Shown piece by piece: positions 1 to 64,000 of a stretch of DNA of 64,000 nt. The notes under the pieces were generated by a model. It saw only the letters and a program-made list of their open reading frames with translations, ran no database searches and had not been told where the DNA came from. The first letter of the stretch is position 1. Each line of letters opens with the position of its first letter. The position numbers and the translations under genes were made by a program. The DNA lies in sequence record OR493421.1, one strand, 5' to 3'.

Positions 1-233
1 GCTAATTTATATGACGAAATTAAGTCTGATTTTGATCCTTCGATTATGGGTACGGATCGGTGAAGGATTTCCGAATCATAAGGATCTTCCACACAAAAAG
101 CATTTTCGAAATCGATTTCCTCCTCGGTAGAGGAACAGGATAGGTGATCGGGATCCGCATCCGGAAATAGCTCCTTAAATTCTTCTTTCGTGATTTTTGA
201 CCCGAGTAAAAAATCTAAATCGAAATAAATCAT
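1..233 (-). CDS. hypothetical protein (partial, runs off window start)
   Basis: Translated by hand: ATG at 233, MIYFDLDFLLGSKITKEEFKELFPDADPD..., open to base 1; not in ORF track. Confidence 0.7.
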   Translation of the reverse strand, partial: MIYFDLDFLLGSKITKEEFKELFPDADPDHLSCSSTEEEIDFENAFCVEDPYDSEILHRSVPIIEGSKSDLISSYKL

Positions 234-312
234 TTTACTACTCCAGTTAAATAAAAGAAGTTGTCTATACGTTTAGGTAATATAGTTTTAAAATAATATG
301 AAAAAAAATAAC

Positions 313-344
313 TTACTGGAGTGGGGATGACCCCACTCCAGTAA
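313..344 (-). terminator. intrinsic terminator hairpin
   Basis: TTACTGGAGTGGGG-ATGA-CCCCACTCCAGTAA inverted repeat; A-run at 301-310 gives U-tract on minus strand. Confidence 0.8.
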
Positions 345-347
345 CTG

Positions 348-767
348 TTAGAATAATTTATTATTTTGGTAATCAGCCAATGCCTTGTGCGCGACGGGAT
401 CGATGGTCGGAATGATGTCGTACCGCCCGAATCCTGCCTCGGAGATATGCAGTATTGTCCGATTGCGTATGTCTGCCCGAGTATTGAGTTCGTCTCTGAT
501 CTTCAACAAGTGATCCAGAAGGTGATCGAGATCACCCACCAATCCGTATAGAACGGACCCGCACATGAAAACAAAGAAAGCCCCTCCTCGTACAAATACC
601 ACAATGCTGTTATGGAAACTGCTTTTCCCCACTCTATCTTTGACGTCAGATAAGAGAACACTGTGACCTGGGGTTGTTAATCTTCTTGTTCCGGCTTTAT
701 TAACCACGGTGTATTCGGTGGCGAGCTCACTGTCGTCATAGACAAATAAAATGACATTATTGAACAT
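348..767 (-). CDS. hypothetical protein
   Basis: 139 aa ORF in co-oriented gene run. Confidence 0.7.
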   Translation of the reverse strand: MFNNVILFVYDDSELATEYTVVNKAGTRRLTTPGHSVLLSDVKDRVGKSSFHNSIVVFVRGGAFFVFMCGSVLYGLVGDLDHLLDHLLKIRDELNTRADIRNRTILHISEAGFGRYDIIPTIDPVAHKALADYQNNKLF

Positions 768-1311
768 GGTATTCTGGACCCTTATATAAGGCGAAGAAGA
801 AATCGTCAGAGAAGGTTATTTCAAACCGCTCATTTTCGTATTCCACGCCGATGAGCTTATAAACCCCATTAGGGAATTCTTTCTTGTGAATCTGCACGGG
901 TTCTTTGTAAAAGGAAAGGAGGTATTTCTCCAATTTACGCATTTCCCCAACAGTGAGTTTCTTATCGAACTCCATGCTGTTTACCGTGAAGTACTCTTTG
1001 ACGATTCGGTTCAGCTGGTTTCTGGTTTTACTTGGTCTTACTTTAATTACGGGAATGACCGAGTTTGGTTTACCGTTGAGCTTAATGGTAATATCACGGT
1101 ACATCAGCTCGCGTACTTGGGCTGTTAAAGGAATGTCGGGTCGACGGGTAATATTGCGTTCGATATGCTCTTTAATCAACGCATGACAAACCAGAGGAGG
1201 TAAGTTTTGTAAGAAGACGTCGTGCTTAGCTAACAGCCAAACATTAACAAGCCCTTCTTCTATTTCTATGGTGGTTTTCTTACCACCGACGCTAACTGCT
1301 TGTAAAATCAT
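757..1311 (-). CDS. hypothetical protein
   Basis: 184 aa ORF, SD-like AGGGA upstream. Confidence 0.75.
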   Translation of the reverse strand: MILQAVSVGGKKTTIEIEEGLVNVWLLAKHDVFLQNLPPLVCHALIKEHIERNITRRPDIPLTAQVRELMYRDITIKLNGKPNSVIPVIKVRPSKTRNQLNRIVKEYFTVNSMEFDKKLTVGEMRKLEKYLLSFYKEPVQIHKKEFPNGVYKLIGVEYENERFEITFSDDFFFALYKGPEYHVQ

Positions 1312-1339
1312 GGATGACGTTCCCTAAAATAAATGGCTA

Positions 1340-1777
1340 TTAGAGCCAGTTAACGGTTCTACGATCGTTACTGACGTAGTTGCAACTGAGTTGTTCGAGC
1401 TGACTTAACGCGTCACCGAGCTCGTCTCTGGTGATTTCCTTACGTAACTCAAAGAACTCAGGTTCGTAAGTTCCGCAGAACAATAACGGGAACTCGTAGT
1501 TCCCCACAGTTACCATGCAACGGAAGAACCGGTAGTTGTCTTGACCCGCCCTGATTCGTTTATTAGTAAAATCGTTAGCCTCGATACCGAGACTAATACT
1601 CTTACCATAAATTTTCAAATACCCTTCTTCGTCCCCTAAGAACCCAGCCGATTTACATCCTTTGAGTTGAAATTTAAATTGAAGGAAAGTTTCTCGATGA
1701 GTAACCGGGATATGGTTACCCCAAGCCACTATTCCATTTTTAACAACACCACCGCAATACAGAGCGCGTAAACTCAT
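1340..1777 (-). CDS. hypothetical protein
   Basis: 145 aa ORF, AAGGA upstream. Confidence 0.75.
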   Translation of the reverse strand: MSLRALYCGGVVKNGIVAWGNHIPVTHRETFLQFKFQLKGCKSAGFLGDEEGYLKIYGKSISLGIEANDFTNKRIRAGQDNYRFFRCMVTVGNYEFPLLFCGTYEPEFFELRKEITRDELGDALSQLEQLSCNYVSNDRRTVNWL

Positions 1778-1786
1778 ATCGAATCC

Positions 1787-2380
1787 TTAAAAATTACGGA
1801 ACACCAACCAGTTATTATAGCCGTAAATCGTTTTGACCGAGTTATTGTAATTGACCGAGTCAAAGATGCGATTAATTTTTGCTAGAGAGGTTTCTTTTAG
1901 TAACTCATCGGCTTGACCTACCCCGCCAAGATGAACGATTAAAGGATAACGCAAATTATCGGGAACTAACGGCTTCTTCATCCCAACTTCCAGGCAAAGG
2001 TTAGTCAGCGCGCTAGCGTCTGCAACAACGTAAACATCTTTAAAGACTTCCACCACCCGGCAGCTTAAACCGCTGTCTTCAAATTTAACGAATAAACCGT
2101 TACTGATCTTTCTTGGGAGATCGAAAACACTCTTGCCCCTTATCACGTCAAGACAAAAATTATCATTATGTTTGTACTTTAACATAAGGGCGAACTGCGA
2201 GCGATTAATCTTCAAGATCTGGTTTATTCCAGATGGGGAGTATCTGATAAATAAGGACCCGTCGTCATTAACCTTAATGACCCGGAGCTGTTCATTAAAC
2301 ATCTCGTGCCAGAGATCGCCAGGCTGTGGGTCATTGAAAGCTTCTTCGTTAACTTGTTTCATTGCTTCGATGTTTGCCAT
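1787..2380 (-). CDS. hypothetical protein
   Basis: 197 aa ORF. Confidence 0.75.
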   Translation of the reverse strand: MANIEAMKQVNEEAFNDPQPGDLWHEMFNEQLRVIKVNDDGSLFIRYSPSGINQILKINRSQFALMLKYKHNDNFCLDVIRGKSVFDLPRKISNGLFVKFEDSGLSCRVVEVFKDVYVVADASALTNLCLEVGMKKPLVPDNLRYPLIVHLGGVGQADELLKETSLAKINRIFDSVNYNNSVKTIYGYNNWLVFRNF

Positions 2381-2383
2381 TTT

Positions 2384-2758
2384 TTATTTCCCCAGGTTAT
2401 TAAGTTTATTGTAAGCGTCGTTTCGCTCGCCAATTAATCTTCTTAACTCTTCCATTTTTTCTTTTCTTTTACCGATTAGCATTCGCAGGGAGGCGAATTC
2501 CATGTTAAGCTCCGCAATAAAACTACGGACTCCTAACCGATAAACCGTTTTACCCGAAATGCCCAACTCAGTACCTAGCCGCTGGCATTTTTTGATTTCT
2601 TTCTTTAATGCTCTTATCTTCTTAATAGTAAAAGATATTTTAGCCGAAAGGTCGTTGTAGCGAGCATAACCCAATTTGGTTCTAAACTCGTACATCTTGA
2701 AACGATCCGACATAATACTTTCGTAAGTCTGCCCTACGGCGTTATTTTCGTCCATCAC
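2384..2758 (-). CDS. hypothetical coiled-coil protein
   Basis: 124 aa, basic helical heptad character. Confidence 0.7.
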   Translation of the reverse strand: MMDENNAVGQTYESIMSDRFKMYEFRTKLGYARYNDLSAKISFTIKKIRALKKEIKKCQRLGTELGISGKTVYRLGVRSFIAELNMEFASLRMLIGKRKEKMEELRRLIGERNDAYNKLNNLGK

Positions 2759-3111
2759 AATCCCCTGAAAATCTCTCTGGTGCTGTCACGTTCTTCGTCT
2801 ACATCAAGAATACCGTGAGAAACCATAATACCTTGAATGTACCCCAACCAGCGATGTTTCTTGGTAAGGGACATTTCAGAATTATCCCTTATACTCTCCA
2901 GCATCCAGATGAGATGCGACGTTTTTGTTTTACCCGTACCCAGTTCAGGAGAGTTTTTGAGGTAACCGAGGTAACGATCAACAATGTCGGGATAAAAGGT
3001 TTTTACCTGAATCCGACACTCTGCAATTTCCAGGAGTTCTTTATGGGTGATTGTGACGACTTCGAGAACTTTAGAAGAAGCAATGAGCTGCAGTAATCTT
3101 TCCTCTTTCAC
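2755..3111 (-). CDS. conserved phage hypothetical protein
   Basis: HLIWMLE...KHRWLGYIQG...ERDSTR motif recurrent in phage hypotheticals; 4-nt overlap with neighbours. Confidence 0.75.
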   Translation of the reverse strand: MKEERLLQLIASSKVLEVVTITHKELLEIAECRIQVKTFYPDIVDRYLGYLKNSPELGTGKTKTSHLIWMLESIRDNSEMSLTKKHRWLGYIQGIMVSHGILDVDEERDSTREIFRGL

Positions 3112-3905
3112 GATGATAACTCCTGAGTTGATATTTTGTTGAAAACAATTTTAGAGTGAACCTGACCCCTACCTGCGACGAATTTGAACTGGGTAGGTGA
3201 TTTAAAATGCGCTTTAAATTCACTAAGCAGCATTTTTATATTCACGTCTATCTTCATTGGGCGGCTGGCGTCAACCGATTTAATTTCTGCGACCAAGTTA
3301 CCTTCCTGATCAAAGATCTCTTCGTCGAGAATAAACCGAGTAACGTTTATCGGGACAGTTAAATCTAAGGATTCTGTTTTTCCTTTAGGGAGGAAGGAAA
3401 AAGGAACGTACCCGCCGTTCAGTATTTCATCGACAGAGAATAAACGATAATTAGTCGCCTCCATACTTACGTTGACGTAACGATCGTCGTATAACGTGTC
3501 GGTGTGCATGTGAGCGTGGATGTTAATATAACCATGTCCTAAAGCGTGTTTATGCATCGGGATGTGTGAGAACCATATCCCGTCCATTTTAATGCTGCCA
3601 TGGACTTCATCCATCACGTCGGTAATCATTTTTATATTCACTCCGTTTTGGAGGTCGTGGTTACCGAGTACGTGGACTTTGTAAAACTTATACTGTTTTA
3701 GTTTTATTAGACTTTCTGGACTGAGGAAGTTGTCACCTAAGAAGATAACGATTTTATCTTCTGGGACTTGGTCGAGAAGGCCCCAGGTTTCATTATCATG
3801 TTCTTCCATCGTACTAAACTGAGGACGGTATTTTAACATGATCTTATCGTTTACATGATTGCAGCCAGTCACATAAACGTCTTTCCACTCATACTGATCT
3901 TTCAT
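3108..3905 (-). CDS. calcineurin-like metallophosphoesterase
   Basis: FLGD, VLGNHD, SHIP, NIHAHMH motifs; first motif degenerate (TGCNH); extra C-terminal ~90 aa. Confidence 0.8.
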   Translation of the reverse strand: MKDQYEWKDVYVTGCNHVNDKIMLKYRPQFSTMEEHDNETWGLLDQVPEDKIVIFLGDNFLSPESLIKLKQYKFYKVHVLGNHDLQNGVNIKMITDVMDEVHGSIKMDGIWFSHIPMHKHALGHGYINIHAHMHTDTLYDDRYVNVSMEATNYRLFSVDEILNGGYVPFSFLPKGKTESLDLTVPINVTRFILDEEIFDQEGNLVAEIKSVDASRPMKIDVNIKMLLSEFKAHFKSPTQFKFVAGRGQVHSKIVFNKISTQELSS

Positions 3906-3929
3906 GATGTTAGTTCCTAAAAGGGTTTC

Positions 3930-4337
3930 TTAGGAGGCCGGGATGTAACCCCAACTCCCTATTATTAAATGTGTGTTGATTCCGTTAGCCCGATAATACT
4001 CAGTGTACGCCTCTCGGTATTTATTTTTGAGTGTGATTTGTCTGGCGACGGCGGTTTTATGTTGCAGACAAAGCCCCGCAAGGATCCGGTTCACCCGATC
4101 TATTTTTGCGATGTGGGCGCTCTTTTCCAATTCGGTCAATGGCTGTGTTTTATTTAAATGACTCCGACGGTAATTGTGGTAAGCTATTTGGAGTTGCAAT
4201 CTTGAATATTTTCTCTCTTTTATCGCTTCTGTAAGCTCGTTAATCAACCCCGTATTGAGAATTAATTCTATCTTCAGGGACTCGGCTTCTGGTCCATGAT
4301 CGGAACGGTAACCGCCGCGTCTTTTAAATCTAGCCAT
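3930..4337 (-). CDS. hypothetical basic protein
   Basis: 135 aa ORF, GGAGG SD. Confidence 0.7.
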   Translation of the reverse strand: MARFKRRGGYRSDHGPEAESLKIELILNTGLINELTEAIKERKYSRLQLQIAYHNYRRSHLNKTQPLTELEKSAHIAKIDRVNRILAGLCLQHKTAVARQITLKNKYREAYTEYYRANGINTHLIIGSWGYIPAS

Positions 4338-4360
4338 AATCCCTCCAATTAAATATGTGA

Positions 4361-4783
4361 TTATTTTTTAACTAATTCTGGGTCGCCCACGTAAAGGTCG
4401 TAATGACACCTCAGGTTTAATCCCTTACGACTCACAGTAGCCCATCCGTAATCGCTCGTTACATCGGGAGCTGGGACAAAATGTTGAAAATACTCATCTA
4501 GAGTCATTTCTCCGTTTCTGGCATACTGTTCAACGAAGTCCTTTAAACTCAATGGTTCTTCTGGATTGAGGGCATTACCGTAGTCCACGAAAACACCTTC
4601 AGCGTGTTTCAAAAAAGCAAGCTGAACCAACTGCGGAGTATTTCTAGTGATCTGCCAGTGTACTTTGCCTGTGGTGCGTCCTACGAAAGGCATCAAAACA
4701 TATTTGTTAAAGAAGAGAACCCCGAAGGATTCCCCTTTCTCGACATCGAATCCGATGATGCTTTTATATTCAGATAAGCGCAT
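4361..4783 (-). CDS. hypothetical protein
   Basis: 140 aa ORF. Confidence 0.7.
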   Translation of the reverse strand: MRLSEYKSIIGFDVEKGESFGVLFFNKYVLMPFVGRTTGKVHWQITRNTPQLVQLAFLKHAEGVFVDYGNALNPEEPLSLKDFVEQYARNGEMTLDEYFQHFVPAPDVTSDYGWATVSRKGLNLRCHYDLYVGDPELVKK

Positions 4784-4792
4784 ACGTGACCC

Positions 4793-5209
4793 TTAATTGG
4801 TTTGGAGTGAACGTTCTCTGGTGAGCTGGAAGTAAAACGTTTTAATACGCTGAATGATCTTTACAAGATCTGTGAGGTTGTCGTCTCTGACAAAATCAAC
4901 ATAATCGGCTTCTTCCAAATGATTTCCGACTATGCTTAGGTGATTCTCCCAATCGTGACCATCGTCCTTGAGGGCGGCGTGCAGCTCTTTACTCTGGTTG
5001 AGATAATGCGGAATAATGAAAACAACTTTCATTTTGCGACTATCAGCCAGCTTAATTCGCCGGATAATTTCTTTTGGTTCTATCCCGGTACGAACGTAGA
5101 TATACCCATCCTTATTCGTATCCAGATTCCCCTTAGGAACCCCGTAATCCTTTAAAAGAGAAAAGAACTCACGACTACAAAAATTTTCCTGAATTAAGAA
5201 TATTCTCAT
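4793..5209 (-). CDS. hypothetical protein
   Basis: 138 aa ORF overlapping upstream stop. Confidence 0.7.
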   Translation of the reverse strand: MRIFLIQENFCSREFFSLLKDYGVPKGNLDTNKDGYIYVRTGIEPKEIIRRIKLADSRKMKVVFIIPHYLNQSKELHAALKDDGHDWENHLSIVGNHLEEADYVDFVRDDNLTDLVKIIQRIKTFYFQLTRERSLQTN

Positions 5210-5775
5210 GCTACTTCCCCAATGTCACTACGAAGGATTAACCCCCGATTATAAACAAGCTTGCCAAGCGCACTGGCGTCCCCCATGACGGGATTTTTTG
5301 TCATCCTTAGGTGACTGTCTCCTACGATCATACAGCCGCGTACATGTGGATTGTTAGGGTTGCACAACCCCATGATCTGATCGATCATAAACTGCTCTCT
5401 TAATGCGAAGCTACGCCGACAATCGGTGTAGATTCCGTTCTCGTCTTTCTTATCCCAGGCGTAAACGGATTTATCCCAAAGATCGCACCCTACGACTTGT
5501 AACCCGAGCTCTAACGCTAATTTAAACGAACGATCGCTAATTGACCATTTCTCTAATTCCAGTCCTCGTTTAATGGCATTAGGTGTGAGGAACACTTCAC
5601 TTCCGCATTCCTCACTAAAGAGGACTTTAAACGGCTTTAGCGCGTGAGCCCGCCGAATCAAAAATTCGACTTCATCGCGATCTTCTGCTGTATGCATTTC
5701 CCCGAAGATAATGAACTTACTATTCTTAAGTTCGTTAGCCGTTACGTACTTGCGTTTGATACTTTTCATCAGCAT
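5206..5775 (-). CDS. putative ChaN/EreA/TIKI-superfamily protein
   Basis: IIFGEMH, VLFSEE, VVGCD, LREQFM, MIVGDSH pattern matches GExH..E..R..vG..H of this fold. Confidence 0.55.
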   Translation of the reverse strand: MLMKSIKRKYVTANELKNSKFIIFGEMHTAEDRDEVEFLIRRAHALKPFKVLFSEECGSEVFLTPNAIKRGLELEKWSISDRSFKLALELGLQVVGCDLWDKSVYAWDKKDENGIYTDCRRSFALREQFMIDQIMGLCNPNNPHVRGCMIVGDSHLRMTKNPVMGDASALGKLVYNRGLILRSDIGEVA

Positions 5776-6065
5776 TCCCTTCCAGCGAAGATATCGGACA
5801 TCATTTTAACGAAATATTCTTTAAAGTCAGAAGAGCTCTCTACGAGAATGTAAGGTTTCTTTCCGTAGAACGTGATCACTATTCCCGTGCGGCTGTAGAG
5901 GTTAACGGTGCGGTTAACCAAACGTATTCGGGCGATATCTCTTATGCGAAAACTGATTTGGTCTTCGCCGTCTATAATCGTGCATACCCCGTTTTTAATA
6001 AAGTACGATGGTGTTTCGTATTCCGGCCAATCTAGTAATTGACGAAAGAAAGATTCTAAGCTCAT
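5769..6065 (-). CDS. hypothetical protein (start corrected to MSLES)
   Basis: TTTAGGAATCAACATCATG leader places ATG at 6065 rather than 6089. Confidence 0.7.
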   Translation of the reverse strand: MSLESFFRQLLDWPEYETPSYFIKNGVCTIIDGEDQISFRIRDIARIRLVNRTVNLYSRTGIVITFYGKKPYILVESSSDFKEYFVKMMSDIFAGREC

Positions 6066-6095
6066 GATGTTGATTCCTAAAAAAGACAAAATAAG

Positions 6096-6115
6096 AGAGG
6101 GGCGTTAACCCCTCT
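6096..6115 (-). terminator. terminator hairpin
   Basis: AGAGGGG-CGTTAA-CCCCTCT; A-rich flank on left. Confidence 0.65.
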
Positions 6116-6121
6116 ACGTTT

Positions 6122-6796
6122 TTACTTCGTTTCTTGGTACAGCGAACAAATGCGAAGCGCGTCCAAATAACAATCGGTCAGTGCATGATGGCTTACAAGG
6201 CCTTCAAACAAACTTTCCTCTAGGGTGTAATGTCCTTTGACGTCACCTGTTTTAGCAAACACGATGCTTGGGATGTCAATCACGTCGTTGTGCCTGAGGA
6301 ACATCTCTGTATCCAATCGCTTACACAGATTCTCTAACCAAATGTAATCCGCGTGAGTGCGACGAATCAGAATAACCATGTCCTCGGTCTTACGACGATA
6401 AGACATGATGAAGCGTCTGAATTCCCGTAAGGCCGCGTAGGGAGAAACCTCGTTCTCTAACATCTTACCGAGGTTCGTTCCGTTCTTTTTGTAATGCCAT
6501 TCTCCGGTTTCTTTGGAGATGTCGAAACCCAAGAAGAACGATTCCTTTAGATTAAGATTACGATAAAACGTATCCGTATCCTGAGGATTCTTCATTCGAC
6601 GTTGTGTAGTTTCTAAACTAAACCGATCGAAAGCAAACGCACCCATACTGAGGATCGCCGGATTAATGCCAAGCGAAGCGGTTTCGAAATCAAAGATGAC
6701 AGTGTTAATATCAGAGTCAATAGGAAACTCGTCTTTTTCATCCGTCGTTTTGGTCTTGTAGTAAGAAAGCGACATCGTTCTAGAATTTACACCCAT
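6122..6796 (-). CDS. DEDDh 3'-5' exonuclease (Rv2179c/RNase T-like)
   Basis: IFDFETASL (ExoI), ILSMGAFAF, SHHALTDCYLD (ExoIII). Confidence 0.8.
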   Translation of the reverse strand: MGVNSRTMSLSYYKTKTTDEKDEFPIDSDINTVIFDFETASLGINPAILSMGAFAFDRFSLETTQRRMKNPQDTDTFYRNLNLKESFFLGFDISKETGEWHYKKNGTNLGKMLENEVSPYAALREFRRFIMSYRRKTEDMVILIRRTHADYIWLENLCKRLDTEMFLRHNDVIDIPSIVFAKTGDVKGHYTLEESLFEGLVSHHALTDCYLDALRICSLYQETK

Positions 6797-6808
6797 GTTT
6801 AATCACCC

Positions 6809-7552
6809 TTAAAAGTCAAATTGTGCCGAAGCCATGCGCCCACCCATTTTCTCCATTGCGTGACCCACCGCACTAAATTCAGGAGAAATAGAGATCAGAC
6901 TGATAGGAGCGACGCCTATCGATTTTAGACGTTTAATGAGGTATTTCATTACCTCATTATGCCGGTCTTTATCCTCAGTGTGTGAATAGAAAATAGACAT
7001 GTCGAAGGCGTCATCGCCTTTGTCTCGCCCGGCGATAAAAGCAACCGGAACCCCGTCCAGATTTCTTTTTGCAATCCAGATAACGGCATTAGGATCCGCT
7101 TCAATTAATGCACCCAGTGACTGACGAAGATCCCGTAATTCGGATTTACCCGGAATGCTCCCGAGTGCTTTAGAGTCGAGAAAACCTTTTAAAGAGAAAG
7201 GAGAGAAACTCATCGACTGAGCGTCGTAGATGTTCTGTTGAAGAATTACACCAAATTCTTTCATTGCTTGTAATACTTTCTCTTCCGCTTTAAGCGCTTC
7301 CAAAAGTTCCTTCTTTCGCTTGGCGTGTAACTTGAAAGTTACCGAACGATATTTTCTCCCCTCCTTGGTTTGATAAATCTCGCCGGACATCGCTTTATCA
7401 AACATCTTTACGGTGTTGTTGTGGTCTTTTATTTTGACCCCCAACATTTTAATGATGGTTTTCGAACGATTGATCTTAGTGCGATTCAAAACAACACCCG
7501 GATCATTTTTAATGTCGGAAGGAAGGTAAACGTAAGGAATGTTTTCGCTCAT
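6809..7552 (-). CDS. hypothetical protein, possible C-terminal GNAT-like fold
   Basis: 247 aa; WIAKRNLDGVPVAFIAG...MSIFYSH beta pattern; lacks clear acetyl-CoA motif. Confidence 0.45.
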   Translation of the reverse strand: MSENIPYVYLPSDIKNDPGVVLNRTKINRSKTIIKMLGVKIKDHNNTVKMFDKAMSGEIYQTKEGRKYRSVTFKLHAKRKKELLEALKAEEKVLQAMKEFGVILQQNIYDAQSMSFSPFSLKGFLDSKALGSIPGKSELRDLRQSLGALIEADPNAVIWIAKRNLDGVPVAFIAGRDKGDDAFDMSIFYSHTEDKDRHNEVMKYLIKRLKSIGVAPISLISISPEFSAVGHAMEKMGGRMASAQFDF

Positions 7553-7576
7553 AATCGTAGCCCTAAATTAGTGAGG

Positions 7577-7996
7577 TTATTTTGTTGAAAAGGTAATGAG
7601 ATTAGATCTCACTGTATTTTTGGTTTTTCTAAAAGGAATGACCGCTGCTCTGAATTGACGAAGACGAAGTTTCCATTCGATAGGAAGTTCATCGAATGGA
7701 ACTAATAACGGATGGGTTTTCTTTTCCGCATCCTTTACTTCTCCATGAACCCAACCTTCTTGGGTTAGTCGACTAAGCCAACTGCCATGGAGAGATTTTG
7801 GTGATTTGTCATGAACCAGAACGGCTCTGACGGATGCTTTCATTTGGGCTTTATACCCCTCACCCATTAACCCCCATTGATGCAATTCCGGCAGACCAAA
7901 GGCATAGTCTATCCCGCACTGCACGCTGTGTGCTACGCTTGCGATAAAATCAAGCTCTGCGTCGGTATAATCTTCCCCGTGACTCTTACGCCCCAT
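7577..7996 (-). CDS. RyR domain protein
   Basis: HGSWLSRLTQEGWVHGEVKDAEKKTHPLLVPFDELP is the RyR repeat signature. Confidence 0.85.
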   Translation of the reverse strand: MGRKSHGEDYTDAELDFIASVAHSVQCGIDYAFGLPELHQWGLMGEGYKAQMKASVRAVLVHDKSPKSLHGSWLSRLTQEGWVHGEVKDAEKKTHPLLVPFDELPIEWKLRLRQFRAAVIPFRKTKNTVRSNLITFSTK

Positions 7997-8549
7997 TTTT
8001 AACCTCTTTTAAAACAATACCGATATCTCTAATTAGGCGGTCTATAGCGCGCTGTAAGATAACGAGCTCACCTATCTCACCTTTGCCTTGACTACCAAAA
8101 CGATTAACGTACCATCGCGCTGAGCGTTCACACGAACTGATCTCTAACGTATTACTATAAAGGTCATAGGTTTTTACCAACGACCCTGTAAACACTTTAT
8201 CGATTCCTTCGATGTCGTTTAACCAATAACGCTCTGTTTTTACAGTATCTTTTTTACTGCGTTTAACCGCGCACTTCTCAATGAAATCTCTGATGTGGGT
8301 ATCCATCAGCCTGAGTTTGGCTAAAAATGATTCGAAATTTTTATCTATCCCCTCGTTATTAGTATGAATGACTAATAACGTATTCCCCTTTCGTATGTTG
8401 ATATTGGCATCAAAGATTTCGTTGTGAATCTTTTCTTTCTTTTTAGTTTCGTAGTCAATTATGGTGGTCTTGACCGACCAACTTACACTGTTGAGATTAG
8501 ACGTGTCTCGGTTAAGAAATAATCTCCCAGAAAGAGTCTTTATGGTCAT
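7986..8549 (-). CDS. hypothetical protein
   Basis: 187 aa ORF. Confidence 0.75.
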   Translation of the reverse strand: MTIKTLSGRLFLNRDTSNLNSVSWSVKTTIIDYETKKKEKIHNEIFDANINIRKGNTLLVIHTNNEGIDKNFESFLAKLRLMDTHIRDFIEKCAVKRSKKDTVKTERYWLNDIEGIDKVFTGSLVKTYDLYSNTLEISSCERSARWYVNRFGSQGKGEIGELVILQRAIDRLIRDIGIVLKEVKNGA

Positions 8550-8580
8550 TGACTAAATTCCCAAAAAATAAGCACGAGGG

Positions 8581-8609
8581 AGTAGGAGGAGGAAACCCCC
8601 CCTCCTACT
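8581..8609 (-). terminator. terminator hairpin
   Basis: AGTAGGAGG..GGAAACC..CCTCCTACT immediately after 8620-8901. Confidence 0.7.
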
Positions 8610-8619
8610 TTACCTTAAC

Positions 8620-8901
8620 TTAGCAGGCGCTGCCGGCAAGTTTGGCCGCCATTTCCGGAGACGGGTTGTTTTTACCTTTGGCTTTTTCGGCCTTTTGTTC
8701 CTGGGCTTTGTCCGTGACGAGGACACCGTCTTTGATCTTCAGGGTTTGGCCGATGGTCAGCTGACCCGGATCGAGATCGAGGGTGATGACCGACACGTCG
8801 GTTGCCAGGGAGACTTTGCCGGCAGCCAGGCCGGAGACGACGAAGGATTCCGAACCATTCAGGGCGGCGAGTTGTTCTTCGGTCAGTTTGATTTTAGACA
8901 T
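8620..8901 (-). CDS. small protein, probably highly expressed
   Basis: 93 aa; visibly GC-richer codons than neighbours; own promoter-like element and terminator. Confidence 0.75.
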   Translation of the reverse strand: MSKIKLTEEQLAALNGSESFVVSGLAAGKVSLATDVSVITLDLDPGQLTIGQTLKIKDGVLVTDKAQEQKAEKAKGKNNPSPEMAAKLAGSAC

Positions 8902-8947
8902 AACTTCTTTTCCTTTAATTAAAGTTTACGGTCGGTTAACCATTACA

Positions 8948-8974
8948 ATAGTACAGGGCTGTAAATATTTACAA
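8948..8974 (-). promoter_or_regulatory. candidate phage promoter TTGTAA-N15-TACTAT
   Basis: Minus strand agTTGTAA atatttacagccctg TACTAT; same spacing as three other copies. Confidence 0.6.
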
Positions 8975-8975
8975 C

Positions 8976-9152
8976 TTAAACGACTTCTTCTTTAGAGAAG
9001 AGATGCTCAACGTCAGAACGCATCCAACGCATATTTTTCCCCTCGCTAACGAAAGGCTGGGGGACAGTACCTTTGCTAATACGAATTTTCAGGGTTTTAA
9101 CGGAAATACCCAGAAGTTTAGCTAACTCTTTAAGACTGATCAGTGGTTGCAT
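8976..9152 (-). CDS. AlpA/excisionase-like HTH DNA-binding protein (58 aa, not in ORF track)
   Basis: Hand translation MQPLISLKELAKLLGISVKTLKIRISKGTVPQPFVSEGKNMRWMRSDVEHLFSKEEVV; ATG directly follows stop of 9153-10043. Confidence 0.8.
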   Translation of the reverse strand: MQPLISLKELAKLLGISVKTLKIRISKGTVPQPFVSEGKNMRWMRSDVEHLFSKEEVV

Positions 9153-10043
9153 TTATTTACCTTTAGTAGCTTCAGTAGTAGCGTATTTTTTGAGGAAATG
9201 ACGAGGAGCCCCACGGCGATAGATAATCGCTAAGAAATCCTCTTCGGACATATCAATGTCAAAACGAATATTGAATTGAACGTGTAATGCTTTAGCACGT
9301 TCGATATCTTCTCTCGTTCTTACGTTTGTGGGAAACAAACACAATAACGAGGTTAATGTGTTTAGAGCCAAAGCGTATTGTGAGTAAGTTGTGATTTTCT
9401 TTTCACCGGGACGGAGTTCTCTAACGTATTTGCTGAGTAACTCAGGAATAGGCATAACCCCGTTAAGAAACGCGTCCACGTCCTTATCGGAGAAAACAAT
9501 TCCAAACTCGCGCTTAAACCGTTCGATGCAAATAACATCCCCGTATAGGAACTCTCTTGAAGCATTTCCTAGAGAGTGATGTCGATGATAAAAGGCGGCC
9601 AGCGCCTCGTAAAGTTTATCGTGAAATTCATCAGAGACGGGCTTGCGGTGCATGACTTTCATACTTTCGGCCATTGTCCGACATGCCGCCTCAAGCGCAT
9701 GCATGTTAACCTTCCCGGTAGTAATTGAAATACCGTTTTGAATAACGGTATCTTTACCCTTTAGACTTTTCATCGCGGGGATCAGGAGAAGGAATCGGGT
9801 CCTTGTTGATCGTAGCTGTCTCGGCTGTTGTAGTTGGGAGTGTTTAATAAAGCTTGCAGGCATTGGTTCACCGGGCTCTAAAAGATGAGGGTGCCCAAAA
9901 CGATCGTACCAATACCGCGAAGAATGCTTTAATCTTCCAGTAGGCTGTTCATTTCTTGATTTATTCTTATCCGATGGGTCATTCGGATTAAACTCCACAA
10001 CGACATTGTCTGGAGAGATGACTACTTTAATTTCTTTTTTCAT
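9153..10043 (-). CDS. hypothetical protein
   Basis: 296 aa ORF, AGGGA SD. Confidence 0.8.
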   Translation of the reverse strand: MKKEIKVVISPDNVVVEFNPNDPSDKNKSRNEQPTGRLKHSSRYWYDRFGHPHLLEPGEPMPASFIKHSQLQQPRQLRSTRTRFLLLIPAMKSLKGKDTVIQNGISITTGKVNMHALEAACRTMAESMKVMHRKPVSDEFHDKLYEALAAFYHRHHSLGNASREFLYGDVICIERFKREFGIVFSDKDVDAFLNGVMPIPELLSKYVRELRPGEKKITTYSQYALALNTLTSLLCLFPTNVRTREDIERAKALHVQFNIRFDIDMSEEDFLAIIYRRGAPRHFLKKYATTEATKGK

Positions 10044-10068
10044 ACCAAATATCCCTAAAAATGAATGA

Positions 10069-10854
10069 CTACGCGACGCTTTTAAGTTTATCTAGAGCAA
10101 TAAACTTGGCTCTTGATCTCGCCAGGAGTGTGCGTTCTGTTTCTGGTCCTTTGCGATAAGACTCTCCGATCACTTTGTAATCGTTCTTATCCACCAGTAC
10201 GCAGATCAGAATACCGGAATAGATATCCCTGACGTGATCTTTGAGTTCATGATCCATCGTGGCTTCTTTAGCAGTGAAGTAAGACTCGTGTTTGATGGTG
10301 GTTACTACCCGGCGAGCTTTCAGAGTTTCCTCTACTGCGAACGCAATAGCCTTTTCGATTTTGTGAACACCCTCCCGTGATTCGTATTCGGTAGGATTAT
10401 TCAGGAGAAAATCGATTTCTTTAGGATGCGGTTCACACATTATCCCGCAGAATTCTTTTACGAGATAAGCGCCTACCAGATCGCACGGCATAAACTCTTC
10501 TACGAGGGTCTCAGGTGTTAAAACCACCTCACTGATACGATCACCCCATTTAGATTTAAAACTTGATATATCGTGTCCTGTGGGGTATTCGGTATCGAAG
10601 ATATCGCTACCGATAGTGACCCAGGCGTGAAGAGTATTGCGAGCCATTCCAACGTCAACATCCAGTCGACGATTCAAAACGGAACTTACCGCTAAAGCGG
10701 CTACCGCGCAATCTCCGTTATTAATCGCAACCGAAGCGCTATGCATGGTTCGCCTTACATCATACATGCCTTCCTCGAATTTATTCCAGAAGTAGGTAAA
10801 CCATTCGAAAGTATTCAGGATGGTCAGGCGATCTTTAAGCTGGGTCTCTAACAT
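10069..10854 (-). CDS. putative transglutaminase-like (Cys-His-Asp) domain fused to Gp49/66-like C-terminal domain
   Basis: GDCAVAAL, LHAWVTIG, IFDTE triad; C-term KHESYFTAKEA...ILICVLVDKNDYKVIGES...ARSRA resembles Phage_gp49_66. Confidence 0.55.
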   Translation of the reverse strand: MLETQLKDRLTILNTFEWFTYFWNKFEEGMYDVRRTMHSASVAINNGDCAVAALAVSSVLNRRLDVDVGMARNTLHAWVTIGSDIFDTEYPTGHDISSFKSKWGDRISEVVLTPETLVEEFMPCDLVGAYLVKEFCGIMCEPHPKEIDFLLNNPTEYESREGVHKIEKAIAFAVEETLKARRVVTTIKHESYFTAKEATMDHELKDHVRDIYSGILICVLVDKNDYKVIGESYRKGPETERTLLARSRAKFIALDKLKSVA

Positions 10855-11372
10855 TACCGAACTCCTTTATTCTTAACTTTCAAGAAATACCGCGGTGGAT
10901 TTTCTAATGTCAGGCAGTAACCTACGACATTGTCGGGATGTGGACGAGAGTCATCCACATCAATCAGTTCAACCGAGCCAGGAATGACACCCATTTCGGT
11001 AGTGAGTGTTATTCCTATTTGCATCGCCATGAGCTGATAAACGCGTTCTTCTACTTCTAAGAACGTGTATTCGTTGGTGCTAAAGACAGGAGGATCCAGT
11101 TCGGCTAAAGCCACACTTTTAGGCATAACCAACTTGGATTGATCAATTGGGATATTTACTCCTGCGATAAGCGGGACTCCGTTTAAGTCTTTGATGGGAT
11201 TGAACATCCCATCGGTGTTCCCGACATGACTGTTTAGCCATTTGACAATAGCTTTCACCATACCAGCCGGTGTGACGGGTTCGCCGTTGGACTCACTGGA
11301 AAAATTAAACTGTGTTATCTCCAGCTTGTTATCTTTATTAACGGTCAGGTTCCCAAATCTAACGACTTTCAT
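10854..11372 (-). CDS. hypothetical protein
   Basis: 172 aa ORF. Confidence 0.75.
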   Translation of the reverse strand: MKVVRFGNLTVNKDNKLEITQFNFSSESNGEPVTPAGMVKAIVKWLNSHVGNTDGMFNPIKDLNGVPLIAGVNIPIDQSKLVMPKSVALAELDPPVFSTNEYTFLEVEERVYQLMAMQIGITLTTEMGVIPGSVELIDVDDSRPHPDNVVGYCLTLENPPRYFLKVKNKGVR

Positions 11373-11382
11373 GTGTTACCCC

Positions 11383-11685
11383 TTAATCACGATCGACCAA
11401 CACGATGCCTTCTTCCATCCCGTCGGCGGCTACACCCAACAGAACACAGTGTAAACGATCAGGAGCCGGCCAAGCGCAGCCGTGGAAGATGTCAGTTCGG
11501 CCCTCATCATCCACCCAGTTACCGGCTTCAGAATTGGTTTCGACTTCCCATTCGAAGGTATTTCCGTCTGCGTCGATATGAGGGTGGGTCAGCAATGCGG
11601 TGTTGGTGTCAGGGGCTACAACGACCATACCGTTGATATCTTCGTCGCCAGTAAATTCCATTGGTTTAACCAAATAAATATTCAT
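11383..11685 (-). CDS. conserved phage hypothetical protein (paralog of 17946-18257)
   Basis: MNIYLV..VVVAPD..A..THP...W..LHCVLLG. Confidence 0.75.
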   Translation of the reverse strand: MNIYLVKPMEFTGDEDINGMVVVAPDTNTALLTHPHIDADGNTFEWEVETNSEAGNWVDDEGRTDIFHGCAWPAPDRLHCVLLGVAADGMEEGIVLVDRD

Positions 11686-11728
11686 GTTGTTCTCTCCTAA
11701 AAAAGATTATGGTTTGTTCTACATAAGG

Positions 11729-11757
11729 ATAATAAAGGTCTGTTTTTATTTACATGT
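11729..11757 (-). promoter_or_regulatory. candidate phage promoter ACATGTAA-N15-TATTAT
   Basis: Minus strand acATGTAA ataaaaacagacctt TATTAT ccttat GTAGA; immediately downstream of terminator. Confidence 0.6.
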
Positions 11758-11762
11758 GCAAT

Positions 11763-11793
11763 AACTCCTACTCCCTTATCGGGAGTAGGAGTT
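11763..11793 (-). terminator. repeated terminator hairpin (copy 1)
   Basis: CTCCTACTCCC-TTATC-GGGAGTAGGAG, identical 27-mer at 31690-31716. Confidence 0.8.
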
Positions 11794-11801
11794 AGATTGA
11801 C

Positions 11802-12317
11802 TCAGCGGGTAACTTGTTTGAAAAGACCTAAATGTTCTTTATAGTTGAAAACGGAAGCGTATTTCTTGAAGCTATGAGTGAAGCTGCACCCGTCGTTGTC
11901 GTACTTTAAGGTGACTTGAACGATGTCGTCTTCTATTTTACCTGGGTCTCTAGCAAGACGTACTTCCAGATAATACTCTACCCCCGATTCACCCGTTTTC
12001 CAATGCTTAAGGAAACCCTCCGAAAGAACAGAAGAACGCTCTACGCTATGATTACCGTCAATTAATAAACGGGCTTTTATCAACGATTCACAAATAGTTA
12101 AGCGCAGATCGCCGGTTAACCATTCACTATGAATCGGGGAGAAGAGTCGAACTCCGATATAAGCGAAGTCGAGCGCTTGAGTGAGATTAGGTTTAGAGGC
12201 CAGCAGATAATCACCCCAATAAACCTTAACGTTATACCCACACCCTTCTCGATACCCTACGCAGGAAAGATTACCTAAATTATACAGTGGAATACGAACA
12301 ACGTTTTCTTTAGCCAT
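11802..12317 (-). CDS. hypothetical protein (start corrected to MAKENV)
   Basis: GGAGAAATAAAA precedes ATG at 12317. Confidence 0.7.
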   Translation of the reverse strand: MAKENVVRIPLYNLGNLSCVGYREGCGYNVKVYWGDYLLASKPNLTQALDFAYIGVRLFSPIHSEWLTGDLRLTICESLIKARLLIDGNHSVERSSVLSEGFLKHWKTGESGVEYYLEVRLARDPGKIEDDIVQVTLKYDNDGCSFTHSFKKYASVFNYKEHLGLFKQVTR

Positions 12318-12415
12318 TTTTATTTCTCCGATATTTACGAAAGGAATGAGAGTAACCCACAAGATCACTCTCACCTAGGTCTACTGACCATACTATTAAA
12401 TTTAATTACGCTTCG

Positions 12416-13117
12416 TTATCCGATGACCAATTCTTCGTAAAACTTAACATAGTCCGATTCCGAAGGCGACCAAATCTGAGTGGCTCGATCAAGATCACTC
12501 ATAACTTCAGAACCCTCTCCCGCGCCCCAACGACGAATTACCTGCATGGCGACACCGATTGCGTTCTGGTAGGAATCCGATTCCCCCAATCCACTCAAAC
12601 CAGTGTACGACAGCGCGATAGAGGCCAGATGTACAAGTTGATAAAGCTCGCTGATCGCGTTCACGTTGTAATCGTAAATCCCCGCTCTTTTGAGCTCCCG
12701 CAAGAGCGTAGTGAAGAAAAAGGGATTGCTGTCGAGCTGATCCGCGCTGGCAATTGTTAAATCAGATCGGAAACTAAGATATCCCCATTGACGATAGGGG
12801 ATATCGTGCCTAAAATGGTAATCGATTTTGGTTTCAGGTTTCATCATCATGATGGCGATATCGATTCGAGCAATCTCGTTGCGATGAATAGCAAAATCCA
12901 AGGTCCTCGCCAAATCTTCAGAATACATGGCGCGGAGGACGTTATCAAATCGCTCTTCATCATACCCACGGGCAGCATTTTGGGTAGGGTCACTAAAAAC
13001 CCCCTCCCATTTTGCTGAACCGATCTTCTTAATCGCTTTGCTCACCAGCTTAAATGATTTAGAGTGATTAAAGAAGACGTCGTCTGAAGTGGCATTAATG
13101 TCATAGTTCTTACGCAT
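12416..13117 (-). CDS. hypothetical protein
   Basis: 233 aa ORF, AAGGA SD. Confidence 0.8.
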   Translation of the reverse strand: MRKNYDINATSDDVFFNHSKSFKLVSKAIKKIGSAKWEGVFSDPTQNAARGYDEERFDNVLRAMYSEDLARTLDFAIHRNEIARIDIAIMMMKPETKIDYHFRHDIPYRQWGYLSFRSDLTIASADQLDSNPFFFTTLLRELKRAGIYDYNVNAISELYQLVHLASIALSYTGLSGLGESDSYQNAIGVAMQVIRRWGAGEGSEVMSDLDRATQIWSPSESDYVKFYEELVIG

Positions 13118-13142
13118 GATATTTTATCCTTTATTGTCGGAA

Positions 13143-13838
13143 TTATTTATTTATTTTAACAACAAACCACATGTAAGCGCCGTACAGCGCGTTACCGGTG
13201 ATGACCGTCCACATCGCTACCATGGACCAAGAACCGGGTTGGTCTAAAGCAGGAATGACCCACATGTAAATAGAAGCGACATCGACCAGTATCCAGAGTA
13301 ACCATTGTTCGGAATACTGTTTAACCATCAAGCCCATAGCGATTAAGCTCGCTACCATCGTAAACGCATCTAATACAGGTGAACTATCCCCGATATGACG
13401 AAGGAACAAGCTTACTGCAAAGGTCCCTGCCAAAACAACGAACGTCATCTGAAGGAACTGAAGGAGTGACAATCGTTTAACAGATACGTCAACGCCAGCA
13501 TCAGTCTTATTCAGCAATGTTTTACGCCATTCGTAAATACCCCAGAACTGGAATCCGAAGTAAATGACGTTAAGCGCCATGTTGCCGTAGAGTTGTTGCT
13601 TGTAGGAAACGATCGCGTAGAGAACTACCCCTAATAACCCCCAATAGTAATTGGAGAGTCGACCTTTAGCAACAAGAATAACACAGACGACGTTAAATAT
13701 TCCAGCCCAGAATTCCAGTGGCGAAGCGGAAATACTCCCGGCCACAACAGCAGCGATGGCTACGACTAACCACAGCCATTCCTTACGACTCCATCCGCTC
13801 TGGAAATCAGTATAGATTACGCTAAAAAGTTCTTTCAT
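13143..13838 (-). CDS. pnuC: nicotinamide riboside transporter PnuC
   Basis: Multi-TM protein; CVILVAKGRLSNYYWG, LDAFT, EQWLLWILVD motifs; adjacent to nadR. Confidence 0.93.
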   Translation of the reverse strand: MKELFSVIYTDFQSGWSRKEWLWLVVAIAAVVAGSISASPLEFWAGIFNVVCVILVAKGRLSNYYWGLLGVVLYAIVSYKQQLYGNMALNVIYFGFQFWGIYEWRKTLLNKTDAGVDVSVKRLSLLQFLQMTFVVLAGTFAVSLFLRHIGDSSPVLDAFTMVASLIAMGLMVKQYSEQWLLWILVDVASIYMWVIPALDQPGSWSMVAMWTVITGNALYGAYMWFVVKINK

Positions 13839-14948
13839 TTAAAAGTCACCTGAGTTAACACGTTGAGTGAAGGTTTTGATAATTTCGTAAGCCTGGTCGA
13901 ACCTAACTTTGTAGTCGGAGGAAGAAATATGGAACGTTCTTCCTTCCGGGAACTGGTTAGGGAACTCCAGACTCATGAGGTTAAATAATTCAGTTGTCCG
14001 TTGTCTTTCGGGATTACTACGAAGGCCGTCATCAACCCACTCTACAGTAGGTTCGAGTACGATGACCAGATCGTAGTTTTCCTCAGCCGCTATCGCAGAG
14101 ACGATACGATTAGGTTTCCCTTCATACAACCGATGGTAGTATTCGGTAATGAACGCATTCGTATCCACAATGCAAATGCGATTAGCCGAACGCATGGCCT
14201 GGATTTCCAGTTCCTTATGGCGATAAGCGATGATTGGGTAATCGTCGCTACGGAGTGTCGATTCTGAACCACAGAGCTCAGTCTCGCAATACGTCCGACC
14301 GTACTCCTCTACCCAGGACGTATTAAACATCTTAGCCAGATTCTTGACCATGACGCTTTTACCGCAAGATTCCTGGCCGAGGATGACAATCCGTTTGGTG
14401 TAGTCCTTACGAACAATAGAAGGGAGGTATTCCCAGTTGGCGTAAAGATTCTCACGAATTTTAGTCGCACTAATGGGAACCGCTGTACGATGCGCATCAA
14501 CCACGACGTGACTGACTTCAGGAAGATGCTCCTCGTAACCTTTATCGTAATCGATTTCACTACTGAAAATGGCCACGGTCTGAGCAATCCGACGAGTGTT
14601 GTCGACTGATCCGATTCCTTTATAGTTCTTGTGCTGTTCCTCAGTGTAGATCTTCCTGAGGAGGTTGCAGTAAGCGCTCCATCCGTTGGGAAATTCCGGG
14701 ATGTCATCTTCGATGATATATTTAATATCAATGTGGTCCGAATCAGCGTAATGCTGCTGTAACCAACGAAGACGGTTAGTGAACGTCAACGCCTTCTGAT
14801 CACGAGGACATTGTTGCGCTAACCAGCGACTGTCGTGACTTAACACAACGATAACTTTCTTAGCCTGGAGGGAGGCTTGGGTGATGAGGTTGATATGACC
14901 CTGAGTGAGCGGGGCGAATTTACCAACGACGATGCCGATATCAAACAT
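13839..14948 (-). CDS. nadR: NadR-type bifunctional NMN adenylyltransferase / ribosylnicotinamide kinase (no HTH)
   Basis: GKFAPLTQGH nucleotidyltransferase motif, ISATKIR, P-loop GQESCGKS, EYGRTY, WVDDGLR. Confidence 0.95.
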   Translation of the reverse strand: MFDIGIVVGKFAPLTQGHINLITQASLQAKKVIVVLSHDSRWLAQQCPRDQKALTFTNRLRWLQQHYADSDHIDIKYIIEDDIPEFPNGWSAYCNLLRKIYTEEQHKNYKGIGSVDNTRRIAQTVAIFSSEIDYDKGYEEHLPEVSHVVVDAHRTAVPISATKIRENLYANWEYLPSIVRKDYTKRIVILGQESCGKSVMVKNLAKMFNTSWVEEYGRTYCETELCGSESTLRSDDYPIIAYRHKELEIQAMRSANRICIVDTNAFITEYYHRLYEGKPNRIVSAIAAEENYDLVIVLEPTVEWVDDGLRSNPERQRTTELFNLMSLEFPNQFPEGRTFHISSSDYKVRFDQAYEIIKTFTQRVNSGDF

Positions 14949-14962
14949 GATAAAGTCCCTAG

Positions 14963-15526
14963 TTAGCTAGGTTGATGGGGATGAGTAAAAACCGACCTGG
15001 AATAATATTCGTTGCGAATTTCAGGGGAGGTAATAAGGAAAAGTTCTCTGAGGAGTCTCTCCCACAGTTCTTTTTGAACCTCGTCTCTCCCTTTTGTTTT
15101 TTCCTCCTCGGTAAGTTCGTAAACCCAGTTCATTTCGAATACCCAAACCGGATATGTTTCCCGCCCACCAAAGTTTTTCTTAAGCAGAGTGGTCTCTAGA
15201 GAAGGCCGGCAGAAAATAAACTCGTCCTCGTCTAAAGATTTAAAGAACTTATCAAATACTGAAAAAATGGCTGGGTGTGCTACCTCAACAACAAAAATGA
15301 AATTCCTTTTCTGTACCCGAGAATAAACTTTGGTCGGGTGAGATTTTAATTTTTCGGCAAAGGTGTGCCCGGAGCAACAAAAACGAGTAGTGACCCCGGG
15401 TATTGAGTTCAAAATCATCATCGGACCCTTCATTCTTTCATCAAGTCCTGGAAGCCCTTCCTCGACGTATTCGTTCCATTGCTTTTTAAATAATTCTGAC
15501 TCATTAGCACTCAAGCAATTGATCAT
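14963..15526 (-). CDS. hypothetical protein
   Basis: 187 aa; LNSIPGVTTRFCCSGH motif loosely reminiscent of the TYW3-like N-terminus. Confidence 0.65.
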   Translation of the reverse strand: MINCLSANESELFKKQWNEYVEEGLPGLDERMKGPMMILNSIPGVTTRFCCSGHTFAEKLKSHPTKVYSRVQKRNFIFVVEVAHPAIFSVFDKFFKSLDEDEFIFCRPSLETTLLKKNFGGRETYPVWVFEMNWVYELTEEEKTKGRDEVQKELWERLLRELFLITSPEIRNEYYSRSVFTHPHQPS

Positions 15527-15549
15527 GGTCTATTTCCTAAAAAGAATTA

Positions 15550-15849
15550 TTAATTCAGCTTATCGATGGGAACAATTTTCTTTAACGTCGCTTTAAGCTC
15601 TTTATCTCGCTTAGCTTCGTAAAGATCTACTTGACGTTGAAGATTCAACCAAAACTCTTCGGACGTGTTGAAGAGCTTAGCGAGTTTAAACGCCATCTCA
15701 ATGCTCAGACGAGTATTCCCGCTAAGCAGACGGGAAATAGCAGCATTGCTTGAATGAGTCCGGCGGCAGAGTTCCATCATACTCATGTTCATCGGTTCGA
15801 GATACTCTTTCTTAATAATCTCGCCTACGGTAGAAGGTTTACGAGCCAT
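15550..15849 (-). CDS. higA: HigA-family antitoxin / XRE HTH, orphan
   Basis: GEIIKKEYLEPMNMS..EL..ISRLLSGNTRLSIEMAFKLAKLFNTSEEFWLNLQ..DL. Confidence 0.88.
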   Translation of the reverse strand: MARKPSTVGEIIKKEYLEPMNMSMMELCRRTHSSNAAISRLLSGNTRLSIEMAFKLAKLFNTSEEFWLNLQRQVDLYEAKRDKELKATLKKIVPIDKLN

Positions 15850-15860
15850 AATTTTCTCTC

Positions 15861-16091
15861 CTAGTTAAATAGTTTCTTTGCGATATAATGGTTGCTTAGA
15901 AAGGTCAAATCGGATGTGGGGTGTTCTCCTCCAGCATCTTGCCAGTTAGTAGGTGAAATAGACTTCACTATTTCATAATCCACAAGTATTCTCGTGGGAG
16001 TACCATCCTGATGCTTTTCTGGCCAGTCTTTAATTAACTCCTTTAATTCAGTGACTGTCATCCCTTCCGGAAAATCCCAAGGTGAGGTCAT
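15861..16091 (-). CDS. hypothetical protein
   Basis: 76 aa; GMTVTELKELIKDWPE; no RelE/HigB motifs. Confidence 0.7.
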   Translation of the reverse strand: MTSPWDFPEGMTVTELKELIKDWPEKHQDGTPTRILVDYEIVKSISPTNWQDAGGEHPTSDLTFLSNHYIAKKLFN

Positions 16092-16102
16092 ATTCCCTCC
16101 GA

Positions 16103-16468
16103 TTAACTTATCCAGCTTAAAGAAATAACCGATGTGTTAAAATCAGTTTCTGCTAAAATGACGTTTATATCTTGAATGAGAAGATCTAATTCATCTTCCT
16201 TCCAACGATCGTCTTTACTTCTCTTCAGACGCGTGGCTAATTTTACCGAGCGTTCTAACTGCTTCTTAGTAAGCTCGTGAAAAGTACACTGTTCCATCCC
16301 CCGGAATACAACATGAACCAGTATGTCCTGAATGGAATAATGTTTACGGTAATAGTATAATTCCTGATATAAACCGCGTCCGTCGAGATAGCCGACTTTC
16401 CTGTCATCCCCTGACAATTCATCGAAATCGGTTTTATTAAACTTAACGATATCGGTATCAAGGCCCAT
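16103..16468 (-). CDS. conserved phage hypothetical protein
   Basis: MGLD...ELYYYRKH...ELTKKQL motif recurrent in phage hypotheticals. Confidence 0.75.
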   Translation of the reverse strand: MGLDTDIVKFNKTDFDELSGDDRKVGYLDGRGLYQELYYYRKHYSIQDILVHVVFRGMEQCTFHELTKKQLERSVKLATRLKRSKDDRWKEDELDLLIQDINVILAETDFNTSVISLSWIS

Positions 16469-16470
16469 GG

Positions 16471-17004
16471 CTATTCTCCTAAATGTAAATGGTCTTCAAG
16501 AGTTGGTTTGCAATAAGTACGATAGGAACCAGATAAGATCTCATCGTGATGGATTAAACGATAACCGGTTTGTTCTAATGACACTCCGATATAACGTTCG
16601 TCTTCGATCACTTTATCATGCAAATGAGCATGGATATTGATGCGACCTCGGAGATGATTAGGATGCTGAGGTTCATGGGATACGAAGAACCCACTCTTCC
16701 ATTTAAACGATCCGGTGACGACGTCGAAGAAAGCAGCGAGATCGGTAACCTTAACGCCTTTCTCCATACAGTGATTCCCCGGGATAAGATGTTTCTTATA
16801 CGGGAATTTCTTCAGGATGAACAGCGATTCGGGTTTAATGAATCCATCACCCACGATGGTTAGTATGTCGTGATCACGAGGTTTAACCAAAATCGTATCG
16901 GCGATAAATTCATCGTGCTCTTTTACCGTTTTAAACTGTTTACGGTATTTGATAATAGAAGGATCTCCTAAATGGAAATCCCCCGCGAACCAACGAGCAG
17001 TCAT
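16471..17004 (-). CDS. calcineurin-like metallophosphoesterase (paralog of 3108-3905)
   Basis: AGDFHLG, IVGD, PGNH, SHEP, NIHAHLH. Confidence 0.88.
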   Translation of the reverse strand: MTARWFAGDFHLGDPSIIKYRKQFKTVKEHDEFIADTILVKPRDHDILTIVGDGFIKPESLFILKKFPYKKHLIPGNHCMEKGVKVTDLAAFFDVVTGSFKWKSGFFVSHEPQHPNHLRGRINIHAHLHDKVIEDERYIGVSLEQTGYRLIHHDEILSGSYRTYCKPTLEDHLHLGE

Positions 17005-17330
17005 TAGTAATTCCCCGGCAAATCAGCGACTTTGATAATCTTTTCTCGATTGGCTTTGAGGTATTCGATAATAACCTCTTTTTTCGTTTTAGTGCGTTCT
17101 TGAGAAAGGCAGAGCTGTTCCAAATCTCCGCACTCTAAGACGACTAATTCCACAGAGCCGTCTACCAGCTCTTGCGAAATGACCAAAATAGAATCGTCCT
17201 CTTCGCCCAAATACTCCCTTTTGGTTCTCCATCGCCGTATAAAGTAGAAATGAGGAATAAACAACCCCTGTTCTAAGGCCTCGATAATATCAACTTCTCT
17301 GTCTTCTAACACCTGAATCAATACTTTCAT
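17004..17330 (-). CDS. hypothetical protein, tandem paralog
   Basis: ILVISQE..LVVLECG shared with 17332-17664. Confidence 0.7.
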   Translation of the reverse strand: MKVLIQVLEDREVDIIEALEQGLFIPHFYFIRRWRTKREYLGEEDDSILVISQELVDGSVELVVLECGDLEQLCLSQERTKTKKEVIIEYLKANREKIIKVADLPGNY

Positions 17331-17331
17331 T

Positions 17332-17664
17332 TCATTGGTCCTCTGTAATTAAAACCGCCCGATGCAAATTGTCCCTGACGTATTTCTTTATTTTCGCGTT
17401 GATCAGTGATAGGGGCGTCCGGTTCATTAACTTCCCAAATTCGCCGCATTCAATAAAGAACAATTTAGTTGTAACAAATTCCGATATTTCTTGGGAAACC
17501 AAGACAACGTCCTTATCTCCGCCAAGCGCTTTTCTCTGAGGGAAATCAAATAGACTGTCGCCTAATCGATTTGGCCCTACTATTTCAAATCTTAGTCCCG
17601 GAATATCGGATTCCATAATTTCATTCGGGGTAAGATCTTTTTCAACTAAAACCATTATTTTCAT
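17332..17664 (-). CDS. hypothetical protein, tandem paralog
   Basis: VVLVSQE..LFFIECG; N-term LVEKDLTP shared with 17701-17922. Confidence 0.7.
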   Translation of the reverse strand: MKIMVLVEKDLTPNEIMESDIPGLRFEIVGPNRLGDSLFDFPQRKALGGDKDVVLVSQEISEFVTTKLFFIECGEFGKLMNRTPLSLINAKIKKYVRDNLHRAVLITEDQ

Positions 17665-17700
17665 GAGACCACCTCAAATCACGGTATCAGACATGGTGTA

Positions 17701-17922
17701 TCAATCTCCCAAAGTCACCGCAAAAGAAGCGCAGATCCCATTTATGTCTAGAGAGACCGGGATAAACATCTTATCCATATCCGTTTTCTTCCCCTGGGGA
17801 GAATCTAATCGGACGATGCCTAACTCCTCAATCCCAACCACTCTAAACTTGGGCATGACGATCTCAACCCCCGCATTTTTGATTGGCGTAAGATCTCTTT
17901 CGACTAAAAATATTGGTCTCAC
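17701..17922 (-). CDS. hypothetical protein, possibly truncated paralog
   Basis: MRPIFLVERDLTP resembles MKIMVLVEKDLTP. Confidence 0.6.
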   Translation of the reverse strand: MRPIFLVERDLTPIKNAGVEIVMPKFRVVGIEELGIVRLDSPQGKKTDMDKMFIPVSLDINGICASFAVTLGD

Positions 17923-17945
17923 GATATTTCCCCTAAAGATGTTTA

Positions 17946-18257
17946 TTACGCGTGGTAGAAAAACCCTGATATGGCTCCTGGCTCTGTAAGAGGCGTTTCG
18001 CCCAAACAGATAACATGGAGGTTATCACGGTTAGGGTACCAATACCCACGGCCTTTTTCTCCATAAGGAAGACCTGATAGCGAACCATGATTATCACCAG
18101 TAGGGACTGGTTCAAATACTGAAGTGCCAGAAACGAAATCAGGATGCGGGAACGTTATGTCTTTTGCTTCCGTCTCATCTTTAGCAGCAACAACCAATTC
18201 CCACCATCTTTCGTATTTCCCATGATTATCGGGCGAACGAACCAGAAATAATTTCAT
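17946..18257 (-). CDS. conserved phage hypothetical protein (paralog of 11383-11685)
   Basis: MKLFLV..LVVAAKDETEA..PHP..LHVICLG. Confidence 0.75.
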   Translation of the reverse strand: MKLFLVRSPDNHGKYERWWELVVAAKDETEAKDITFPHPDFVSGTSVFEPVPTGDNHGSLSGLPYGEKGRGYWYPNRDNLHVICLGETPLTEPGAISGFFYHA

Positions 18258-18278
18258 TTCATTTCTCCTAAATTAATA

Positions 18279-18548
18279 TCATTTGGCTTTTAGAAATACC
18301 AGCTTTACTTCGTAAAATCCCATCTTTCTCAACATTTTGATGGGTGCTGCAAATCCTTTGAAGGTCTTTGGATAGTACGCATTCTTTGACGAAGAGAATA
18401 CCCTATCTCCGTATTCTGTTTTGAACTCTACCGACCATCCCTCTGTAGTTTCAACCAAAGAAGCCGACTTAACCAATTTACGACCGATCATTATCCGAAG
18501 TTCTTTTAACTGAGCGAACGTTCTGGTAACGATGATTTCCGATTTCAT
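18279..18548 (-). CDS. hypothetical protein
   Basis: 89 aa ORF. Confidence 0.7.
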   Translation of the reverse strand: MKSEIIVTRTFAQLKELRIMIGRKLVKSASLVETTEGWSVEFKTEYGDRVFSSSKNAYYPKTFKGFAAPIKMLRKMGFYEVKLVFLKAK

Positions 18549-18790
18549 TCACTTTCCTTTATCTGACCAAGTAAGTCGTTTAAAGGGATCCAGTTTACAC
18601 TAGGATACCAATACCCTCTGTATTCTGTCGATATGGACACAATGGCCGGGTACGAACGTGGATAATTGGACGGTCGTTCTTCAGCGATATCCGGAGAATT
18701 AGAGAATCTATGTTTAATCGCTTTTCTGAAACCGGCCTGGGTTCTTACTAAATAGAACCCTTTACCCAATATTACCAAATTATCTCTCAT
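18545..18790 (-). CDS. conserved phage hypothetical protein
   Basis: FYLVRTQAGFRKAIK..YPRSYP motif. Confidence 0.7.
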   Translation of the reverse strand: MRDNLVILGKGFYLVRTQAGFRKAIKHRFSNSPDIAEERPSNYPRSYPAIVSISTEYRGYWYPSVNWIPLNDLLGQIKESE

Positions 18791-18840
18791 ACCGTTCCTT
18801 ATGATTTAGCCGCCCAAACCACGCTTGACTAGATAAAGAT

Positions 18841-19260
18841 TCAAAATAATCCCAATTCATCTTCGACGATACGTTTGTTCAAAAAGTACTGTTGACCATG
18901 ACCATAGTCAATCGCTACTATCCGACCTTGATAATAACCGAAGTTGGAAGGCTCGGCGACTTCTATGATATTTAAAATATACTCGTTATCCTCTTCGTAA
19001 AGATTTTTGAATAGTTTCCAGAGTTGCGGGTCTTTGGGATCGGTTATTACACTACAACGTGGGTATACGTTTAAGAAACCACCAGGAAGAGAAAATAATA
19101 AAGGAGCCAATGACTCACTAGGGAATCGGTTATAGCTTTTCTCGAACATGTTGTCCAGTAACCCTCTAACGAAATACGCCCAGGATTTCAAATAGGGGAG
19201 CTTTATGGCGTATTTCCCTATGAGGATAACCGACCTAGTTCTACCATGAATGAGTTTCAT
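18841..19260 (-). CDS. minimal protein-kinase-like fold protein
   Basis: G.TRSV..YAIKLP, E..PSNFG, IVAIDYG motifs. Confidence 0.6.
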   Translation of the reverse strand: MKLIHGRTRSVILIGKYAIKLPYLKSWAYFVRGLLDNMFEKSYNRFPSESLAPLLFSLPGGFLNVYPRCSVITDPKDPQLWKLFKNLYEEDNEYILNIIEVAEPSNFGYYQGRIVAIDYGHGQQYFLNKRIVEDELGLF

Positions 19261-19844
19261 CGTTTATCCCCCACCCAAGTTGCCACGCCCACTCTAAATG
19301 GTGTGTGATCGTGAATGTCCAAGCGTCTTAAATCCCCGAAAAAACTCAGATTGTTTACCTGGTCCAACCCTATGTTCAATCTATCCATAATGCGTTGTTT
19401 AGCGTCGGCGTAAGCCGAGGAAGTCCCTTTAGCCCAATCCTCTCTCAGCAAATCAAAGTTTGGATCTATCAACACCAGCGGTACTCCGCCGCCGCCATTA
19501 AAGACATAACGATCTAGCAAGTACCAGTTTCTTCTTGCATGGTAGTCGGTTAGCTTGGTGTAGATATCGTAGTGAAAGATAAAATGGGCTAAATGATATC
19601 CTAGCTTCTCTTCCATCAATGCAAAGATGTCAGGATGGAGATGATGACTAATTTTATCCCCCGGGCCCATACTCGTACGATGCTTACGGATTTTACAGAG
19701 TTTAACTTCGTCCCACTCGTCGTTGATTGGAGTGAGTTCCAGCTCGATCTGTTCGGTGTACATCCCTCCTTTACGAAGAAGAACGCGGTTATACGTATTC
19801 CAGTAAGAGGTGTAGTCAATCCAATCCTTCAATTGATTCATCAT
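19257..19844 (-). CDS. hypothetical protein (start corrected to MMNQLK)
   Basis: TTTAGGAATTAAAATCATG leader. Confidence 0.7.
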   Translation of the reverse strand: MMNQLKDWIDYTSYWNTYNRVLLRKGGMYTEQIELELTPINDEWDEVKLCKIRKHRTSMGPGDKISHHLHPDIFALMEEKLGYHLAHFIFHYDIYTKLTDYHARRNWYLLDRYVFNGGGGVPLVLIDPNFDLLREDWAKGTSSAYADAKQRIMDRLNIGLDQVNNLSFFGDLRRLDIHDHTPFRVGVATWVGDKR

Positions 19845-19881
19845 GATTTTAATTCCTAAAGTTGGGTATTCATAAAAGTAA

Positions 19882-19909
19882 TATAGAGCTAGCAAAAGCT
19901 AGCTCTATA
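19882..19909 (-). terminator. terminator hairpin
   Basis: TATAGAGCTAGC-AAAA-GCTAGCTCTATA. Confidence 0.7.
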
Positions 19910-19912
19910 GAG

Positions 19913-20170
19913 TCAGTCTTTTTCTTCGAAGAAGAAGTCGGTTTTTAGTAACACCACGACTAGAGCGAGTCCAATTAAACAGACCCAGATATTCTGATAT
20001 TGTCCCAACAAACACCCAAAGATAAAGGAGATGAAAGGCATTGCTGGGAAGGATCCCTTCTTCCACGATAACTTAGGAATAGGTTTACCGCCCATTCGTT
20101 TAACTTCCAGAACCACTGTAACAACAATGGAAATAAGTAAAAACCCAAGAAAGGCCCATAAGAAATTCAT
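19913..20170 (-). CDS. small membrane protein
   Basis: three hydrophobic segments. Confidence 0.75.
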   Translation of the reverse strand: MNFLWAFLGFLLISIVVTVVLEVKRMGGKPIPKLSWKKGSFPAMPFISFIFGCLLGQYQNIWVCLIGLALVVVLLKTDFFFEEKD

Positions 20171-20192
20171 AGCGACTCCAAAGAATAAGTGA

Positions 20193-20618
20193 TTAAGAAG
20201 AGAATTGGTCCCAGACCTGAGGGGATTCCAACCATTTTGTTTGTAATTCAGTTAGGGTGTCTGAGACGGGTTTCTTCTCCTGATAAGGATTATCATCGAA
20301 GTCTTCCCCATCAATTCGCATGAGTCTGCGTTCCCCCACCAATCCATTGACTAGGCAACCCGATTCATTAATATCGAAGATCTGGCTGCGCTCGAACCCT
20401 GTACCTGACCGCAAAAACACGACGGCGGGTATTGTTTCAGACACGCTCCAACATCTGCCCGCAGTTATAAAACCCCCCATGGTCCCGTCTTTTAATGAGA
20501 AAAAGAAGCGAGTACCGGGATCGTAAACCCTGATCGCGGTGACTTCTTTACCCACGTTCTCAGGATAATAATCGTCTTTAATAATCAGGCACTTACAACC
20601 CGGTTCGATCGGTTTCAT
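20193..20618 (-). CDS. conserved phage hypothetical protein
   Basis: MKPIEPGCKCLII..PENVGKEV..LMRIDG motif. Confidence 0.75.
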   Translation of the reverse strand: MKPIEPGCKCLIIKDDYYPENVGKEVTAIRVYDPGTRFFFSLKDGTMGGFITAGRCWSVSETIPAVVFLRSGTGFERSQIFDINESGCLVNGLVGERRLMRIDGEDFDDNPYQEKKPVSDTLTELQTKWLESPQVWDQFSS

Positions 20619-21456
20619 TTTCTAATCCTATTTCTTCTGGATGTTTCTTGAGGTAATCCTCGAATTCTTCTACGAATTCATTATCGGTTAATAACGCAGC
20701 CGATAAGGTTAACGGATCGGTTATAGTGCTCAGATCATGGTACTTAAATACCACCCAGCATTCTCCAACTTTCCCATCCCAATAACGCTGAATTTGATAG
20801 TTGTCTTGAAGTTCGAAGAAGCCCTGGATCATCATGAATCCATCTTCTAATGCTTCTTGGTCATAATCGAAATCTAACCAATCTAGCATGGCGTCAAATT
20901 CGGCCGCGTTATATCCTTTCTTAAGAATGAAGGATCCCCGGCCTTTAATAAAAACAGCTCCGCTGAGAATAGCGCCTTGATCTTGAATGGCTAAGATGAA
21001 TTCTTTACGGGCGTTCTCTAATAACGGTTGGTTGTTTTTCTTCCAATCTTCGTAATAGGTTTTGACAAGCAAACCTAATCCCTGCGATGCAAAGAACATG
21101 GTAAAATACCCCACTCCGTACCATATCCCGAGTCCTAACAGAACAACCACCCCGACTAGAACTCGCCACGCGGTTAATATAGACCATTCCTTAGAGCTAA
21201 GGTCGTTGCGCAATACGTTCTCTGCATGTTCTAGATCGTGTTCGTCATCATACCCGCCTTCTGTTTTATAACACAGAATGCAGCCCGTCGCTTCGAATAA
21301 CCAACTGGCAGAGAACAATAAAGCCAAATAACATACCGCGGAGACTAACCACGACTCCTGAGCCGCCGGTAGATTAAATACCATAAAGAGCAAACAGAAG
21401 GATATGCAAGATAACTCAATCGGGCCGACGAGTTTCTTCAAAGATTGAAAATTCAT
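20593..21456 (-). CDS. membrane protein with soluble C-terminal domain
   Basis: ~4 TM segments in N-half; LDFDYD..GF..WDG..W C-terminal motif. Confidence 0.75.
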   Translation of the reverse strand: MNFQSLKKLVGPIELSCISFCLLFMVFNLPAAQESWLVSAVCYLALLFSASWLFEATGCILCYKTEGGYDDEHDLEHAENVLRNDLSSKEWSILTAWRVLVGVVVLLGLGIWYGVGYFTMFFASQGLGLLVKTYYEDWKKNNQPLLENARKEFILAIQDQGAILSGAVFIKGRGSFILKKGYNAAEFDAMLDWLDFDYDQEALEDGFMMIQGFFELQDNYQIQRYWDGKVGECWVVFKYHDLSTITDPLTLSAALLTDNEFVEEFEDYLKKHPEEIGLENETDRTGL

Positions 21457-21510
21457 AGATAATCCTTAAAAAGGGAAGAGAAGTTCAATAACTAAAAATA
21501 ACCGTTTAAA

Positions 21511-21544
21511 TATACTCCTACGGCTTAATCGCCGTAGGAGTATA
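21511..21544 (-). terminator. terminator hairpin
   Basis: TATACTCCTACGGC-TTAATC-GCCGTAGGAGTATA. Confidence 0.8.
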
Positions 21545-21550
21545 TATTGT

Positions 21551-22003
21551 TTATCCATGAGGGGGTTTTATCGTACCGAAAGTCGTTTTAACATTACCGA
21601 CGATCTGATCAGCTTGAATATCTCCGGAAGAAGTTTCAACGTTTCCTTTTATAGTCTTTGTGGTCACGTTACCAGAAGCAGTTTTTATTCCGTTTCTTGC
21701 TTCCTGGCCAACATCCACATCGCCCGATGCTGTGGTTATCTGACCTTCACAATTACCTTGGACGTAGACATCGCCGGATGCTGTTTTTATTTCCCCGGCT
21801 GATCCATTGACAGTAACAGTCCCTGATCCGATATCGATTTTCGTAGCAGAACCCTGCACAATGATATTAACTGTGATGTTCTGACTAGGCTCAATCTCTG
21901 AAGGAGGTTTGCCGTTAATTAACAGTTCTCCATTGGAGAAACTGATGGACGCGCCTGAAGGCACATTGATACTTTTACCGTTAATGTTGAATTCGTTAGC
22001 CAT
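21551..22003 (-). CDS. DUF4097-like beta-strand repeat protein
   Basis: repeated I(K/T/E)T(A/S)SG(D/N)(V/I) units. Confidence 0.7.
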   Translation of the reverse strand: MANEFNINGKSINVPSGASISFSNGELLINGKPPSEIEPSQNITVNIIVQGSATKIDIGSGTVTVNGSAGEIKTASGDVYVQGNCEGQITTASGDVDVGQEARNGIKTASGNVTTKTIKGNVETSSGDIQADQIVGNVKTTFGTIKPPHG

Positions 22004-22017
22004 GATATTCCCTAAAG

Positions 22018-22266
22018 TTAATTTGGTTTATTTCTGCTTTCCCAGCGCCACCAACCCATGTCGCCGATCCAGCGGTATGTCGCGTACACGTGACCCTTTC
22101 CGCTAATGTACTCAAGCTTTACGCCGCCCTCGATAACATCAATCTCCGTGGGTATCTCATAAACACGCTCTGCGTGATCCGGAACGGCGAATTCTTTATC
22201 GGTCTTAGGATTGGTCCTGGTTAGCCCTAATGATCTTCGGTAATCGCCGAAAGAGATATTCTCCAT
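22018..22266 (-). CDS. hypothetical protein
   Basis: 82 aa ORF. Confidence 0.7.
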   Translation of the reverse strand: MENISFGDYRRSLGLTRTNPKTDKEFAVPDHAERVYEIPTEIDVIEGGVKLEYISGKGHVYATYRWIGDMGWWRWESRNKPN

Positions 22267-22688
22267 TAAATCTCCTTAGCGACAACGTCTTTTGCCTTTG
22301 TCGTGATCAAAGAACTTAGTCCATATGACATCAATACGAAGACGATGCTGAGCGTAGCCAAAATAGGTGAACCTGAGTAAGCCATAAACGCCATGAAACC
22401 AAATAGCCAGATGCGACCGACACATACCCTGAGACCGTACCATGATTTTTTCTTACGTTCTTCATTTTTAGCTAAGATATTCTTAGCCATATCTTTGACC
22501 TTTTGGCCCGCTGCGAATAGGGTGGCGTAAACTAAACACAAAGCGATAACACAACCTATCGTGAATGACGTGAAGAGTAAAAATAACCAGTCGGCGAACG
22601 AGACCATTTGTCCGTTGCCAATAGACGTCCCATAAAGATTGAGTGCAACGGCGATCACCATTAAAATGCGAAATAACCATAAGTACAT
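22266..22688 (-). CDS. membrane protein
   Basis: four hydrophobic segments. Confidence 0.75.
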   Translation of the reverse strand: MYLWLFRILMVIAVALNLYGTSIGNGQMVSFADWLFLLFTSFTIGCVIALCLVYATLFAAGQKVKDMAKNILAKNEERKKKSWYGLRVCVGRIWLFGFMAFMAYSGSPILATLSIVFVLMSYGLSSLITTKAKDVVAKEI

Positions 22689-22718
22689 TTTTTGTTTCCT
22701 TAATTAGTAATAAATCGA

Positions 22719-22967
22719 TTAACCGAGTTTAAACGTGTGATGAATACCGAGAATAATGATCTTGTTCTTAGCCCTGTCGTAGGTGTTAAAGATAACCGGT
22801 AAACGCATCCAGTGTGCAAATATCCAATATCCAGAGATCCTTTTCTCAATACGAAAATGATTGCCGAGGTCGATAACCCTATAGCGGTAATCTGATTCAA
22901 ACCTAATGGATTGTCGATAGGCCTTAGAAAGGTTTTTCTTTAGTCTTAACCTCAACCTATTCATCAT
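22719..22967 (-). CDS. hypothetical basic protein
   Basis: 82 aa; TTTAGGAATTAACATCATG leader. Confidence 0.75.
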   Translation of the reverse strand: MMNRLRLRLKKNLSKAYRQSIRFESDYRYRVIDLGNHFRIEKRISGYWIFAHWMRLPVIFNTYDRAKNKIIILGIHHTFKLG

Positions 22968-22991
22968 GATGTTAATTCCTAAAAAGATAGA

Positions 22992-23216
22992 CTAGGATAG
23001 AAAAGTCAATGAGCTGTGTTGTTCGCAATACTGTTTTATTTCTTCTGTCAGTGTTTCTTCTTCTCCCGGCGCAAAGATACTCAAAGTGATTTCTCCCAAC
23101 TCCCAGTCAATCGCTGTAGAAGAAATCACTCCTCTCCCGTAAAGAACTTCCCTTAAAAAGGAAAACAGTTTATACATCCGTCTTCCTCTGACGCATTTAA
23201 TTTTAAACTCTAACAT
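22992..23216 (-). CDS. hypothetical protein
   Basis: 74 aa ORF. Confidence 0.65.
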   Translation of the reverse strand: MLEFKIKCVRGRRMYKLFSFLREVLYGRGVISSTAIDWELGEITLSIFAPGEEETLTEEIKQYCEQHSSLTFLS

Positions 23217-23218
23217 GA

Positions 23219-23428
23219 CTACTTAAAGATTTCCAAAAAGAATTCACTTACCCGTTTGAACGCATGGCCGATAAGAATAAACAGATGCCATATAGGACTA
23301 AGCCAGGCTTTGAATAACGTTTTGACGTAGCCTTCTTTTGGAGCTCTCTGATTACGCCACCAGAGTAAATGTAAAAACCACCCTCCGGCGAAGTAACATA
23401 GTACGATAGTTACTATCTCCGTGATCAT
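23219..23428 (-). CDS. small membrane protein
   Basis: 69 aa, two hydrophobic segments. Confidence 0.65.
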   Translation of the reverse strand: MITEIVTIVLCYFAGGWFLHLLWWRNQRAPKEGYVKTLFKAWLSPIWHLFILIGHAFKRVSEFFLEIFK

Positions 23429-23700
23429 TTTCTTTTCCTTTTAGCATGTTTCTTATTTGGATTGAGTTTCTTTTTGGGTTTACTCAGATCATGAACCCTG
23501 AAGATAATCGGGTCAGGCTCATCTTCCCTGAGAAACTCCCCGAAACTCAAACGAAACTTCTCGCCTAATTTGGCGTTCAGTTTATCTTTAGGCACATCGA
23601 ACTTACGAACCTCTTTGGTGTCAGGATCCTGACCAACCAAAAGAATTCCCGTCGGTGTGGTGCGTGCAGCATAATAAACTATGGATGGCGCCTGAGCCAT
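23425..23700 (-). CDS. hypothetical protein
   Basis: 91 aa, basic tail, AGGAG SD. Confidence 0.7.
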   Translation of the reverse strand: MAQAPSIVYYAARTTPTGILLVGQDPDTKEVRKFDVPKDKLNAKLGEKFRLSFGEFLREDEPDPIIFRVHDLSKPKKKLNPNKKHAKRKRK

Positions 23701-23717
23701 AATTTTCTCCTAAATAG

Positions 23718-23736
23718 GGGGTGGGAAACCCCACCC
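23718..23736 (-). terminator. terminator hairpin
   Basis: GGGTGGG-AAAC-CCCACCC. Confidence 0.6.
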
Positions 23737-23746
23737 ACAAAGATTA

Positions 23747-24361
23747 CTAACCGGCTTGTCTCGCCAACCAATGAGAGAGATATCCGCGAGCCGACATCGA
23801 CAGGCCTTTATCCGCTAACGTTTCAACCGCCCAAGCTGGAGTGAAGTCAGCTTCTTTAACAAAGACGTCATTATAGAAAACCCCCTTACGATCTTTAATC
23901 TCATCGTAAGACGCTTCGATGGCTTCCTGCAACGTAAAGTTATAACGGCGACTGATTTCATAGAGGACGTCGAGCACCGGATAATAGACCGTATCGAGGT
24001 CGGTGAAATCTCGTTCAATATCGTGATTTTCCACCAGGCTAAAAGCCTCACCCCAATAACAATACATGTCGGCTATTAACCCGATCGTGCCGGTCCCAAA
24101 AGGATAGAGGTGGCGTTCATCTTCGTCAAAGGTAATAACCGAAGACGGCTCAACCCCGTACATCTTCGCAACGTTGGTCATGATAACCAAAACATCACCT
24201 ACAGCATCTTTGATCAAATCGAGTTTATTGCGAGCAACGCCACCCGCGATTTCCCCCATTTCTTCCATGACTTTAAGGACTTGGCCGGAAGGCTTGCCCG
24301 CAGTGATGATATTACGTTCAGTAGACCAATCGACGATCTTGTCAAAAATAGTTTTTTCCAC
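23747..24361 (-). CDS. MazG-like NTP pyrophosphohydrolase
   Basis: KVMEEMGEIA..DAVGDVLV (EExxE..D) and YDEIKDRKG motif; internal insertion. Confidence 0.85.
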   Translation of the reverse strand: MEKTIFDKIVDWSTERNIITAGKPSGQVLKVMEEMGEIAGGVARNKLDLIKDAVGDVLVIMTNVAKMYGVEPSSVITFDEDERHLYPFGTGTIGLIADMYCYWGEAFSLVENHDIERDFTDLDTVYYPVLDVLYEISRRYNFTLQEAIEASYDEIKDRKGVFYNDVFVKEADFTPAWAVETLADKGLSMSARGYLSHWLARQAG

Positions 24362-24379
24362 GATATTTCCTTTGAGTAA

Positions 24380-24940
24380 TTAACGGGGTGGTCCTGGAGG
24401 ACCGTTGGGATGACCACCTGGATTAGCTGGACCAGGCCCTGGGCCAGGACCTCTTCTGCTTTTGGTGTCACTATTATCGCTTTTAGAGAAAGGAACGGCA
24501 TCCTCTGCTTCAGGCGTGATAATCCTATCCAAAATATAGCACTCTGAGAACTCGATCGTTTTATCTACTTTGTTCTCTTTGTTATCCGGGGTCGCTATGA
24601 ATTTCGTGAACCTAGTGAGGTTTATGACGAGGTCGCCGTTAGTAAAACCGAGATCGATCTTATCGTACCCAGCAGTCCCACTACCCTCTATTTTTCCTTT
24701 ATCATGATAAAGGAAAAAAGGCAGTTCCATAAGAACCCCGCCGTAACGCCCATTAAGTAACGAGATTTTATTTTTGGAAATTATAAAATAATTGATGTCG
24801 GTGTTGTAAAGAGTCGGTTTAACAACCCCAGTTCCTTTGGTCTCTCCAACTTTGTTACAGACCAGGACGATATCGACTCTGGCCAAACTACTAAAACTTA
24901 ATCCGAGCAAAATGAGTAACAGGTATAATCGTTTCACCAC
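24380..24940 (-). CDS. secreted protein with Pro/Gly-rich C-terminal tail
   Basis: signal peptide ..SFSSLA; tail GPGPGPGPANPGGHPNGPPGPPR. Confidence 0.7.
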   Translation of the reverse strand: MVKRLYLLLILLGLSFSSLARVDIVLVCNKVGETKGTGVVKPTLYNTDINYFIISKNKISLLNGRYGGVLMELPFFLYHDKGKIEGSGTAGYDKIDLGFTNGDLVINLTRFTKFIATPDNKENKVDKTIEFSECYILDRIITPEAEDAVPFSKSDNSDTKSRRGPGPGPGPANPGGHPNGPPGPPR

Positions 24941-25578
24941 TCCTCCGACACCTCGATGTATTCTTCGATTTTGCCATCTTTAGCCACCCCACCACGTTTG
25001 ACTATTGATTCGATCAAAAGGTCTGTGCTAACGACGACGTCTTCTGGTTTAACTTCTTTAGCCAAATGTTTATCCATATAGGGGAGCATCAGTTTTACTA
25101 AACGTTCGTCTGTCCCGGACATGTTGTAGATGTCGCAGTGGCTAAAGAAATATCCGTAACCTATCAGCGTTTCCCGAGTGCAATCGGGGTCATTTTCAGC
25201 TTCGATGATACCATCTACCACAGTCTCTATTCTTTTATTGAACTGTCCCCCGAAGGATAACATTGTCTCCGCTTCCCATAAAGAGTCTGCGGTAGCCACA
25301 GAGATTCCATTAGGGGTATTGAAGAAACACCCAACCCATAAAGGCCAGTTCGTCTTAAGGCTGATCAAATGATCTAATAGAATTCTCCTGGCGGTATGTA
25401 CTTCCTTGCCCTGAGCGCCCAAGAAGAGCTTATTGGCGTTGACCGCCGTCGGTTTATAAAAAGACGCCCCGACAAAATAGAGCTCGTGATAGACTTTCTT
25501 AATGATTTCAGACAGACGTTTTTGTTCGAAAGTCATGCGGTTTTTTGTTGCGGGTTTCTTTTTACGTGGAGTTGCCAT
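24934..25578 (-). CDS. hypothetical protein
   Basis: 214 aa ORF, AGGAA SD. Confidence 0.8.
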   Translation of the reverse strand: MATPRKKKPATKNRMTFEQKRLSEIIKKVYHELYFVGASFYKPTAVNANKLFLGAQGKEVHTARRILLDHLISLKTNWPLWVGCFFNTPNGISVATADSLWEAETMLSFGGQFNKRIETVVDGIIEAENDPDCTRETLIGYGYFFSHCDIYNMSGTDERLVKLMLPYMDKHLAKEVKPEDVVVSTDLLIESIVKRGGVAKDGKIEEYIEVSEEW

Positions 25579-25620
25579 GGTGTTTATTCCTAAGAAATAA
25601 ATAAAAAATAAAAGAGGGTT

Positions 25621-25648
25621 TTTGTGAGGCGGAATTCCGCCTCACAAA
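25621..25648 (-). terminator. terminator hairpin
   Basis: TTTGTGAGGCGG-AATT-CCGCCTCACAAA. Confidence 0.8.
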
Positions 25649-25653
25649 TGAAA

Positions 25654-26052
25654 TCAGTAACCCTGGGGATGGAATACTGCCATAGTGGCGGCGGAAACCA
25701 CCAGCCCCATTATTACGCTGATCAGCCAGAAGACGACCCACCAACGGCTATTACCGTTGCGTTTTTGTCGTTTATAGATATACACCGGAACGAAAAGGAA
25801 CCAAAGCCAGTGAGGGACGAACGCACCTTGTGAAGCCAAGAATGCACGGTCGTGACAAAACCAGATCAGGAAGACGACAAAGGCGAAGATGAAACCGATG
25901 GCCGGGTTCCAGCCCTGGATGGCGTTCATAACCGGCTGATAGGCCCAGATGAAGATCATGAAAGTTGGGGTCATCAGCTGCGGGAAAGCGCCTTTATTAA
26001 AAGTCACTTTGCCGTTCATATCAGTAGTTGAGTTTTGAGAGATAGTAGACAT
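25654..26052 (-). CDS. inner-membrane protein
   Basis: 3-4 TM segments, DRAFL..G..PHWLWFLFVPVYIYKR; flanked by terminators. Confidence 0.8.
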   Translation of the reverse strand: MSTISQNSTTDMNGKVTFNKGAFPQLMTPTFMIFIWAYQPVMNAIQGWNPAIGFIFAFVVFLIWFCHDRAFLASQGAFVPHWLWFLFVPVYIYKRQKRNGNSRWWVVFWLISVIMGLVVSAATMAVFHPQGY

Positions 26053-26082
26053 TTGTATTTTCCTAAAAGTGAGATGGAGAAA

Positions 26083-26107
26083 AATAGGGGGAAACGTTCC
26101 CCCTATT
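26083..26107 (-). terminator. terminator hairpin ending the secreted-protein cassette
   Basis: AATAGGGGGAA-ACG-TTCCCCCTATT. Confidence 0.8.
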
Positions 26108-26126
26108 GAAGAAGTGCAGATGACGA

Positions 26127-26618
26127 TTACTGAATGCAGTTGATCACAATCTTGCCTTGGATGCGGGTTGTCCCGACCGGGAAGACCGACTGTTCCAGAT
26201 TGATTTTCGGCGCCAGTTTGATCACGCGAGAATTGCTGGCCAACGCTTTAGCTTGAGCGGCGTCAGGCCACGCGTATTCCTGATCGTTGATGTAGACCGA
26301 CGTTTTGGTCTTATCGTTTACGCTCAGCAGGTTATCGCTGAAATCAAACCGGCCGGTGTTTTGAACCAGTTTGGCTTCGGTGATCTGCCAGTTGACGTTT
26401 TGCGTGTTCGCGATCAGGGTGAAGGAAATCGCTTTGGATGTATTCGTCCCGCTTTCGTTAGCAGTAAGAATACCGCCTTCAACCGGGGTGCCGCCGGTGT
26501 AGTCGATCCCGCAGGTGATTTGGCTGTTGGTAAGAGACGCGTTCCATACCTGCTCAGAAGCGGCGTTGGCGAATGCTGTGGTAGACAGAAGAGCAATGGC
26601 GATCATGATCTTTTTCAT
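26127..26618 (-). CDS. secreted fimbrial/pilin-like subunit (putative)
   Basis: signal peptide ..TAFANA; all-beta pattern; Cys near both termini (ITCGID; KIVINCIQ); GC-rich codons. Confidence 0.55.
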   Translation of the reverse strand: MKKIMIAIALLSTTAFANAASEQVWNASLTNSQITCGIDYTGGTPVEGGILTANESGTNTSKAISFTLIANTQNVNWQITEAKLVQNTGRFDFSDNLLSVNDKTKTSVYINDQEYAWPDAAQAKALASNSRVIKLAPKINLEQSVFPVGTTRIQGKIVINCIQ

Positions 26619-26663
26619 TTAGGAATTTTCCTGTTGGGTTGGTTGGTATAACGTTAAGGTTGG

Positions 26664-27059
26664 TTATTTGAAATCTAAAGCTCGCTGCTGTTGCAAGCGA
26701 AGGTTTTCTTCGGCAGCAGCAACAGCCATTTCACGCTGTTTTAATTCAACTTCTTTCATCTTCACGCCTAAGTCATAGAGGCGCGAGCAATCCGTCTTTA
26801 CGGCAGATTCCCCGATAGGGATGGAGATGGATACGAACCCGCCTTTATCAGAATCTTCGTAACTGTAACGATTGCCGTTGTTACCGTAAGCTCCTATATT
26901 AATAGTCGACTGTGGTTTAGAAGAATCGCAACTCACATCACCGACCTGTACTCGTTCAGAAGACGAGGCGGTGTTGTTAGTCATGTAGGGTGCGTCAGCT
27001 AACGCCAGGTTAGTGAAAAACGCTGCAATGAGGATGATGAGTGTTTTATACGCGAACAT
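26664..27059 (-). CDS. secreted protein with amphipathic beta-hairpin and coiled coil (putative pore/anchor); start corrected to MFAYK
   Basis: signal peptide ..NLALA; VGDVSC, STINIGAYG, GGFVSISIPIG, DCSRLY, C-terminal heptads. Confidence 0.55.
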   Translation of the reverse strand: MFAYKTLIILIAAFFTNLALADAPYMTNNTASSSERVQVGDVSCDSSKPQSTINIGAYGNNGNRYSYEDSDKGGFVSISIPIGESAVKTDCSRLYDLGVKMKEVELKQREMAVAAAEENLRLQQQRALDFK

Positions 27060-27399
27060 CGAAGCATACCTTTCCGGTGAATTGCGAGTGGGCATCAAGA
27101 GGCCAGGAGCAGATCTTGATGTGGTCGTTTTTAATGTACTTATTACTGATGGTCATTGGGAAAATGGCTTCCATGCCAGCCATCACGTACATCTTAACCG
27201 GATTCCCCTTACTGTCCACCTTAGTGACGTCTCCGACGCTAAACGCGTAGTAGTCGTTACGATCTGATTTTAACCGCATGTTGATCAGAGTCGTTTCGTA
27301 ACCACGGATATTGACTTGGTCCACCGGTCCAAACAAGTGGGCTCGGGCCGGGGTTGTTGCCAGAAAGAACAGGATGATGAGACCTAAAATGTTTTTCAC
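27046..27399 (-). CDS. secreted Ig-like protein (putative PapD-like chaperone)
   Basis: signal peptide ..TPARA|H; beta-rich; C-terminal KICS..KVC pair. Confidence 0.5.
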   Translation of the reverse strand: MKNILGLIILFFLATTPARAHLFGPVDQVNIRGYETTLINMRLKSDRNDYYAFSVGDVTKVDSKGNPVKMYVMAGMEAIFPMTISNKYIKNDHIKICSWPLDAHSQFTGKVCFDVRV

Positions 27400-27412
27400 G
27401 GTGATACCTTTG

Positions 27413-27760
27413 TTATTCGGCTAAAAGGATGGCCTGGATTAATCGATGTTTATACAACTGCCGGGATAGCCAGCGGATGCGTTCTTTAGCTTCGGTTTGT
27501 TGAGCGATGAGACTGAGGTCGTGCCGATCCGCCAGGTAAACTGCGTTCCCTACGACATAGTCGGTACGCTGAGATTGATGCGGGCGGTCATCGTCATCAT
27601 ACCACCCACCGAAAGGATCTTGCTTTCCTTCGGTCATCCAATCCGCGTGCCGTTTATCAGCGATCTCGAGGCCGAGACGTTTCACTTCCGCTTCCAACCA
27701 AACAAACTGTTCGGTCGGTGTTTTGGTAGAGAGTAGATCGTTAAGTTCTTTATACGTCAT
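27413..27760 (-). CDS. hypothetical protein
   Basis: 115 aa ORF. Confidence 0.7.
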   Translation of the reverse strand: MTYKELNDLLSTKTPTEQFVWLEAEVKRLGLEIADKRHADWMTEGKQDPFGGWYDDDDRPHQSQRTDYVVGNAVYLADRHDLSLIAQQTEAKERIRWLSRQLYKHRLIQAILLAE

Positions 27761-27774
27761 CTTAATCTTCTCAG

Positions 27775-28233
27775 TTAAAATTGGTTACGGATGTCGCTTA
27801 TGGTTCCGCTACCTACCAGTGGAATGTTAACGATCTTTTTACCATTGGTATCGGTAACGTTAACCCAACCCACATCTTTAGCTTCGTTGAAGTAAGATTT
27901 AGCCCCGACGTAATAAAGCACATTACCATTTTTGATAATGACTTGTTCGCCGCTGGTGTTGTCGGTGTCTTCAACCTGAGCCCTTACATCGCGAACGTTG
28001 ACTTTAAGATACAGCTCGGGTTTCTGACCGATCTTACCGTAGGAGTAAAAGACATCATTGTCCCAACGGCAGACGAGAACTTCTTTATGTCCTTTTTCAG
28101 TTTGACCGTAAAAGACGATATCGCCTGGGGCGCAACGATCACCTACAACGTCCAGAGGATCCACCATCCCCATTGCGCCAGCAAATACGGAAGCGGAAAA
28201 GAAAGAGAGTAAAACTAAAACGATGCTTTTCAT
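27775..28233 (-). CDS. secreted/periplasmic protein
   Basis: signal peptide ..ASVFA; C..G..FYG.T..G.KEVLVC..YSYG..G.KPEL motif. Confidence 0.75.
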   Translation of the reverse strand: MKSIVLVLLSFFSASVFAGAMGMVDPLDVVGDRCAPGDIVFYGQTEKGHKEVLVCRWDNDVFYSYGKIGQKPELYLKVNVRDVRAQVEDTDNTSGEQVIIKNGNVLYYVGAKSYFNEAKDVGWVNVTDTNGKKIVNIPLVGSGTISDIRNQF

Positions 28234-28262
28234 TGGATGTTCCTTTCAAAAGTTAGGTTTGG

Positions 28263-28640
28263 TTATTTCTTAATAACAAAATACGGCATTCCGCCTGGGA
28301 GGACGGACCACATTTCGCGCGGTAGAACGTATTCTACTTTATCTATGGCGATTCCCAGACCCATTAGTCGTTCGATGGTTGGGTGTTCTGCCCAGTGGTT
28401 TCCCTCTTTATCCATACAAGCTTCGAGGAAACTCCACCCGCCTCCTTTCTCTTCCTGAAATTTCTCAGGAAGCTCCATGAGAAAAGAAACGATACTTTCT
28501 TTGTTTTCAATAAGTTTAGCGGGATCGAAGATAAAGACCCCTACGATGCCCACTACGACCTTTACGTCGGGATCTTCTTCTGATTCAGCCAAACAGTCAC
28601 AAAATAAATCATTTACCGCTGAAGATGATAACTTAGACAT
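28263..28640 (-). CDS. conserved phage hypothetical protein
   Basis: GGGWSFLEACMDKEG.HW..LMGLG..PREMWSVLPGGMPY highly conserved phage motif. Confidence 0.85.
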   Translation of the reverse strand: MSKLSSSAVNDLFCDCLAESEEDPDVKVVVGIVGVFIFDPAKLIENKESIVSFLMELPEKFQEEKGGGWSFLEACMDKEGNHWAEHPTIERLMGLGIAIDKVEYVLPREMWSVLPGGMPYFVIKK

Positions 28641-28666
28641 GATGTTAATTCCTAAAGAAAAACGGA

Positions 28667-29059
28667 TTATTTAAAGAAGGGATGGTCTCCGCCGGGATGT
28701 TTAACCGTTGTCTTTTTCTCATGGATATCCCAAACCAGGAGAAGGTGTTGGTGAGTGGGGGTATTGAGTAAATCAAAAGCACTGACCCGACCGGACGTTT
28801 TACCCTCGATCGCACGAACGATCAATTCGACTTCTTCACCGACTTCGGGAAATTCGTCAGCCACCAACCCCAACCAGGTGATTAGGGTTTCCGGGTTATT
28901 CCACTTTATTTCGCAACGTGGGTAAAACCAATTGGTTTCATCAAAGATAAATAGCGGAGCTAAATCTTTGAGGGCCTTATGACGCGGATAATTTTGGATT
29001 CTGTTGACGATCAGACCCAGACGAGTCACACAGCCCATTGTTAAATCGACAGTAACCAT
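28667..29059 (-). CDS. hypothetical protein (paralog of 32684-33049)
   Basis: RLG..K.L.DLAP..WL.LV..P..EE..L shared. Confidence 0.75.
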   Translation of the reverse strand: MVTVDLTMGCVTRLGLIVNRIQNYPRHKALKDLAPLFIFDETNWFYPRCEIKWNNPETLITWLGLVADEFPEVGEEVELIVRAIEGKTSGRVSAFDLLNTPTHQHLLLVWDIHEKKTTVKHPGGDHPFFK

Positions 29060-29084
29060 TTCAATCTCCCGTGATATAAATATT

Positions 29085-29549
29085 TTAGACTCTTACATTC
29101 GATCTGTTAATACGGTTAATGTCCGAAGAACCACAAAGATCGCTTCCTGCATACAGCCCGTACGCCAAGGTAATTTTCTTAGGTCGCTTATAAGAAGGAA
29201 CGTTTTCAAGAGAAGCAAAACGGACGCTTAACTCAGCTTTAGGGAGTTCAACGTCGATCAGAGAAGCGTCTTCCAAAATAGGGTCGAGAAGAACAACATT
29301 ATGGATTTGAACGTTACCTGATAGGTCAAACCCTTCTTTACAGAAGAAAGTGTTTTCTCCCTTGATTCTCAGCAACAGATTACCGTAAATAAAGGCGTTC
29401 TGAATTTCAGAACGGATGGTCGCTCCTTTTAAATCACCGAGGCATTTAATTTTCAAGATCCCATCATGGCGAGTATCTTTAAGAATCACCTCGTCATCAG
29501 AACAAGAAACGATTTCGATATAAGTCTTAGCTTCAAAAATATCGGACAT
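29085..29549 (-). CDS. hypothetical protein
   Basis: 154 aa ORF. Confidence 0.7.
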   Translation of the reverse strand: MSDIFEAKTYIEIVSCSDDEVILKDTRHDGILKIKCLGDLKGATIRSEIQNAFIYGNLLLRIKGENTFFCKEGFDLSGNVQIHNVVLLDPILEDASLIDVELPKAELSVRFASLENVPSYKRPKKITLAYGLYAGSDLCGSSDINRINRSNVRV

Positions 29550-29570
29550 GGCGTGGTTTCCTAATTTATC

Positions 29571-29592
29571 AATCGGGAGTTTCCTCCCGATT
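29571..29592 (-). terminator. terminator hairpin
   Basis: AATCGGGAG-TTTC-CTCCCGATT. Confidence 0.7.
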
Positions 29593-29595
29593 AAG

Positions 29596-29910
29596 TTATT
29601 TCGTTTCTGGGAAAGTGGTTTCGATAAAGTGTTTTACTTTATCGTACCCGTGTTCAGGACAGGAGAACTGACAGCGATCAGGTTTCTTTTCACCCCAGAT
29701 CCAAACCTGCCAGGTAGCGTGATCTTTGAAGATTTCGAATTCGCCGTCGTCGAACGCACCTTTGATGTAAAGATTACCCAAAAGATAACTGTAAGAAAAC
29801 ACCATATCGTTGGTGCTTACTTTTCGACTGGTGATGAAGGTCTCGGGATTAAACCGATCGTTTTTAACCCGTTCTACCGTGTCGATAATAGTCGTGAGTT
29901 GCGAGTGCAT
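29596..29910 (-). CDS. hypothetical protein
   Basis: 104 aa ORF. Confidence 0.65.
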   Translation of the reverse strand: MHSQLTTIIDTVERVKNDRFNPETFITSRKVSTNDMVFSYSYLLGNLYIKGAFDDGEFEIFKDHATWQVWIWGEKKPDRCQFSCPEHGYDKVKHFIETTFPETK

Positions 29911-29922
29911 TTTTCGTTTCCT

Positions 29923-30378
29923 TTAAAAGAAAGCCAGATCATCAGAGAAGCGACGTTTGCGCCCCAGTTTATACTGCTCGAATCCATCCGGAGTCATCAC
30001 CTCTTTGAGACACTCATCCTGAATGGTCATTGTGGAATGGGTGGGGTGGGTCCAGATAAGTCCTTTGTTGTCCGCCACGCAAAGGATGACGTCATCCTTA
30101 ACCCCGATTACGCAGGAATTGCCGTCAACCAACCCCGTCATGTGTTTAATGACGAAAACACCGTTAAGCTTAGTCGGTTTATCAGAACTGGTTTCATCCA
30201 GCTTAACGTGTTTGAGAATCCCGTCCGGGTTATCAAGGACGTAATCCGCCCCGGTACCGTAAAGTTTGCGATTGAACCCCACGTTGGTGTAAGTGCAAGG
30301 TTTATCCTTATAAGTCAGAATCCCACAGATGGCGGAAATAGAAGAAGATTTAATAACGATGTTTTTCAGTAATGGCAT
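29923..30378 (-). CDS. hypothetical protein
   Basis: 151 aa; TTAGGGAAACGCATCATG leader. Confidence 0.75.
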   Translation of the reverse strand: MPLLKNIVIKSSSISAICGILTYKDKPCTYTNVGFNRKLYGTGADYVLDNPDGILKHVKLDETSSDKPTKLNGVFVIKHMTGLVDGNSCVIGVKDDVILCVADNKGLIWTHPTHSTMTIQDECLKEVMTPDGFEQYKLGRKRRFSDDLAFF

Positions 30379-30405
30379 GATGCGTTTCCCTAAATAAAGT
30401 TGATG

Positions 30406-31101
30406 TTAGTTTTTACGATAGATATCGATTCGATCGTAAGTTCCATCCCACCGAATAAAATGTTCCAGTAAGAATTTTTCTTCTATTAACTCGAAGCGTT
30501 CATCCAGGATCCTGTCTTGAAGAGGACCTCCGGTACACCCGTCATGCTCCCCGATCAAAATAAGGATCTGACCGGGTTTCATATTTAGCAACGCTTTATC
30601 CGCATTGCGAGGCCAGACCATTAAGATGACGTCGTAATAATCAAATGACAGTTCGTTATAATCTCCATTGACGTATGATGAGAATAAATGATATTTCTCT
30701 GAACTGGTGATCTTAGAACCCAGATACTCGTTAGCCAAATTGGATTCTTTACCCAGATCATATCCGGTTACATCGACCCTCCTTGCTTTTAAACAAGATA
30801 ATAAATATCCGGCACCGGGTCCCAATTCGGCCACCTTACGGTCTCCGATATAGTCGGCGAGTCCGTCGACAATCTCTTTAGTAACAACCGCCCAGTGTAC
30901 CGATAATTTCACACATCTTTTAAAATCATCGAGCACTAACCAATTCTCATCGTCAAGAGCAGTTAATGATCTAAACTGTTCGGAAGTCAACAACGATTGA
31001 GTGGTGAACGTGTGGTCGATCAGTGTGGTTTTAGCATCTTCTGAAAGCGCTCTTATCCTCACTCCGTTGTCGAGCATTTCGACAAACACATTTCTTTTCA
31101 T
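30406..31101 (-). CDS. class I SAM-dependent methyltransferase-like protein
   Basis: VAELGPGAGYL (motif I), VTGYD, DVILMVWP, ILIGE.DGCTG. Confidence 0.8.
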   Translation of the reverse strand: MKRNVFVEMLDNGVRIRALSEDAKTTLIDHTFTTQSLLTSEQFRSLTALDDENWLVLDDFKRCVKLSVHWAVVTKEIVDGLADYIGDRKVAELGPGAGYLLSCLKARRVDVTGYDLGKESNLANEYLGSKITSSEKYHLFSSYVNGDYNELSFDYYDVILMVWPRNADKALLNMKPGQILILIGEHDGCTGGPLQDRILDERFELIEEKFLLEHFIRWDGTYDRIDIYRKN

Positions 31102-31110
31102 CGTCGTCCC

Positions 31111-31527
31111 TTAATAAGAACAATTGGTGTACATTTTCACATCAACAGCTCTCGATGCTACACTACCTTTAAAGCTATCCAGAGTGACGTTATCTTTGTA
31201 CTTCGCAACAATAACCGAATCAATTGTACGTCCGTTAAACCCAAACCAGTACGCGTACTTACCCTTATAACCCATACGGATGGTGAGGCCTTTCTCATCT
31301 TTGCCTAAGGCGTAAGTGGTGATTGAGAAGTCATCCGATTTACCATCAATCTTGGTTAAGATGTCCGTTGATCGACTGTAGTCGAAACTATACGTTCCGG
31401 GAATAACCTCTGTGGGAGTCGTTCCCTTTGCATTATCGAGATGGTTTAGCGTCCTACATACGAAATCTTCAGCAAAGGAAGAGAAAGAGAAAACGAACAG
31501 AGAGAGGGCGATAAAGATATTTTTCAT
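31111..31527 (-). CDS. secreted protein
   Basis: signal peptide ..SFSSFA|ED; Cys at both ends. Confidence 0.75.
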   Translation of the reverse strand: MKNIFIALSLFVFSFSSFAEDFVCRTLNHLDNAKGTTPTEVIPGTYSFDYSRSTDILTKIDGKSDDFSITTYALGKDEKGLTIRMGYKGKYAYWFGFNGRTIDSVIVAKYKDNVTLDSFKGSVASRAVDVKMYTNCSY

Positions 31528-31640
31528 GATGTGGGTTTCCTAAATTTGCATTCCGTATTAAAAAAGACCGAGGACTTCCATTTCCTCGGTTAGGAAAAAA
31601 CAACCATATAAGGTCAACAGTTGTTTTAGTTTACGCTTTG

Positions 31641-31673
31641 ATAATAAAGATCTATAAATAAATACAAGTAAAA
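31641..31673 (-). promoter_or_regulatory. candidate phage promoter TTTTACTTGTAT-N15-TATTAT
   Basis: 13-mer TTTTACTTGTATT identical to 63842-63854; followed by N6-GTAAA. Confidence 0.65.
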
Positions 31674-31685
31674 AATAATAAGGTT

Positions 31686-31720
31686 TATACTCCTACTCCC
31701 TTATCGGGAGTAGGAGTATA
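31686..31720 (-). terminator. repeated terminator hairpin (copy 2)
   Basis: TATACTCCTACTCCC-TTATC-GGGAGTAGGAGTATA. Confidence 0.85.
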
Positions 31721-31722
31721 GG

Positions 31723-32598
31723 TTAAACGATTGTTAGGGCGTGTTCTAACCCAGAAATAATTTCATTTCTTTCTTCATCTGTTTCAAAATTTAAACGGAT
31801 CGCTTGAGGATAAGGTCCGACTTCACTCATAATCGTGAGCTGGTGTCGATCAAAGTTTTCTTTACGAGGGGCTTTTATCAAGGAGCAGACAAAAACGTAC
31901 TTCCCTGCCAGCTCTTTGATGTGACCTTTCCGATTACCTAACATTGGTTTAGATTGGAGCGTTTCGATAATCAACTCCAAGATGTCTTTACCGGTAGTAC
32001 CAGAAATAATCATCGAGAATTGGGTTCTGTTAGAAATCACCAGCTCCTTGTGGGATCCTTGACTATCTCTTACGGTAATGGTCGTCAACGGATTGGACAT
32101 GTTTCCTTGCCGAGCTAGAACTTTAAGGAAGTTGCCGGAGTCTCGATGAAGCAACAACATTCTGTTTAGCGGATCAAGGGCAGAGTGATCTATTATCCCG
32201 GTGGATTCCCACTGGAGAATGAAAGGGTGCCAGAGTGATATCGTTTCAAGAATCTCAGTAAGATTGATCCTTGGGTCTCTATCCCCGCCCACTTTTATCG
32301 TCGTTCCTTTAAAAGAAATGTTAACCCGTTTTTCTTTCAGGTTTTCTACTACGACATATTGAAGTTTAGGTGCGTTAGGATTAAATCCTGGTATAATTCC
32401 GTGCACAAACTCACGGATGGTTTGTGTGAATGTTCTAATTTCATCCGGTAAGATTAAGAACCGGTTATCGTACCTATCTGAGATCATGATCGACGCAGTG
32501 AGACGTTCTACTCGATCATCTGCGTTGAGTCTGAGAGACATCACTACGCCAGAATAGATATCGATAGCACGGATGCATTCGTGAATATTTCTTAACAT
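31723..32598 (-). CDS. hypothetical protein
   Basis: 291 aa ORF, GAGGA SD. Confidence 0.8.
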   Translation of the reverse strand: MLRNIHECIRAIDIYSGVVMSLRLNADDRVERLTASIMISDRYDNRFLILPDEIRTFTQTIREFVHGIIPGFNPNAPKLQYVVVENLKEKRVNISFKGTTIKVGGDRDPRINLTEILETISLWHPFILQWESTGIIDHSALDPLNRMLLLHRDSGNFLKVLARQGNMSNPLTTITVRDSQGSHKELVISNRTQFSMIISGTTGKDILELIIETLQSKPMLGNRKGHIKELAGKYVFVCSLIKAPRKENFDRHQLTIMSEVGPYPQAIRLNFETDEERNEIISGLEHALTIV

Positions 32599-32683
32599 GT
32601 TTATTCCTCGTTGAGTTTAGTTAGTTGACTCTAAACAGCACTAAGCTGTGTTGACGACATCCTTGTCTGGGTATTACTGCAGA

Positions 32684-33049
32684 TCAAAATACAGAAGGAG
32701 GTAAGAAATCTTTGTTCAATGGAGACCACCGCCAAAGTAAAGAGGGTTTACGATCCTGCAGTATTTTACGCATGTCGTAAAAACCACCTTTACTGTTTCC
32801 GATTTCTTTAAGAAGTAAACCGATCTCTTCTTCAATAACCGGATAAGTTTCTTTGACGAGCTCCAGCCACGCTTTGATTTCCTCTCCTTTCTCTGTGAAG
32901 AGATTAACACCATGTTCCCCACCAGAATAATACGTCTCACTATTCTTAGGGGCGAGGTCTCTGAGATCTTTGTTGGCGTAAGAGAAATACTCTCGTTCAA
33001 ACCACCAACCAAGGCGGCAGTATTGGTTGACAATAAGTCGTACTATCAT
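32684..33049 (-). CDS. hypothetical protein (paralog of 28667-29059)
   Basis: see paralog. Confidence 0.75.
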   Translation of the reverse strand: MIVRLIVNQYCRLGWWFEREYFSYANKDLRDLAPKNSETYYSGGEHGVNLFTEKGEEIKAWLELVKETYPVIEEEIGLLLKEIGNSKGGFYDMRKILQDRKPSLLWRWSPLNKDFLPPSVF

Positions 33050-33052
33050 TTT

Positions 33053-33613
33053 TTATTTCCTAAATTCCATGATGTCGTAAGGAACCGAGGTAGCCGGCTG
33101 GGGAAACACCCGGCCCTCCGATACAATGCCAGGACTTAGGTCGGCAGGAGAGATTACTTTCCCGTTGTAGATTTTACAAAGAGCCTCGTAAAAACTGAAA
33201 ATGCTTTCAGGATACATTCCAGCATCAGAAAACCCAACAACTTCGACGATGTTCGTCGAAGGGGCCTGGGGGATTGGAGGGGCGAAGTAGTTCGGATACA
33301 GTTGTTGGAAGTCAGGAAACCCATTAGGTCCTCCGGTGATAATCACCGCCCTTACCCTGAGGTTATCGTCCAAAACGACCATAACTTTATCAAGGTAATG
33401 GACGCGGAAATCGAATTCCTTAGCCGCTGCTTCAACCTCGATTTCTACTTCATTTTTCCCGGCAGTGATCTGAGTAGGGATGAAATGGATGGAGGATTTC
33501 ACCATTGCATTTTGGTCGGTGGCCAGTACGATAAGGCCGGTTTTCAGAATATTTGAATTGTGCTGGATAACAGACTGGTGCATGAGATCGGCAACGCGTT
33601 TAATGTCGTTCAT
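33053..33613 (-). CDS. hypothetical protein
   Basis: 186 aa; TTTAGGAGTTAGTATCATG leader. Confidence 0.75.
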   Translation of the reverse strand: MNDIKRVADLMHQSVIQHNSNILKTGLIVLATDQNAMVKSSIHFIPTQITAGKNEVEIEVEAAAKEFDFRVHYLDKVMVVLDDNLRVRAVIITGGPNGFPDFQQLYPNYFAPPIPQAPSTNIVEVVGFSDAGMYPESIFSFYEALCKIYNGKVISPADLSPGIVSEGRVFPQPATSVPYDIMEFRK

Positions 33614-33640
33614 GATACTAACTCCTAAAGGTTGGATTGA

Positions 33641-34075
33641 TTAACAGTATTGTAAAGAGGTTGCGAACGCCTCGTGCAAAGAAAATTGACGATTCTCATC
33701 GAAGGAGACGATTACTCCGGTGTAACGTTCGACCAGCGCATTGAAGTCTTTCGTGTCGATATTATCAACAACCAGTTTCAAGGTGTCGGCTTCGTCATTG
33801 ACGGCTTCAATATGGAGTGTATGTCGTTTTACCACGTGGGTTTTGAACCCACGACTGATTCTTTCTTCGGAGACGGTTATCAGTGCCTCAAAATAACTAA
33901 GGCCACCTTCGTAGTTTTCCCTTTCAAGATAACCACCAACAAGGCTTTCGACCAGTCCTTCACTGACCTCGTTATTCTCTAAAAACCCTTCCTTGTCGAA
34001 AGACGTGGAGCTACACCCAGACAAATGACCTTCAGAAATATAAAAGCTATCTTGTTTTTCGATTTCCCGTTCCAT
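33641..34075 (-). CDS. hypothetical acidic protein (start likely MEREIE)
   Basis: TAATG overlap with upstream gene. Confidence 0.7.
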   Translation of the reverse strand: MEREIEKQDSFYISEGHLSGCSSTSFDKEGFLENNEVSEGLVESLVGGYLERENYEGGLSYFEALITVSEERISRGFKTHVVKRHTLHIEAVNDEADTLKLVVDNIDTKDFNALVERYTGVIVSFDENRQFSLHEAFATSLQYC

Positions 34076-34419
34076 TACTTGTCCTCCAAAATATGACATT
34101 TCATGTCGGTATAACTGCTAGAGCTGTCCGGGCGAAACGTATTCTTTTCTTTACTGAAATAGAAATCACTTCCATCTTTATAAAGAATAGACAGCCCGGC
34201 GGTGAGCGTATCGGAACCTTTTACCATTTCGTAGGTGTCACCACGGTATTCAATCCGATCCGAATACTTTAAGATCTGGACCGTTTCTTTACTTCCCGCC
34301 AACTTATATGTGCAATCGTAGGTAACGAGTTCGCTCGCGTCTTTCTTTTGTTGACGTTCCGCCGCGGCACCGAGAAGAACAATAACAACGACAATAAAAA
34401 TAAGTGTTTTCTTTAACAT
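34075..34419 (-). CDS. membrane-anchored/secreted protein
   Basis: N-terminal hydrophobic helix; two Cys. Confidence 0.75.
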   Translation of the reverse strand: MLKKTLIFIVVVIVLLGAAAERQQKKDASELVTYDCTYKLAGSKETVQILKYSDRIEYRGDTYEMVKGSDTLTAGLSILYKDGSDFYFSKEKNTFRPDSSSSYTDMKCHILEDK

Positions 34420-34470
34420 GATGTTTTCCCTAAAAATAACCGTTGGATTTACAAAGAGATGTTAAAGGTT

Positions 34471-35034
34471 TTATTTTATCTGCGTGTTGATTTCACCAGA
34501 GGAAACTTTCTCTTTAAACTCACTCGCGGATTTTAGAAATTCTTCTTTGGGGTTTTCACATTCCAAAAAGCGTGAGGCGATGAGACGTATGATGTTCATG
34601 TTACGGGCCAGGTCGATACCTTCTCCTCTCGAACCCCAGAGAGTTCCCAACCCCATCTCGTCAGCCAATGCCTGCAGACTATAAAAACCCAACTTATTTG
34701 GATCTTTAATGGAAAAGATGTAATCCAGATCGGATTCCCTAACCTTTTTCTCTTCCTCCTCCTTTTCCCACCGTTCTAAGAGATCGCCTCTCCCCACCTC
34801 AATCAGAATGAGTTGGTCCTGTTGATACCAGGCGACACTTCCCCTCCCTTCCAACCAAAGAGAATAGCCGATATCAGACTCATTTTTAAACTCTTTTGAT
34901 TTATCTTTATCGCCGTAACGATCATTGTAACTGTATTGAACGATAGCTCGACACCCACTTTCAAAATGGGACATGTACGGACCGAGGTCTTCTTTTATAA
35001 AAACCAAATCGCCTTGATGAAATTTCTGTTTCAT
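34471..35034 (-). CDS. conserved phage hypothetical protein (start likely MKQKF)
   Basis: QKF..GDLVFI..LG..MSHF.SG..AIV.YSY..YG..YSL..G..AWY motif; AGAGGAATAAAC leader. Confidence 0.75.
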   Translation of the reverse strand: MKQKFHQGDLVFIKEDLGPYMSHFESGCRAIVQYSYNDRYGDKDKSKEFKNESDIGYSLWLEGRGSVAWYQQDQLILIEVGRGDLLERWEKEEEEKKVRESDLDYIFSIKDPNKLGFYSLQALADEMGLGTLWGSRGEGIDLARNMNIIRLIASRFLECENPKEEFLKSASEFKEKVSSGEINTQIK

Positions 35035-35044
35035 GTTTATTCCT

Positions 35045-35515
35045 CTAACTGATTTCGATTCCGGGTCTTTTGGCATCTCTTAAAGCTCGTTCAGACCAAT
35101 AGACCAGCCAGGTTAAAATATGCAAATAAACTTTTACTGTATCTGAAGTTATCTCGTCCTGTATCTTTATATCCGGATACTTGGCCTGATAACTATTCAG
35201 AGCATTCTTAAAAGATCTAAGCGTGTTGTCTGATAACCACTTCACTCCTGGATACCCATAAAGTTCTACGTGGTTCTCAGATCCATCACCATTGACATAA
35301 ACACAAAAGAAGATATCCAATATACCCACTTCCCGACAGAAATTCTCCAAAAAACTATAATTGTAATCTAGCCGGTTGGACTCCCATATTCCTAAACTAA
35401 ACGGAACTTCGTCATCTCGTTCAATGACCTCAACGACGATATTCATTTCGTCGTCTAAGTCATCCTGATCACGCGGTGAGATCTCCGCATGACCTATACA
35501 AATATTGACGGTCAT
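35045..35515 (-). CDS. hypothetical protein
   Basis: 156 aa ORF. Confidence 0.7.
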   Translation of the reverse strand: MTVNICIGHAEISPRDQDDLDDEMNIVVEVIERDDEVPFSLGIWESNRLDYNYSFLENFCREVGILDIFFCVYVNGDGSENHVELYGYPGVKWLSDNTLRSFKNALNSYQAKYPDIKIQDEITSDTVKVYLHILTWLVYWSERALRDAKRPGIEIS

Positions 35516-36880
<1,365 letters not shown>

Positions 36881-36888
<8 letters not shown>

Positions 36889-37519
36889 TTGTTTTATCCT
36901 TGGATACCACCCAACGGGTTCCGCTAGGGGCGAAGAAACAACGAAATAATTGGAAACAATATTCGTTCGTTCTTTCCTCCACATGGATCCAAACGTGCGG
37001 GAGGAAGCAGATTTCTTTAGGGTTGATTTTCATTACCGACATTCCCAAATTTTTGCCTTCCACATGAGCCTGAGTTAGGAAAAGAGAAGGTTTGTCCGCC
37101 ATAATCGACTTATAGATCTTCGTCCTGTTTTTCTCACATTCCTTCATGTAATCAGGTAGGGTATCAGAAGCGTTCTCACGCGTCACCCCTTCTGGTTTTG
37201 TCGGGGGGACAAAATAACAAACCTCTTTGAATTCCCCTTCGGTTTCAATAAAAACATTCGGGGAACTAAGAGATTTGGAATACCCCTCACTGTTTTCTTT
37301 AAAGAGAACGCATAAAGCGGTTTTTAACAGATCAAGATTATCTGCCGTAATGAGTAATTTAAATTGAGGTGTTTGTCGCAAATATTCGTTAATGAATTCA
37401 ACGACAGAATCTTTACCCGCTTCTAGTATCTTTTTAGTATCGGGTATTTTTCTCTTAGGAGTAATGTCCGTTGCTAACTCAAAAACATTTTTCATTACCG
37501 TTAACTTTTCCATGATCAT
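36881..37519 (-). CDS. hypothetical protein
   Basis: 212 aa ORF. Confidence 0.75.
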
Positions 37520-37522
37520 CGC

Positions 37523-37777
37523 CTATTTGTTGGGCCAAGTAAACCATTCTCCATGGGCGTACTTAGCGTTGAGTATTTCGATCTTTCCAGACCGCCCATC
37601 TAAATTACCGAAGGTATCTATCCCCGTTCCGTCGGTACTGCGCAGGCTAGAATTAAGCCCTTTGGGAACCTCAGGTTTCGGTAGCAATACCGCCGTAGTA
37701 GGAATAAGAGGTTCTTTCTTATCCTTGGGAATGTCGTTATTCTTTAGGAACTGACGATACGTCACTGGCTTGGCCAC
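37523..37777 (-). CDS. hypothetical protein
   Basis: 84 aa; GTG start after AAGGAG. Confidence 0.65.
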   Translation of the reverse strand: MAKPVTYRQFLKNNDIPKDKKEPLIPTTAVLLPKPEVPKGLNSSLRSTDGTGIDTFGNLDGRSGKIEILNAKYAHGEWFTWPNK

Positions 37778-38201
37778 GAAGATGTTCTCCTTCTATCTCT
37801 CGAGCAGTTAATCTGCAACTTATCGATGGGTTAAAGAGTTGTCCGAATGCCTCACGGCAGATTTCATTGAATCGTTCTTTATCTGACTCGGAAAATCCTT
37901 CCGTGAGGCGAGGACGAAAAGCCTGAATGTTTCTCTCGGCCGAAGAGTTCGGTAAGGTATAAATAAATTCCCGCTTCATTGTCGGTTTGGCCGAAGTGGG
38001 TGTCAGACGTTTGCTGACCTCAGCTATATTCAGAGTTCCGTCGTCGTTTATTACGTCTTTCATAATACGACTAATACGAGTATTCTCTACTCGCCACTGG
38101 TAGTGTCTGCGACCCTTATTAGGATGCGGTATTAAACGACGAAGTGCTTTCTTTTCTTTACGAGTGATTTTAACACCCGGTTTCCAAATAGATTTAGCCA
38201 T
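37737..38201 (-). CDS. hypothetical basic protein
   Basis: 154 aa, Arg/Lys-rich N-terminus. Confidence 0.7.
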   Translation of the reverse strand: MAKSIWKPGVKITRKEKKALRRLIPHPNKGRRHYQWRVENTRISRIMKDVINDDGTLNIAEVSKRLTPTSAKPTMKREFIYTLPNSSAERNIQAFRPRLTEGFSESDKERFNEICREAFGQLFNPSISCRLTAREIEGEHLRGQASDVSSVPKE

Positions 38202-38219
38202 GTTAGAATCCGTTAGTGG

Positions 38220-38453
38220 TTAAAGAGTGGTAGAAAGGAATTTCCTAAAATTACGAGTGTAGAATTCACCTACTGGGAATCCTAGGGGGTTACCGAAAAC
38301 ATCTTCAAAAATTGCTTCAATTTCTATCAATTGCTGAATGCCTTTACGACCTCTCAGTTTAGGCCCTGTGAAAAGATCAGCTCTCCTCTTATCCAGCTTT
38401 TTCTTCTCGAGTCTGCTCTTATAAGGACTCGACGATAACCCTCGTTTAGTCAC
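38220..38453 (-). CDS. small basic protein (paralog of 38446-38847)
   Basis: F.G..LRGRK..Q...G.P.GF. Confidence 0.65.
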   Translation of the reverse strand: MTKRGLSSSPYKSRLEKKKLDKRRADLFTGPKLRGRKGIQQLIEIEAIFEDVFGNPLGFPVGEFYTRNFRKFLSTTL

Positions 38454-38847
38454 GATGTACCTCTACTGTCACGTCCACTACGTGTTTCAGTTTATAAGAA
38501 CGATAAACCAAACCGTTATTGTTTTCATTCCAACACTGTTTCCAGGCTTCTTCCATCTTAGCTTCTACTTCCTCTAAAGCAAGACGTACGCTAGTGGCTC
38601 TCAGTTTATCTTCCCATACACCAGGATCAACACTAAAGTATTTACTAAACGCGGCATCCCAGGTCTCTTTAGAGAAACCAGGCGGGATTCCTACTTCTCT
38701 AGTGAAAACGCTTTGTCTGGCGATATTCTGATATTTCTTTCTACCTCGTAACGGACTTCCTTCGAAGAACTTGAAGACTTTCTTCTCTAACCGAGTCATG
38801 TGTTGTCCGGAGAGTAATTTACGCTTTTTCATTATTATACTCCTCAA
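38446..38847 (-). CDS. basic protein (paralog of 38220-38453)
   Basis: FFEGSPLRGRKKYQ..GIPPGF; start may be the internal MKKRK. Confidence 0.7.
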   Translation of the reverse strand: MRSIIMKKRKLLSGQHMTRLEKKVFKFFEGSPLRGRKKYQNIARQSVFTREVGIPPGFSKETWDAAFSKYFSVDPGVWEDKLRATSVRLALEEVEAKMEEAWKQCWNENNNGLVYRSYKLKHVVDVTVEVHRD

Positions 38848-39031
38848 CTATTACATCTTCTTCCAGAATCTCGACTTCCGGTCTTTCTCCAAAAGAGGGT
38901 TGTGCGTTGGCGACTCTCATCGCTTCGATTGTAGCCGAAAACGATTCGTCTAACACACGCGCCATCTCGTCTTTCATCAAAACCAAGGACGTTACAGCCC
39001 GCTTAACTTTAATACGGTCGCCCTTACTCAT
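38819..39031 (-). CDS. hypothetical protein
   Basis: 70 aa ORF. Confidence 0.65.
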   Translation of the reverse strand: MSKGDRIKVKRAVTSLVLMKDEMARVLDESFSATIEAMRVANAQPSFGERPEVEILEEDVIVEEYNNEKA

Positions 39032-39575
39032 AGACCCGCTCCCATTCGTCTCCGGTCATTTGATCCTTTAAGGCGTAGTTAACGTACCCAGGCTTATCGC
39101 TTTTACTAAAGCGGAGTTTCACTTTAGGTTTCAGTTGGTCCGGTCCAACGATCCTTAACCCGTTATGGAGTAATCCCTCCACCCGCATACTCGAGGACAA
39201 CCCCACCGTACAGCTGTTATACTTGAGCAGTCCTTTATAGGTATGCGGTCTTTGTGTAAAACGTTTTACGTAATCGTTGTCATTAAACAAAGAAGGGATC
39301 TCTTTATTATCCACTTTCTTGAATAACTTCGCCAATCGGATATCGGTATTGAATCTCACAACTAAGCTGATCAGAATATCGTTAATACCAAAACCAGGTG
39401 AGCTAAGATTAATGCGTTTTACTGCATCGATAATTTCATCAGTAGAGGAGTTCATATATCGCCCCCACCCTGTATCAATTGAATAGAATCGGTCATTTGC
39501 ATTTTTAATCCAAGAGCAATTAGGTGTCCTTAAATCCTTTGTCTTTAGACCATTTTCAGAAACAAAGAATCCCAT
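39024..39575 (-). CDS. hypothetical protein
   Basis: 183 aa ORF. Confidence 0.75.
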   Translation of the reverse strand: MGFFVSENGLKTKDLRTPNCSWIKNANDRFYSIDTGWGRYMNSSTDEIIDAVKRINLSSPGFGINDILISLVVRFNTDIRLAKLFKKVDNKEIPSLFNDNDYVKRFTQRPHTYKGLLKYNSCTVGLSSSMRVEGLLHNGLRIVGPDQLKPKVKLRFSKSDKPGYVNYALKDQMTGDEWERVYE

Positions 39576-39979
39576 TACATCCCCTCCTCTAATAAGAATT
39601 CAAATTCCCCTAAGAATTCATCGGTAAATTTCCGATGCATATCGCTGAGACTAACATCTTCGGTCATATAGAGAATCTTACCGTACTCGAAAACAAATTT
39701 GACGGCATTATTTTCGATATAAAGAAACAGTTCTTTTTTACCCTCTTCCGTCTCACCTTCTAACGTGATCGTTTCGGTTAAACATCCGCCTAAAACATCT
39801 TGTTCGTAATCGGCTTCCCAATTACCCCTACCTATAACAGAAAAGATGCCATTTTCGTTAATTTGGTATTTGACGTTAAGGCAATCCATTTCCGTGGTTT
39901 GGTAGTGTTCGTCAGGGAGGAGGTTGGGGATCCCGACTTTATTATCCCTGGCAACGTAAACATAATCGATCATACCCAT
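39575..39979 (-). CDS. conserved phage hypothetical protein
   Basis: MGMIDYV..YQT.EMDC..Y.I..G motif. Confidence 0.75.
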   Translation of the reverse strand: MGMIDYVYVARDNKVGIPNLLPDEHYQTTEMDCLNVKYQINENGIFSVIGRGNWEADYEQDVLGGCLTETITLEGETEEGKKELFLYIENNAVKFVFEYGKILYMTEDVSLSDMHRKFTDEFLGEFEFLLEEGM

Positions 39980-39991
39980 TGATATTGACTC

Positions 39992-40180
39992 CTAAAATTT
40001 GTGATAGTGAAATACCTCTTCCGCTTCTTTAGCCCAGAGAGGCGCATCTGATTTACGTTTCACTTCTTGTTGGTGAACATGACCGCATAGTTTACACGTT
40101 CGTTTAAAACAATGAAAGAAACCCAACTCCTTCTTTAAGAATTCGTAAGTTGGTTTTTCAAAATCGTGATTACATTTCAT
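39992..40180 (-). CDS. small Cys/His protein (possible zinc ribbon)
   Basis: C.H ... CKLCG. Confidence 0.7.
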   Translation of the reverse strand: MKCNHDFEKPTYEFLKKELGFFHCFKRTCKLCGHVHQQEVKRKSDAPLWAKEAEEVFHYHKF

Positions 40181-40231
40181 TGATTACTCCGAAAAGATAA
40201 TGTAGAACTGAAAATAGATAAAGCCATCCAA

Positions 40232-41155
40232 CTAACCGATTGGTCTGATAGCAGGGATGTTGTGTTGGGCTTCCCTGACGATGGCTTTTAAGTTATTCGC
40301 ACTACAAATGGTGTAGAAGTCTTTATTGGTAAAGGGGAGAGGGTGCCATCGAGAGTCTCGATAAACTAATTCGATTAAAGCGTCGTAATTAGGAGAGAGA
40401 TTGAAATCTTTCCCTAAGAGTTTCTTTCCGGCGTATCGCCCTATGCGGGAGATCTGAGCTGCTGAAAACACATAACTGTCTTTAATAGGTATATTCGCAT
40501 TGATCCATTCTTTCCTTTTAGCTTTCCAAGGCGTTCTGACCAAGTCACCGTCTCCGTTATAATACTCGGAACCGTTAGGAACGACTAAAGTTTTAAGTTC
40601 TTCAGGTAAGCTCAGATAAACATCCGATTTAGTCATTTCCCAGAAGGGGGCTCTAAAAGGCTTACACGTTCTATCTATATTAGATAACGTCCCTAGTGTC
40701 ACGGGTAATTTTAATAGTTCCTTATACTCCTCTGCCGAGAAATCGTATTCGTTAAAAGAAAATTCATTGCCATCCTCCTTTAACCAACCAATCCAGACAC
40801 CTGGATTACAATCCCAAAATTTAGATCGAAGAAGACTAATGTTGTAAACCAATTGAAATTGTTGGGTCACTCCATAATTAGCCGGAGTGTTTTCTATTTT
40901 GTTGTTGTTATGGAGATGAAAGAAAACCGGATTGATCATATACGTTAAGGGTCTTAATCTCCCGACGTAACCACCTTTATGTTCTTCAAACCAATTCACT
41001 ATATGTTCGGCTGCGGTTAAATCAAATACTGATGATCTGGGATCGCCGTTGACGGCAACGTATACAGGATGAACTTCGTTGTCACCTTGTAAGGCTTTAT
41101 GGAGTAAAGCAGTGGATTCCACCCCACCGCTAACTGGAACGATAATGATAGGCAT
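40232..41155 (-). CDS. QueC-like PP-loop ATP pyrophosphatase family protein
   Basis: VPVSGGVEST (SGGxDS variant), VHPVYV, APFWEMTKSDV; no C-terminal CxxC zinc cluster seen. Confidence 0.7.
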   Translation of the reverse strand: MPIIIVPVSGGVESTALLHKALQGDNEVHPVYVAVNGDPRSSVFDLTAAEHIVNWFEEHKGGYVGRLRPLTYMINPVFFHLHNNNKIENTPANYGVTQQFQLVYNISLLRSKFWDCNPGVWIGWLKEDGNEFSFNEYDFSAEEYKELLKLPVTLGTLSNIDRTCKPFRAPFWEMTKSDVYLSLPEELKTLVVPNGSEYYNGDGDLVRTPWKAKRKEWINANIPIKDSYVFSAAQISRIGRYAGKKLLGKDFNLSPNYDALIELVYRDSRWHPLPFTNKDFYTICSANNLKAIVREAQHNIPAIRPIG

Positions 41156-41187
41156 AACTGTCCTTAATTATTTTTATAAACTGTGTT

Positions 41188-41532
41188 TTATTCTTTCGGG
41201 GATACATCAAACCAGATGAAACCACCAGGACATTTCCATAAGTACTTCGTGGTTTCTATGGGTGTAATAATGGGGACGTTGTTAACGATCACGGCCGTAT
41301 AAACAGTTGATGTTTTGGTCTGATTTGCATACTCACAATTACGGGAGCTAACGTAGCTTATTTGACTTTTAAGATCCTCTATGAGAAAAGATCCAGAAAT
41401 AGGCGCCACGAGAGTAATGGCCGTTAAGAAGACAAACCAAGCTTTGCTCTCATTCAGTATTTCATACCCCATCTTCCAGAAGAAAAGACCATAAAACAGT
41501 ATGAACGCTAGCCAAAGATAAACGTGGTACAT
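41188..41532 (-). CDS. membrane protein with small Cys-bridged periplasmic domain
   Basis: two TM; NCEY..WKCPGG. Confidence 0.7.
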   Translation of the reverse strand: MYHVYLWLAFILFYGLFFWKMGYEILNESKAWFVFLTAITLVAPISGSFLIEDLKSQISYVSSRNCEYANQTKTSTVYTAVIVNNVPIITPIETTKYLWKCPGGFIWFDVSPKE

Positions 41533-41550
41533 GATTGCAATTCCTTTATT

Positions 41551-41579
41551 AAGTAGGAGAGGTTTCCCCTCTCCTACTT
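41551..41579 (-). terminator. terminator hairpin
   Basis: AAGTAGGAGAGG-TTTCC-CCTCTCCTACTT. Confidence 0.8.
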
Positions 41580-41583
41580 AGAT

Positions 41584-41910
41584 TTATTTTTTAGATTGAG
41601 CGATGTTGTGAAGCAACGATCCTAACATGATACAACTGAGCAATCCCAAGATCGTCATCATCAACGCAACAAGAAAAGGTAACGGAGATGATAGAATGAC
41701 CAGCCACGCAATCCAAACTAAAACATAGCACGTCATCTTAAACTTAATCAGTTTAAGGCTAAGTTTGGATTTTCCTGGAATTACAGCGACGACCCAGAAA
41801 GGAACATAACTTTTAAGTCCAATCGCTCTTTTCGTGTAGTAATCGTCAAAGACACTAAAAACCATCAAACAAACCGTCAATCCTACGACGAAGAAGAGAT
41901 GGTAGTTCAT
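41584..41910 (-). CDS. membrane protein
   Basis: 3-4 hydrophobic segments. Confidence 0.7.
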   Translation of the reverse strand: MNYHLFFVVGLTVCLMVFSVFDDYYTKRAIGLKSYVPFWVVAVIPGKSKLSLKLIKFKMTCYVLVWIAWLVILSSPLPFLVALMMTILGLLSCIMLGSLLHNIAQSKK

Positions 41911-42182
41911 TTCGCCAACGCGTCTTTGATTTTGACAACGATCCAGTTCTCGTTGCGCAGATCACCCTGAGACGGTACCCAACCAGGTTGCAGCTCACCC
42001 TTGGCGTTATGCAACACGTAAACCGGTTTTAGTTTAACCGGGCCGGGAAAGCCCTGCTTGCGTGCTTCAACGAGAGACATGGTCAAAGAGGCATCAAAAA
42101 CAAATTGATTAGCGCCATTCCAATCGGTGCACTGAATCCCGTAACCGGGTTTGAGTTTTGCAACAGCAGAAGTAAATTTCAT
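41907..42182 (-). CDS. tad2: Tad2-like (DUF2829) nucleotide-signal sponge, anti-defence
   Basis: M.F..A..LK.G....WNG..QFVF ... NAKGELQPGWVPSQGDL..ENW.VV matches the DUF2829/Tad2 consensus. Confidence 0.82.
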   Translation of the reverse strand: MKFTSAVAKLKPGYGIQCTDWNGANQFVFDASLTMSLVEARKQGFPGPVKLKPVYVLHNAKGELQPGWVPSQGDLRNENWIVVKIKDALAK

Positions 42183-42219
42183 AATAAAACCTCAATAATG
42201 TGGATTAATATCATGTTGA

Positions 42220-42227
42220 ATTTTATG
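42220..42227 (+). promoter_or_regulatory. ATTTTATG element upstream of tailspike gene (candidate late promoter)
   Basis: same 8-mer upstream of three other tailspike genes on the opposite strand. Confidence 0.45.
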
Positions 42228-42295
42228 ACCCAAGTTCATTAGGAGTCATACATAGTAATATGCGTGACCGTTAATTTTTATAGTCGGAGGGAGAG

Positions 42296-44305
42296 ATGAC
42301 GACTCCAACACAAAATGGTATACCCAGTAGCACCGCTATAGATGCTAGGTTTAACGCCGAGAAGTTAGATGAGATCGTTAATTCTGATAATGAAACCTAT
42401 AGTGACCGATTTGGAAATAGTAGGTTTACATTAAAGGGGTTAGCAACCCAGGTACAAGGATTTTTTGATAAAGTGCTTGGATCTGACGGAGCCGACTATA
42501 TCCCGTTAAAACAGGGAGGGAAAGTTGGCGACGCGATTGTTTCGGTTCACGTCGATTCATTTGGGGCGGATCCGTCAGGGCTAACTGACTCCACCCAAGC
42601 GGTAAAGTCCGCCCTGGCTGCAATTTCTACCGTCACCGGTAGCCCGATGAATGGTTCGGTTGATACTACTTACGCCTCTCTAGTTTTCGGAAACGGGAAA
42701 TATGTAGTTGGCGATATCCCGCTATATTCCGGAATTTGGTATAAGGGGCAGGGCGCGTTTGAGACAATACTCATACCTAAAGCTGGATCAGAATTTGTCT
42801 TCACAACCGTGGGTACCAAGCCTTATGAAACCTACAGTATTTCATACAGGTTGTTCAGAACTATTATATCGGATCTTCATATAGGCTGCGGTTATCAGAA
42901 TGTGCTAAGTGGCGTCACTATCCCTACCGGTGTAGGAGGGATAAGGATTTATCATGCGTCTTACGTCACCATTGAAAACGTATATCTGCGTCATTTAGAC
43001 GGGATGGGTTTTGATTTTGGATCTCTGTGGGACTCCGAAACATTTGGGTTAAGGGCGATGTACGTGGGGAACTGCCGTGATTCGTCTAACCCGGCCTGGG
43101 CTTTCAGACTGTGGGCGGCTGACGCGGCAACGGACGGTTCTAACGCGAATAGATTTTGGTCAACTCACATTGAGGGATGTCCCGCGGACATATGCGTCGA
43201 CTTAAGATCCAGACACAATTTCTTTTTCGGCGGGAAAATAGAAAAAATCCGTTACAACGATGCAAATGCTTTCTGTTCTAGTGTTATAAGGGGTGCCGAC
43301 AGCCTTGTTTTTTGCGATTTTGAACTTACTTCAGTAAACGTCATTCACTTTATGTTTGAAATTGTGGGTACGACAACGGTAATCGATACGAGCGCGGACG
43401 ATGTTTCTGATCCAAACTGCGATCATTCTAGAGGCGTCGTGTTCATGAACCCACACATAATAGACAGTAATGCGTTGTCGGGGGACTATTTTAAAACCAA
43501 ATCTGATAGAGGTAGGATTAAGATTATCGGGGGGTACGCCAGGCACGCCAGGTATTTAATAAGTGGATCTGACGTAAAAATTTCTGATATGGATTTGACC
43601 CAATGCGGACCCACCATTGGCCTATTACAGGGGAATACGGTGTTGCAGGGCGTCACCATAGGTAGAAGCCGTGTCCCTACATCCGGGAGCTTCTCGGTAT
43701 TTACAGTTACTGGTAACTCCAACAAAATACGTTTTTGTGAGTTCGGAACCGTTTACGGATCAGCCACTAATAATGGGTCGTGGATAACTGTGAACTCTTC
43801 AACCGAATTGCAAATAAACGATCTTGAGTTTAGCGGTAGTATGCAAAACGGAATCAGCGGTTCTAACGCAACTCAGCAAAGAAAATTCAGAAATGTGAGA
43901 CTTGCTTCCGGCGCTACGTACGGTTCGCTTATTAATGGCGGTTACCCTTACGACGGACTTCCAACCAAAATCATTACTGATACAGGATACGCCGTTTCTA
44001 ACAGAATAACTGTTCCTGTTGACGGGACTGTTGCATCGCCAGCAACAGTCGGAGGAGCTTCGTCTATTCTGGTTAGAGTGGAAAATGCGTCATCTGTGGC
44101 GATCGCCTCAGGTAGAATATTTGGTGATGCGTCATTCGCGACCTTGAAAATAGAATCCGACATCCAGGGTAATTTATCTGTTACTGGAGTGGGGGTTAGT
44201 GGAGATGGTAAAATTTATTTGTCTCAATCCAATGGCGCGCTTTCCATAACTAATAGGACATCCGGTACCATTACAGTGTACATCCTCACCATAAACGCAA
44301 AATAA
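42296..44305 (+). CDS. tailspike/depolymerase 1 (inverted)
   Basis: shared anchor PT..PS..D..FNAEKLD..VNSD..DRFG; VDSFGADPSG..DST beta-helix entry; only plus-strand gene supported. Confidence 0.88.
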   Translation: MTTPTQNGIPSSTAIDARFNAEKLDEIVNSDNETYSDRFGNSRFTLKGLATQVQGFFDKVLGSDGADYIPLKQGGKVGDAIVSVHVDSFGADPSGLTDSTQAVKSALAAISTVTGSPMNGSVDTTYASLVFGNGKYVVGDIPLYSGIWYKGQGAFETILIPKAGSEFVFTTVGTKPYETYSISYRLFRTIISDLHIGCGYQNVLSGVTIPTGVGGIRIYHASYVTIENVYLRHLDGMGFDFGSLWDSETFGLRAMYVGNCRDSSNPAWAFRLWAADAATDGSNANRFWSTHIEGCPADICVDLRSRHNFFFGGKIEKIRYNDANAFCSSVIRGADSLVFCDFELTSVNVIHFMFEIVGTTTVIDTSADDVSDPNCDHSRGVVFMNPHIIDSNALSGDYFKTKSDRGRIKIIGGYARHARYLISGSDVKISDMDLTQCGPTIGLLQGNTVLQGVTIGRSRVPTSGSFSVFTVTGNSNKIRFCEFGTVYGSATNNGSWITVNSSTELQINDLEFSGSMQNGISGSNATQQRKFRNVRLASGATYGSLINGGYPYDGLPTKIITDTGYAVSNRITVPVDGTVASPATVGGASSILVRVENASSVAIASGRIFGDASFATLKIESDIQGNLSVTGVGVSGDGKIYLSQSNGALSITNRTSGTITVYILTINAK

Positions 44306-44363
44306 TAAACGACGCCTTATCAGTAGGGAAATAGTGGGAGGTGTGTATTTTTAACTACTCCCG

Positions 44364-44415
44364 CCCCACCCCAATTTTAACCTGAAGTGAGGAAAGGCAG
44401 ATGACATCTTTTTAA
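44364..44415 (+). pseudogene. relic leader and first codons (MTSF*) of a lost tailspike gene
   Basis: CCCCACC-CCAATTTTAACCTGA...ATGACATC matches the leader of tailspike 51522-53300 (minus strand CCCCACCGCCAATTTTAACCTGA...ATGACATC); SD GAGGAAAGG. Confidence 0.55.
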
Positions 44416-44446
44416 AATTATCGGGATGTTTTTGAGATAGCGTGAT

Positions 44447-44482
44447 TATACTCTCCCTGACTATATAGTCAGGGAGAGTATA
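44447..44482. terminator. bidirectional terminator between convergent genes
   Basis: TATACTCTCCCTGACT-ATAT-AGTCAGGGAGAGTATA. Confidence 0.8.
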
Positions 44483-44492
44483 GCGGCAGCTT

Positions 44493-45290
44493 CTATTTAA
44501 ATGCCAAACTATCGAAGAACATATTCATCATTTCTAATTTCTTTTGATTCATCATTTTAATGAATAAATTTTGTTCTTTCTTAACGAATTGCTCTTCCCA
44601 ACTCCCCAGATTATATTTCTTCTCACCCACTACAATGACTTTTTCGGTTCCATTGATATAACCTACTGCACTTTCTCCATTTAATCCGATAGAGAAATAA
44701 TCGCCGCTAAATTGAGGGGCGTCGATAATAACGGACGAGAATCTTTTATTCGTTATAGTTTGCACCCCGAAGAAAAGTCTGGAGTGTACAACTCGGCAAT
44801 CCCTCAAAGTCGTTCTTCCGGTCAAATCTCTGTTGACGATATAACTGTGATCAATAAAGTTATTGGCCAAATTACAGCCAATAAGATCACTGCACTTAAT
44901 AGCGATACCTTCCCCAATTTCCCCGTTCGACGTAATCGAAACATCCTGGAGTTTCGAGTCAACAATGGTGCACTGAGCTAAATTTGAAATATTGGTGCGA
45001 TGAACCCGGGAGTTATTTAAATGAAGTTTTTTGGAGTAGCTTGTTAAACCGTTTAAGAAGATTACGCCAGTTAATGATGTTTCGTCACTAATATGTATCA
45101 GGTTGGGTCCAGTGAATAGGATCTCAGTTAACCACCCCACTACATTCTCGAATCTCTGAGAAGTCATCTTAGGGTTGTCTAAGACCAGTTTAAGTGAATC
45201 ATCGCCATCAGTGAAATTAATATCCTCTTTTTTTATTACCAGATTAAAGTGTTCAATCAATTCTTCTTTAGTCACTTTCATTTTATTCAC
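44493..45290 (-). CDS. hypothetical protein with beta-helix-like repeats
   Basis: repeating I/V/L-x-N/D-S/C pattern in the central part. Confidence 0.6.
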   Translation of the reverse strand: MNKMKVTKEELIEHFNLVIKKEDINFTDGDDSLKLVLDNPKMTSQRFENVVGWLTEILFTGPNLIHISDETSLTGVIFLNGLTSYSKKLHLNNSRVHRTNISNLAQCTIVDSKLQDVSITSNGEIGEGIAIKCSDLIGCNLANNFIDHSYIVNRDLTGRTTLRDCRVVHSRLFFGVQTITNKRFSSVIIDAPQFSGDYFSIGLNGESAVGYINGTEKVIVVGEKKYNLGSWEEQFVKKEQNLFIKMMNQKKLEMMNMFFDSLAFK

Positions 45291-45389
45291 CTTTATTTTA
45301 CAGTTTAAAATGAGAACGTGTTATTTCAAACCGGTGTTTAAAACAACGTATTCTCGTTTATTACCAATAAAACATTACGGTCGTTAAAA

Positions 45390-45857
45390 TTAACCGAGCT
45401 GCATGGTGTATTCGACGGGTTTAAATTTAAGACTCTTGTAAAGCTTCTGAGCGGCTTTATTAGACCTGTAAACGTTTAACTGTACGATGTATCCATTTGA
45501 TCTTGCCGACACGATAGCAGCGATTAGGTTGCGTTTAGCAAGCCCTTTATGGCGATACTCAGGTAACGTATAAACGTTAAAGATTTTCGCTATTTTGAGA
45601 TGATGTTCTAAAGCGTAAACAACGGATAGAATCGACACTATTTTCTTCCCATCAAAAACGAGGAAGTAGTGTTCGTTTAAACGGTTGTGTTTAAAATCTT
45701 CCAGATTGAACGAATAGGGGTTGATGTCTTTAGCGATACTTTTCTTAGCGAAGTGATTAATGTCAGTCATCGCCAAATTTAACATTGTGATGACTTCTCC
45801 CTCTAAACCCAATCCAATTATTTCTTTTCCGTAGTAATTATCGTACATGAGGTTCAT
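45390..45857 (-). CDS. GNAT N-acetyltransferase
   Basis: NVYTLPEYRHKGLA, LNVYRSNKAAQKLYKSLKF. Confidence 0.9.
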   Translation of the reverse strand: MNLMYDNYYGKEIIGLGLEGEVITMLNLAMTDINHFAKKSIAKDINPYSFNLEDFKHNRLNEHYFLVFDGKKIVSILSVVYALEHHLKIAKIFNVYTLPEYRHKGLAKRNLIAAIVSARSNGYIVQLNVYRSNKAAQKLYKSLKFKPVEYTMQLG

Positions 45858-45905
45858 GATTACAGTCTCTTATGAAAAGTTCATAAATGGCCGTGGCGCG
45901 TTTAA

Positions 45906-45942
45906 AATAACTCCTATTCCCGATAAGGGAATAGGAGTTATT
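45906..45942 (-). terminator. repeated terminator hairpin (variant copy 3, loop reversed)
   Basis: CTCCTATTCCC-GATAA-GGGAATAGGAG, reverse complement of copies 1 and 2 with one compensatory pair change. Confidence 0.8.
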
Positions 45943-45947
45943 AGAAC

Positions 45948-46721
45948 TTACTTATAAAGTTTCAGGGCTTTGGAGCAAATGTCTGACCGCACACTATCAG
46001 CCGCATTGAAACGATAAACCGGGAATCCATTTTCAGGATCTCGTTCGATACGCTCCAGCAGATCTTCCAGACCGGATTTAACTCCTTTAGGAAGATCGCA
46101 CTGGGTAAGGTCGCCGTTGATGATTACCGTAGTGTTCTCACCCATACGAGTGATGAACATTTTCATCTGCATAACTGTAACGTTTTGCGCTTCGTCAAGA
46201 ATCACTACTGAGTCAGAAAAAGTACGACCCCTCATAAAAGCAAAAGGAGCGACTTCGACTTTCTCCACGCCAGGCTTCATGCAATAGTTAAGCATTCCAC
46301 CGCCCAGGCGTTTCAGTAAGATGTCGTAGACCGGCCGGAAGTAAGGCGCGAATTTTTCATTAACATCTCCGGGGAGAAAACCCAGATCTTCATCGGCCTG
46401 TAAGACCGGCCGTGTAACGATGATCTTTTCCACGTCTTTAGCCAGCAGACGTTCTGCGGCGTAACAAGTCGGGAGGAACGTTTTACCGCTACCCGCTTCA
46501 CCAATACCGATGACGACATCGTGGGCGTGTAACCCATCCCAATATTTTTGCTGCATTGGGGTTTTCGGCTCAATCTTACTCCGATCAGCTTTTGCAAGAG
46601 GTAGATTTACTTCACTGAAATTGTTGTCCACCAGTTTCAGTTGGCTACTTTGGGACTTATCTTGACGTCTTGCTTCGCGACGAGCGTCGCGGTTAGCACG
46701 CTTAACACTACGATTATGCAT
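45948..46721 (-). CDS. phoH: PhoH-family ATPase
   Basis: PKT..Q, GEAGSGKT, IVTRP, LGFLPGD, PFAFMRGRTF, ILDEAQN, GDLTQCD. Confidence 0.95.
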   Translation of the reverse strand: MHNRSVKRANRDARREARRQDKSQSSQLKLVDNNFSEVNLPLAKADRSKIEPKTPMQQKYWDGLHAHDVVIGIGEAGSGKTFLPTCYAAERLLAKDVEKIIVTRPVLQADEDLGFLPGDVNEKFAPYFRPVYDILLKRLGGGMLNYCMKPGVEKVEVAPFAFMRGRTFSDSVVILDEAQNVTVMQMKMFITRMGENTTVIINGDLTQCDLPKGVKSGLEDLLERIERDPENGFPVYRFNAADSVRSDICSKALKLYK

Positions 46722-46792
46722 ATAAGTACCTGCTGTGTGTGGGTTAACTCCTTACCTTCATAGCATTAGGGCTGGGTAGAAAATAACTAGAA

Positions 46793-47026
46793 TTATGTCC
46801 CGGAGTAAGTTGTTAAAGCTTTGAACGACACACCCTGATTAACTGTGTTGATGTATTCCGCTACCGCGCCGGCGCCCATCGCATCCATTCGCTGAGTCCT
46901 CTCACCCAAACCAAATGACCCGAATTGAGGGAAACCCCACTTAGTAACGGTTGTAAAATTACAGCCTTGAGTAATGAACCCCATATCGGCAGTGTAATCA
47001 AAAGATCGGACCTTCACATTAACCAA
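46793..47026 (-). CDS. uncertain short ORF / possible tail-protein fragment
   Basis: 77 aa, TTG start, no clear SD; frame open a little further upstream without ATG. Confidence 0.35.
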   Translation of the reverse strand: MVNVKVRSFDYTADMGFITQGCNFTTVTKWGFPQFGSFGLGERTQRMDAMGAGAVAEYINTVNQGVSFKALTTYSGT

Positions 47027-47103
47027 TTTAGCGTACGCTCTGGAGGCAAACTCTACGGTACGTTAGTTAAAAAAATACCCCCAATTCTACTGACTATAAG
47101 GAT

Positions 47104-47385
47104 TTACTGCTGTTCTTCTTCTGCCTGAGTTTCTTCTGAAGCCCGTTCTGCGCGTTTGATATCTTCGATGTCTTTGTTCACCGCCTCGTCTTCTTCTTGC
47201 CGAGCGGTATCTTTCTCCATACCTTCGGCTTTCTCGATACGACCCAACTCGATAGATACACGCTGCAATTCGTTATTAGCGATAATCGATTCGAGCTCGG
47301 CGATGTATCGTTTGGCTTCGGCGCCTTCTAAACGCAGGTGGCAAATTTGAGCTTGAAGTTGAAGAATTTGTTTTTCGGCTGACAT
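47104..47385 (-). CDS. acidic coiled-coil protein, possible tailspike assembly chaperone
   Basis: heptad N-half, acidic tail; last gene after tailspike run; AAGGA SD. Confidence 0.6.
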   Translation of the reverse strand: MSAEKQILQLQAQICHLRLEGAEAKRYIAELESIIANNELQRVSIELGRIEKAEGMEKDTARQEEDEAVNKDIEDIKRAERASEETQAEEEQQ

Positions 47386-47430
47386 GATATTTCCTTAGAT
47401 GGGTTTATGGTCCATATATTGGTTAAATCG

Positions 47431-48948
47431 TTAAGGAACAATTATCCAGGTCGATCCATCGTACCAAACCTCTACTTTAGTTGGGGTGGTGACAGTTAAA
47501 GGGTACGTAGCGTAACCACTTACGTTGACTTCCTGGGCGTTGGCGGTGATATAGTATGTTCCAGCCCTAAGTATCTTCAATTCGTAAAAATGACCTGAAG
47601 ACATATTACTTATAGCCGGCATTGTCAGAGTTATCCCGGCTGCATTTATCAGATAACAAGGAATGAGCGCATTCAGCGTTGTATTCGTCGTAAGCACACT
47701 GTACTTAGTCATATTGCGCAGACGTCTACCGTATCCATCGTAAATCATCGTCGAGTTAACATACGACATATCTGTCATATCGGAAGATTTGCTGAACACC
47801 ATCGAATAAGTGGGCATTCCAGAAAATCTTATTCCGACTGGCGCAGACCCGGTCGATACGTAGTTATTATACGTGGCGCCGGACGCATAGAAGTTCATTC
47901 TGTTATTAGTTGAACGGACACCGTACAACCATGTTTTAGCTGAAGTGCTCGCAGGGCGAACCAGTACGCCAGCCACACCATCATAGAGGCTTTGTTGGAG
48001 CAGCGGAATATCGATACCGTTTAGCGAAGCTCCAGACTTATTGATCACCGCCCCAAATTCGCATATTACGGCATTATCGGCGGCAGAGTTGCTGTTAATG
48101 ATAGTGTTGGCGTTGATAGCCCAAACTTTATTAATCAGGTTGACGTTGAACCCCACGCCCGAAGTCGGTGTTAGAGTGGCCCCATCAGCTGTCGCCCATT
48201 CATCAACTGTCACCACACCAGTGGTTTTGTTTATACTGGTAATCAACCCCCAACATTTAGTGGGGTGGAGTGTCTGAATGACGTCACCAACTAGGGCGTT
48301 GGTCAGGAAAGAAGAATACACCGATGGGCTGACCGTAACAGTCGTGGCGGTATATGACGCAGTATCAACTGTTTCCCAGTCTTCCAGTGCTGGAGCTAAG
48401 GCGTCGGCAAATAATGTTACGCCATCATTCAACCCATATGCAGCTACGCCCCTGGCGTTCTGCGCACCCGTAACCTGAGCATTGAAGACTCCAGTATCTC
48501 CTGATGAAGCTCGGCCACCTCGTAAACTCAATGCGGTCGCGTGCCTGCGAATACTACGGAATTTCCTACCTATGGTGATCGAACCATTCAAAAGAAGATC
48601 GGTATCGCGAAGAGCGCCCTGCTCTGTAAAAATAGCAAGGTCGTTAGTCGAAGAATACCCCAGATAAGGACGCGGAAGACCCGAGTCACTCATTGTCCTC
48701 ATACGGGAAAGAACATCTCCCACATTAGAGGTTCTATATCCGACATTCTCCGCCCCGTTTTCAGTGGAAAACGACGTCATCCAATTAGAAACGTTTTGTC
48801 TAATCCCGTTTAACGTCGTTCTGCTGATCCCAAGACGGTCTGTAAAAGACGTGTTGTTAGAGTTGATAAACTCGTCAAATTTTTCTGCGTTGAATAATCG
48901 GTCTTGAACCGAGTTACTCGGTATATTGTTATTAGTTGGGGTAGTCAT
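47431..48948 (-). CDS. tail fibre/spike 2
   Basis: shared anchor; beta-rich body without typical pectate-lyase entry motif; ends EVWYDGSTWII. Confidence 0.85.
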   Translation of the reverse strand: MTTPTNNNIPSNSVQDRLFNAEKFDEFINSNNTSFTDRLGISRTTLNGIRQNVSNWMTSFSTENGAENVGYRTSNVGDVLSRMRTMSDSGLPRPYLGYSSTNDLAIFTEQGALRDTDLLLNGSITIGRKFRSIRRHATALSLRGGRASSGDTGVFNAQVTGAQNARGVAAYGLNDGVTLFADALAPALEDWETVDTASYTATTVTVSPSVYSSFLTNALVGDVIQTLHPTKCWGLITSINKTTGVVTVDEWATADGATLTPTSGVGFNVNLINKVWAINANTIINSNSAADNAVICEFGAVINKSGASLNGIDIPLLQQSLYDGVAGVLVRPASTSAKTWLYGVRSTNNRMNFYASGATYNNYVSTGSAPVGIRFSGMPTYSMVFSKSSDMTDMSYVNSTMIYDGYGRRLRNMTKYSVLTTNTTLNALIPCYLINAAGITLTMPAISNMSSGHFYELKILRAGTYYITANAQEVNVSGYATYPLTVTTPTKVEVWYDGSTWIIVP

Positions 48949-48966
48949 AATTCACCTTGAATGAAC

Positions 48967-48988
48967 GAGAGGGAGTTAACCCCCTCTC
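48967..48988 (-). terminator. hairpin between tailspike genes
   Basis: GAGAGGG.GTTAAC.CCCTCTC. Confidence 0.65.
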
Positions 48989-49001
48989 TTAAGCTGATAG
49001 G

Positions 49002-51395
49002 TTAGCTAAATGTTGTTTTAACCCAGGCGTTCCAGGCACCGGTATTTGTGTTCCAGGTTCTCCTGTAAACATTATTCCCTACCCCGTTAAAGGTCTGGAA
49101 GGCCGTTGCTCTTGAATTAGGGTGCCCGGTATAAAAGTCGACAGCACCGTACGACTCCGGCCATGTCGAGTCGTTATAAATCGACGACCTCACAGTGCAA
49201 TAAGGAGTAAACGACGTTGGGACGGATGAGGACGAGATAATGGAAACCATATTGTTAACGACAGTCCCTCCGACCATCTGCCAGTTACCATCCTTATTAT
49301 ACCGCCATCCTTGCACCTCACCATAAGGAGAACCCTTCGTCCCAACAAACATTCCGTCGGCCCAGGCTATGTTACTGTATCCCGTCATAGTTGATGCCGA
49401 TGGTTTACCGTAAGTGGTTGAATCCCAAACCGTGGAGAATTCGTCAAACCTCCAATTCCCACTTAAATCAACGGAGACTAATCCTAAGTACCTGTCTCTA
49501 AAACGAACACCCTTTACTTTGGGGAATAGCGCGAAGTTAGTAGCGGATCTGACAACTAATTCTTCAGAATAAAGTTCTGGTGCCGTAGATCCGGTAACCA
49601 AGAAGAAGTTAGATACGTATGCTGTATCCGCCCCGTTTCTTTTAAAGGAAACATTCTTAGCGTAAACTTTGGAAGGTGTTGGGTGTGTCACCCCCCAGTT
49701 TATTAATAACTGAGCCTGCGCGATGGTATCGGTGGATGCGCTTGGGGGATTCTGTATGGCCCCATTGATCGAAACGACCGGGATTTGACGGTCACCTACA
49801 ATCGAAATAGAGTTGTAAACGTCGTCTGGGACAGAACCATTCACAGTCACCCCGTTGATATTAAGAGTGGATATTTCAGTATATCCTATTGCTATTAAGG
49901 TTCGGGCGTTTCCGGACGGCCAACATTTGATATTCGAAAGAGTCAGTGACTTTATTGTACTTGGGTAAGTATTGGTGTAAGAAGATGGCTGGATGACGTT
50001 ACCAACCCTAATCGTGTTATAAAGATGTTGATTTCCGGTACTCCCATTTACCCTGACATCAATGTCGGATATGTTAATGCTACCCATTTCGGAATAGTAA
50101 TCGGTTAAAGGGGAGTTGCCGAAAGAAACTTCGCTACCCACCCTAACTGCTGAGTATTGGGTGAATCCTTTCACGCCAGATATTGATACTTTCTCGACCC
50201 CATACCCGCCTTGAGAGTTAACCACCACCCCGTTCCAAGTGTAGACTTTGGTAACACCATCCAAATCACTTATCTTATACCACGGATTGATGTTTTTTAT
50301 GGTGACGTTTTTAATCATGAGGTAATCGAGATTGGTGATCGCGTCGCTATCGGCTTCAGTCCCCCCTTCTATCCACAGGCAGCCGGCTACGACGGCGACC
50401 ATGTCGTCGGTGGTGAACCCATAAATATCTTCAATAAGGATATTTTCAGAACAGCCGGTCACACCGTCGCCTCTAGATCCACCTTGGGGAAAAGCGTTGG
50501 CGATGTGTGAGTTAAATCTCAGATTTTTAGCGTGAAAGTTAATGTTCCCGCCATGATTTACGCTATGTCCTCTAAAATCATGCACGTACATATCTTCTAT
50601 CTTGGCGTTCTTGAACAGCGAAACGATAAATCCGTGCGAGAGGTCCTTAAATGTCCCGGTTGCGTTTAATGTCTCTTCCCCCTGCCCGCTCCAATTTCCA
50701 TCAAATTCACCGCCACGCCAAGAAAAGCTGTTCTCCCTATTACCTACAAACACGAACATGTTATTACGAACGAGATTATCTAATTTAAAAACTACCCCCG
50801 GATCGCAATAAACGATAACGTTTTTAGTTAAAAGGATTTTCACTTTTTTGTTTATCAGGTACGTTCCTTTGGAAAACTTAATATGTTCAAAGGAACTCTT
50901 GAACATATTAATGATTGCTCCTGAATCTTGTGTCACGCCGTCACCTACAGCACCGAACATCTGTGGGGTGACGAAGTTATCATTTCCAATCCTTTCCCAG
51001 TAATAGTTGATCCCTTGAGCTACTGTACCGCCATCATCTAACTTAGTGCCGATGTGACCAACGAAGATACCTCCACCCGTAGTTCCATTTTCATAATAGG
51101 ACTTGAGGAAAATACGCTGACCTTCGGTTCTCACTGGGGTCGATCTCAGCGTATCAAAAGATTTGACTCCGCCAATTAATTTGAACCCGTCGGGAGAGCC
51201 CAACAGATTCGTGAAAGTATCCTGGAAGCCATTAGCGAGTTCCTGAACCCCTTTCATTGTAATACGTTTTTTACCAAAACGATCCGTATAAGTCAGATCG
51301 TCGGAATTCATCACTCGGTCGAATTGTTCCGAGTTAAACTTGAGGTCCACCGCAGCATTGCTGGGGATGTCACCCGTAGTTGGAGTTGTAGCCAC
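49002..51395 (-). CDS. tailspike/depolymerase 3
   Basis: GTG start after AAGGAG; anchor; TSP1/gp66-like N domain (LRS...GQRIFLKSYY..GGG..DDGG); TPQMFGAVGDG beta-helix; pyocin-knob-like C-term YRRTW..WNAW. Confidence 0.9.
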   Translation of the reverse strand: MATTPTTGDIPSNAAVDLKFNSEQFDRVMNSDDLTYTDRFGKKRITMKGVQELANGFQDTFTNLLGSPDGFKLIGGVKSFDTLRSTPVRTEGQRIFLKSYYENGTTGGGIFVGHIGTKLDDGGTVAQGINYYWERIGNDNFVTPQMFGAVGDGVTQDSGAIINMFKSSFEHIKFSKGTYLINKKVKILLTKNVIVYCDPGVVFKLDNLVRNNMFVFVGNRENSFSWRGGEFDGNWSGQGEETLNATGTFKDLSHGFIVSLFKNAKIEDMYVHDFRGHSVNHGGNINFHAKNLRFNSHIANAFPQGGSRGDGVTGCSENILIEDIYGFTTDDMVAVVAGCLWIEGGTEADSDAITNLDYLMIKNVTIKNINPWYKISDLDGVTKVYTWNGVVVNSQGGYGVEKVSISGVKGFTQYSAVRVGSEVSFGNSPLTDYYSEMGSINISDIDVRVNGSTGNQHLYNTIRVGNVIQPSSYTNTYPSTIKSLTLSNIKCWPSGNARTLIAIGYTEISTLNINGVTVNGSVPDDVYNSISIVGDRQIPVVSINGAIQNPPSASTDTIAQAQLLINWGVTHPTPSKVYAKNVSFKRNGADTAYVSNFFLVTGSTAPELYSEELVVRSATNFALFPKVKGVRFRDRYLGLVSVDLSGNWRFDEFSTVWDSTTYGKPSASTMTGYSNIAWADGMFVGTKGSPYGEVQGWRYNKDGNWQMVGGTVVNNMVSIISSSSVPTSFTPYCTVRSSIYNDSTWPESYGAVDFYTGHPNSRATAFQTFNGVGNNVYRRTWNTNTGAWNAWVKTTFS

Positions 51396-51457
51396 GAGGT
51401 TACTCCTTTAAAAGAATGTAGTATAAAAGACTTGCGCAAGTCTACTGAATTTGGTTC

Positions 51458-51467
51458 AGCATAAAAT
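51458..51467 (-). promoter_or_regulatory. ATTTTATGCT element upstream of tailspike 3
   Basis: identical 10-mer at 59992-60001. Confidence 0.45.
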
Positions 51468-51480
51468 CGAAGAAGAGTAA

Positions 51481-51512
51481 TAGCTGCTGTTCCCCGGTGG
51501 GAACAGCAGCTA
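51481..51512 (-). terminator. terminator hairpin
   Basis: TAGCTGCTGTTCCC-CGGT-GGGAACAGCAGCTA. Confidence 0.8.
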
Positions 51513-51521
51513 TTAGTTAAC

Positions 51522-53300
51522 TCATTCCTGGGTCCAAGCGCCCCACGACCCGCCATTCAGCCATCTAAAGTAGCGAACATTGGTAGTCATATTGAACAAT
51601 CGCAGAACCGCAAAATTATTTGTTCCGTCAGATACAAGACGGGCACTCAATATTCCAGTCCCAGTCATCCCAGTAGGAATACCGGTATGAAGCGCTATAT
51701 TGGAAATGTAATAATCCTGAGATGAAGTCGCTAGACTAGTAAGATCGGTCGCTGTTGTTAATGGAACAAGATCCCTGGACATGTTAATCCATCTTGTCCC
51801 GGTAGAGAAGTTAGGAGTCCCGTTAAGATTAATAAAGCTCCCTTCAAATACACCGGCTCCAGGGGCGGTAAGGTACTTCAGTCTTGTTTGATTAGACCCA
51901 CCTAATTGCTCGAAACACTCCCTGTTGTTAACCAACCCATTATTATAAGACGCACTATAACCCACCTGGCCTCCCACTGAGGATATTGGGAAGCCCTGAT
52001 GCCCGGTAAGAGTATAAGGTCGGCCTAAATTAACCCTTGCAAGGCTGGTTTTGGGAGCAACGGTTCTAAAATGACGATTATAAATATAACACCCGGTAAC
52101 GTCAGTTATAACAATATCGTCTTCACCTGTATCGTCGGCATCACAATCTCTGAAATTGGATTGAATGGTGCTGTTCCAGGCTCTAACAATGTTGATCCCG
52201 CCTTTATTAATATGCCAGAAGTTACACCCTATAATCTCCGAACCAACTATACCTATGTTGGTGTCAGAGAGAATACCCCATCCGGTGTTCACGTTAACAT
52301 AAGACCCGTCGAAATAGACCCCGATAATTTTTAAAGTGTCTAAGTCGTACCCGGCTTCATTAAAAAGGAATACTCCAGATGTTTCCCCAGGGACTATTTG
52401 GTTTCCCGGGGAAATGGTTCCACCACCGCCGATCATTAGAGCGTGATCACGATTGTTGCCCCAAAGTTCGCAGTCGGTAACGTACCAGTCGGTTGTGTTA
52501 ATGCAAGCTTTCGCAGCGGCTAATCTTGTTTTCCTTAAATGCACTACAAATGAAGAATTTGTATTCCCGGATCCTTTCTTTGTCCCTAAAGCCACGCCAT
52601 AGAGATCGGATTTCACTCCCCCAGACGAAACCCCATCCAACTGACATTCATCCAATCCGCAGGAATTGCCGTTGGTGAGGTCGATGGACCAATTGTTGGT
52701 TCTGGAGGTAGCTAGGTCAGTTATCCTTAAATTGGACAGTCTTATATTACTTATCCCATTAGCCGCGGGCGTTGCGTAATTAGATTGCGCTATAATGGGG
52801 AAGTCTCCTCCTGACCACACCAAGCATAATTTAGACCTTCCTGGACCTATGAGGTCGGTCGGCTTGCTGATCATCAATGTGGAATTGATGTATCTCGTCA
52901 TGTCGTCAAGTTCGAACGTGGAGGAGCTAGACGCCAACATTCTATTTATAGCTGCTGCATTAGCGGTAGCCGCATCGAGGTCGGCCCCATAAATCTTAGG
53001 AGCGCCCCACGCTGGATTTCTTATATTAGCTCTCCCGGTTATGACGTAGGGGGCGTCAAGAAATGTCTGAACGGTATCTCCAGAACTTGTCCCTACGTTA
53101 CTTGCGCCGGCAGTCCCGGTCAGCCCTGACAGGAAATTTTTTACGTAATTATAAATTCCCGTAAGTGTAAAGCGTTTTATACCCAATCTGTCGGTATACT
53201 GATCAAGATCGGAATTAACCGCTTCGTCTATTTTTTCTGCATTAAATATCTGATCCAAAATGTTACCCGAAGGAACGGGATTTTTGGTAGGTGATGTCAT
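51522..53300 (-). CDS. tailspike/depolymerase 4
   Basis: anchor; beta-helix (ISNIRLSNLRI); knob-like C-term RYFRWLNGGSWGAW. Confidence 0.88.
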   Translation of the reverse strand: MTSPTKNPVPSGNILDQIFNAEKIDEAVNSDLDQYTDRLGIKRFTLTGIYNYVKNFLSGLTGTAGASNVGTSSGDTVQTFLDAPYVITGRANIRNPAWGAPKIYGADLDAATANAAAINRMLASSSSTFELDDMTRYINSTLMISKPTDLIGPGRSKLCLVWSGGDFPIIAQSNYATPAANGISNIRLSNLRITDLATSRTNNWSIDLTNGNSCGLDECQLDGVSSGGVKSDLYGVALGTKKGSGNTNSSFVVHLRKTRLAAAKACINTTDWYVTDCELWGNNRDHALMIGGGGTISPGNQIVPGETSGVFLFNEAGYDLDTLKIIGVYFDGSYVNVNTGWGILSDTNIGIVGSEIIGCNFWHINKGGINIVRAWNSTIQSNFRDCDADDTGEDDIVITDVTGCYIYNRHFRTVAPKTSLARVNLGRPYTLTGHQGFPISSVGGQVGYSASYNNGLVNNRECFEQLGGSNQTRLKYLTAPGAGVFEGSFINLNGTPNFSTGTRWINMSRDLVPLTTATDLTSLATSSQDYYISNIALHTGIPTGMTGTGILSARLVSDGTNNFAVLRLFNMTTNVRYFRWLNGGSWGAWTQE

Positions 53301-53321
53301 TATCTAATTCCCATCAGGTTA

Positions 53322-53365
53322 AAATTGGCGGTGGGGATGTTATCCCCATTGTCCACCGCCAATTT
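53322..53365 (-). terminator. long hairpin between tailspike genes
   Basis: AAATTGGCGGTGG...CCACCGCCAATTT with inner GGGGAT-GTT-ATCCCC. Confidence 0.75.
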
Positions 53366-53382
53366 GACTATTTATGAGGTTT

Positions 53383-55542
53383 TTAGCTCACTACGGCAGC
53401 GCTAATTATTACACCGTCAGTATCGGATGTGGGTGTTCCGACTTTAGCGCGTTTATTCCCTGTCGAGTCATACCACTCATGAACATCGCCATTAACGATA
53501 TGTTGTCGTGAATATGATTTACTCAGCCCACTATTATGTCCGGTTGACAACGGCATGTCGTTGTTATAAATATTCAGGTTGCCTATTATAAATTTAGTTT
53601 GAGACCCGGCAATAAATGTACCCGGCCTAAATCTAACAATAAGCTGTCCCGTATCATTAGGTATAAAGGGCAATACGCATTTTTGCCATCTGGGGTTAGT
53701 GTCAAGCAGAATATTTCTCCGGTATAGTAAAACGGAACCGTCGGAGTTAAATATTTCAGCTAACACACTTTTGGTTGGCGTGGAAGACGACATCTTAACT
53801 TCAAAGTCGATCCAGGTCTTTTTACCCGCGATTGGATTTATCAGGGCGTATACCCTAGCAGTGGCGTCGGCTGCCGTTACTTCCATTGCTTCATTTAAAC
53901 CCCCATATGAGTTATTCATGGGGGTTTTAGTTGCAGACACTGCAGTGAGGTCGGCTGTTATACCAGAGTAAAGGTTATTATAATCTACCTTCTGGATCCC
54001 TATGTTTAGGGACGAGGCCTGAGGGTGTCCTGATAAATAAGACAGCGGATCGATCGTTTTAAAGACGTCGTTTAAATTGGACAGCGGGTTGATATCACTA
54101 CCTTCCTGTAAAGCCAAGCAATGAGATGCGTCAAACACGTTCGTTCTGCTAAGATTACCTATCGCCGTCTGACCTATACTCGAAGCGAACTCTATAATGT
54201 ATTTAGGCATTCCGCTATCGTACAAATCAGAAAAATACAGATTCCCCACATTAGGCGTGTATGACTTGATCATCGGAGCTACAACAGAACCGTTAGTGTT
54301 GATGACATTATTGGCCAGGAATCTCACCCCAGACAGGTATCCGATGGAAGTTGTTTCCACGTGGTGTCTGTCATTATTAAGGTTATCAGTTAAACCTACG
54401 CCCGAATTAGCTAAAAGAATATGCGTGTCGCCTTCAACAAGGAACTCCTGTCCGAACTTGTTCGCCAAGAACACCAAACCGCGTCCTGCGTTGTTGGTCG
54501 TTATGCCCGGTTCAATCCAAACATCGTGAGAGTTCCCGGTTCTATTGCCTGTTCTATACCAATCGTTTCTTGAGATATTGAAAGGGGTCGCCGGACCATT
54601 TGTCGTAGTCCCATTTGTACCCAAAGCCAATTTAATCCCATAAAGGTTGTCGGCAAAAGTACAGTTGTCGATCACCCCGCCGGCGCTATAACCAGAGATA
54701 CAAACACCTATCGTATCCTTAGTGACATCACCGTAAAAGAATGAATCCCTGACCCTAACGTACGGCATGTCGATGGAATTATTGCCGATCGCACACTCGG
54801 TGTATCTCGACATAACTAACCTTTCAAAAAGATGCATGCCGGAAGCATTTCGAGAAGTCGACTTATATCTTACTGCCCCCTTACCACCAGAAATAGTCAT
54901 ATCACTCAGACCACTTCTCACCGGATTATTTGTAAAGTCAAATAAATATCCTGATGACAGAATGATCTTAGTCGATAACATGCTTTCACCCCTAACGTTA
55001 AACACGAAAGAGTTAGAGGAAGTTATGTCCAGCCCAGGACCGGTGTAAATAAAACAACCGTTCTCTATAGTCAGCAGCGGTCCTTTCTGCAACATAAAGG
55101 GTAGTTCGTTAGCACCTGCAGCAGCTCGTTTATACGTGACATCCATTAAACACGCCCACCAATCGTTGAAAGCCTCGGTGTCGTCGGCGCTACCGTCACC
55201 TTTAGCCCCGAAGTTCTTTCTCAGCCCAGCGGTGCCGTCTAAAAGGAGATCGCCTACTTTCCTCGTCATTACCGCCGGGGCCCTGGTAGAAGGAACTGAG
55301 AGACGATCTTCGACATTACTGCCGTCAGCAGTACCTATCTTGCTCGCCCCGGTGACGCCCGATAACCCACTTAACCACGTTTGGATGAAATTATAAATCC
55401 CACTTAGTGTAAATCTCTTTTTACCGAATCTATCAGTGTATTCAAGATCATCGCTATTAACGACTTCGTCGAGTTTTTCCCCGTTAAAAATCTGATCTAA
55501 AATATTCCCGCTAGGAATAGGATTCTTAGTTGGCTGTGTCAT
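53383..55542 (-). CDS. tailspike/depolymerase 5
   Basis: anchor nearly identical to tailspike 4; NFGAKGDGSADDTEAF pectate-lyase-3 entry; CBM-like C-terminal sandwich. Confidence 0.9.
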   Translation of the reverse strand: MTQPTKNPIPSGNILDQIFNGEKLDEVVNSDDLEYTDRFGKKRFTLSGIYNFIQTWLSGLSGVTGASKIGTADGSNVEDRLSVPSTRAPAVMTRKVGDLLLDGTAGLRKNFGAKGDGSADDTEAFNDWWACLMDVTYKRAAAGANELPFMLQKGPLLTIENGCFIYTGPGLDITSSNSFVFNVRGESMLSTKIILSSGYLFDFTNNPVRSGLSDMTISGGKGAVRYKSTSRNASGMHLFERLVMSRYTECAIGNNSIDMPYVRVRDSFFYGDVTKDTIGVCISGYSAGGVIDNCTFADNLYGIKLALGTNGTTTNGPATPFNISRNDWYRTGNRTGNSHDVWIEPGITTNNAGRGLVFLANKFGQEFLVEGDTHILLANSGVGLTDNLNNDRHHVETTSIGYLSGVRFLANNVINTNGSVVAPMIKSYTPNVGNLYFSDLYDSGMPKYIIEFASSIGQTAIGNLSRTNVFDASHCLALQEGSDINPLSNLNDVFKTIDPLSYLSGHPQASSLNIGIQKVDYNNLYSGITADLTAVSATKTPMNNSYGGLNEAMEVTAADATARVYALINPIAGKKTWIDFEVKMSSSTPTKSVLAEIFNSDGSVLLYRRNILLDTNPRWQKCVLPFIPNDTGQLIVRFRPGTFIAGSQTKFIIGNLNIYNNDMPLSTGHNSGLSKSYSRQHIVNGDVHEWYDSTGNKRAKVGTPTSDTDGVIISAAVVS

Positions 55543-55555
55543 TAAAAACTCCTGT

Positions 55556-55579
55556 TCCCCCTGAGGTTAGTCAGGGGGA
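55556..55579 (-). terminator. hairpin between tailspike genes
   Basis: TCCCCCTGA-GGTTAG-TCAGGGGGA. Confidence 0.75.
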
Positions 55580-55585
55580 CGATTG

Positions 55586-55780
55586 TTATCTGGTAAAGGC
55601 TAATGGGGTGCTGGGTCCTTCAGTTAGCCAGTAAACTGGAAGTTTGATGCTTATTGTTCCAGTGATCCCACTGAGTATCAGAGAGGGCCGTACAACAATT
55701 ACATTGCTCGGGTCGGAATAGGTGTGTTGTTTGGTGACTCGCACCCCAACACACTTAGACGTCGTTAACGACGTTCTCAT
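55586..55780 (-). CDS. uncertain short ORF downstream of tailspike 6
   Basis: 64 aa beta-rich, weak SD; may be a hitchhiking fragment. Confidence 0.3.
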   Translation of the reverse strand: MRTSLTTSKCVGVRVTKQHTYSDPSNVIVVRPSLILSGITGTISIKLPVYWLTEGPSTPLAFTR

Positions 55781-55853
55781 CTACGATAGCCTTTACGGAC
55801 CATAGTCGATGTGAATAGTTGCATCCGCCATTATCATTTCCCGAATGTACACG

Positions 55854-57725
55854 CTAACCAGTAATCAATTCAGCATAAGTATCCTGCAATGTAGCTAAAT
55901 TCATTGAATACCTAACCGTCTGTCCTTTACTGACAGTAAAGTTTCCTGAAACTTGCCCTGTCATTTTCGCAAAATACGCGGCGGAATGCCCGTCCACTGT
56001 AACAATGAACGAACTGTTCGTTGCATCATTGAGTTGCGCTACAAAGTACACTTGTTTTTGACATCTTGTGGTCCACACGGTATCTGTGGTCGATACACCC
56101 CAACCAATGCGCAGTCGTCTACCGTTGCCTGTTGTCAACGTACCAGCAACATTGACCTCAGATCCTGGCGTGTACAATTTTCCAATGGCGTCCTGGTGTG
56201 GTATGTAAACAGGCGCTCCACTATAAGTCCCCCCAAAATTAATATTTTCGACCGTGATTCTGGAAGAACTATTGTTACCGCCGTACACGGCATATGTTGG
56301 GCTGGTCTGATTATCTGTGTTCCAGATTATCTGACCATCTTTTATGGTTAGCGTCGCGGGTATGCCATCGTCAATCGCAAAACATGCTTTCGAACTAAAC
56401 CCAAGCGATGTATTACCTTTTGTCACAGCCACATTATGCGCAATCAACCGCACCGATACAGTAGAGACACCATTAAGGCCAGTATACGAACCAACTTCAG
56501 AGCACAGTCTCGCAAATTGGTTTACTGAAACCCCCTCTGCGTTTTCAATCGTCACATCAGCATAATTTCCGAGTTTAAACACGCAGTTGGGTCCGTATCC
56601 CCTGGCTCTTGAGTAGTGGACTATCGAGTCCACAATTTCTACAGAGTACGCATCTTTCGTTTGCTGAGATGCCGCCGGGTCAGTCTGAGATGCTATAAAC
56701 AGAGCAGAAATAGTGTGGAATCCAGTACAGCCATAGATATAGCTTTCACTAGGCCCCATCAGTTTTTTCGTAATAGCTACTGAGGTGCATTTCTGGAATT
56801 TAAACTTAGCGGGCTGGAAGTTCTCAATATTAATATCATGAGAATCAAGGAAAAAGGCACCTGCCGTGCAGTTACCCTCTAGGATTGAATTAATGAAACC
56901 AAAGCCGTTTGTTCCTGCAAAACAAACCGAACCGCCACAGTTATATGCAACTACTTGGGAGGCTGCGTTTATACTTTGAACGCCAACTTTCTGAGTCACG
57001 CCATCAACAACTACGGTACGACCAAGAGACCCAACAAGCCACCCATTGTAATTCCGACCATTAACAATGAAGGTAGGACCGATAACGTCCTCTTCGAACC
57101 TTACAGCAAAGGATGATGCCTCTCGGTTGTCTGGGAACGCACCTGCGTCTGTTTTATCACCCAAAATATGGATAGATATGAAGGGGTCATAGCACCTGAT
57201 GAACTTAAACTGAGCTTCACCTTTCATTTGATAGTGACCAACAACGCCGGCAATGTTACCACCATAGTTCCAGTAGTGATACGCGGACTCAACCGTTGAC
57301 TGAAATACATATTGGCGAGTTATCGGAACCCAATCCTTGGTGTCATTTACAATAATCTTTGAGTTATACCCACTGGCGTCAAACGAATCATTGTATGCTG
57401 CTAAAAATGCGTTCTCACCACGCAATCCCCTTGCGTAGTAGTTTGATAGCATAATGCATTTATCTTTATTTATAAGCGCGCCTAATGCCGCTTCCACTGT
57501 AATACCACTGGACGTCCCTACGTTAGACGCCCCGGAACTTGATCCTAGGCTGCTCATCCAATTCTGGATGACGTTATAAAGTCCTGAAAAAGTAAATCGC
57601 TTCTTACCGAAGCGGTCAGTATATTGGAGGTCGTCGCTATTAACGACCTGGTCTATTTTTTCAGCATTAAAGAGCTGGTCGTTCTTAGCTGAACTAGGAA
57701 CGGCGTTTTGTGTTGGGAGTGTCAT
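55854..57725 (-). CDS. tailspike/depolymerase 6 (start corrected to MTLPTQ)
   Basis: GAGGAATAGCA precedes ATG at 57725; anchor; beta-helix body. Confidence 0.88.
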   Translation of the reverse strand: MTLPTQNAVPSSAKNDQLFNAEKIDQVVNSDDLQYTDRFGKKRFTFSGLYNVIQNWMSSLGSSSGASNVGTSSGITVEAALGALINKDKCIMLSNYYARGLRGENAFLAAYNDSFDASGYNSKIIVNDTKDWVPITRQYVFQSTVESAYHYWNYGGNIAGVVGHYQMKGEAQFKFIRCYDPFISIHILGDKTDAGAFPDNREASSFAVRFEEDVIGPTFIVNGRNYNGWLVGSLGRTVVVDGVTQKVGVQSINAASQVVAYNCGGSVCFAGTNGFGFINSILEGNCTAGAFFLDSHDINIENFQPAKFKFQKCTSVAITKKLMGPSESYIYGCTGFHTISALFIASQTDPAASQQTKDAYSVEIVDSIVHYSRARGYGPNCVFKLGNYADVTIENAEGVSVNQFARLCSEVGSYTGLNGVSTVSVRLIAHNVAVTKGNTSLGFSSKACFAIDDGIPATLTIKDGQIIWNTDNQTSPTYAVYGGNNSSSRITVENINFGGTYSGAPVYIPHQDAIGKLYTPGSEVNVAGTLTTGNGRRLRIGWGVSTTDTVWTTRCQKQVYFVAQLNDATNSSFIVTVDGHSAAYFAKMTGQVSGNFTVSKGQTVRYSMNLATLQDTYAELITG

Positions 57726-57767
57726 TGCTATTCCTCGAGTCAGGAAGGTTGAAATATCGTTAGGCAT

Positions 57768-57801
57768 AAAATCCAACCGCCTATAAGGGCGGTTGGATTT
57801 T
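57768..57801 (-). terminator. terminator hairpin overlapping an ATTTTATGC element (57764-57772)
   Basis: AAAATCCAACCGCC-TATAAG-GGCGGTTGGATTTT. Confidence 0.8.
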
Positions 57802-57941
57802 AATTAACCAATGAACAAACATTTTCCGGTAAATTCAACACCCCGGTACCCGGGTAGATGATTCCTTTCCATCTTTGCTACTAGGCATAACGACAGTGGA
57901 CTAGTTAAAGACACCCTGTCGGTTACTCAAATCACAACGAG

Positions 57942-59918
57942 TTATTGTTCAAAAACACAAACCGGGCCCATAAAAATGTCCCCGGTCATTTGATAATGCC
58001 TGAAACCTACATTGGCTTTAACCGCGCCATTTGGAACGGAGATAAAACCACTGCAAATAACTGCGTTCGTAACTGTGCTGGATTGAGTATTCAGGTTAAC
58101 CCCAACGTTAACGTGACTAATCTCGCTACCTCTTATGTCATACCAAGTGACGCCGAAATAACCGTTACCAGATGTCGCAACTAAGTTATTCCAGAGCAAC
58201 TTAGTTGAAAGATATAATATCCTTCCTGGATGGACCTGAATGTCCTGCCCCACTAATGTTGTTGTTCCGCCTCCAGTTGATGTACCCGTGATTTTGACAG
58301 AATTTCCCAATGTCGGATTGTTGGCAAACGTCACAGTTGGTTTTACTGGCTCACCAGAAGATACTGAATAATCGACAGTCCATCCGGTAAGATCGCCCGT
58401 AGAAAAATTATAGTTTCTCATTGGGGAAACGGTATTTCCTAAATCGAGATAATCTACTCCACCTTGGATGTCGAAGAAAATGTTCTTAATGGAAACCTGG
58501 GGTCGGCCACTGACAGAGTTCACTACCATGGATGACTGCATTTTACCGTATTTTCCCCAACTCCCCCCGTCCGCACTCAATCGACAAAAACCATTGGTAA
58601 GGAAGAAAGCCGGTTTGCCGGTATTAGTACCTACCTGAGCGACATCATTACCTCCGTCGATATTGACGGAGAAAAGATCGACTTGTGGTTTTCTTTTACC
58701 ACTGGTATAAGTGATAACGCCGTAGGGCATTAGAGAATTATTTTCAAAATGACAACCTAAGAAACTTAAGGACCCTGAGTTTAATTTGAAAACAGTATCT
58801 GTGTAATCAAAAGATGTTTTATAGAAGAAGGCGTCAATGAAATGACCGTCTGGGGTCGAATACACTGCCGAAGTGGAGTTATCGGAATTTTTCCCGTTAA
58901 AGATGACACCGCCATTAAAAGATATATTTTCTCCGGCGTCATTTAAACAGTTGAAGTGCACACCATAGCGCCAGAACTTCCCAAGATGCACATTGTTAAA
59001 TTGCAAAAGATAGACCGACTTATCTCCAATGTATAAACAGTCTCTAAATCCTTCTATCCAAAGATCATTAAAGACGACCCCCGATACCTGAGTGGAGTTC
59101 CCTGGATAAATCCCGACCCCATCAAGAGTTCCAGAAACTATCAATGGGGGAGAGCTCCACTCATCTCCACCGTACGGACCCTGCAAATTTAATTTTATTT
59201 TACTACCAGCGTTGTAAGTTTTATTAATATCACCCATAACTCTGACTGCGAAACCTGAGTTTAACTTGGTTGGATCGACAATAAGTCTGGACAATCCCAT
59301 GTTCAACTCGCCTTCCCCGGCGTAAACAACGAGCTGCTTAGAAAACAAATATCTCGCGTTAGAATTTTCAGAAGTGATGGTGTGACCCATCAATTGAAGA
59401 TTTAAAGCCTTTTGAAGAGAATCGGAATCATCATTAATTTTATTCCCAAAACAACCCGCTTGTTCAAAGGTATATTCCCTTTTTAAGTTCCTCTTCCATC
59501 TCGCCCCCTTGGGAGTAACGAAAATTAGAAACCCGTCATCGTCTGAGGTTTTGTCCAGGGGATCGTAATAAAGCTCACCCCCTCCAACCGGGGGAGTTGA
59601 CGAAGCCCCCCATCCAGAGTGATAAGATTTAAGAATAATTCGCTGATAATCTACCGATGGCTCCACGGATCTCAATGTAGTGACGTCGATACAAGTCCCT
59701 ATAAATTTAGACCCGTCAGGGAGTCCAACGTTATTTTGAAAATCACTTCCTATCTGATTAATCAGATTCTGAAGTCCGGCGGTAGTTAATCTTTGTTTAC
59801 CGAATCGGTCTACGTAATAATTAGCATCAGAGTTAACTATCTGATCTAATTTCTCAAAGTTAAATCTCGAATCCAACAAGTTATTGCTGGGAATCGGTAA
59901 TTGGGTAGGTGTGGTCAT
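57942..59918 (-). CDS. tailspike/depolymerase 7
   Basis: anchor; TSP1/gp66-like N domain (LRSVEP..QRIILKSY..GGG..DDG); beta-helix; CBM-like C-term (NYNFSTGDLTGW). Confidence 0.9.
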   Translation of the reverse strand: MTTPTQLPIPSNNLLDSRFNFEKLDQIVNSDANYYVDRFGKQRLTTAGLQNLINQIGSDFQNNVGLPDGSKFIGTCIDVTTLRSVEPSVDYQRIILKSYHSGWGASSTPPVGGGELYYDPLDKTSDDDGFLIFVTPKGARWKRNLKREYTFEQAGCFGNKINDDSDSLQKALNLQLMGHTITSENSNARYLFSKQLVVYAGEGELNMGLSRLIVDPTKLNSGFAVRVMGDINKTYNAGSKIKLNLQGPYGGDEWSSPPLIVSGTLDGVGIYPGNSTQVSGVVFNDLWIEGFRDCLYIGDKSVYLLQFNNVHLGKFWRYGVHFNCLNDAGENISFNGGVIFNGKNSDNSTSAVYSTPDGHFIDAFFYKTSFDYTDTVFKLNSGSLSFLGCHFENNSLMPYGVITYTSGKRKPQVDLFSVNIDGGNDVAQVGTNTGKPAFFLTNGFCRLSADGGSWGKYGKMQSSMVVNSVSGRPQVSIKNIFFDIQGGVDYLDLGNTVSPMRNYNFSTGDLTGWTVDYSVSSGEPVKPTVTFANNPTLGNSVKITGTSTGGGTTTLVGQDIQVHPGRILYLSTKLLWNNLVATSGNGYFGVTWYDIRGSEISHVNVGVNLNTQSSTVTNAVICSGFISVPNGAVKANVGFRHYQMTGDIFMGPVCVFEQ

Positions 59919-59991
59919 AATGCCCTCTTTTCACCAATAAGCATACATGTATGATTACGTTTATGCGGCGTCCCACATACTCGGTCTTCAA

Positions 59992-60001
59992 AGCATAAAA
60001 T
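59992..60001 (-). promoter_or_regulatory. ATTTTATGCT element upstream of tailspike 7
   Basis: minus strand acgaATTTTATGCTttg, just downstream of the 60031 palindrome. Confidence 0.45.
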
Positions 60002-60030
60002 TCGTTAGTGAAAAAAAAAATGAAATGTTG

Positions 60031-60064
60031 AGTATAGTCCATCCCCTAGGGGATGGACTATACT
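60031..60064. terminator. perfect 34-bp palindrome / terminator separating accessory genes from the tailspike array
   Basis: AGTATAGTCCATCCCCT|AGGGGATGGACTATACT; A10 run at 60011-60020. Confidence 0.8.
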
Positions 60065-60067
60065 GTT

Positions 60068-60421
60068 TTATGCGGCATTAGGGAACAACTGTCGTGGTAA
60101 CAAAAAATCTCTTGCGTGAGACGGCGTTCTCAACGTAATAACGTAAGAATCGGTTTTCTCTTCAACGTCGTAGTCAAAACCTTTTAACCAAAGTTTAACT
60201 TCTTCGGAGTTTAAGAAATCGGCCAACGTCACATCGTGAGGTTTATGCACCGCTTTGTCTTTAATGACGTTAGCGGAGATTGTGCTTTGTTTAATAAACT
60301 CCGACCAAGAGAGATCTTCTTTTTTCCACCCCTCTTTTACGAAGGAGTAGCCAGCGACACAGATAACAGACAGAGCGAACCAGCCGGATACAACTAACAG
60401 AAATGTACTCATTTTCTTCAT
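60068..60421 (-). CDS. N-terminally anchored membrane protein
   Basis: one TM helix at N-terminus. Confidence 0.7.
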   Translation of the reverse strand: MKKMSTFLLVVSGWFALSVICVAGYSFVKEGWKKEDLSWSEFIKQSTISANVIKDKAVHKPHDVTLADFLNSEEVKLWLKGFDYDVEEKTDSYVITLRTPSHARDFLLPRQLFPNAA

Positions 60422-60452
60422 CCTTATTTGGGTAGGGTACGGAGATTTTTGA

Positions 60453-60980
60453 TTATAATGAAACGATAGGGAAGAGGATGTCTATCGCGTAGGGGTTGAT
60501 ATTGACGAAAGCTTCGCAAGAATACATTTTAAAACTTTCTTGTAAATGATTTGCTAAACATAGGTTGGGGTTAGGTTTATCATTCATTCTAACCCCAGAG
60601 GGGGAGACCGCATAAATATCCAAAGCTAGTAAAATAGCTTCGGATAAGATGTGGTGGTCCGCCGCGGAAGGACGGCCATTTTTCGTGTTCACCAGATCAA
60701 TCTTTACACGGTAACAAGAAGAACTCACTATTTCTGATAATGCTAACTTAAGCTCGGTTTGCTCAATAACAAAATCAGTATTTTTTGCAATATGAGATCC
60801 CGTGATAGCAAACCCTGATTGTAAGAGTGTGCTAGGGTGAGCTTCGTTGATTTTAGACACAGTGTCTACGATAACCTTAACTGCGGCTTTAACCTGGTCT
60901 GAGGTCCTGAGTACTTCAACTGGTACGCGCTGGTGAAGATCTAGCATTAATTTAAAATCTTCTGCAAAATGTTTGGCCAT
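60453..60980 (-). CDS. hypothetical protein
   Basis: 175 aa; TTAGGAAAAATATCATG leader. Confidence 0.75.
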   Translation of the reverse strand: MAKHFAEDFKLMLDLHQRVPVEVLRTSDQVKAAVKVIVDTVSKINEAHPSTLLQSGFAITGSHIAKNTDFVIEQTELKLALSEIVSSSCYRVKIDLVNTKNGRPSAADHHILSEAILLALDIYAVSPSGVRMNDKPNPNLCLANHLQESFKMYSCEAFVNINPYAIDILFPIVSL

Positions 60981-61011
60981 GATATTTTTCCTAAATAAAG
61001 GTATTGAAAGG

Positions 61012-61398
61012 TTATTGTGCTTTAGTTTCTTTAAAACATCGAATGGTGGTGGCGGAACTCATTCCTAAGATACCACCCCACCGAGTCATCGAAACAATTG
61101 ACTCTAATCCACGGTCGGCGATATGACGAATCAGTTTGGTTCTCACGACGTTATTCGCAACGTAGATAGGGCACTTGGTGATAGAGAAACTTCTCCCTAG
61201 AACAACGTCCCGGTCTTTGAAATAAAGTAACGTAATCCAAACACCGTGTTTGGTCCCTTTGATCGTCGATTCGATTTTGGTGTGTTCGGGCGGGGTCTTC
61301 AGAAAATTTTCCATTTCATTTAAACTGGAAACGAACTTCGATTCCCAAGCACTAAAAGCGGTTACAATCTCCGGCATCATCATTCCTTTGGTGTACAT
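61012..61398 (-). CDS. hypothetical protein with C-terminal HTH-like motif (paralog of 61691-62065)
   Basis: SMTRWGGILGMSSATTIR. Confidence 0.65.
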   Translation of the reverse strand: MYTKGMMMPEIVTAFSAWESKFVSSLNEMENFLKTPPEHTKIESTIKGTKHGVWITLLYFKDRDVVLGRSFSITKCPIYVANNVVRTKLIRHIADRGLESIVSMTRWGGILGMSSATTIRCFKETKAQ

Positions 61399-61694
61399 AG
61401 CGCGATGTCGCGTTCAGGATTACGGGATAAGTAGATTAAATCGGCGCCTTCATAATCGCTAAGGTTTTCGATAACGAAGGCATCGGGATCGAGTTGTTTT
61501 GTCTGGTCCATTTTCCCCTTTGTCGATGAAAGATAGGCGTTAACGACTTTCAGCAACTCTCTTTCGCCATGATGAACGTGATGGGGTAAAATCCCCAACT
61601 TGATTCCGTTGAGTTTAACTCTACTCTTCCCATGATCGATAAATTTGGCGATCACGTTATCTGTTTGGCTACACACTACTGCGTAAATCTTCAT
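61380..61694 (-). CDS. hypothetical protein
   Basis: 104 aa ORF. Confidence 0.7.
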   Translation of the reverse strand: MKIYAVVCSQTDNVIAKFIDHGKSRVKLNGIKLGILPHHVHHGERELLKVVNAYLSSTKGKMDQTKQLDPDAFVIENLSDYEGADLIYLSRNPERDIALCTPKE

Positions 61695-62065
61695 AGCGGT
61701 TCCTCGTTCTGTTTTTTATAATGCCAAATGGACCCACGAGAGACATTAAAGATCATCCCCCATTCTGCCTGAGTGAGTAAATCAAACACGCCGATTTCTA
61801 AAAGATATCCCACTAACCGAATACGACGTTCTACCGATAACCGCAACCCTTTAGGTTTTGGAATCTTAATCGTTTTCACAAGATCCAACGAATAGTTGGG
61901 TGTGTACGCGCAATCAGAAGTTTTTACTTCCACCAGAACGTAGGGCTTTCCTGGCGGATCCTGTACGCATAAACGATATTTGCCGTAGCCGGCCGATTCG
62001 ACTTCTTTGAGCTCGCTGACGGATTTTTTAAACTCAGCAACCCAACTCTGATATGTTTCGGTCAC
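61691..62065 (-). CDS. hypothetical protein with C-terminal HTH-like motif
   Basis: LTQAEWGMIFNVSRGSIWHY. Confidence 0.7.
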   Translation of the reverse strand: MTETYQSWVAEFKKSVSELKEVESAGYGKYRLCVQDPPGKPYVLVEVKTSDCAYTPNYSLDLVKTIKIPKPKGLRLSVERRIRLVGYLLEIGVFDLLTQAEWGMIFNVSRGSIWHYKKQNEEPL

Positions 62066-62649
62066 TTCTTGGTCCTCGCTAACAAGCCCATGATCGTGTC
62101 CAGGTTACGATTAGGTTTAGGTTTCTTTGGGTTGGGTTTTTGAAAAGCTGGGTGATGCTTGTAACTAGCGGGAATACCGAAGTGCAGATCTGATGTAAGC
62201 GCGGTGGTCAAGGCATCAGAAAACTCTTTAGTACGGTAAGCAGTTTTCGGAATGGCTTTAATTTCATCTCCGCTTTCCAGCAGTTCTTTCAAAGCTGCTC
62301 TCCTCGCCCTGTACTCCTTATTAGCCCCATCAGATATTTCCTCTGGGGAAGGGTGATGAAGAGCTTTACTGGCGTTAGCACTTTCGAGAATCACCCTGGG
62401 ATAAAGAAACTGAACCGAATTGTCGGACACGTGTTTTTCCATGTAATCAAGCAGCCGAACGTCGGATACTTTGCCGTAGGGCTCGACAACCCTCATATCC
62501 CCGGTACCCATATCGCAGAACCAAACATCAAGATCCAGGTAAGTATTTACACGAGGATGGGTAACGAAGAACAATTCCTCATTAGCGTCAAACGGATTGA
62601 CCATAGAAGAAATGACGTGATGATTCTCTGGCAGTTGATTGATATTCAT
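62062..62649 (-). CDS. hypothetical protein
   Basis: 195 aa ORF. Confidence 0.75.
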   Translation of the reverse strand: MNINQLPENHHVISSMVNPFDANEELFFVTHPRVNTYLDLDVWFCDMGTGDMRVVEPYGKVSDVRLLDYMEKHVSDNSVQFLYPRVILESANASKALHHPSPEEISDGANKEYRARRAALKELLESGDEIKAIPKTAYRTKEFSDALTTALTSDLHFGIPASYKHHPAFQKPNPKKPKPNRNLDTIMGLLARTKK

Positions 62650-62694
62650 GATGGTGCTTCCTAAAAGTATAAAATAAATTGGCGGGACTATGAT

Positions 62695-63075
62695 TTATTC
62701 GTAGCGCGCGAGTTCATTAGCGAACTCAAGCATGTTAAGCTTGGTCAGATCCAAATTAAAGGTCGCGGTCACAAAGAAACCATTGAAACTATCCCCCAGC
62801 ACTTTATAGGAGTGCGATATTAAGATGTCACCGTAACCGGATAATTGCTCGATAACTCTTAGGAAAACGTCATCGGAAATCCCGTGCTCTTTGAGCAACG
62901 CAGAGATATCCCCCGGACCCACGCAGGTTTCCTTATTGCAGAATTCAGCATTTACTACTTCAGGATTTAACGTTCCCAATAAACTAAACTTGGTCATATT
63001 GGTTTTGTCAAGTTTAGGGTAAAGGAATCTGTTAAGTTGATCGATGAGAATAATCGCTAATTCGTTACGGTCCAT
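62695..63075 (-). CDS. hypothetical protein
   Basis: 126 aa; GAGGT SD. Confidence 0.75.
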   Translation of the reverse strand: MDRNELAIILIDQLNRFLYPKLDKTNMTKFSLLGTLNPEVVNAEFCNKETCVGPGDISALLKEHGISDDVFLRVIEQLSGYGDILISHSYKVLGDSFNGFFVTATFNLDLTKLNMLEFANELARYE

Positions 63076-63099
63076 TTTATTACCTCTTACTATGAAAGA

Positions 63100-63567
63100 T
63101 TAAATGCGCTCAGTGCGCTGGGATGTAAAGGTTTCCGGGTCTTTAAGGAGTTCAGAAGATAAAAGACGTCTGGACCCCATATCCCCAAAATTCTTCCCGG
63201 TCAACAATCCCTCGTTAACCAAATTAGAAAAGAATGCGAGGCTACGCTGATCCCAAGGATGGAAACGTAGAGTCGCCTTAGTTAGTCTGAACATATCCAA
63301 AGCCAAAACGGTTATTCGCTTGGCCAGTCCCTTTCGCCTGTAATCTTCAGAAATCCAAATCGAAGCGTTCCATGTATTACTACCTGTTAAGGGTATTTTG
63401 GTCAAAACAAAGATCCCGCCTTCAAACCAAAATGCCCTACAATGCCCAGGTCCTCTTCGGATAGCCATCTGTATCCAATGCCGCATAATCCCCGTAGGAA
63501 GATAGTATTCCTCTGCATCGACGACATCCAAAACTGTTTCTGCGTCGGTCAGCATAACGATATCCAT
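63100..63567 (-). CDS. GNAT-like acetyltransferase
   Basis: SIWISEDYRRKGLAK motif A; DQRSLAFF. Confidence 0.7.
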   Translation of the reverse strand: MDIVMLTDAETVLDVVDAEEYYLPTGIMRHWIQMAIRRGPGHCRAFWFEGGIFVLTKIPLTGSNTWNASIWISEDYRRKGLAKRITVLALDMFRLTKATLRFHPWDQRSLAFFSNLVNEGLLTGKNFGDMGSRRLLSSELLKDPETFTSQRTERI

Positions 63568-63782
63568 TATCTGATCTCCAACAGAGTCCCATTAACCATT
63601 AAAAAGACACCCAGACCCAAAACACAAATGCTTAAAGAGAAATAGGTATTTTTATACCCGGACGCCCGACCCTTGTCTTTAATCTTATTCTCTTTAAAAT
63701 CTTTACGCAGTTCCAGGTACTTCAGGAAGAAATACACCGCAGCACCTAACAACAAGCAACCTGTTCCAAAAAGACCGTTCAT
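63567..63782 (-). CDS. small two-TM membrane protein (start corrected to MNGLFG)
   Basis: TTTAGGAATCAACATCATG leader. Confidence 0.75.
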   Translation of the reverse strand: MNGLFGTGCLLLGAAVYFFLKYLELRKDFKENKIKDKGRASGYKNTYFSLSICVLGLGVFLMVNGTLLEIR

Positions 63783-63821
63783 GATGTTGATTCCTAAAAA
63801 GTTATTGAGGTTTACACATAA

Positions 63822-63854
63822 ATAATATCGATCCAAAAAAGAATACAAGTAAAA
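63822..63854 (-). promoter_or_regulatory. candidate phage promoter TTTTACTTGTAT-N15-TATTAT
   Basis: followed by N6-GTAAA as at 31641. Confidence 0.65.
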
Positions 63855-63856
63855 TA

Positions 63857-63886
63857 AACCAGGAGAGGCGTAAGCCTCTCCTGGTT
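63857..63886 (-). terminator. terminator hairpin
   Basis: AACCAGGAGAGGC-GTAA-GCCTCTCCTGGTT. Confidence 0.85.
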
Positions 63887-63914
63887 AAAATCTAAGTGTA
63901 GGGGGGGGGGGTTA

Positions 63915-64000
63915 TTATGCAGCTTCTTCTTGGGTTTGATTGTGTTCTGGTAATGCTTTATTTTGTTCGAAGGTATAACTCTTAACGTACCAATCGTTTT
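63915..64000 (-). CDS. 3' end of a gene entering from beyond the window
   Basis: ...NDWYVKSYTFEQNKALPEHNQTQEEAA followed by tandem TAA TAA. Confidence 0.55.
   Translation of the reverse strand, partial: NDWYVKSYTFEQNKALPEHNQTQEEAA

What the first reader, a model, noticed from the sequence alone, without database searches (positions are those of the whole stretch)
42296..59918. Seven receptor-binding proteins sharing one interchangeable N-terminal anchor
Seen: all seven start with PT-x3-PS-x4-D-x2-FN-x-E(K/Q)-x-D-x3-NS-x5-DR(F/L)G-x2-R-x-T-x2-G, then diverge into unrelated beta-helix, CBM-like or knob-like bodies. Established: well-studied branched multi-tailspike phages use distinct N-termini and adaptor tailspikes, and from recall this anchor resembles that of enterobacterial prophage and siphovirus tailspikes. 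Inference: an unbranched plug-in design in which seven trimers dock on equivalent sites, possibly giving heterogeneous virions and letting the phage recruit depolymerases from the prophage pool. The host is probably an encapsulated enterobacterium such as Klebsiella.
Basis: partly seen in the sequence, partly recalled or inferred. Interest (0 to 1): 0.75.

Follow-up and report, generated by a model that had tools for sequence, protein, structure and literature searches.

The report
Seven tailspikes with slot-specific shared anchors
A giant Klebsiella phage carries seven capsule-degrading tailspike genes that all begin with the same small docking domain known from a Shigella siphophage, but the first ~40 residues of that domain come in six conserved "address" versions kept in a fixed gene order, which suggests six distinct docking sites rather than seven interchangeable plugs.

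Summary
The window is the last 64 kb of Klebsiella phage YC1, a Miami-like chimallivirus. It encodes exactly seven proteins that start with one ~56-residue domain and continue into unrelated bodies (7 motif hits, 0 in shuffles).

The domain is the N-terminal anchor of the Shigella siphophage Sf11 tailspike gp13 (PDB 9OCC, E 1e-22; predicted fold rmsd 0.7-0.9 Å). In Sf11 a trimer of this anchor clamps one helix of the distal tail protein.

The seven anchors are not interchangeable copies:
- Residues 1 to ~40 include the equivalents of the Sf11 contact residues and fall into six discrete classes.
- The classes keep one gene order (F-E-D-C-B ... A) in all 11 related arrays examined.
- Variable positions are 85% identical within a class and 38% between classes.
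- They are under purifying selection although synonymous sites are nearly saturated.

Bodies do move between classes. In the cleanest case the junction lies at the invariant hairpin near residue 40.

Best reading: an address-plus-cargo system with six different docking sites, each loadable with exchangeable depolymerase bodies. The docking partner in YC1 was not found. I rate this a new variant of a known kind.

The parts
42296..44305 (+). RBP #1, 669 aa, address class A. Anchor at 42296-42463. Lies alone on the + strand, convergent with the rest of the array.
   Evidence: Anchor HMM E 1e-32; class A. Pfam PF12708 pectate-lyase-like at residues 84-230. Body 49% identical to a 42-kb Klebsiella podophage protein. 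Backbone-level DNA homology with relatives runs only ~120-150 nt into the gene.
44493..47385 (-). Conserved non-RBP block that separates slot A from slots B-F: a 265-aa protein (44493-45290), a GNAT acetyltransferase (45390-45857), PhoH (45948-46721) and a 93-aa ORF (47104-47385).
   Evidence: Annotation and PHROG/Pfam scans. The PhoH, acetyltransferase and 262-265-aa genes lie between slots B and A in every array where that stretch is available; PhoH follows slot B on the shorter contigs L018 and L023, and L024 ends before this block.
47431..48948 (-). RBP #2, 505 aa, address class B. Anchor at 48781-48948.
   Evidence: 100% identical to the phiKp_32 orthologue. Body 41% identical to a podophage tail fibre and 28-30% to N4-like phage tailspikes. 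Fold not determined, because the alignment was too shallow.
49002..51395 (-). RBP #3, 797 aa, GTG start, address class C. Anchor at 51225-51392, then a conserved neck module (residues ~45-170), then the body.
   Evidence: The class C anchor is 100% identical (56 aa) in six phages although the bodies differ. The neck matches the N-terminal region of solved depolymerases and tailspikes (7vyv, 7lzj, 6tgf, CBA120 TSP2). Body 57-59% identical to jumbo, N4-like and Ackermannviridae-like Klebsiella phage proteins, one of them annotated 'depolymerase'.
51522..53300 (-). RBP #4, 592 aa, address class D. Anchor at 53133-53300.
   Evidence: Body 43% identical to a tailspike of the 41-kb podophages MT09/TH49/TH50.
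53383..55542 (-). RBP #5, 719 aa, address class D in its first half; the second half of the anchor is class-E-like. Anchor at 55375-55542.
   Evidence: Body 57% identical to the gene adjacent to the #4-like gene in MT09/TH49/TH50.
55854..57725 (-). RBP #6, 623 aa, address class E. Anchor at 57558-57725. Body is a beta-helix plus a C-terminal jelly-roll domain.
   Evidence: AF2 model of the body with pLDDT ~90. Best Foldseek matches are Klebsiella capsule depolymerases (9qrm, 8iq9, 6tku, 7vyv), and the C-terminus matches CBM35/TNF-like folds. The same body (91% identical) sits on a different 208-aa N-terminus in a metagenome protein, and a 40% relative carries a T7-tail-fibre N-terminus.
57942..59918 (-). 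RBP #7, 658 aa, address class F. Anchor at 59751-59918, followed by a neck module like that of #3.
   Evidence: Body 45-48% identical to 300-kb jumbo phage proteins and to a 48-kb siphophage 'tailspike depolymerase'. Backbone DNA homology enters only the first ~125-145 nt.
51478..51515 (-). Strong terminator-like hairpin (17-bp stem) between #4 and #3.
   Evidence: A consensus match only, not evidence of function.
60031..60064 (.). Palindromic 15-bp-stem hairpin between the upstream 117-aa gene and #7.

Best explanation
The seven genes encode trimeric, virion-borne receptor-binding tailspikes, most or all of them capsule depolymerases, of the chimallivirus-type jumbo phage YC1. Each is built as address + joint + cargo. 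Residues 1 to ~31 (an extended arm plus helix 1) form a slot-specific address that exists in six versions, A to F. Residues ~34-48 form an invariant beta-hairpin (D37-R38-x-G40-x-x-R43-x-T45-x-x-G48) that is the common structural joint; it is also where the one cleanly mapped body swap begins and where backbone DNA homology into #1 and #7 ends. Helix 2, the neck and the body are the exchangeable cargo. By homology with Sf11 gp13 (shown), three copies of the anchor in a trimer clamp one helix offered by a tail or baseplate protein (inferred for YC1). Because the six addresses differ at the positions that touch that helix in Sf11, and are kept apart by selection in a fixed gene order, each class most likely docks on its own site (inferred). 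That would give a defined bouquet of up to six kinds of sockets per baseplate sector. Two genes of one class, such as #4 and #5, would then share or compete for one kind of socket. New specificities arise by recombination that replaces everything downstream of the address, so a body can be moved from slot to slot or imported from unrelated Klebsiella phages.
For: Identity of the anchor:
- The anchor profile hits only Sf11 gp13 residues 2-59 in the PDB, at E 9.5e-23.
- The AF2 model of residues 1-120 has pLDDT >90 for residues 10-80. It shows an arm (1-13), helix 1 (14-29), a hairpin (34-44) and helix 2 (46-60).
- That model superposes on 9occ chains G, I, J, K and L with rmsd 0.7-0.9 Å and target-normalised TM 0.91-0.94, and has no other significant match.
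- The Sf11 paper (PMC12724387) shows residues 4-59 of three gp13 chains bundling with one helix of the distal tail protein gp17, through gp13 Arg16 and Lys19.

Six classes:
- The 41 anchors of six phages cluster by locus position, not by phage.
- At variable positions 1-31 identity is 85% within a class and 38% between classes. The nearest neighbour in another phage is of the same class in 41 of 41 cases. For positions 32-56 the figures are 64% against 27%, and 37 of 41.
- Class-specific columns are 3, 6, 7, 12-15, 17, 18, 21, 24 and 26-28. They include the equivalents of Sf11 Arg16 (position 15) and Lys19 (position 18). Position 18 is R, L, K, I, L, R in classes A-F.
- Five further metagenome or assembly arrays obey the same order F..E..D..C..B, with PhoH after B where the contig reaches it and A on the other strand beyond it in L020 and L022; classes can be missing or doubled.
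- Of 160 anchor-bearing library proteins, 75 fall into the six classes, mostly at 86-100% identity on 21 variable positions. The other 85 are of the siphophage type, with R/K15, L17 and K18.

Selection:
- Within classes, codons 2-31 have pS 0.54-0.83 and pN 0.06-0.12. Class C has pS 0.09 and pN 0.

Exchange:
- Bodies are shared across classes in 7 pairs, against 33 same-class pairs.
- Miami #4 (class F) and P0004 (class D) are 60-70% identical over residues 1-40 and 100% from residue 41 on.
- Backbone DNA homology ends 120-150 nt inside #1 and #7.

Bodies:
- See parts.
Against: - No docking partner was identified. YC1 has no detectable homologue of Sf11 gp17 or of its helix and no protein with repeated docking helices.
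- All structural inference rests on monomer predictions and on one solved complex from a siphophage.
- Class-to-position linkage is partly expected from synteny by descent.
- The pS and pN values come from 30 codons near saturation and are rough.
- The class-specific residues could serve trimer specificity rather than socket specificity.
- Two genes of one class coexist in several genomes, so classes are not strictly one gene per socket.
- There are no data on expression, virion incorporation or enzymatic activity for any of the seven.
- The fold of #2 is undetermined.
Confidence: 0.58

Rival explanations
1. One reading: all seven trimers dock on equivalent sites through a functionally interchangeable anchor, which gives stochastic, heterogeneous virions.
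For: All seven keep the same 15-18 invariant residues and the same predicted fold. Several genomes carry two genes with nearly the same address: YC1 #4 and #5, KPN8, L018 and L023. Bodies move between classes.
Against: There are six discrete address classes with 38% between-class identity at variable positions. Their gene order is fixed in 11 arrays. pN/pS is 0.07-0.16 on the address despite near-saturated pS. The equivalents of the Sf11 contact residues differ between classes.
Confidence: 0.15
2. The classes exist to keep co-expressed tailspikes from forming mixed trimers (orthogonal trimerisation), not to address different sockets; docking sites may still be equivalent.
For: Helix 1 of three chains packs in a bundle in Sf11, so class-specific residues could sit at chain-chain contacts. 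Seven similar N-termini made in one cell would risk mis-pairing.
Against: Genomes tolerate two genes of the same class. Trimerisation of such proteins is normally driven by the beta-helix and C-terminal parts (established knowledge of P22-type tailspikes). The two positions known to touch the partner helix in Sf11 are among the class-specific ones. This model does not explain the fixed order or the fact that the same six classes recur in every genome.
Confidence: 0.12
3. Hierarchical or branched assembly: only one or a few anchors bind the baseplate, and the others bind helices offered by other tailspikes or fibres, for example the conserved neck of class C or the four large tail-fibre paralogues. 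Classes would then mark levels of a branch.
For: Published tables assign Miami a 'branched multi-fiber arrangement' by analogy (PMC13709898). An anchorless 559-aa protein always follows a 545-aa anchored one in Miami and L024, and the pair moved together between slots F and D. Class C has an unusually conserved anchor plus neck. YC1 has four large fibre paralogues with their own shared N-terminus.
Against: No T4 gp10-like branching domain was detected by Pfam, PHROG or PDB sequence searches in the seven proteins. All seven use the anchor type that in Sf11 binds a tail protein directly. This rival overlaps with the best explanation, since both posit distinct partners.
Confidence: 0.12
4. The class-to-position pattern is neutral history: an old tandem duplication, with the 5' ends of the genes simply lying outside the usual recombination tract. 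The addresses would have no functional difference.
For: Backbone DNA homology runs into the first 120-150 nt of #1, #7 and #3. The arrays are related by descent.
Against: For classes A, B, D, E and F the address codons are far more diverged at synonymous sites (pS 0.54-0.83) than the ~90-95% identical backbone, yet they stay nearly constant in protein sequence. Dozens of distinct metagenome proteins keep 86-100% identical addresses.
Confidence: 0.03

Closest known systems
Shigella siphophage Sf11 tailspike gp13 docked on distal tail protein gp17 (PDB 9OCC; J Virol 2025, PMC12724387)
   Same: Homologous N-terminal anchor: E 1e-22, 52-55% identity, predicted rmsd 0.7-0.9 Å. It sits at the extreme N-terminus of a beta-helix tailspike. 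The presumed mode is a trimer clamping one partner helix.
   Different: Sf11 and its ~46-kb relatives have one such tailspike and one highly conserved docking helix (98% column conservation among 120 gp17 homologues). YC1 is a 252-kb contractile-tailed chimallivirus with seven anchors in six address classes and no gp17 homologue.
Branched tailspike complexes of Ackermannviridae (CBA120 TSP1-4) and G7C gp63.1/gp66
   Same: Several different depolymerase tailspikes sit on one virion. The neck module of #3 and #7 resembles the region that precedes the beta-helix in CBA120 TSP2.
   Different: Those systems use different N-termini and T4 gp10-like branching domains, with a single attachment to the baseplate (Latka 2019, PMC6872550). 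Here every protein has the same anchor fold and no gp10-like domain was detected.
Klebsiella jumbo phages phiK64-1/RaK2 (Alcyoneusvirus) and phiKp24, with 9-14 RBPs
   Same: Large arrays of capsule depolymerases that broaden capsule-type coverage. Some bodies are related: Miami gp092/093 resemble RaK2 gp526/525.
   Different: Those phages are modelled as hyperbranched, with one anchor, several short conserved peptides and gp10-like domains. They belong to a different phage lineage and no Sf11-type anchor array has been described for them.
Side tailspikes of siphophages: Sf11-like ~46-kb phages and Klebsiella Drexlerviridae
   Same: Tailspikes that are unrelated except for the extreme N-terminus that attaches them to the virion; in Klebsiella Drexlerviridae host-specificity changes are attributed to swapping of the receptor-binding part (PMC13709898). 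Most of the 242 phage records with the YC1-type anchor are ~46-kb siphophages with one copy each; membership of the Drexlerviridae N-termini in this anchor family was not tested here.
   Different: One slot per genome there. In the siphophage-type anchors the contact positions are almost uniform (R/K15, L17, K18) rather than split into classes.
Adaptor systems of K1-5/SP6 podophages
   Same: Two different tailspikes are mounted on distinct sites of one adaptor through short, specific N-terminal peptides, which is the idea of an address.
   Different: Those use 7-11-residue peptides and a gp10-like adaptor, two sites only, and are not homologous to this anchor.

Membership tests
Sf11 gp13-type tailspike N-terminal anchor | Sequence homology to gp13 residues ~4-59 | tested here: met
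   Profile E 9.5e-23. Single-protein searches gave E 6e-12, 9e-9 and 1e-9 for #7, #1 and #3; #2 alone gave no hit at E 0.01.
Sf11 gp13-type tailspike N-terminal anchor | Same fold: arm, helix, hairpin, helix | tested here: met
   The AF2 model superposes on 9occ chains with rmsd 0.7-0.9 Å and TM 0.91-0.94. This is a prediction, not a solved structure.
Sf11 gp13-type tailspike N-terminal anchor | Located at the extreme N-terminus of a tailspike or depolymerase body | tested here: met
   All seven start at residue 1-2. Bodies are described under.
Sf11 gp13-type tailspike N-terminal anchor | Partner is a gp17-like distal tail protein with an acidic docking helix | tested here: not met
   phmmer and two HMMs (full gp17 and its helix region) find nothing in the YC1 proteome. 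The partner must be a different protein.
Sf11 gp13-type tailspike N-terminal anchor | The trimer forms a four-helix bundle with one partner helix on the virion | not testable with these tools
   Only monomer prediction was available, and there is no virion structure.
Branched T4 gp10-like RBP complexes (CBA120, G7C, KP32 group A) | A gp10-like branching domain in at least one RBP | tested here: inconclusive
   No such family appears in the Pfam, PHROG or PDB sequence hits. No profile-profile search against gp10 was possible.
Branched T4 gp10-like RBP complexes (CBA120, G7C, KP32 group A) | Secondary RBPs carry short conserved peptides or distinct N-termini instead of the primary anchor | tested here: not met
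   All seven carry the same full anchor. Only relatives have one anchorless extra protein.
Phage capsule depolymerase tailspikes (right-handed beta-helix) | Beta-helix body similar to characterised Klebsiella depolymerases | tested here: met
   #6: model and Foldseek. #1: PF12708. #3 and #7: homologues annotated as depolymerase. #2, #4 and #5 rest on homology to phage tail fibres and spikes only.
Phage capsule depolymerase tailspikes (right-handed beta-helix) | Polysaccharide-degrading activity and capsule-type specificity | not testable with these tools
   No close (>60%) characterised homologue was found for any body.
Miami-like jumbo phages (Miamivirus, Chimalliviridae) | Genome-wide similarity to phage Miami, plus chimallivirus hallmarks | tested here: met
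   87-95% nucleotide identity in conserved parts. A multisubunit RNAP beta-like protein and a very large (~2,270-aa) protein annotated 'endolysin', which from memory resembles the phiKZ gp181-type tail lysin. Miami is listed as Chimalliviridae, Miamivirus.

The most novel reading that the evidence does not exclude
The baseplate of Miami-like chimalliviruses carries six mutually orthogonal helix sockets. A ~30-40-residue N-terminal address on each tailspike decides which socket it occupies. If so, gene order, address class and position on the virion form a natural docking code, and any depolymerase body can be re-addressed by one recombination at an invariant hairpin. This would be a set of six orthogonal, homologous protein-docking pairs evolved from the single Sf11-type pair.
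Probability: 0.4. Interest if true: 0.8.

Novelty: new variant of a known kind. Interest (0 to 1): 0.62.

Why it matters
How phages with many receptor-binding proteins place each one on the particle is known in detail for only a few branched systems. This case shows a different logic. One small anchor, solved in 2025 in a siphophage, has been multiplied in a nucleus-forming-type jumbo phage lineage into six conserved address versions. Each heads dozens of different depolymerase bodies in public data.

If the addresses map to sockets, the composition and geometry of the tailspike bouquet could be read from the genome sequence alone. It would also explain how these phages turn over capsule specificities, by swaps at a defined joint. 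The result corrects the published default assumption of a CBA120-like branched arrangement for phage Miami. It also gives annotators a simple rule for recognising and classifying receptor-binding proteins in this group, where most are currently labelled 'hypothetical protein'.

Tried and rejected
1. Docking partner by homology. Sf11 gp17 was compared with the window and with the whole YC1 proteome by phmmer. HMMs of 120 gp17 homologues, full length and helix region only, were also used. None gave a hit.
2. A platform protein with repeated helices. An all-against-all BLAST of YC1 ORFs found no internal repeats. It found only the RBP anchors and four large tail-fibre paralogues. Those gave no informative PDB match, apart from a weak pectin-lyase-like segment in one.
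3. The seven small genes just upstream of the array (60068-63075) as adaptors. Rejected: they have no family hits, and by eye some look membrane-spanning and two have C-termini that might be helix-turn-helix, so they look like accessory genes.
4. A shared promoter or upstream motif for the seven genes. None was found in an alignment of the upstream 100 nt. Sigma-70-like and terminator-like counts are at chance level.
5. Prophage distribution through genome contigs. The alignment was too diverse (error). The scan with close relatives found nothing. A degenerate DNA pattern gave two hits that are not anchors. That collection holds one genome per species, so this is a weak test. The E. coli genome set then gave 7 of 5,426 genomes.
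6. The word-based protein search with the anchor region found only 19 close relatives.
7. A fold for #2 was not attempted, because only one body homologue was available.
8. Base composition of anchors against bodies showed no clear signal of import.
9. A presence/absence comparison of the whole Miami genome, which lacks classes D and E, against YC1 was begun and dropped after one fetch as too costly for a speculative test.

Slip: one search handed three locus-derived sequences (Sf11, the E. coli prophage and the Aeromonas phage) to structure prediction, which its rule forbids. I rebuilt the alignment without them (A7) and sent those sequences to no other remote tool.

Full report
**What the window is.** The window is 100% identical to the last 64 kb of Klebsiella phage YC1 (OR493421.1, 252,505 bp, host K. 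pneumoniae ATCC 700603; window position = record position minus 188,505). Its relatives are Klebsiella phages Miami (genus Miamivirus), KPN8 and phiKp_32, Raoultella phage VB_ZK_P1, and a record labelled Stenotrophomonas phage BUCTxx100. They share 87-95% nucleotide identity in conserved stretches. A 2026 survey lists Miami under Chimalliviridae with 6 predicted RBPs and a 'branched multi-fiber arrangement' assigned by analogy. I found no paper that analyses the N-termini of these proteins.

**The observation.**
- Seven ORFs share an N-terminal domain of about 56 residues with 18 invariant columns, then diverge: 42296-44305 on the + strand, and 47431-48948, 49002-51395, 51522-53300, 53383-55542, 55854-57725 and 57942-59918 on the - strand.
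- An HMM of the anchor finds exactly these seven in the whole genome.
- The sixth gene most likely starts at the ATG at 57725, not at the upstream TTG of the mechanical ORF list. This agrees with the GenBank CDS.
- None of the seven looks broken. Their bodies align over 94-100% of their length with their nearest relatives.

**What the anchor is.**
- A profile of the seven N-termini hits a single solved protein: chain G of PDB 9OCC, the tailspike gp13 of Shigella siphophage Sf11, residues 2-59, at E 9.5e-23.
- With a 90-sequence alignment, AlphaFold2 predicts for residues 1-120 of gene #6 an extended arm (1-13), helix 1 (14-29), a beta-hairpin (34-44) and helix 2 (46-60). pLDDT is above 90 for residues 10-80.
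- Foldseek places this model on the five modelled gp13 chains of 9OCC with rmsd 0.7-0.9 Å and target-normalised TM 0.91-0.94. Nothing else matches significantly.
- The Sf11 paper shows that residues 4-59 of the three chains of a gp13 trimer form a helical bundle with one helix of the distal tail protein gp17. Salt bridges run from gp17 Glu129, Glu136, Glu147 and Glu152 to gp13 Arg16 and Lys19. Six trimers sit on the gp17 hexamer.
- The docking mode in YC1 is inferred from this homology. It is not shown.

**Distribution of the anchor.**
- tblastn of one anchor against 50,697 phage records finds 242 records. Most are ~46-kb siphophages of Salmonella, Klebsiella, Escherichia and Shigella with one copy each.
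- There are seven copies each in YC1 and phiKp_32, and one copy in ~235-kb Aeromonas jumbo phages.
- Sf11 anchor DNA finds 7 of 5,426 complete E. coli genomes.
- One of these hits is an Sf11-like siphovirus prophage next to dacD and sbmC. It carries a tape measure protein, a 165-aa distal tail protein 67% identical to gp17 residues 1-149, gp16 and gp14 homologues, and a tailspike with the anchor.

**The anchors are not copies of one plug.**
- I collected the arrays of the five relatives and found 4 (Miami), 7, 7, 7 and 9 (KPN8) anchor-bearing genes.
- The 41 anchors cluster by position in the locus, not by phage. They form six classes at 65% identity or more, which I call A to F.
- Within YC1 the anchors are only 41-71% identical to each other. 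The same slot in other phages is 73-100% identical.
- The class C anchor is identical in all six phages although the bodies range from 628 to 851 aa.
- The class signal sits in the first half. At the 21 variable positions among residues 1-31, identity is 85% within classes and 38% between, and the nearest neighbour in another phage is of the same class in 41 of 41 cases.
- For residues 32-56 the figures are 64% against 27%, and 37 of 41. There are mosaics: YC1 #5 has a class D first half and a class-E-like second half.
- Class-specific columns are 3, 6, 7, 12-15, 17, 18, 21, 24 and 26-28, that is, the arm and helix 1.
- They include the equivalents of Sf11 Arg16 (position 15) and Lys19 (position 18). 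Position 18 is R, L, K, I, L, R in classes A to F.

**Independent arrays and library proteins.**
- Five further arrays from metagenome or assembly contigs obey the same order:
  - L018: F, F, E, D, C, B.
  - L020: F, D, C, B, then A.
  - L022: E, E, D, C, B, then A.
  - L023: F, F, E, D, C, B, B.
  - L024: F, E, E, D, an anchorless gene, C, B, B.
- PhoH follows slot B wherever the contig reaches that far (L018, L020, L022, L023); L020 and L022 also show the acetyltransferase, the 262-264-aa gene and A on the other strand.
- In total, 72 anchors in 11 arrays are colinear. Classes can be absent or doubled but are never permuted.
- An exhaustive HMMER search seeded with #6 returned 324 cluster representatives.
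- Of 160 library proteins with the anchor, 75 fall into the six classes, mostly at 86-100% identity on the 21 variable positions and with very different lengths and bodies.
- The other 85 are of the siphophage type, with R/K at position 15, L at 17 and mostly K at 18.

**Selection versus history.**
- Within classes A, B, D, E and F the address codons (2-31) have pS 0.54-0.83 but pN 0.06-0.12, a ratio of 0.07-0.16.
- This synonymous divergence is far greater than in the 90-95% identical backbone around them.
- The addresses are therefore old, have been exchanged among diverged phages, and are held constant in protein sequence.
- Class C is the exception (pS 0.09, pN 0) and behaves as part of the backbone together with its neck.
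- These estimates rest on 30 codons near saturation and are rough.

**Where exchange happens.**
- Backbone-level DNA homology with relatives runs only 120-150 nt into #1 and #7, and about 410 nt into #3.
- Across the wider set, bodies at 35% identity or more over 250 aa or more are shared mostly within a class (33 pairs) but also across classes (7 pairs).
- The cleanest case is Miami #4 (class F) against P0004 (class D). They are 60-70% identical over residues 1-40 and 100% identical from residue 41 onward.
- The junction thus lies at the invariant hairpin D37-R38-x-G40.
- In L024, P0004 is followed by the same anchorless 559-aa gene that follows Miami #4. A two-gene unit therefore moved between slots D and F with only the address changed.
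- The body of YC1 #6 is 91% identical to a metagenome protein with a different 208-aa N-terminus, and 40% identical to one with a T7 tail-fibre N-terminal domain.

**The bodies.**
- #1 has a pectate-lyase-like Pfam hit.
- #3 and #7 carry a neck module (residues ~45-170) that matches the region ahead of the beta-helix in solved depolymerases and tailspikes (7vyv, 7lzj, 6tgf, CBA120 TSP2).
- The AF2 model of #6 (body pLDDT about 90) is a beta-helix with a C-terminal jelly roll. Its best Foldseek matches are Klebsiella capsule depolymerases (KP32gp38, K2-2 TSP, 6TKU, Depo32), and CBM35/TNF-like folds for the C-terminus.
- Nearest body relatives by tblastn:

| Gene | Nearest body relatives |
|---|---|
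| #1 | 49%, a 42-kb podophage |
| #2 | 100% phiKp_32; 41% a podophage |
| #3 | 57-59%, 299-kb jumbo, N4-like and Ackermannviridae-like phages |
| #4 and #5 | 43% and 57%, two adjacent genes of the 41-kb podophages MT09/TH49/TH50 |
| #6 | 28%, one 265-kb phage |
| #7 | 45-48%, 300-kb jumbo phages and a 48-kb siphophage 'tailspike depolymerase' |

- The bodies therefore come from the common pool of Klebsiella phage depolymerases. None is close to a characterised enzyme, so capsule types cannot be assigned.
'Knob-like' was not tested.

**What is missing.**
- The docking partner in YC1 is unknown.
- There is no gp17 homologue and no match to its helix. That helix is 98% conserved among 120 siphophage homologues.
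- No protein has repeated docking helices.
- The small genes upstream of the array look like accessory genes, not adaptors.
- In the structural module on the other side of the record junction (record 17094-30715), YC1 has four large tail-fibre-like paralogues that share their own N-terminal domain. One has a weak pectin-lyase-like segment. They are candidates for a platform, but nothing links them to the anchors.

**Interpretation.**
- Shown: seven Sf11-type anchors; six discrete, selected, position-linked address classes; exchange of cargo across classes, with the one cleanly mapped junction at the invariant hairpin; depolymerase-like bodies.
- Inferred: each class docks on its own socket, and genes of the same class share a socket type.
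- Rivals:
  - Classes that serve trimer orthogonality.
  - A branched hierarchy in which some anchors bind other fibres.
  - Neutral history.
- The first and last rivals fit the class data poorly. The second and third cannot be excluded without a virion structure.

**Novelty.** The anchor and its docking mode (2025), modular swapping of tailspike bodies, and multi-depolymerase jumbo phages are all known. What appears new is the multiplication of this anchor into a fixed-order set of six address classes in a chimallivirus lineage, with a defined exchange joint. I rate it a new variant of a known kind.

Noticed in passing
window 41907-42182 (-): The 91-aa protein next to RBP #1 matches Pfam PF11195, Tad2-like (Thoeris anti-defence 2), at E 6e-14. 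The same gene sits at the same place in contigs L020 and L022.
   Followed up: partly
L024 450-917 (NCBI assembly GCA_008916925.1 contig SKEH01000004.1): A 155-aa gene a few kb upstream of the RBP array is flagged PF23474 (Acb1, anti-CBASS). By synteny the YC1 counterpart would lie at the start of the record (about 849-1316), outside the window. The RBP array therefore seems to sit in an accessory, counter-defence-rich region far from the tail genes.
   Followed up: no
L002 22933-26253 (Miami gp092/gp093); L024 12380-15700: An anchorless 559-aa protein directly follows a 545-aa anchored RBP; Miami's record notes cite RaK2 gp526 and gp525 as their relatives. The pair occurs in slot F in Miami and in slot D in L024, with only the first ~40 residues of the anchored partner changed. 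This suggests a piggy-back second-order attachment.
   Followed up: partly
YC1 record 17094-30715 (L009; outside the window): Four large (923-1205 aa) paralogous 'minor tail/tail fibre' proteins share their own N-terminal domain (phrog_2163 type). One has a weak pectin-lyase-like segment (residues 444-591). This is a second, core set of fibres with a different anchor.
   Followed up: partly
L003 10180-12452 (phiKp_32) and L006 8454-8810 (VB_ZK_P1): Relatives carry degraded array members. In phiKp_32 the class D gene is a 259-aa anchored ORF followed by a separate 445-aa anchorless ORF (one break, kind not determined). VB_ZK_P1 has a 118-aa class B remnant beside a full class B gene.
   Followed up: partly
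L007 (OR529409.1): The record named Stenotrophomonas phage BUCTxx100 is ~89-93% identical in DNA to these Klebsiella phages and has a full seven-gene array of the same classes. The host label deserves a check.
   Followed up: no
window 51522-55542 (-) compared with MT446417.1 34145-37523: The bodies of #4 and #5 (both class D) are related, at 43% and 57%, to two adjacent tailspike genes of the 41-kb podophages MT09, TH49 and TH50, in the opposite order. TH49 and TH50 are labelled Escherichia viruses.
   Followed up: no
YC1 record 85426-88972 and 124202-127600 (L010, L011; outside the window): Three separate CDS are annotated 'terminase large subunit, intein-containing'. One of them, of 1132 aa, lies far from the other two. 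Not examined.
   Followed up: no
window 61012-61398 and 61691-62065 (-): Two small upstream proteins (128 and 124 aa) end in similar C-termini that by eye could be helix-turn-helix. The 117-aa and 93-aa neighbours look by eye to have hydrophobic, possibly membrane-spanning segments. None has a family match.
   Followed up: partly
window 42000-60000: The RBP region has somewhat higher G+C (0.445-0.469 per 2-kb window) than its flanks (0.40-0.42). The anchors themselves are AT-rich (0.35-0.47).
   Followed up: partly
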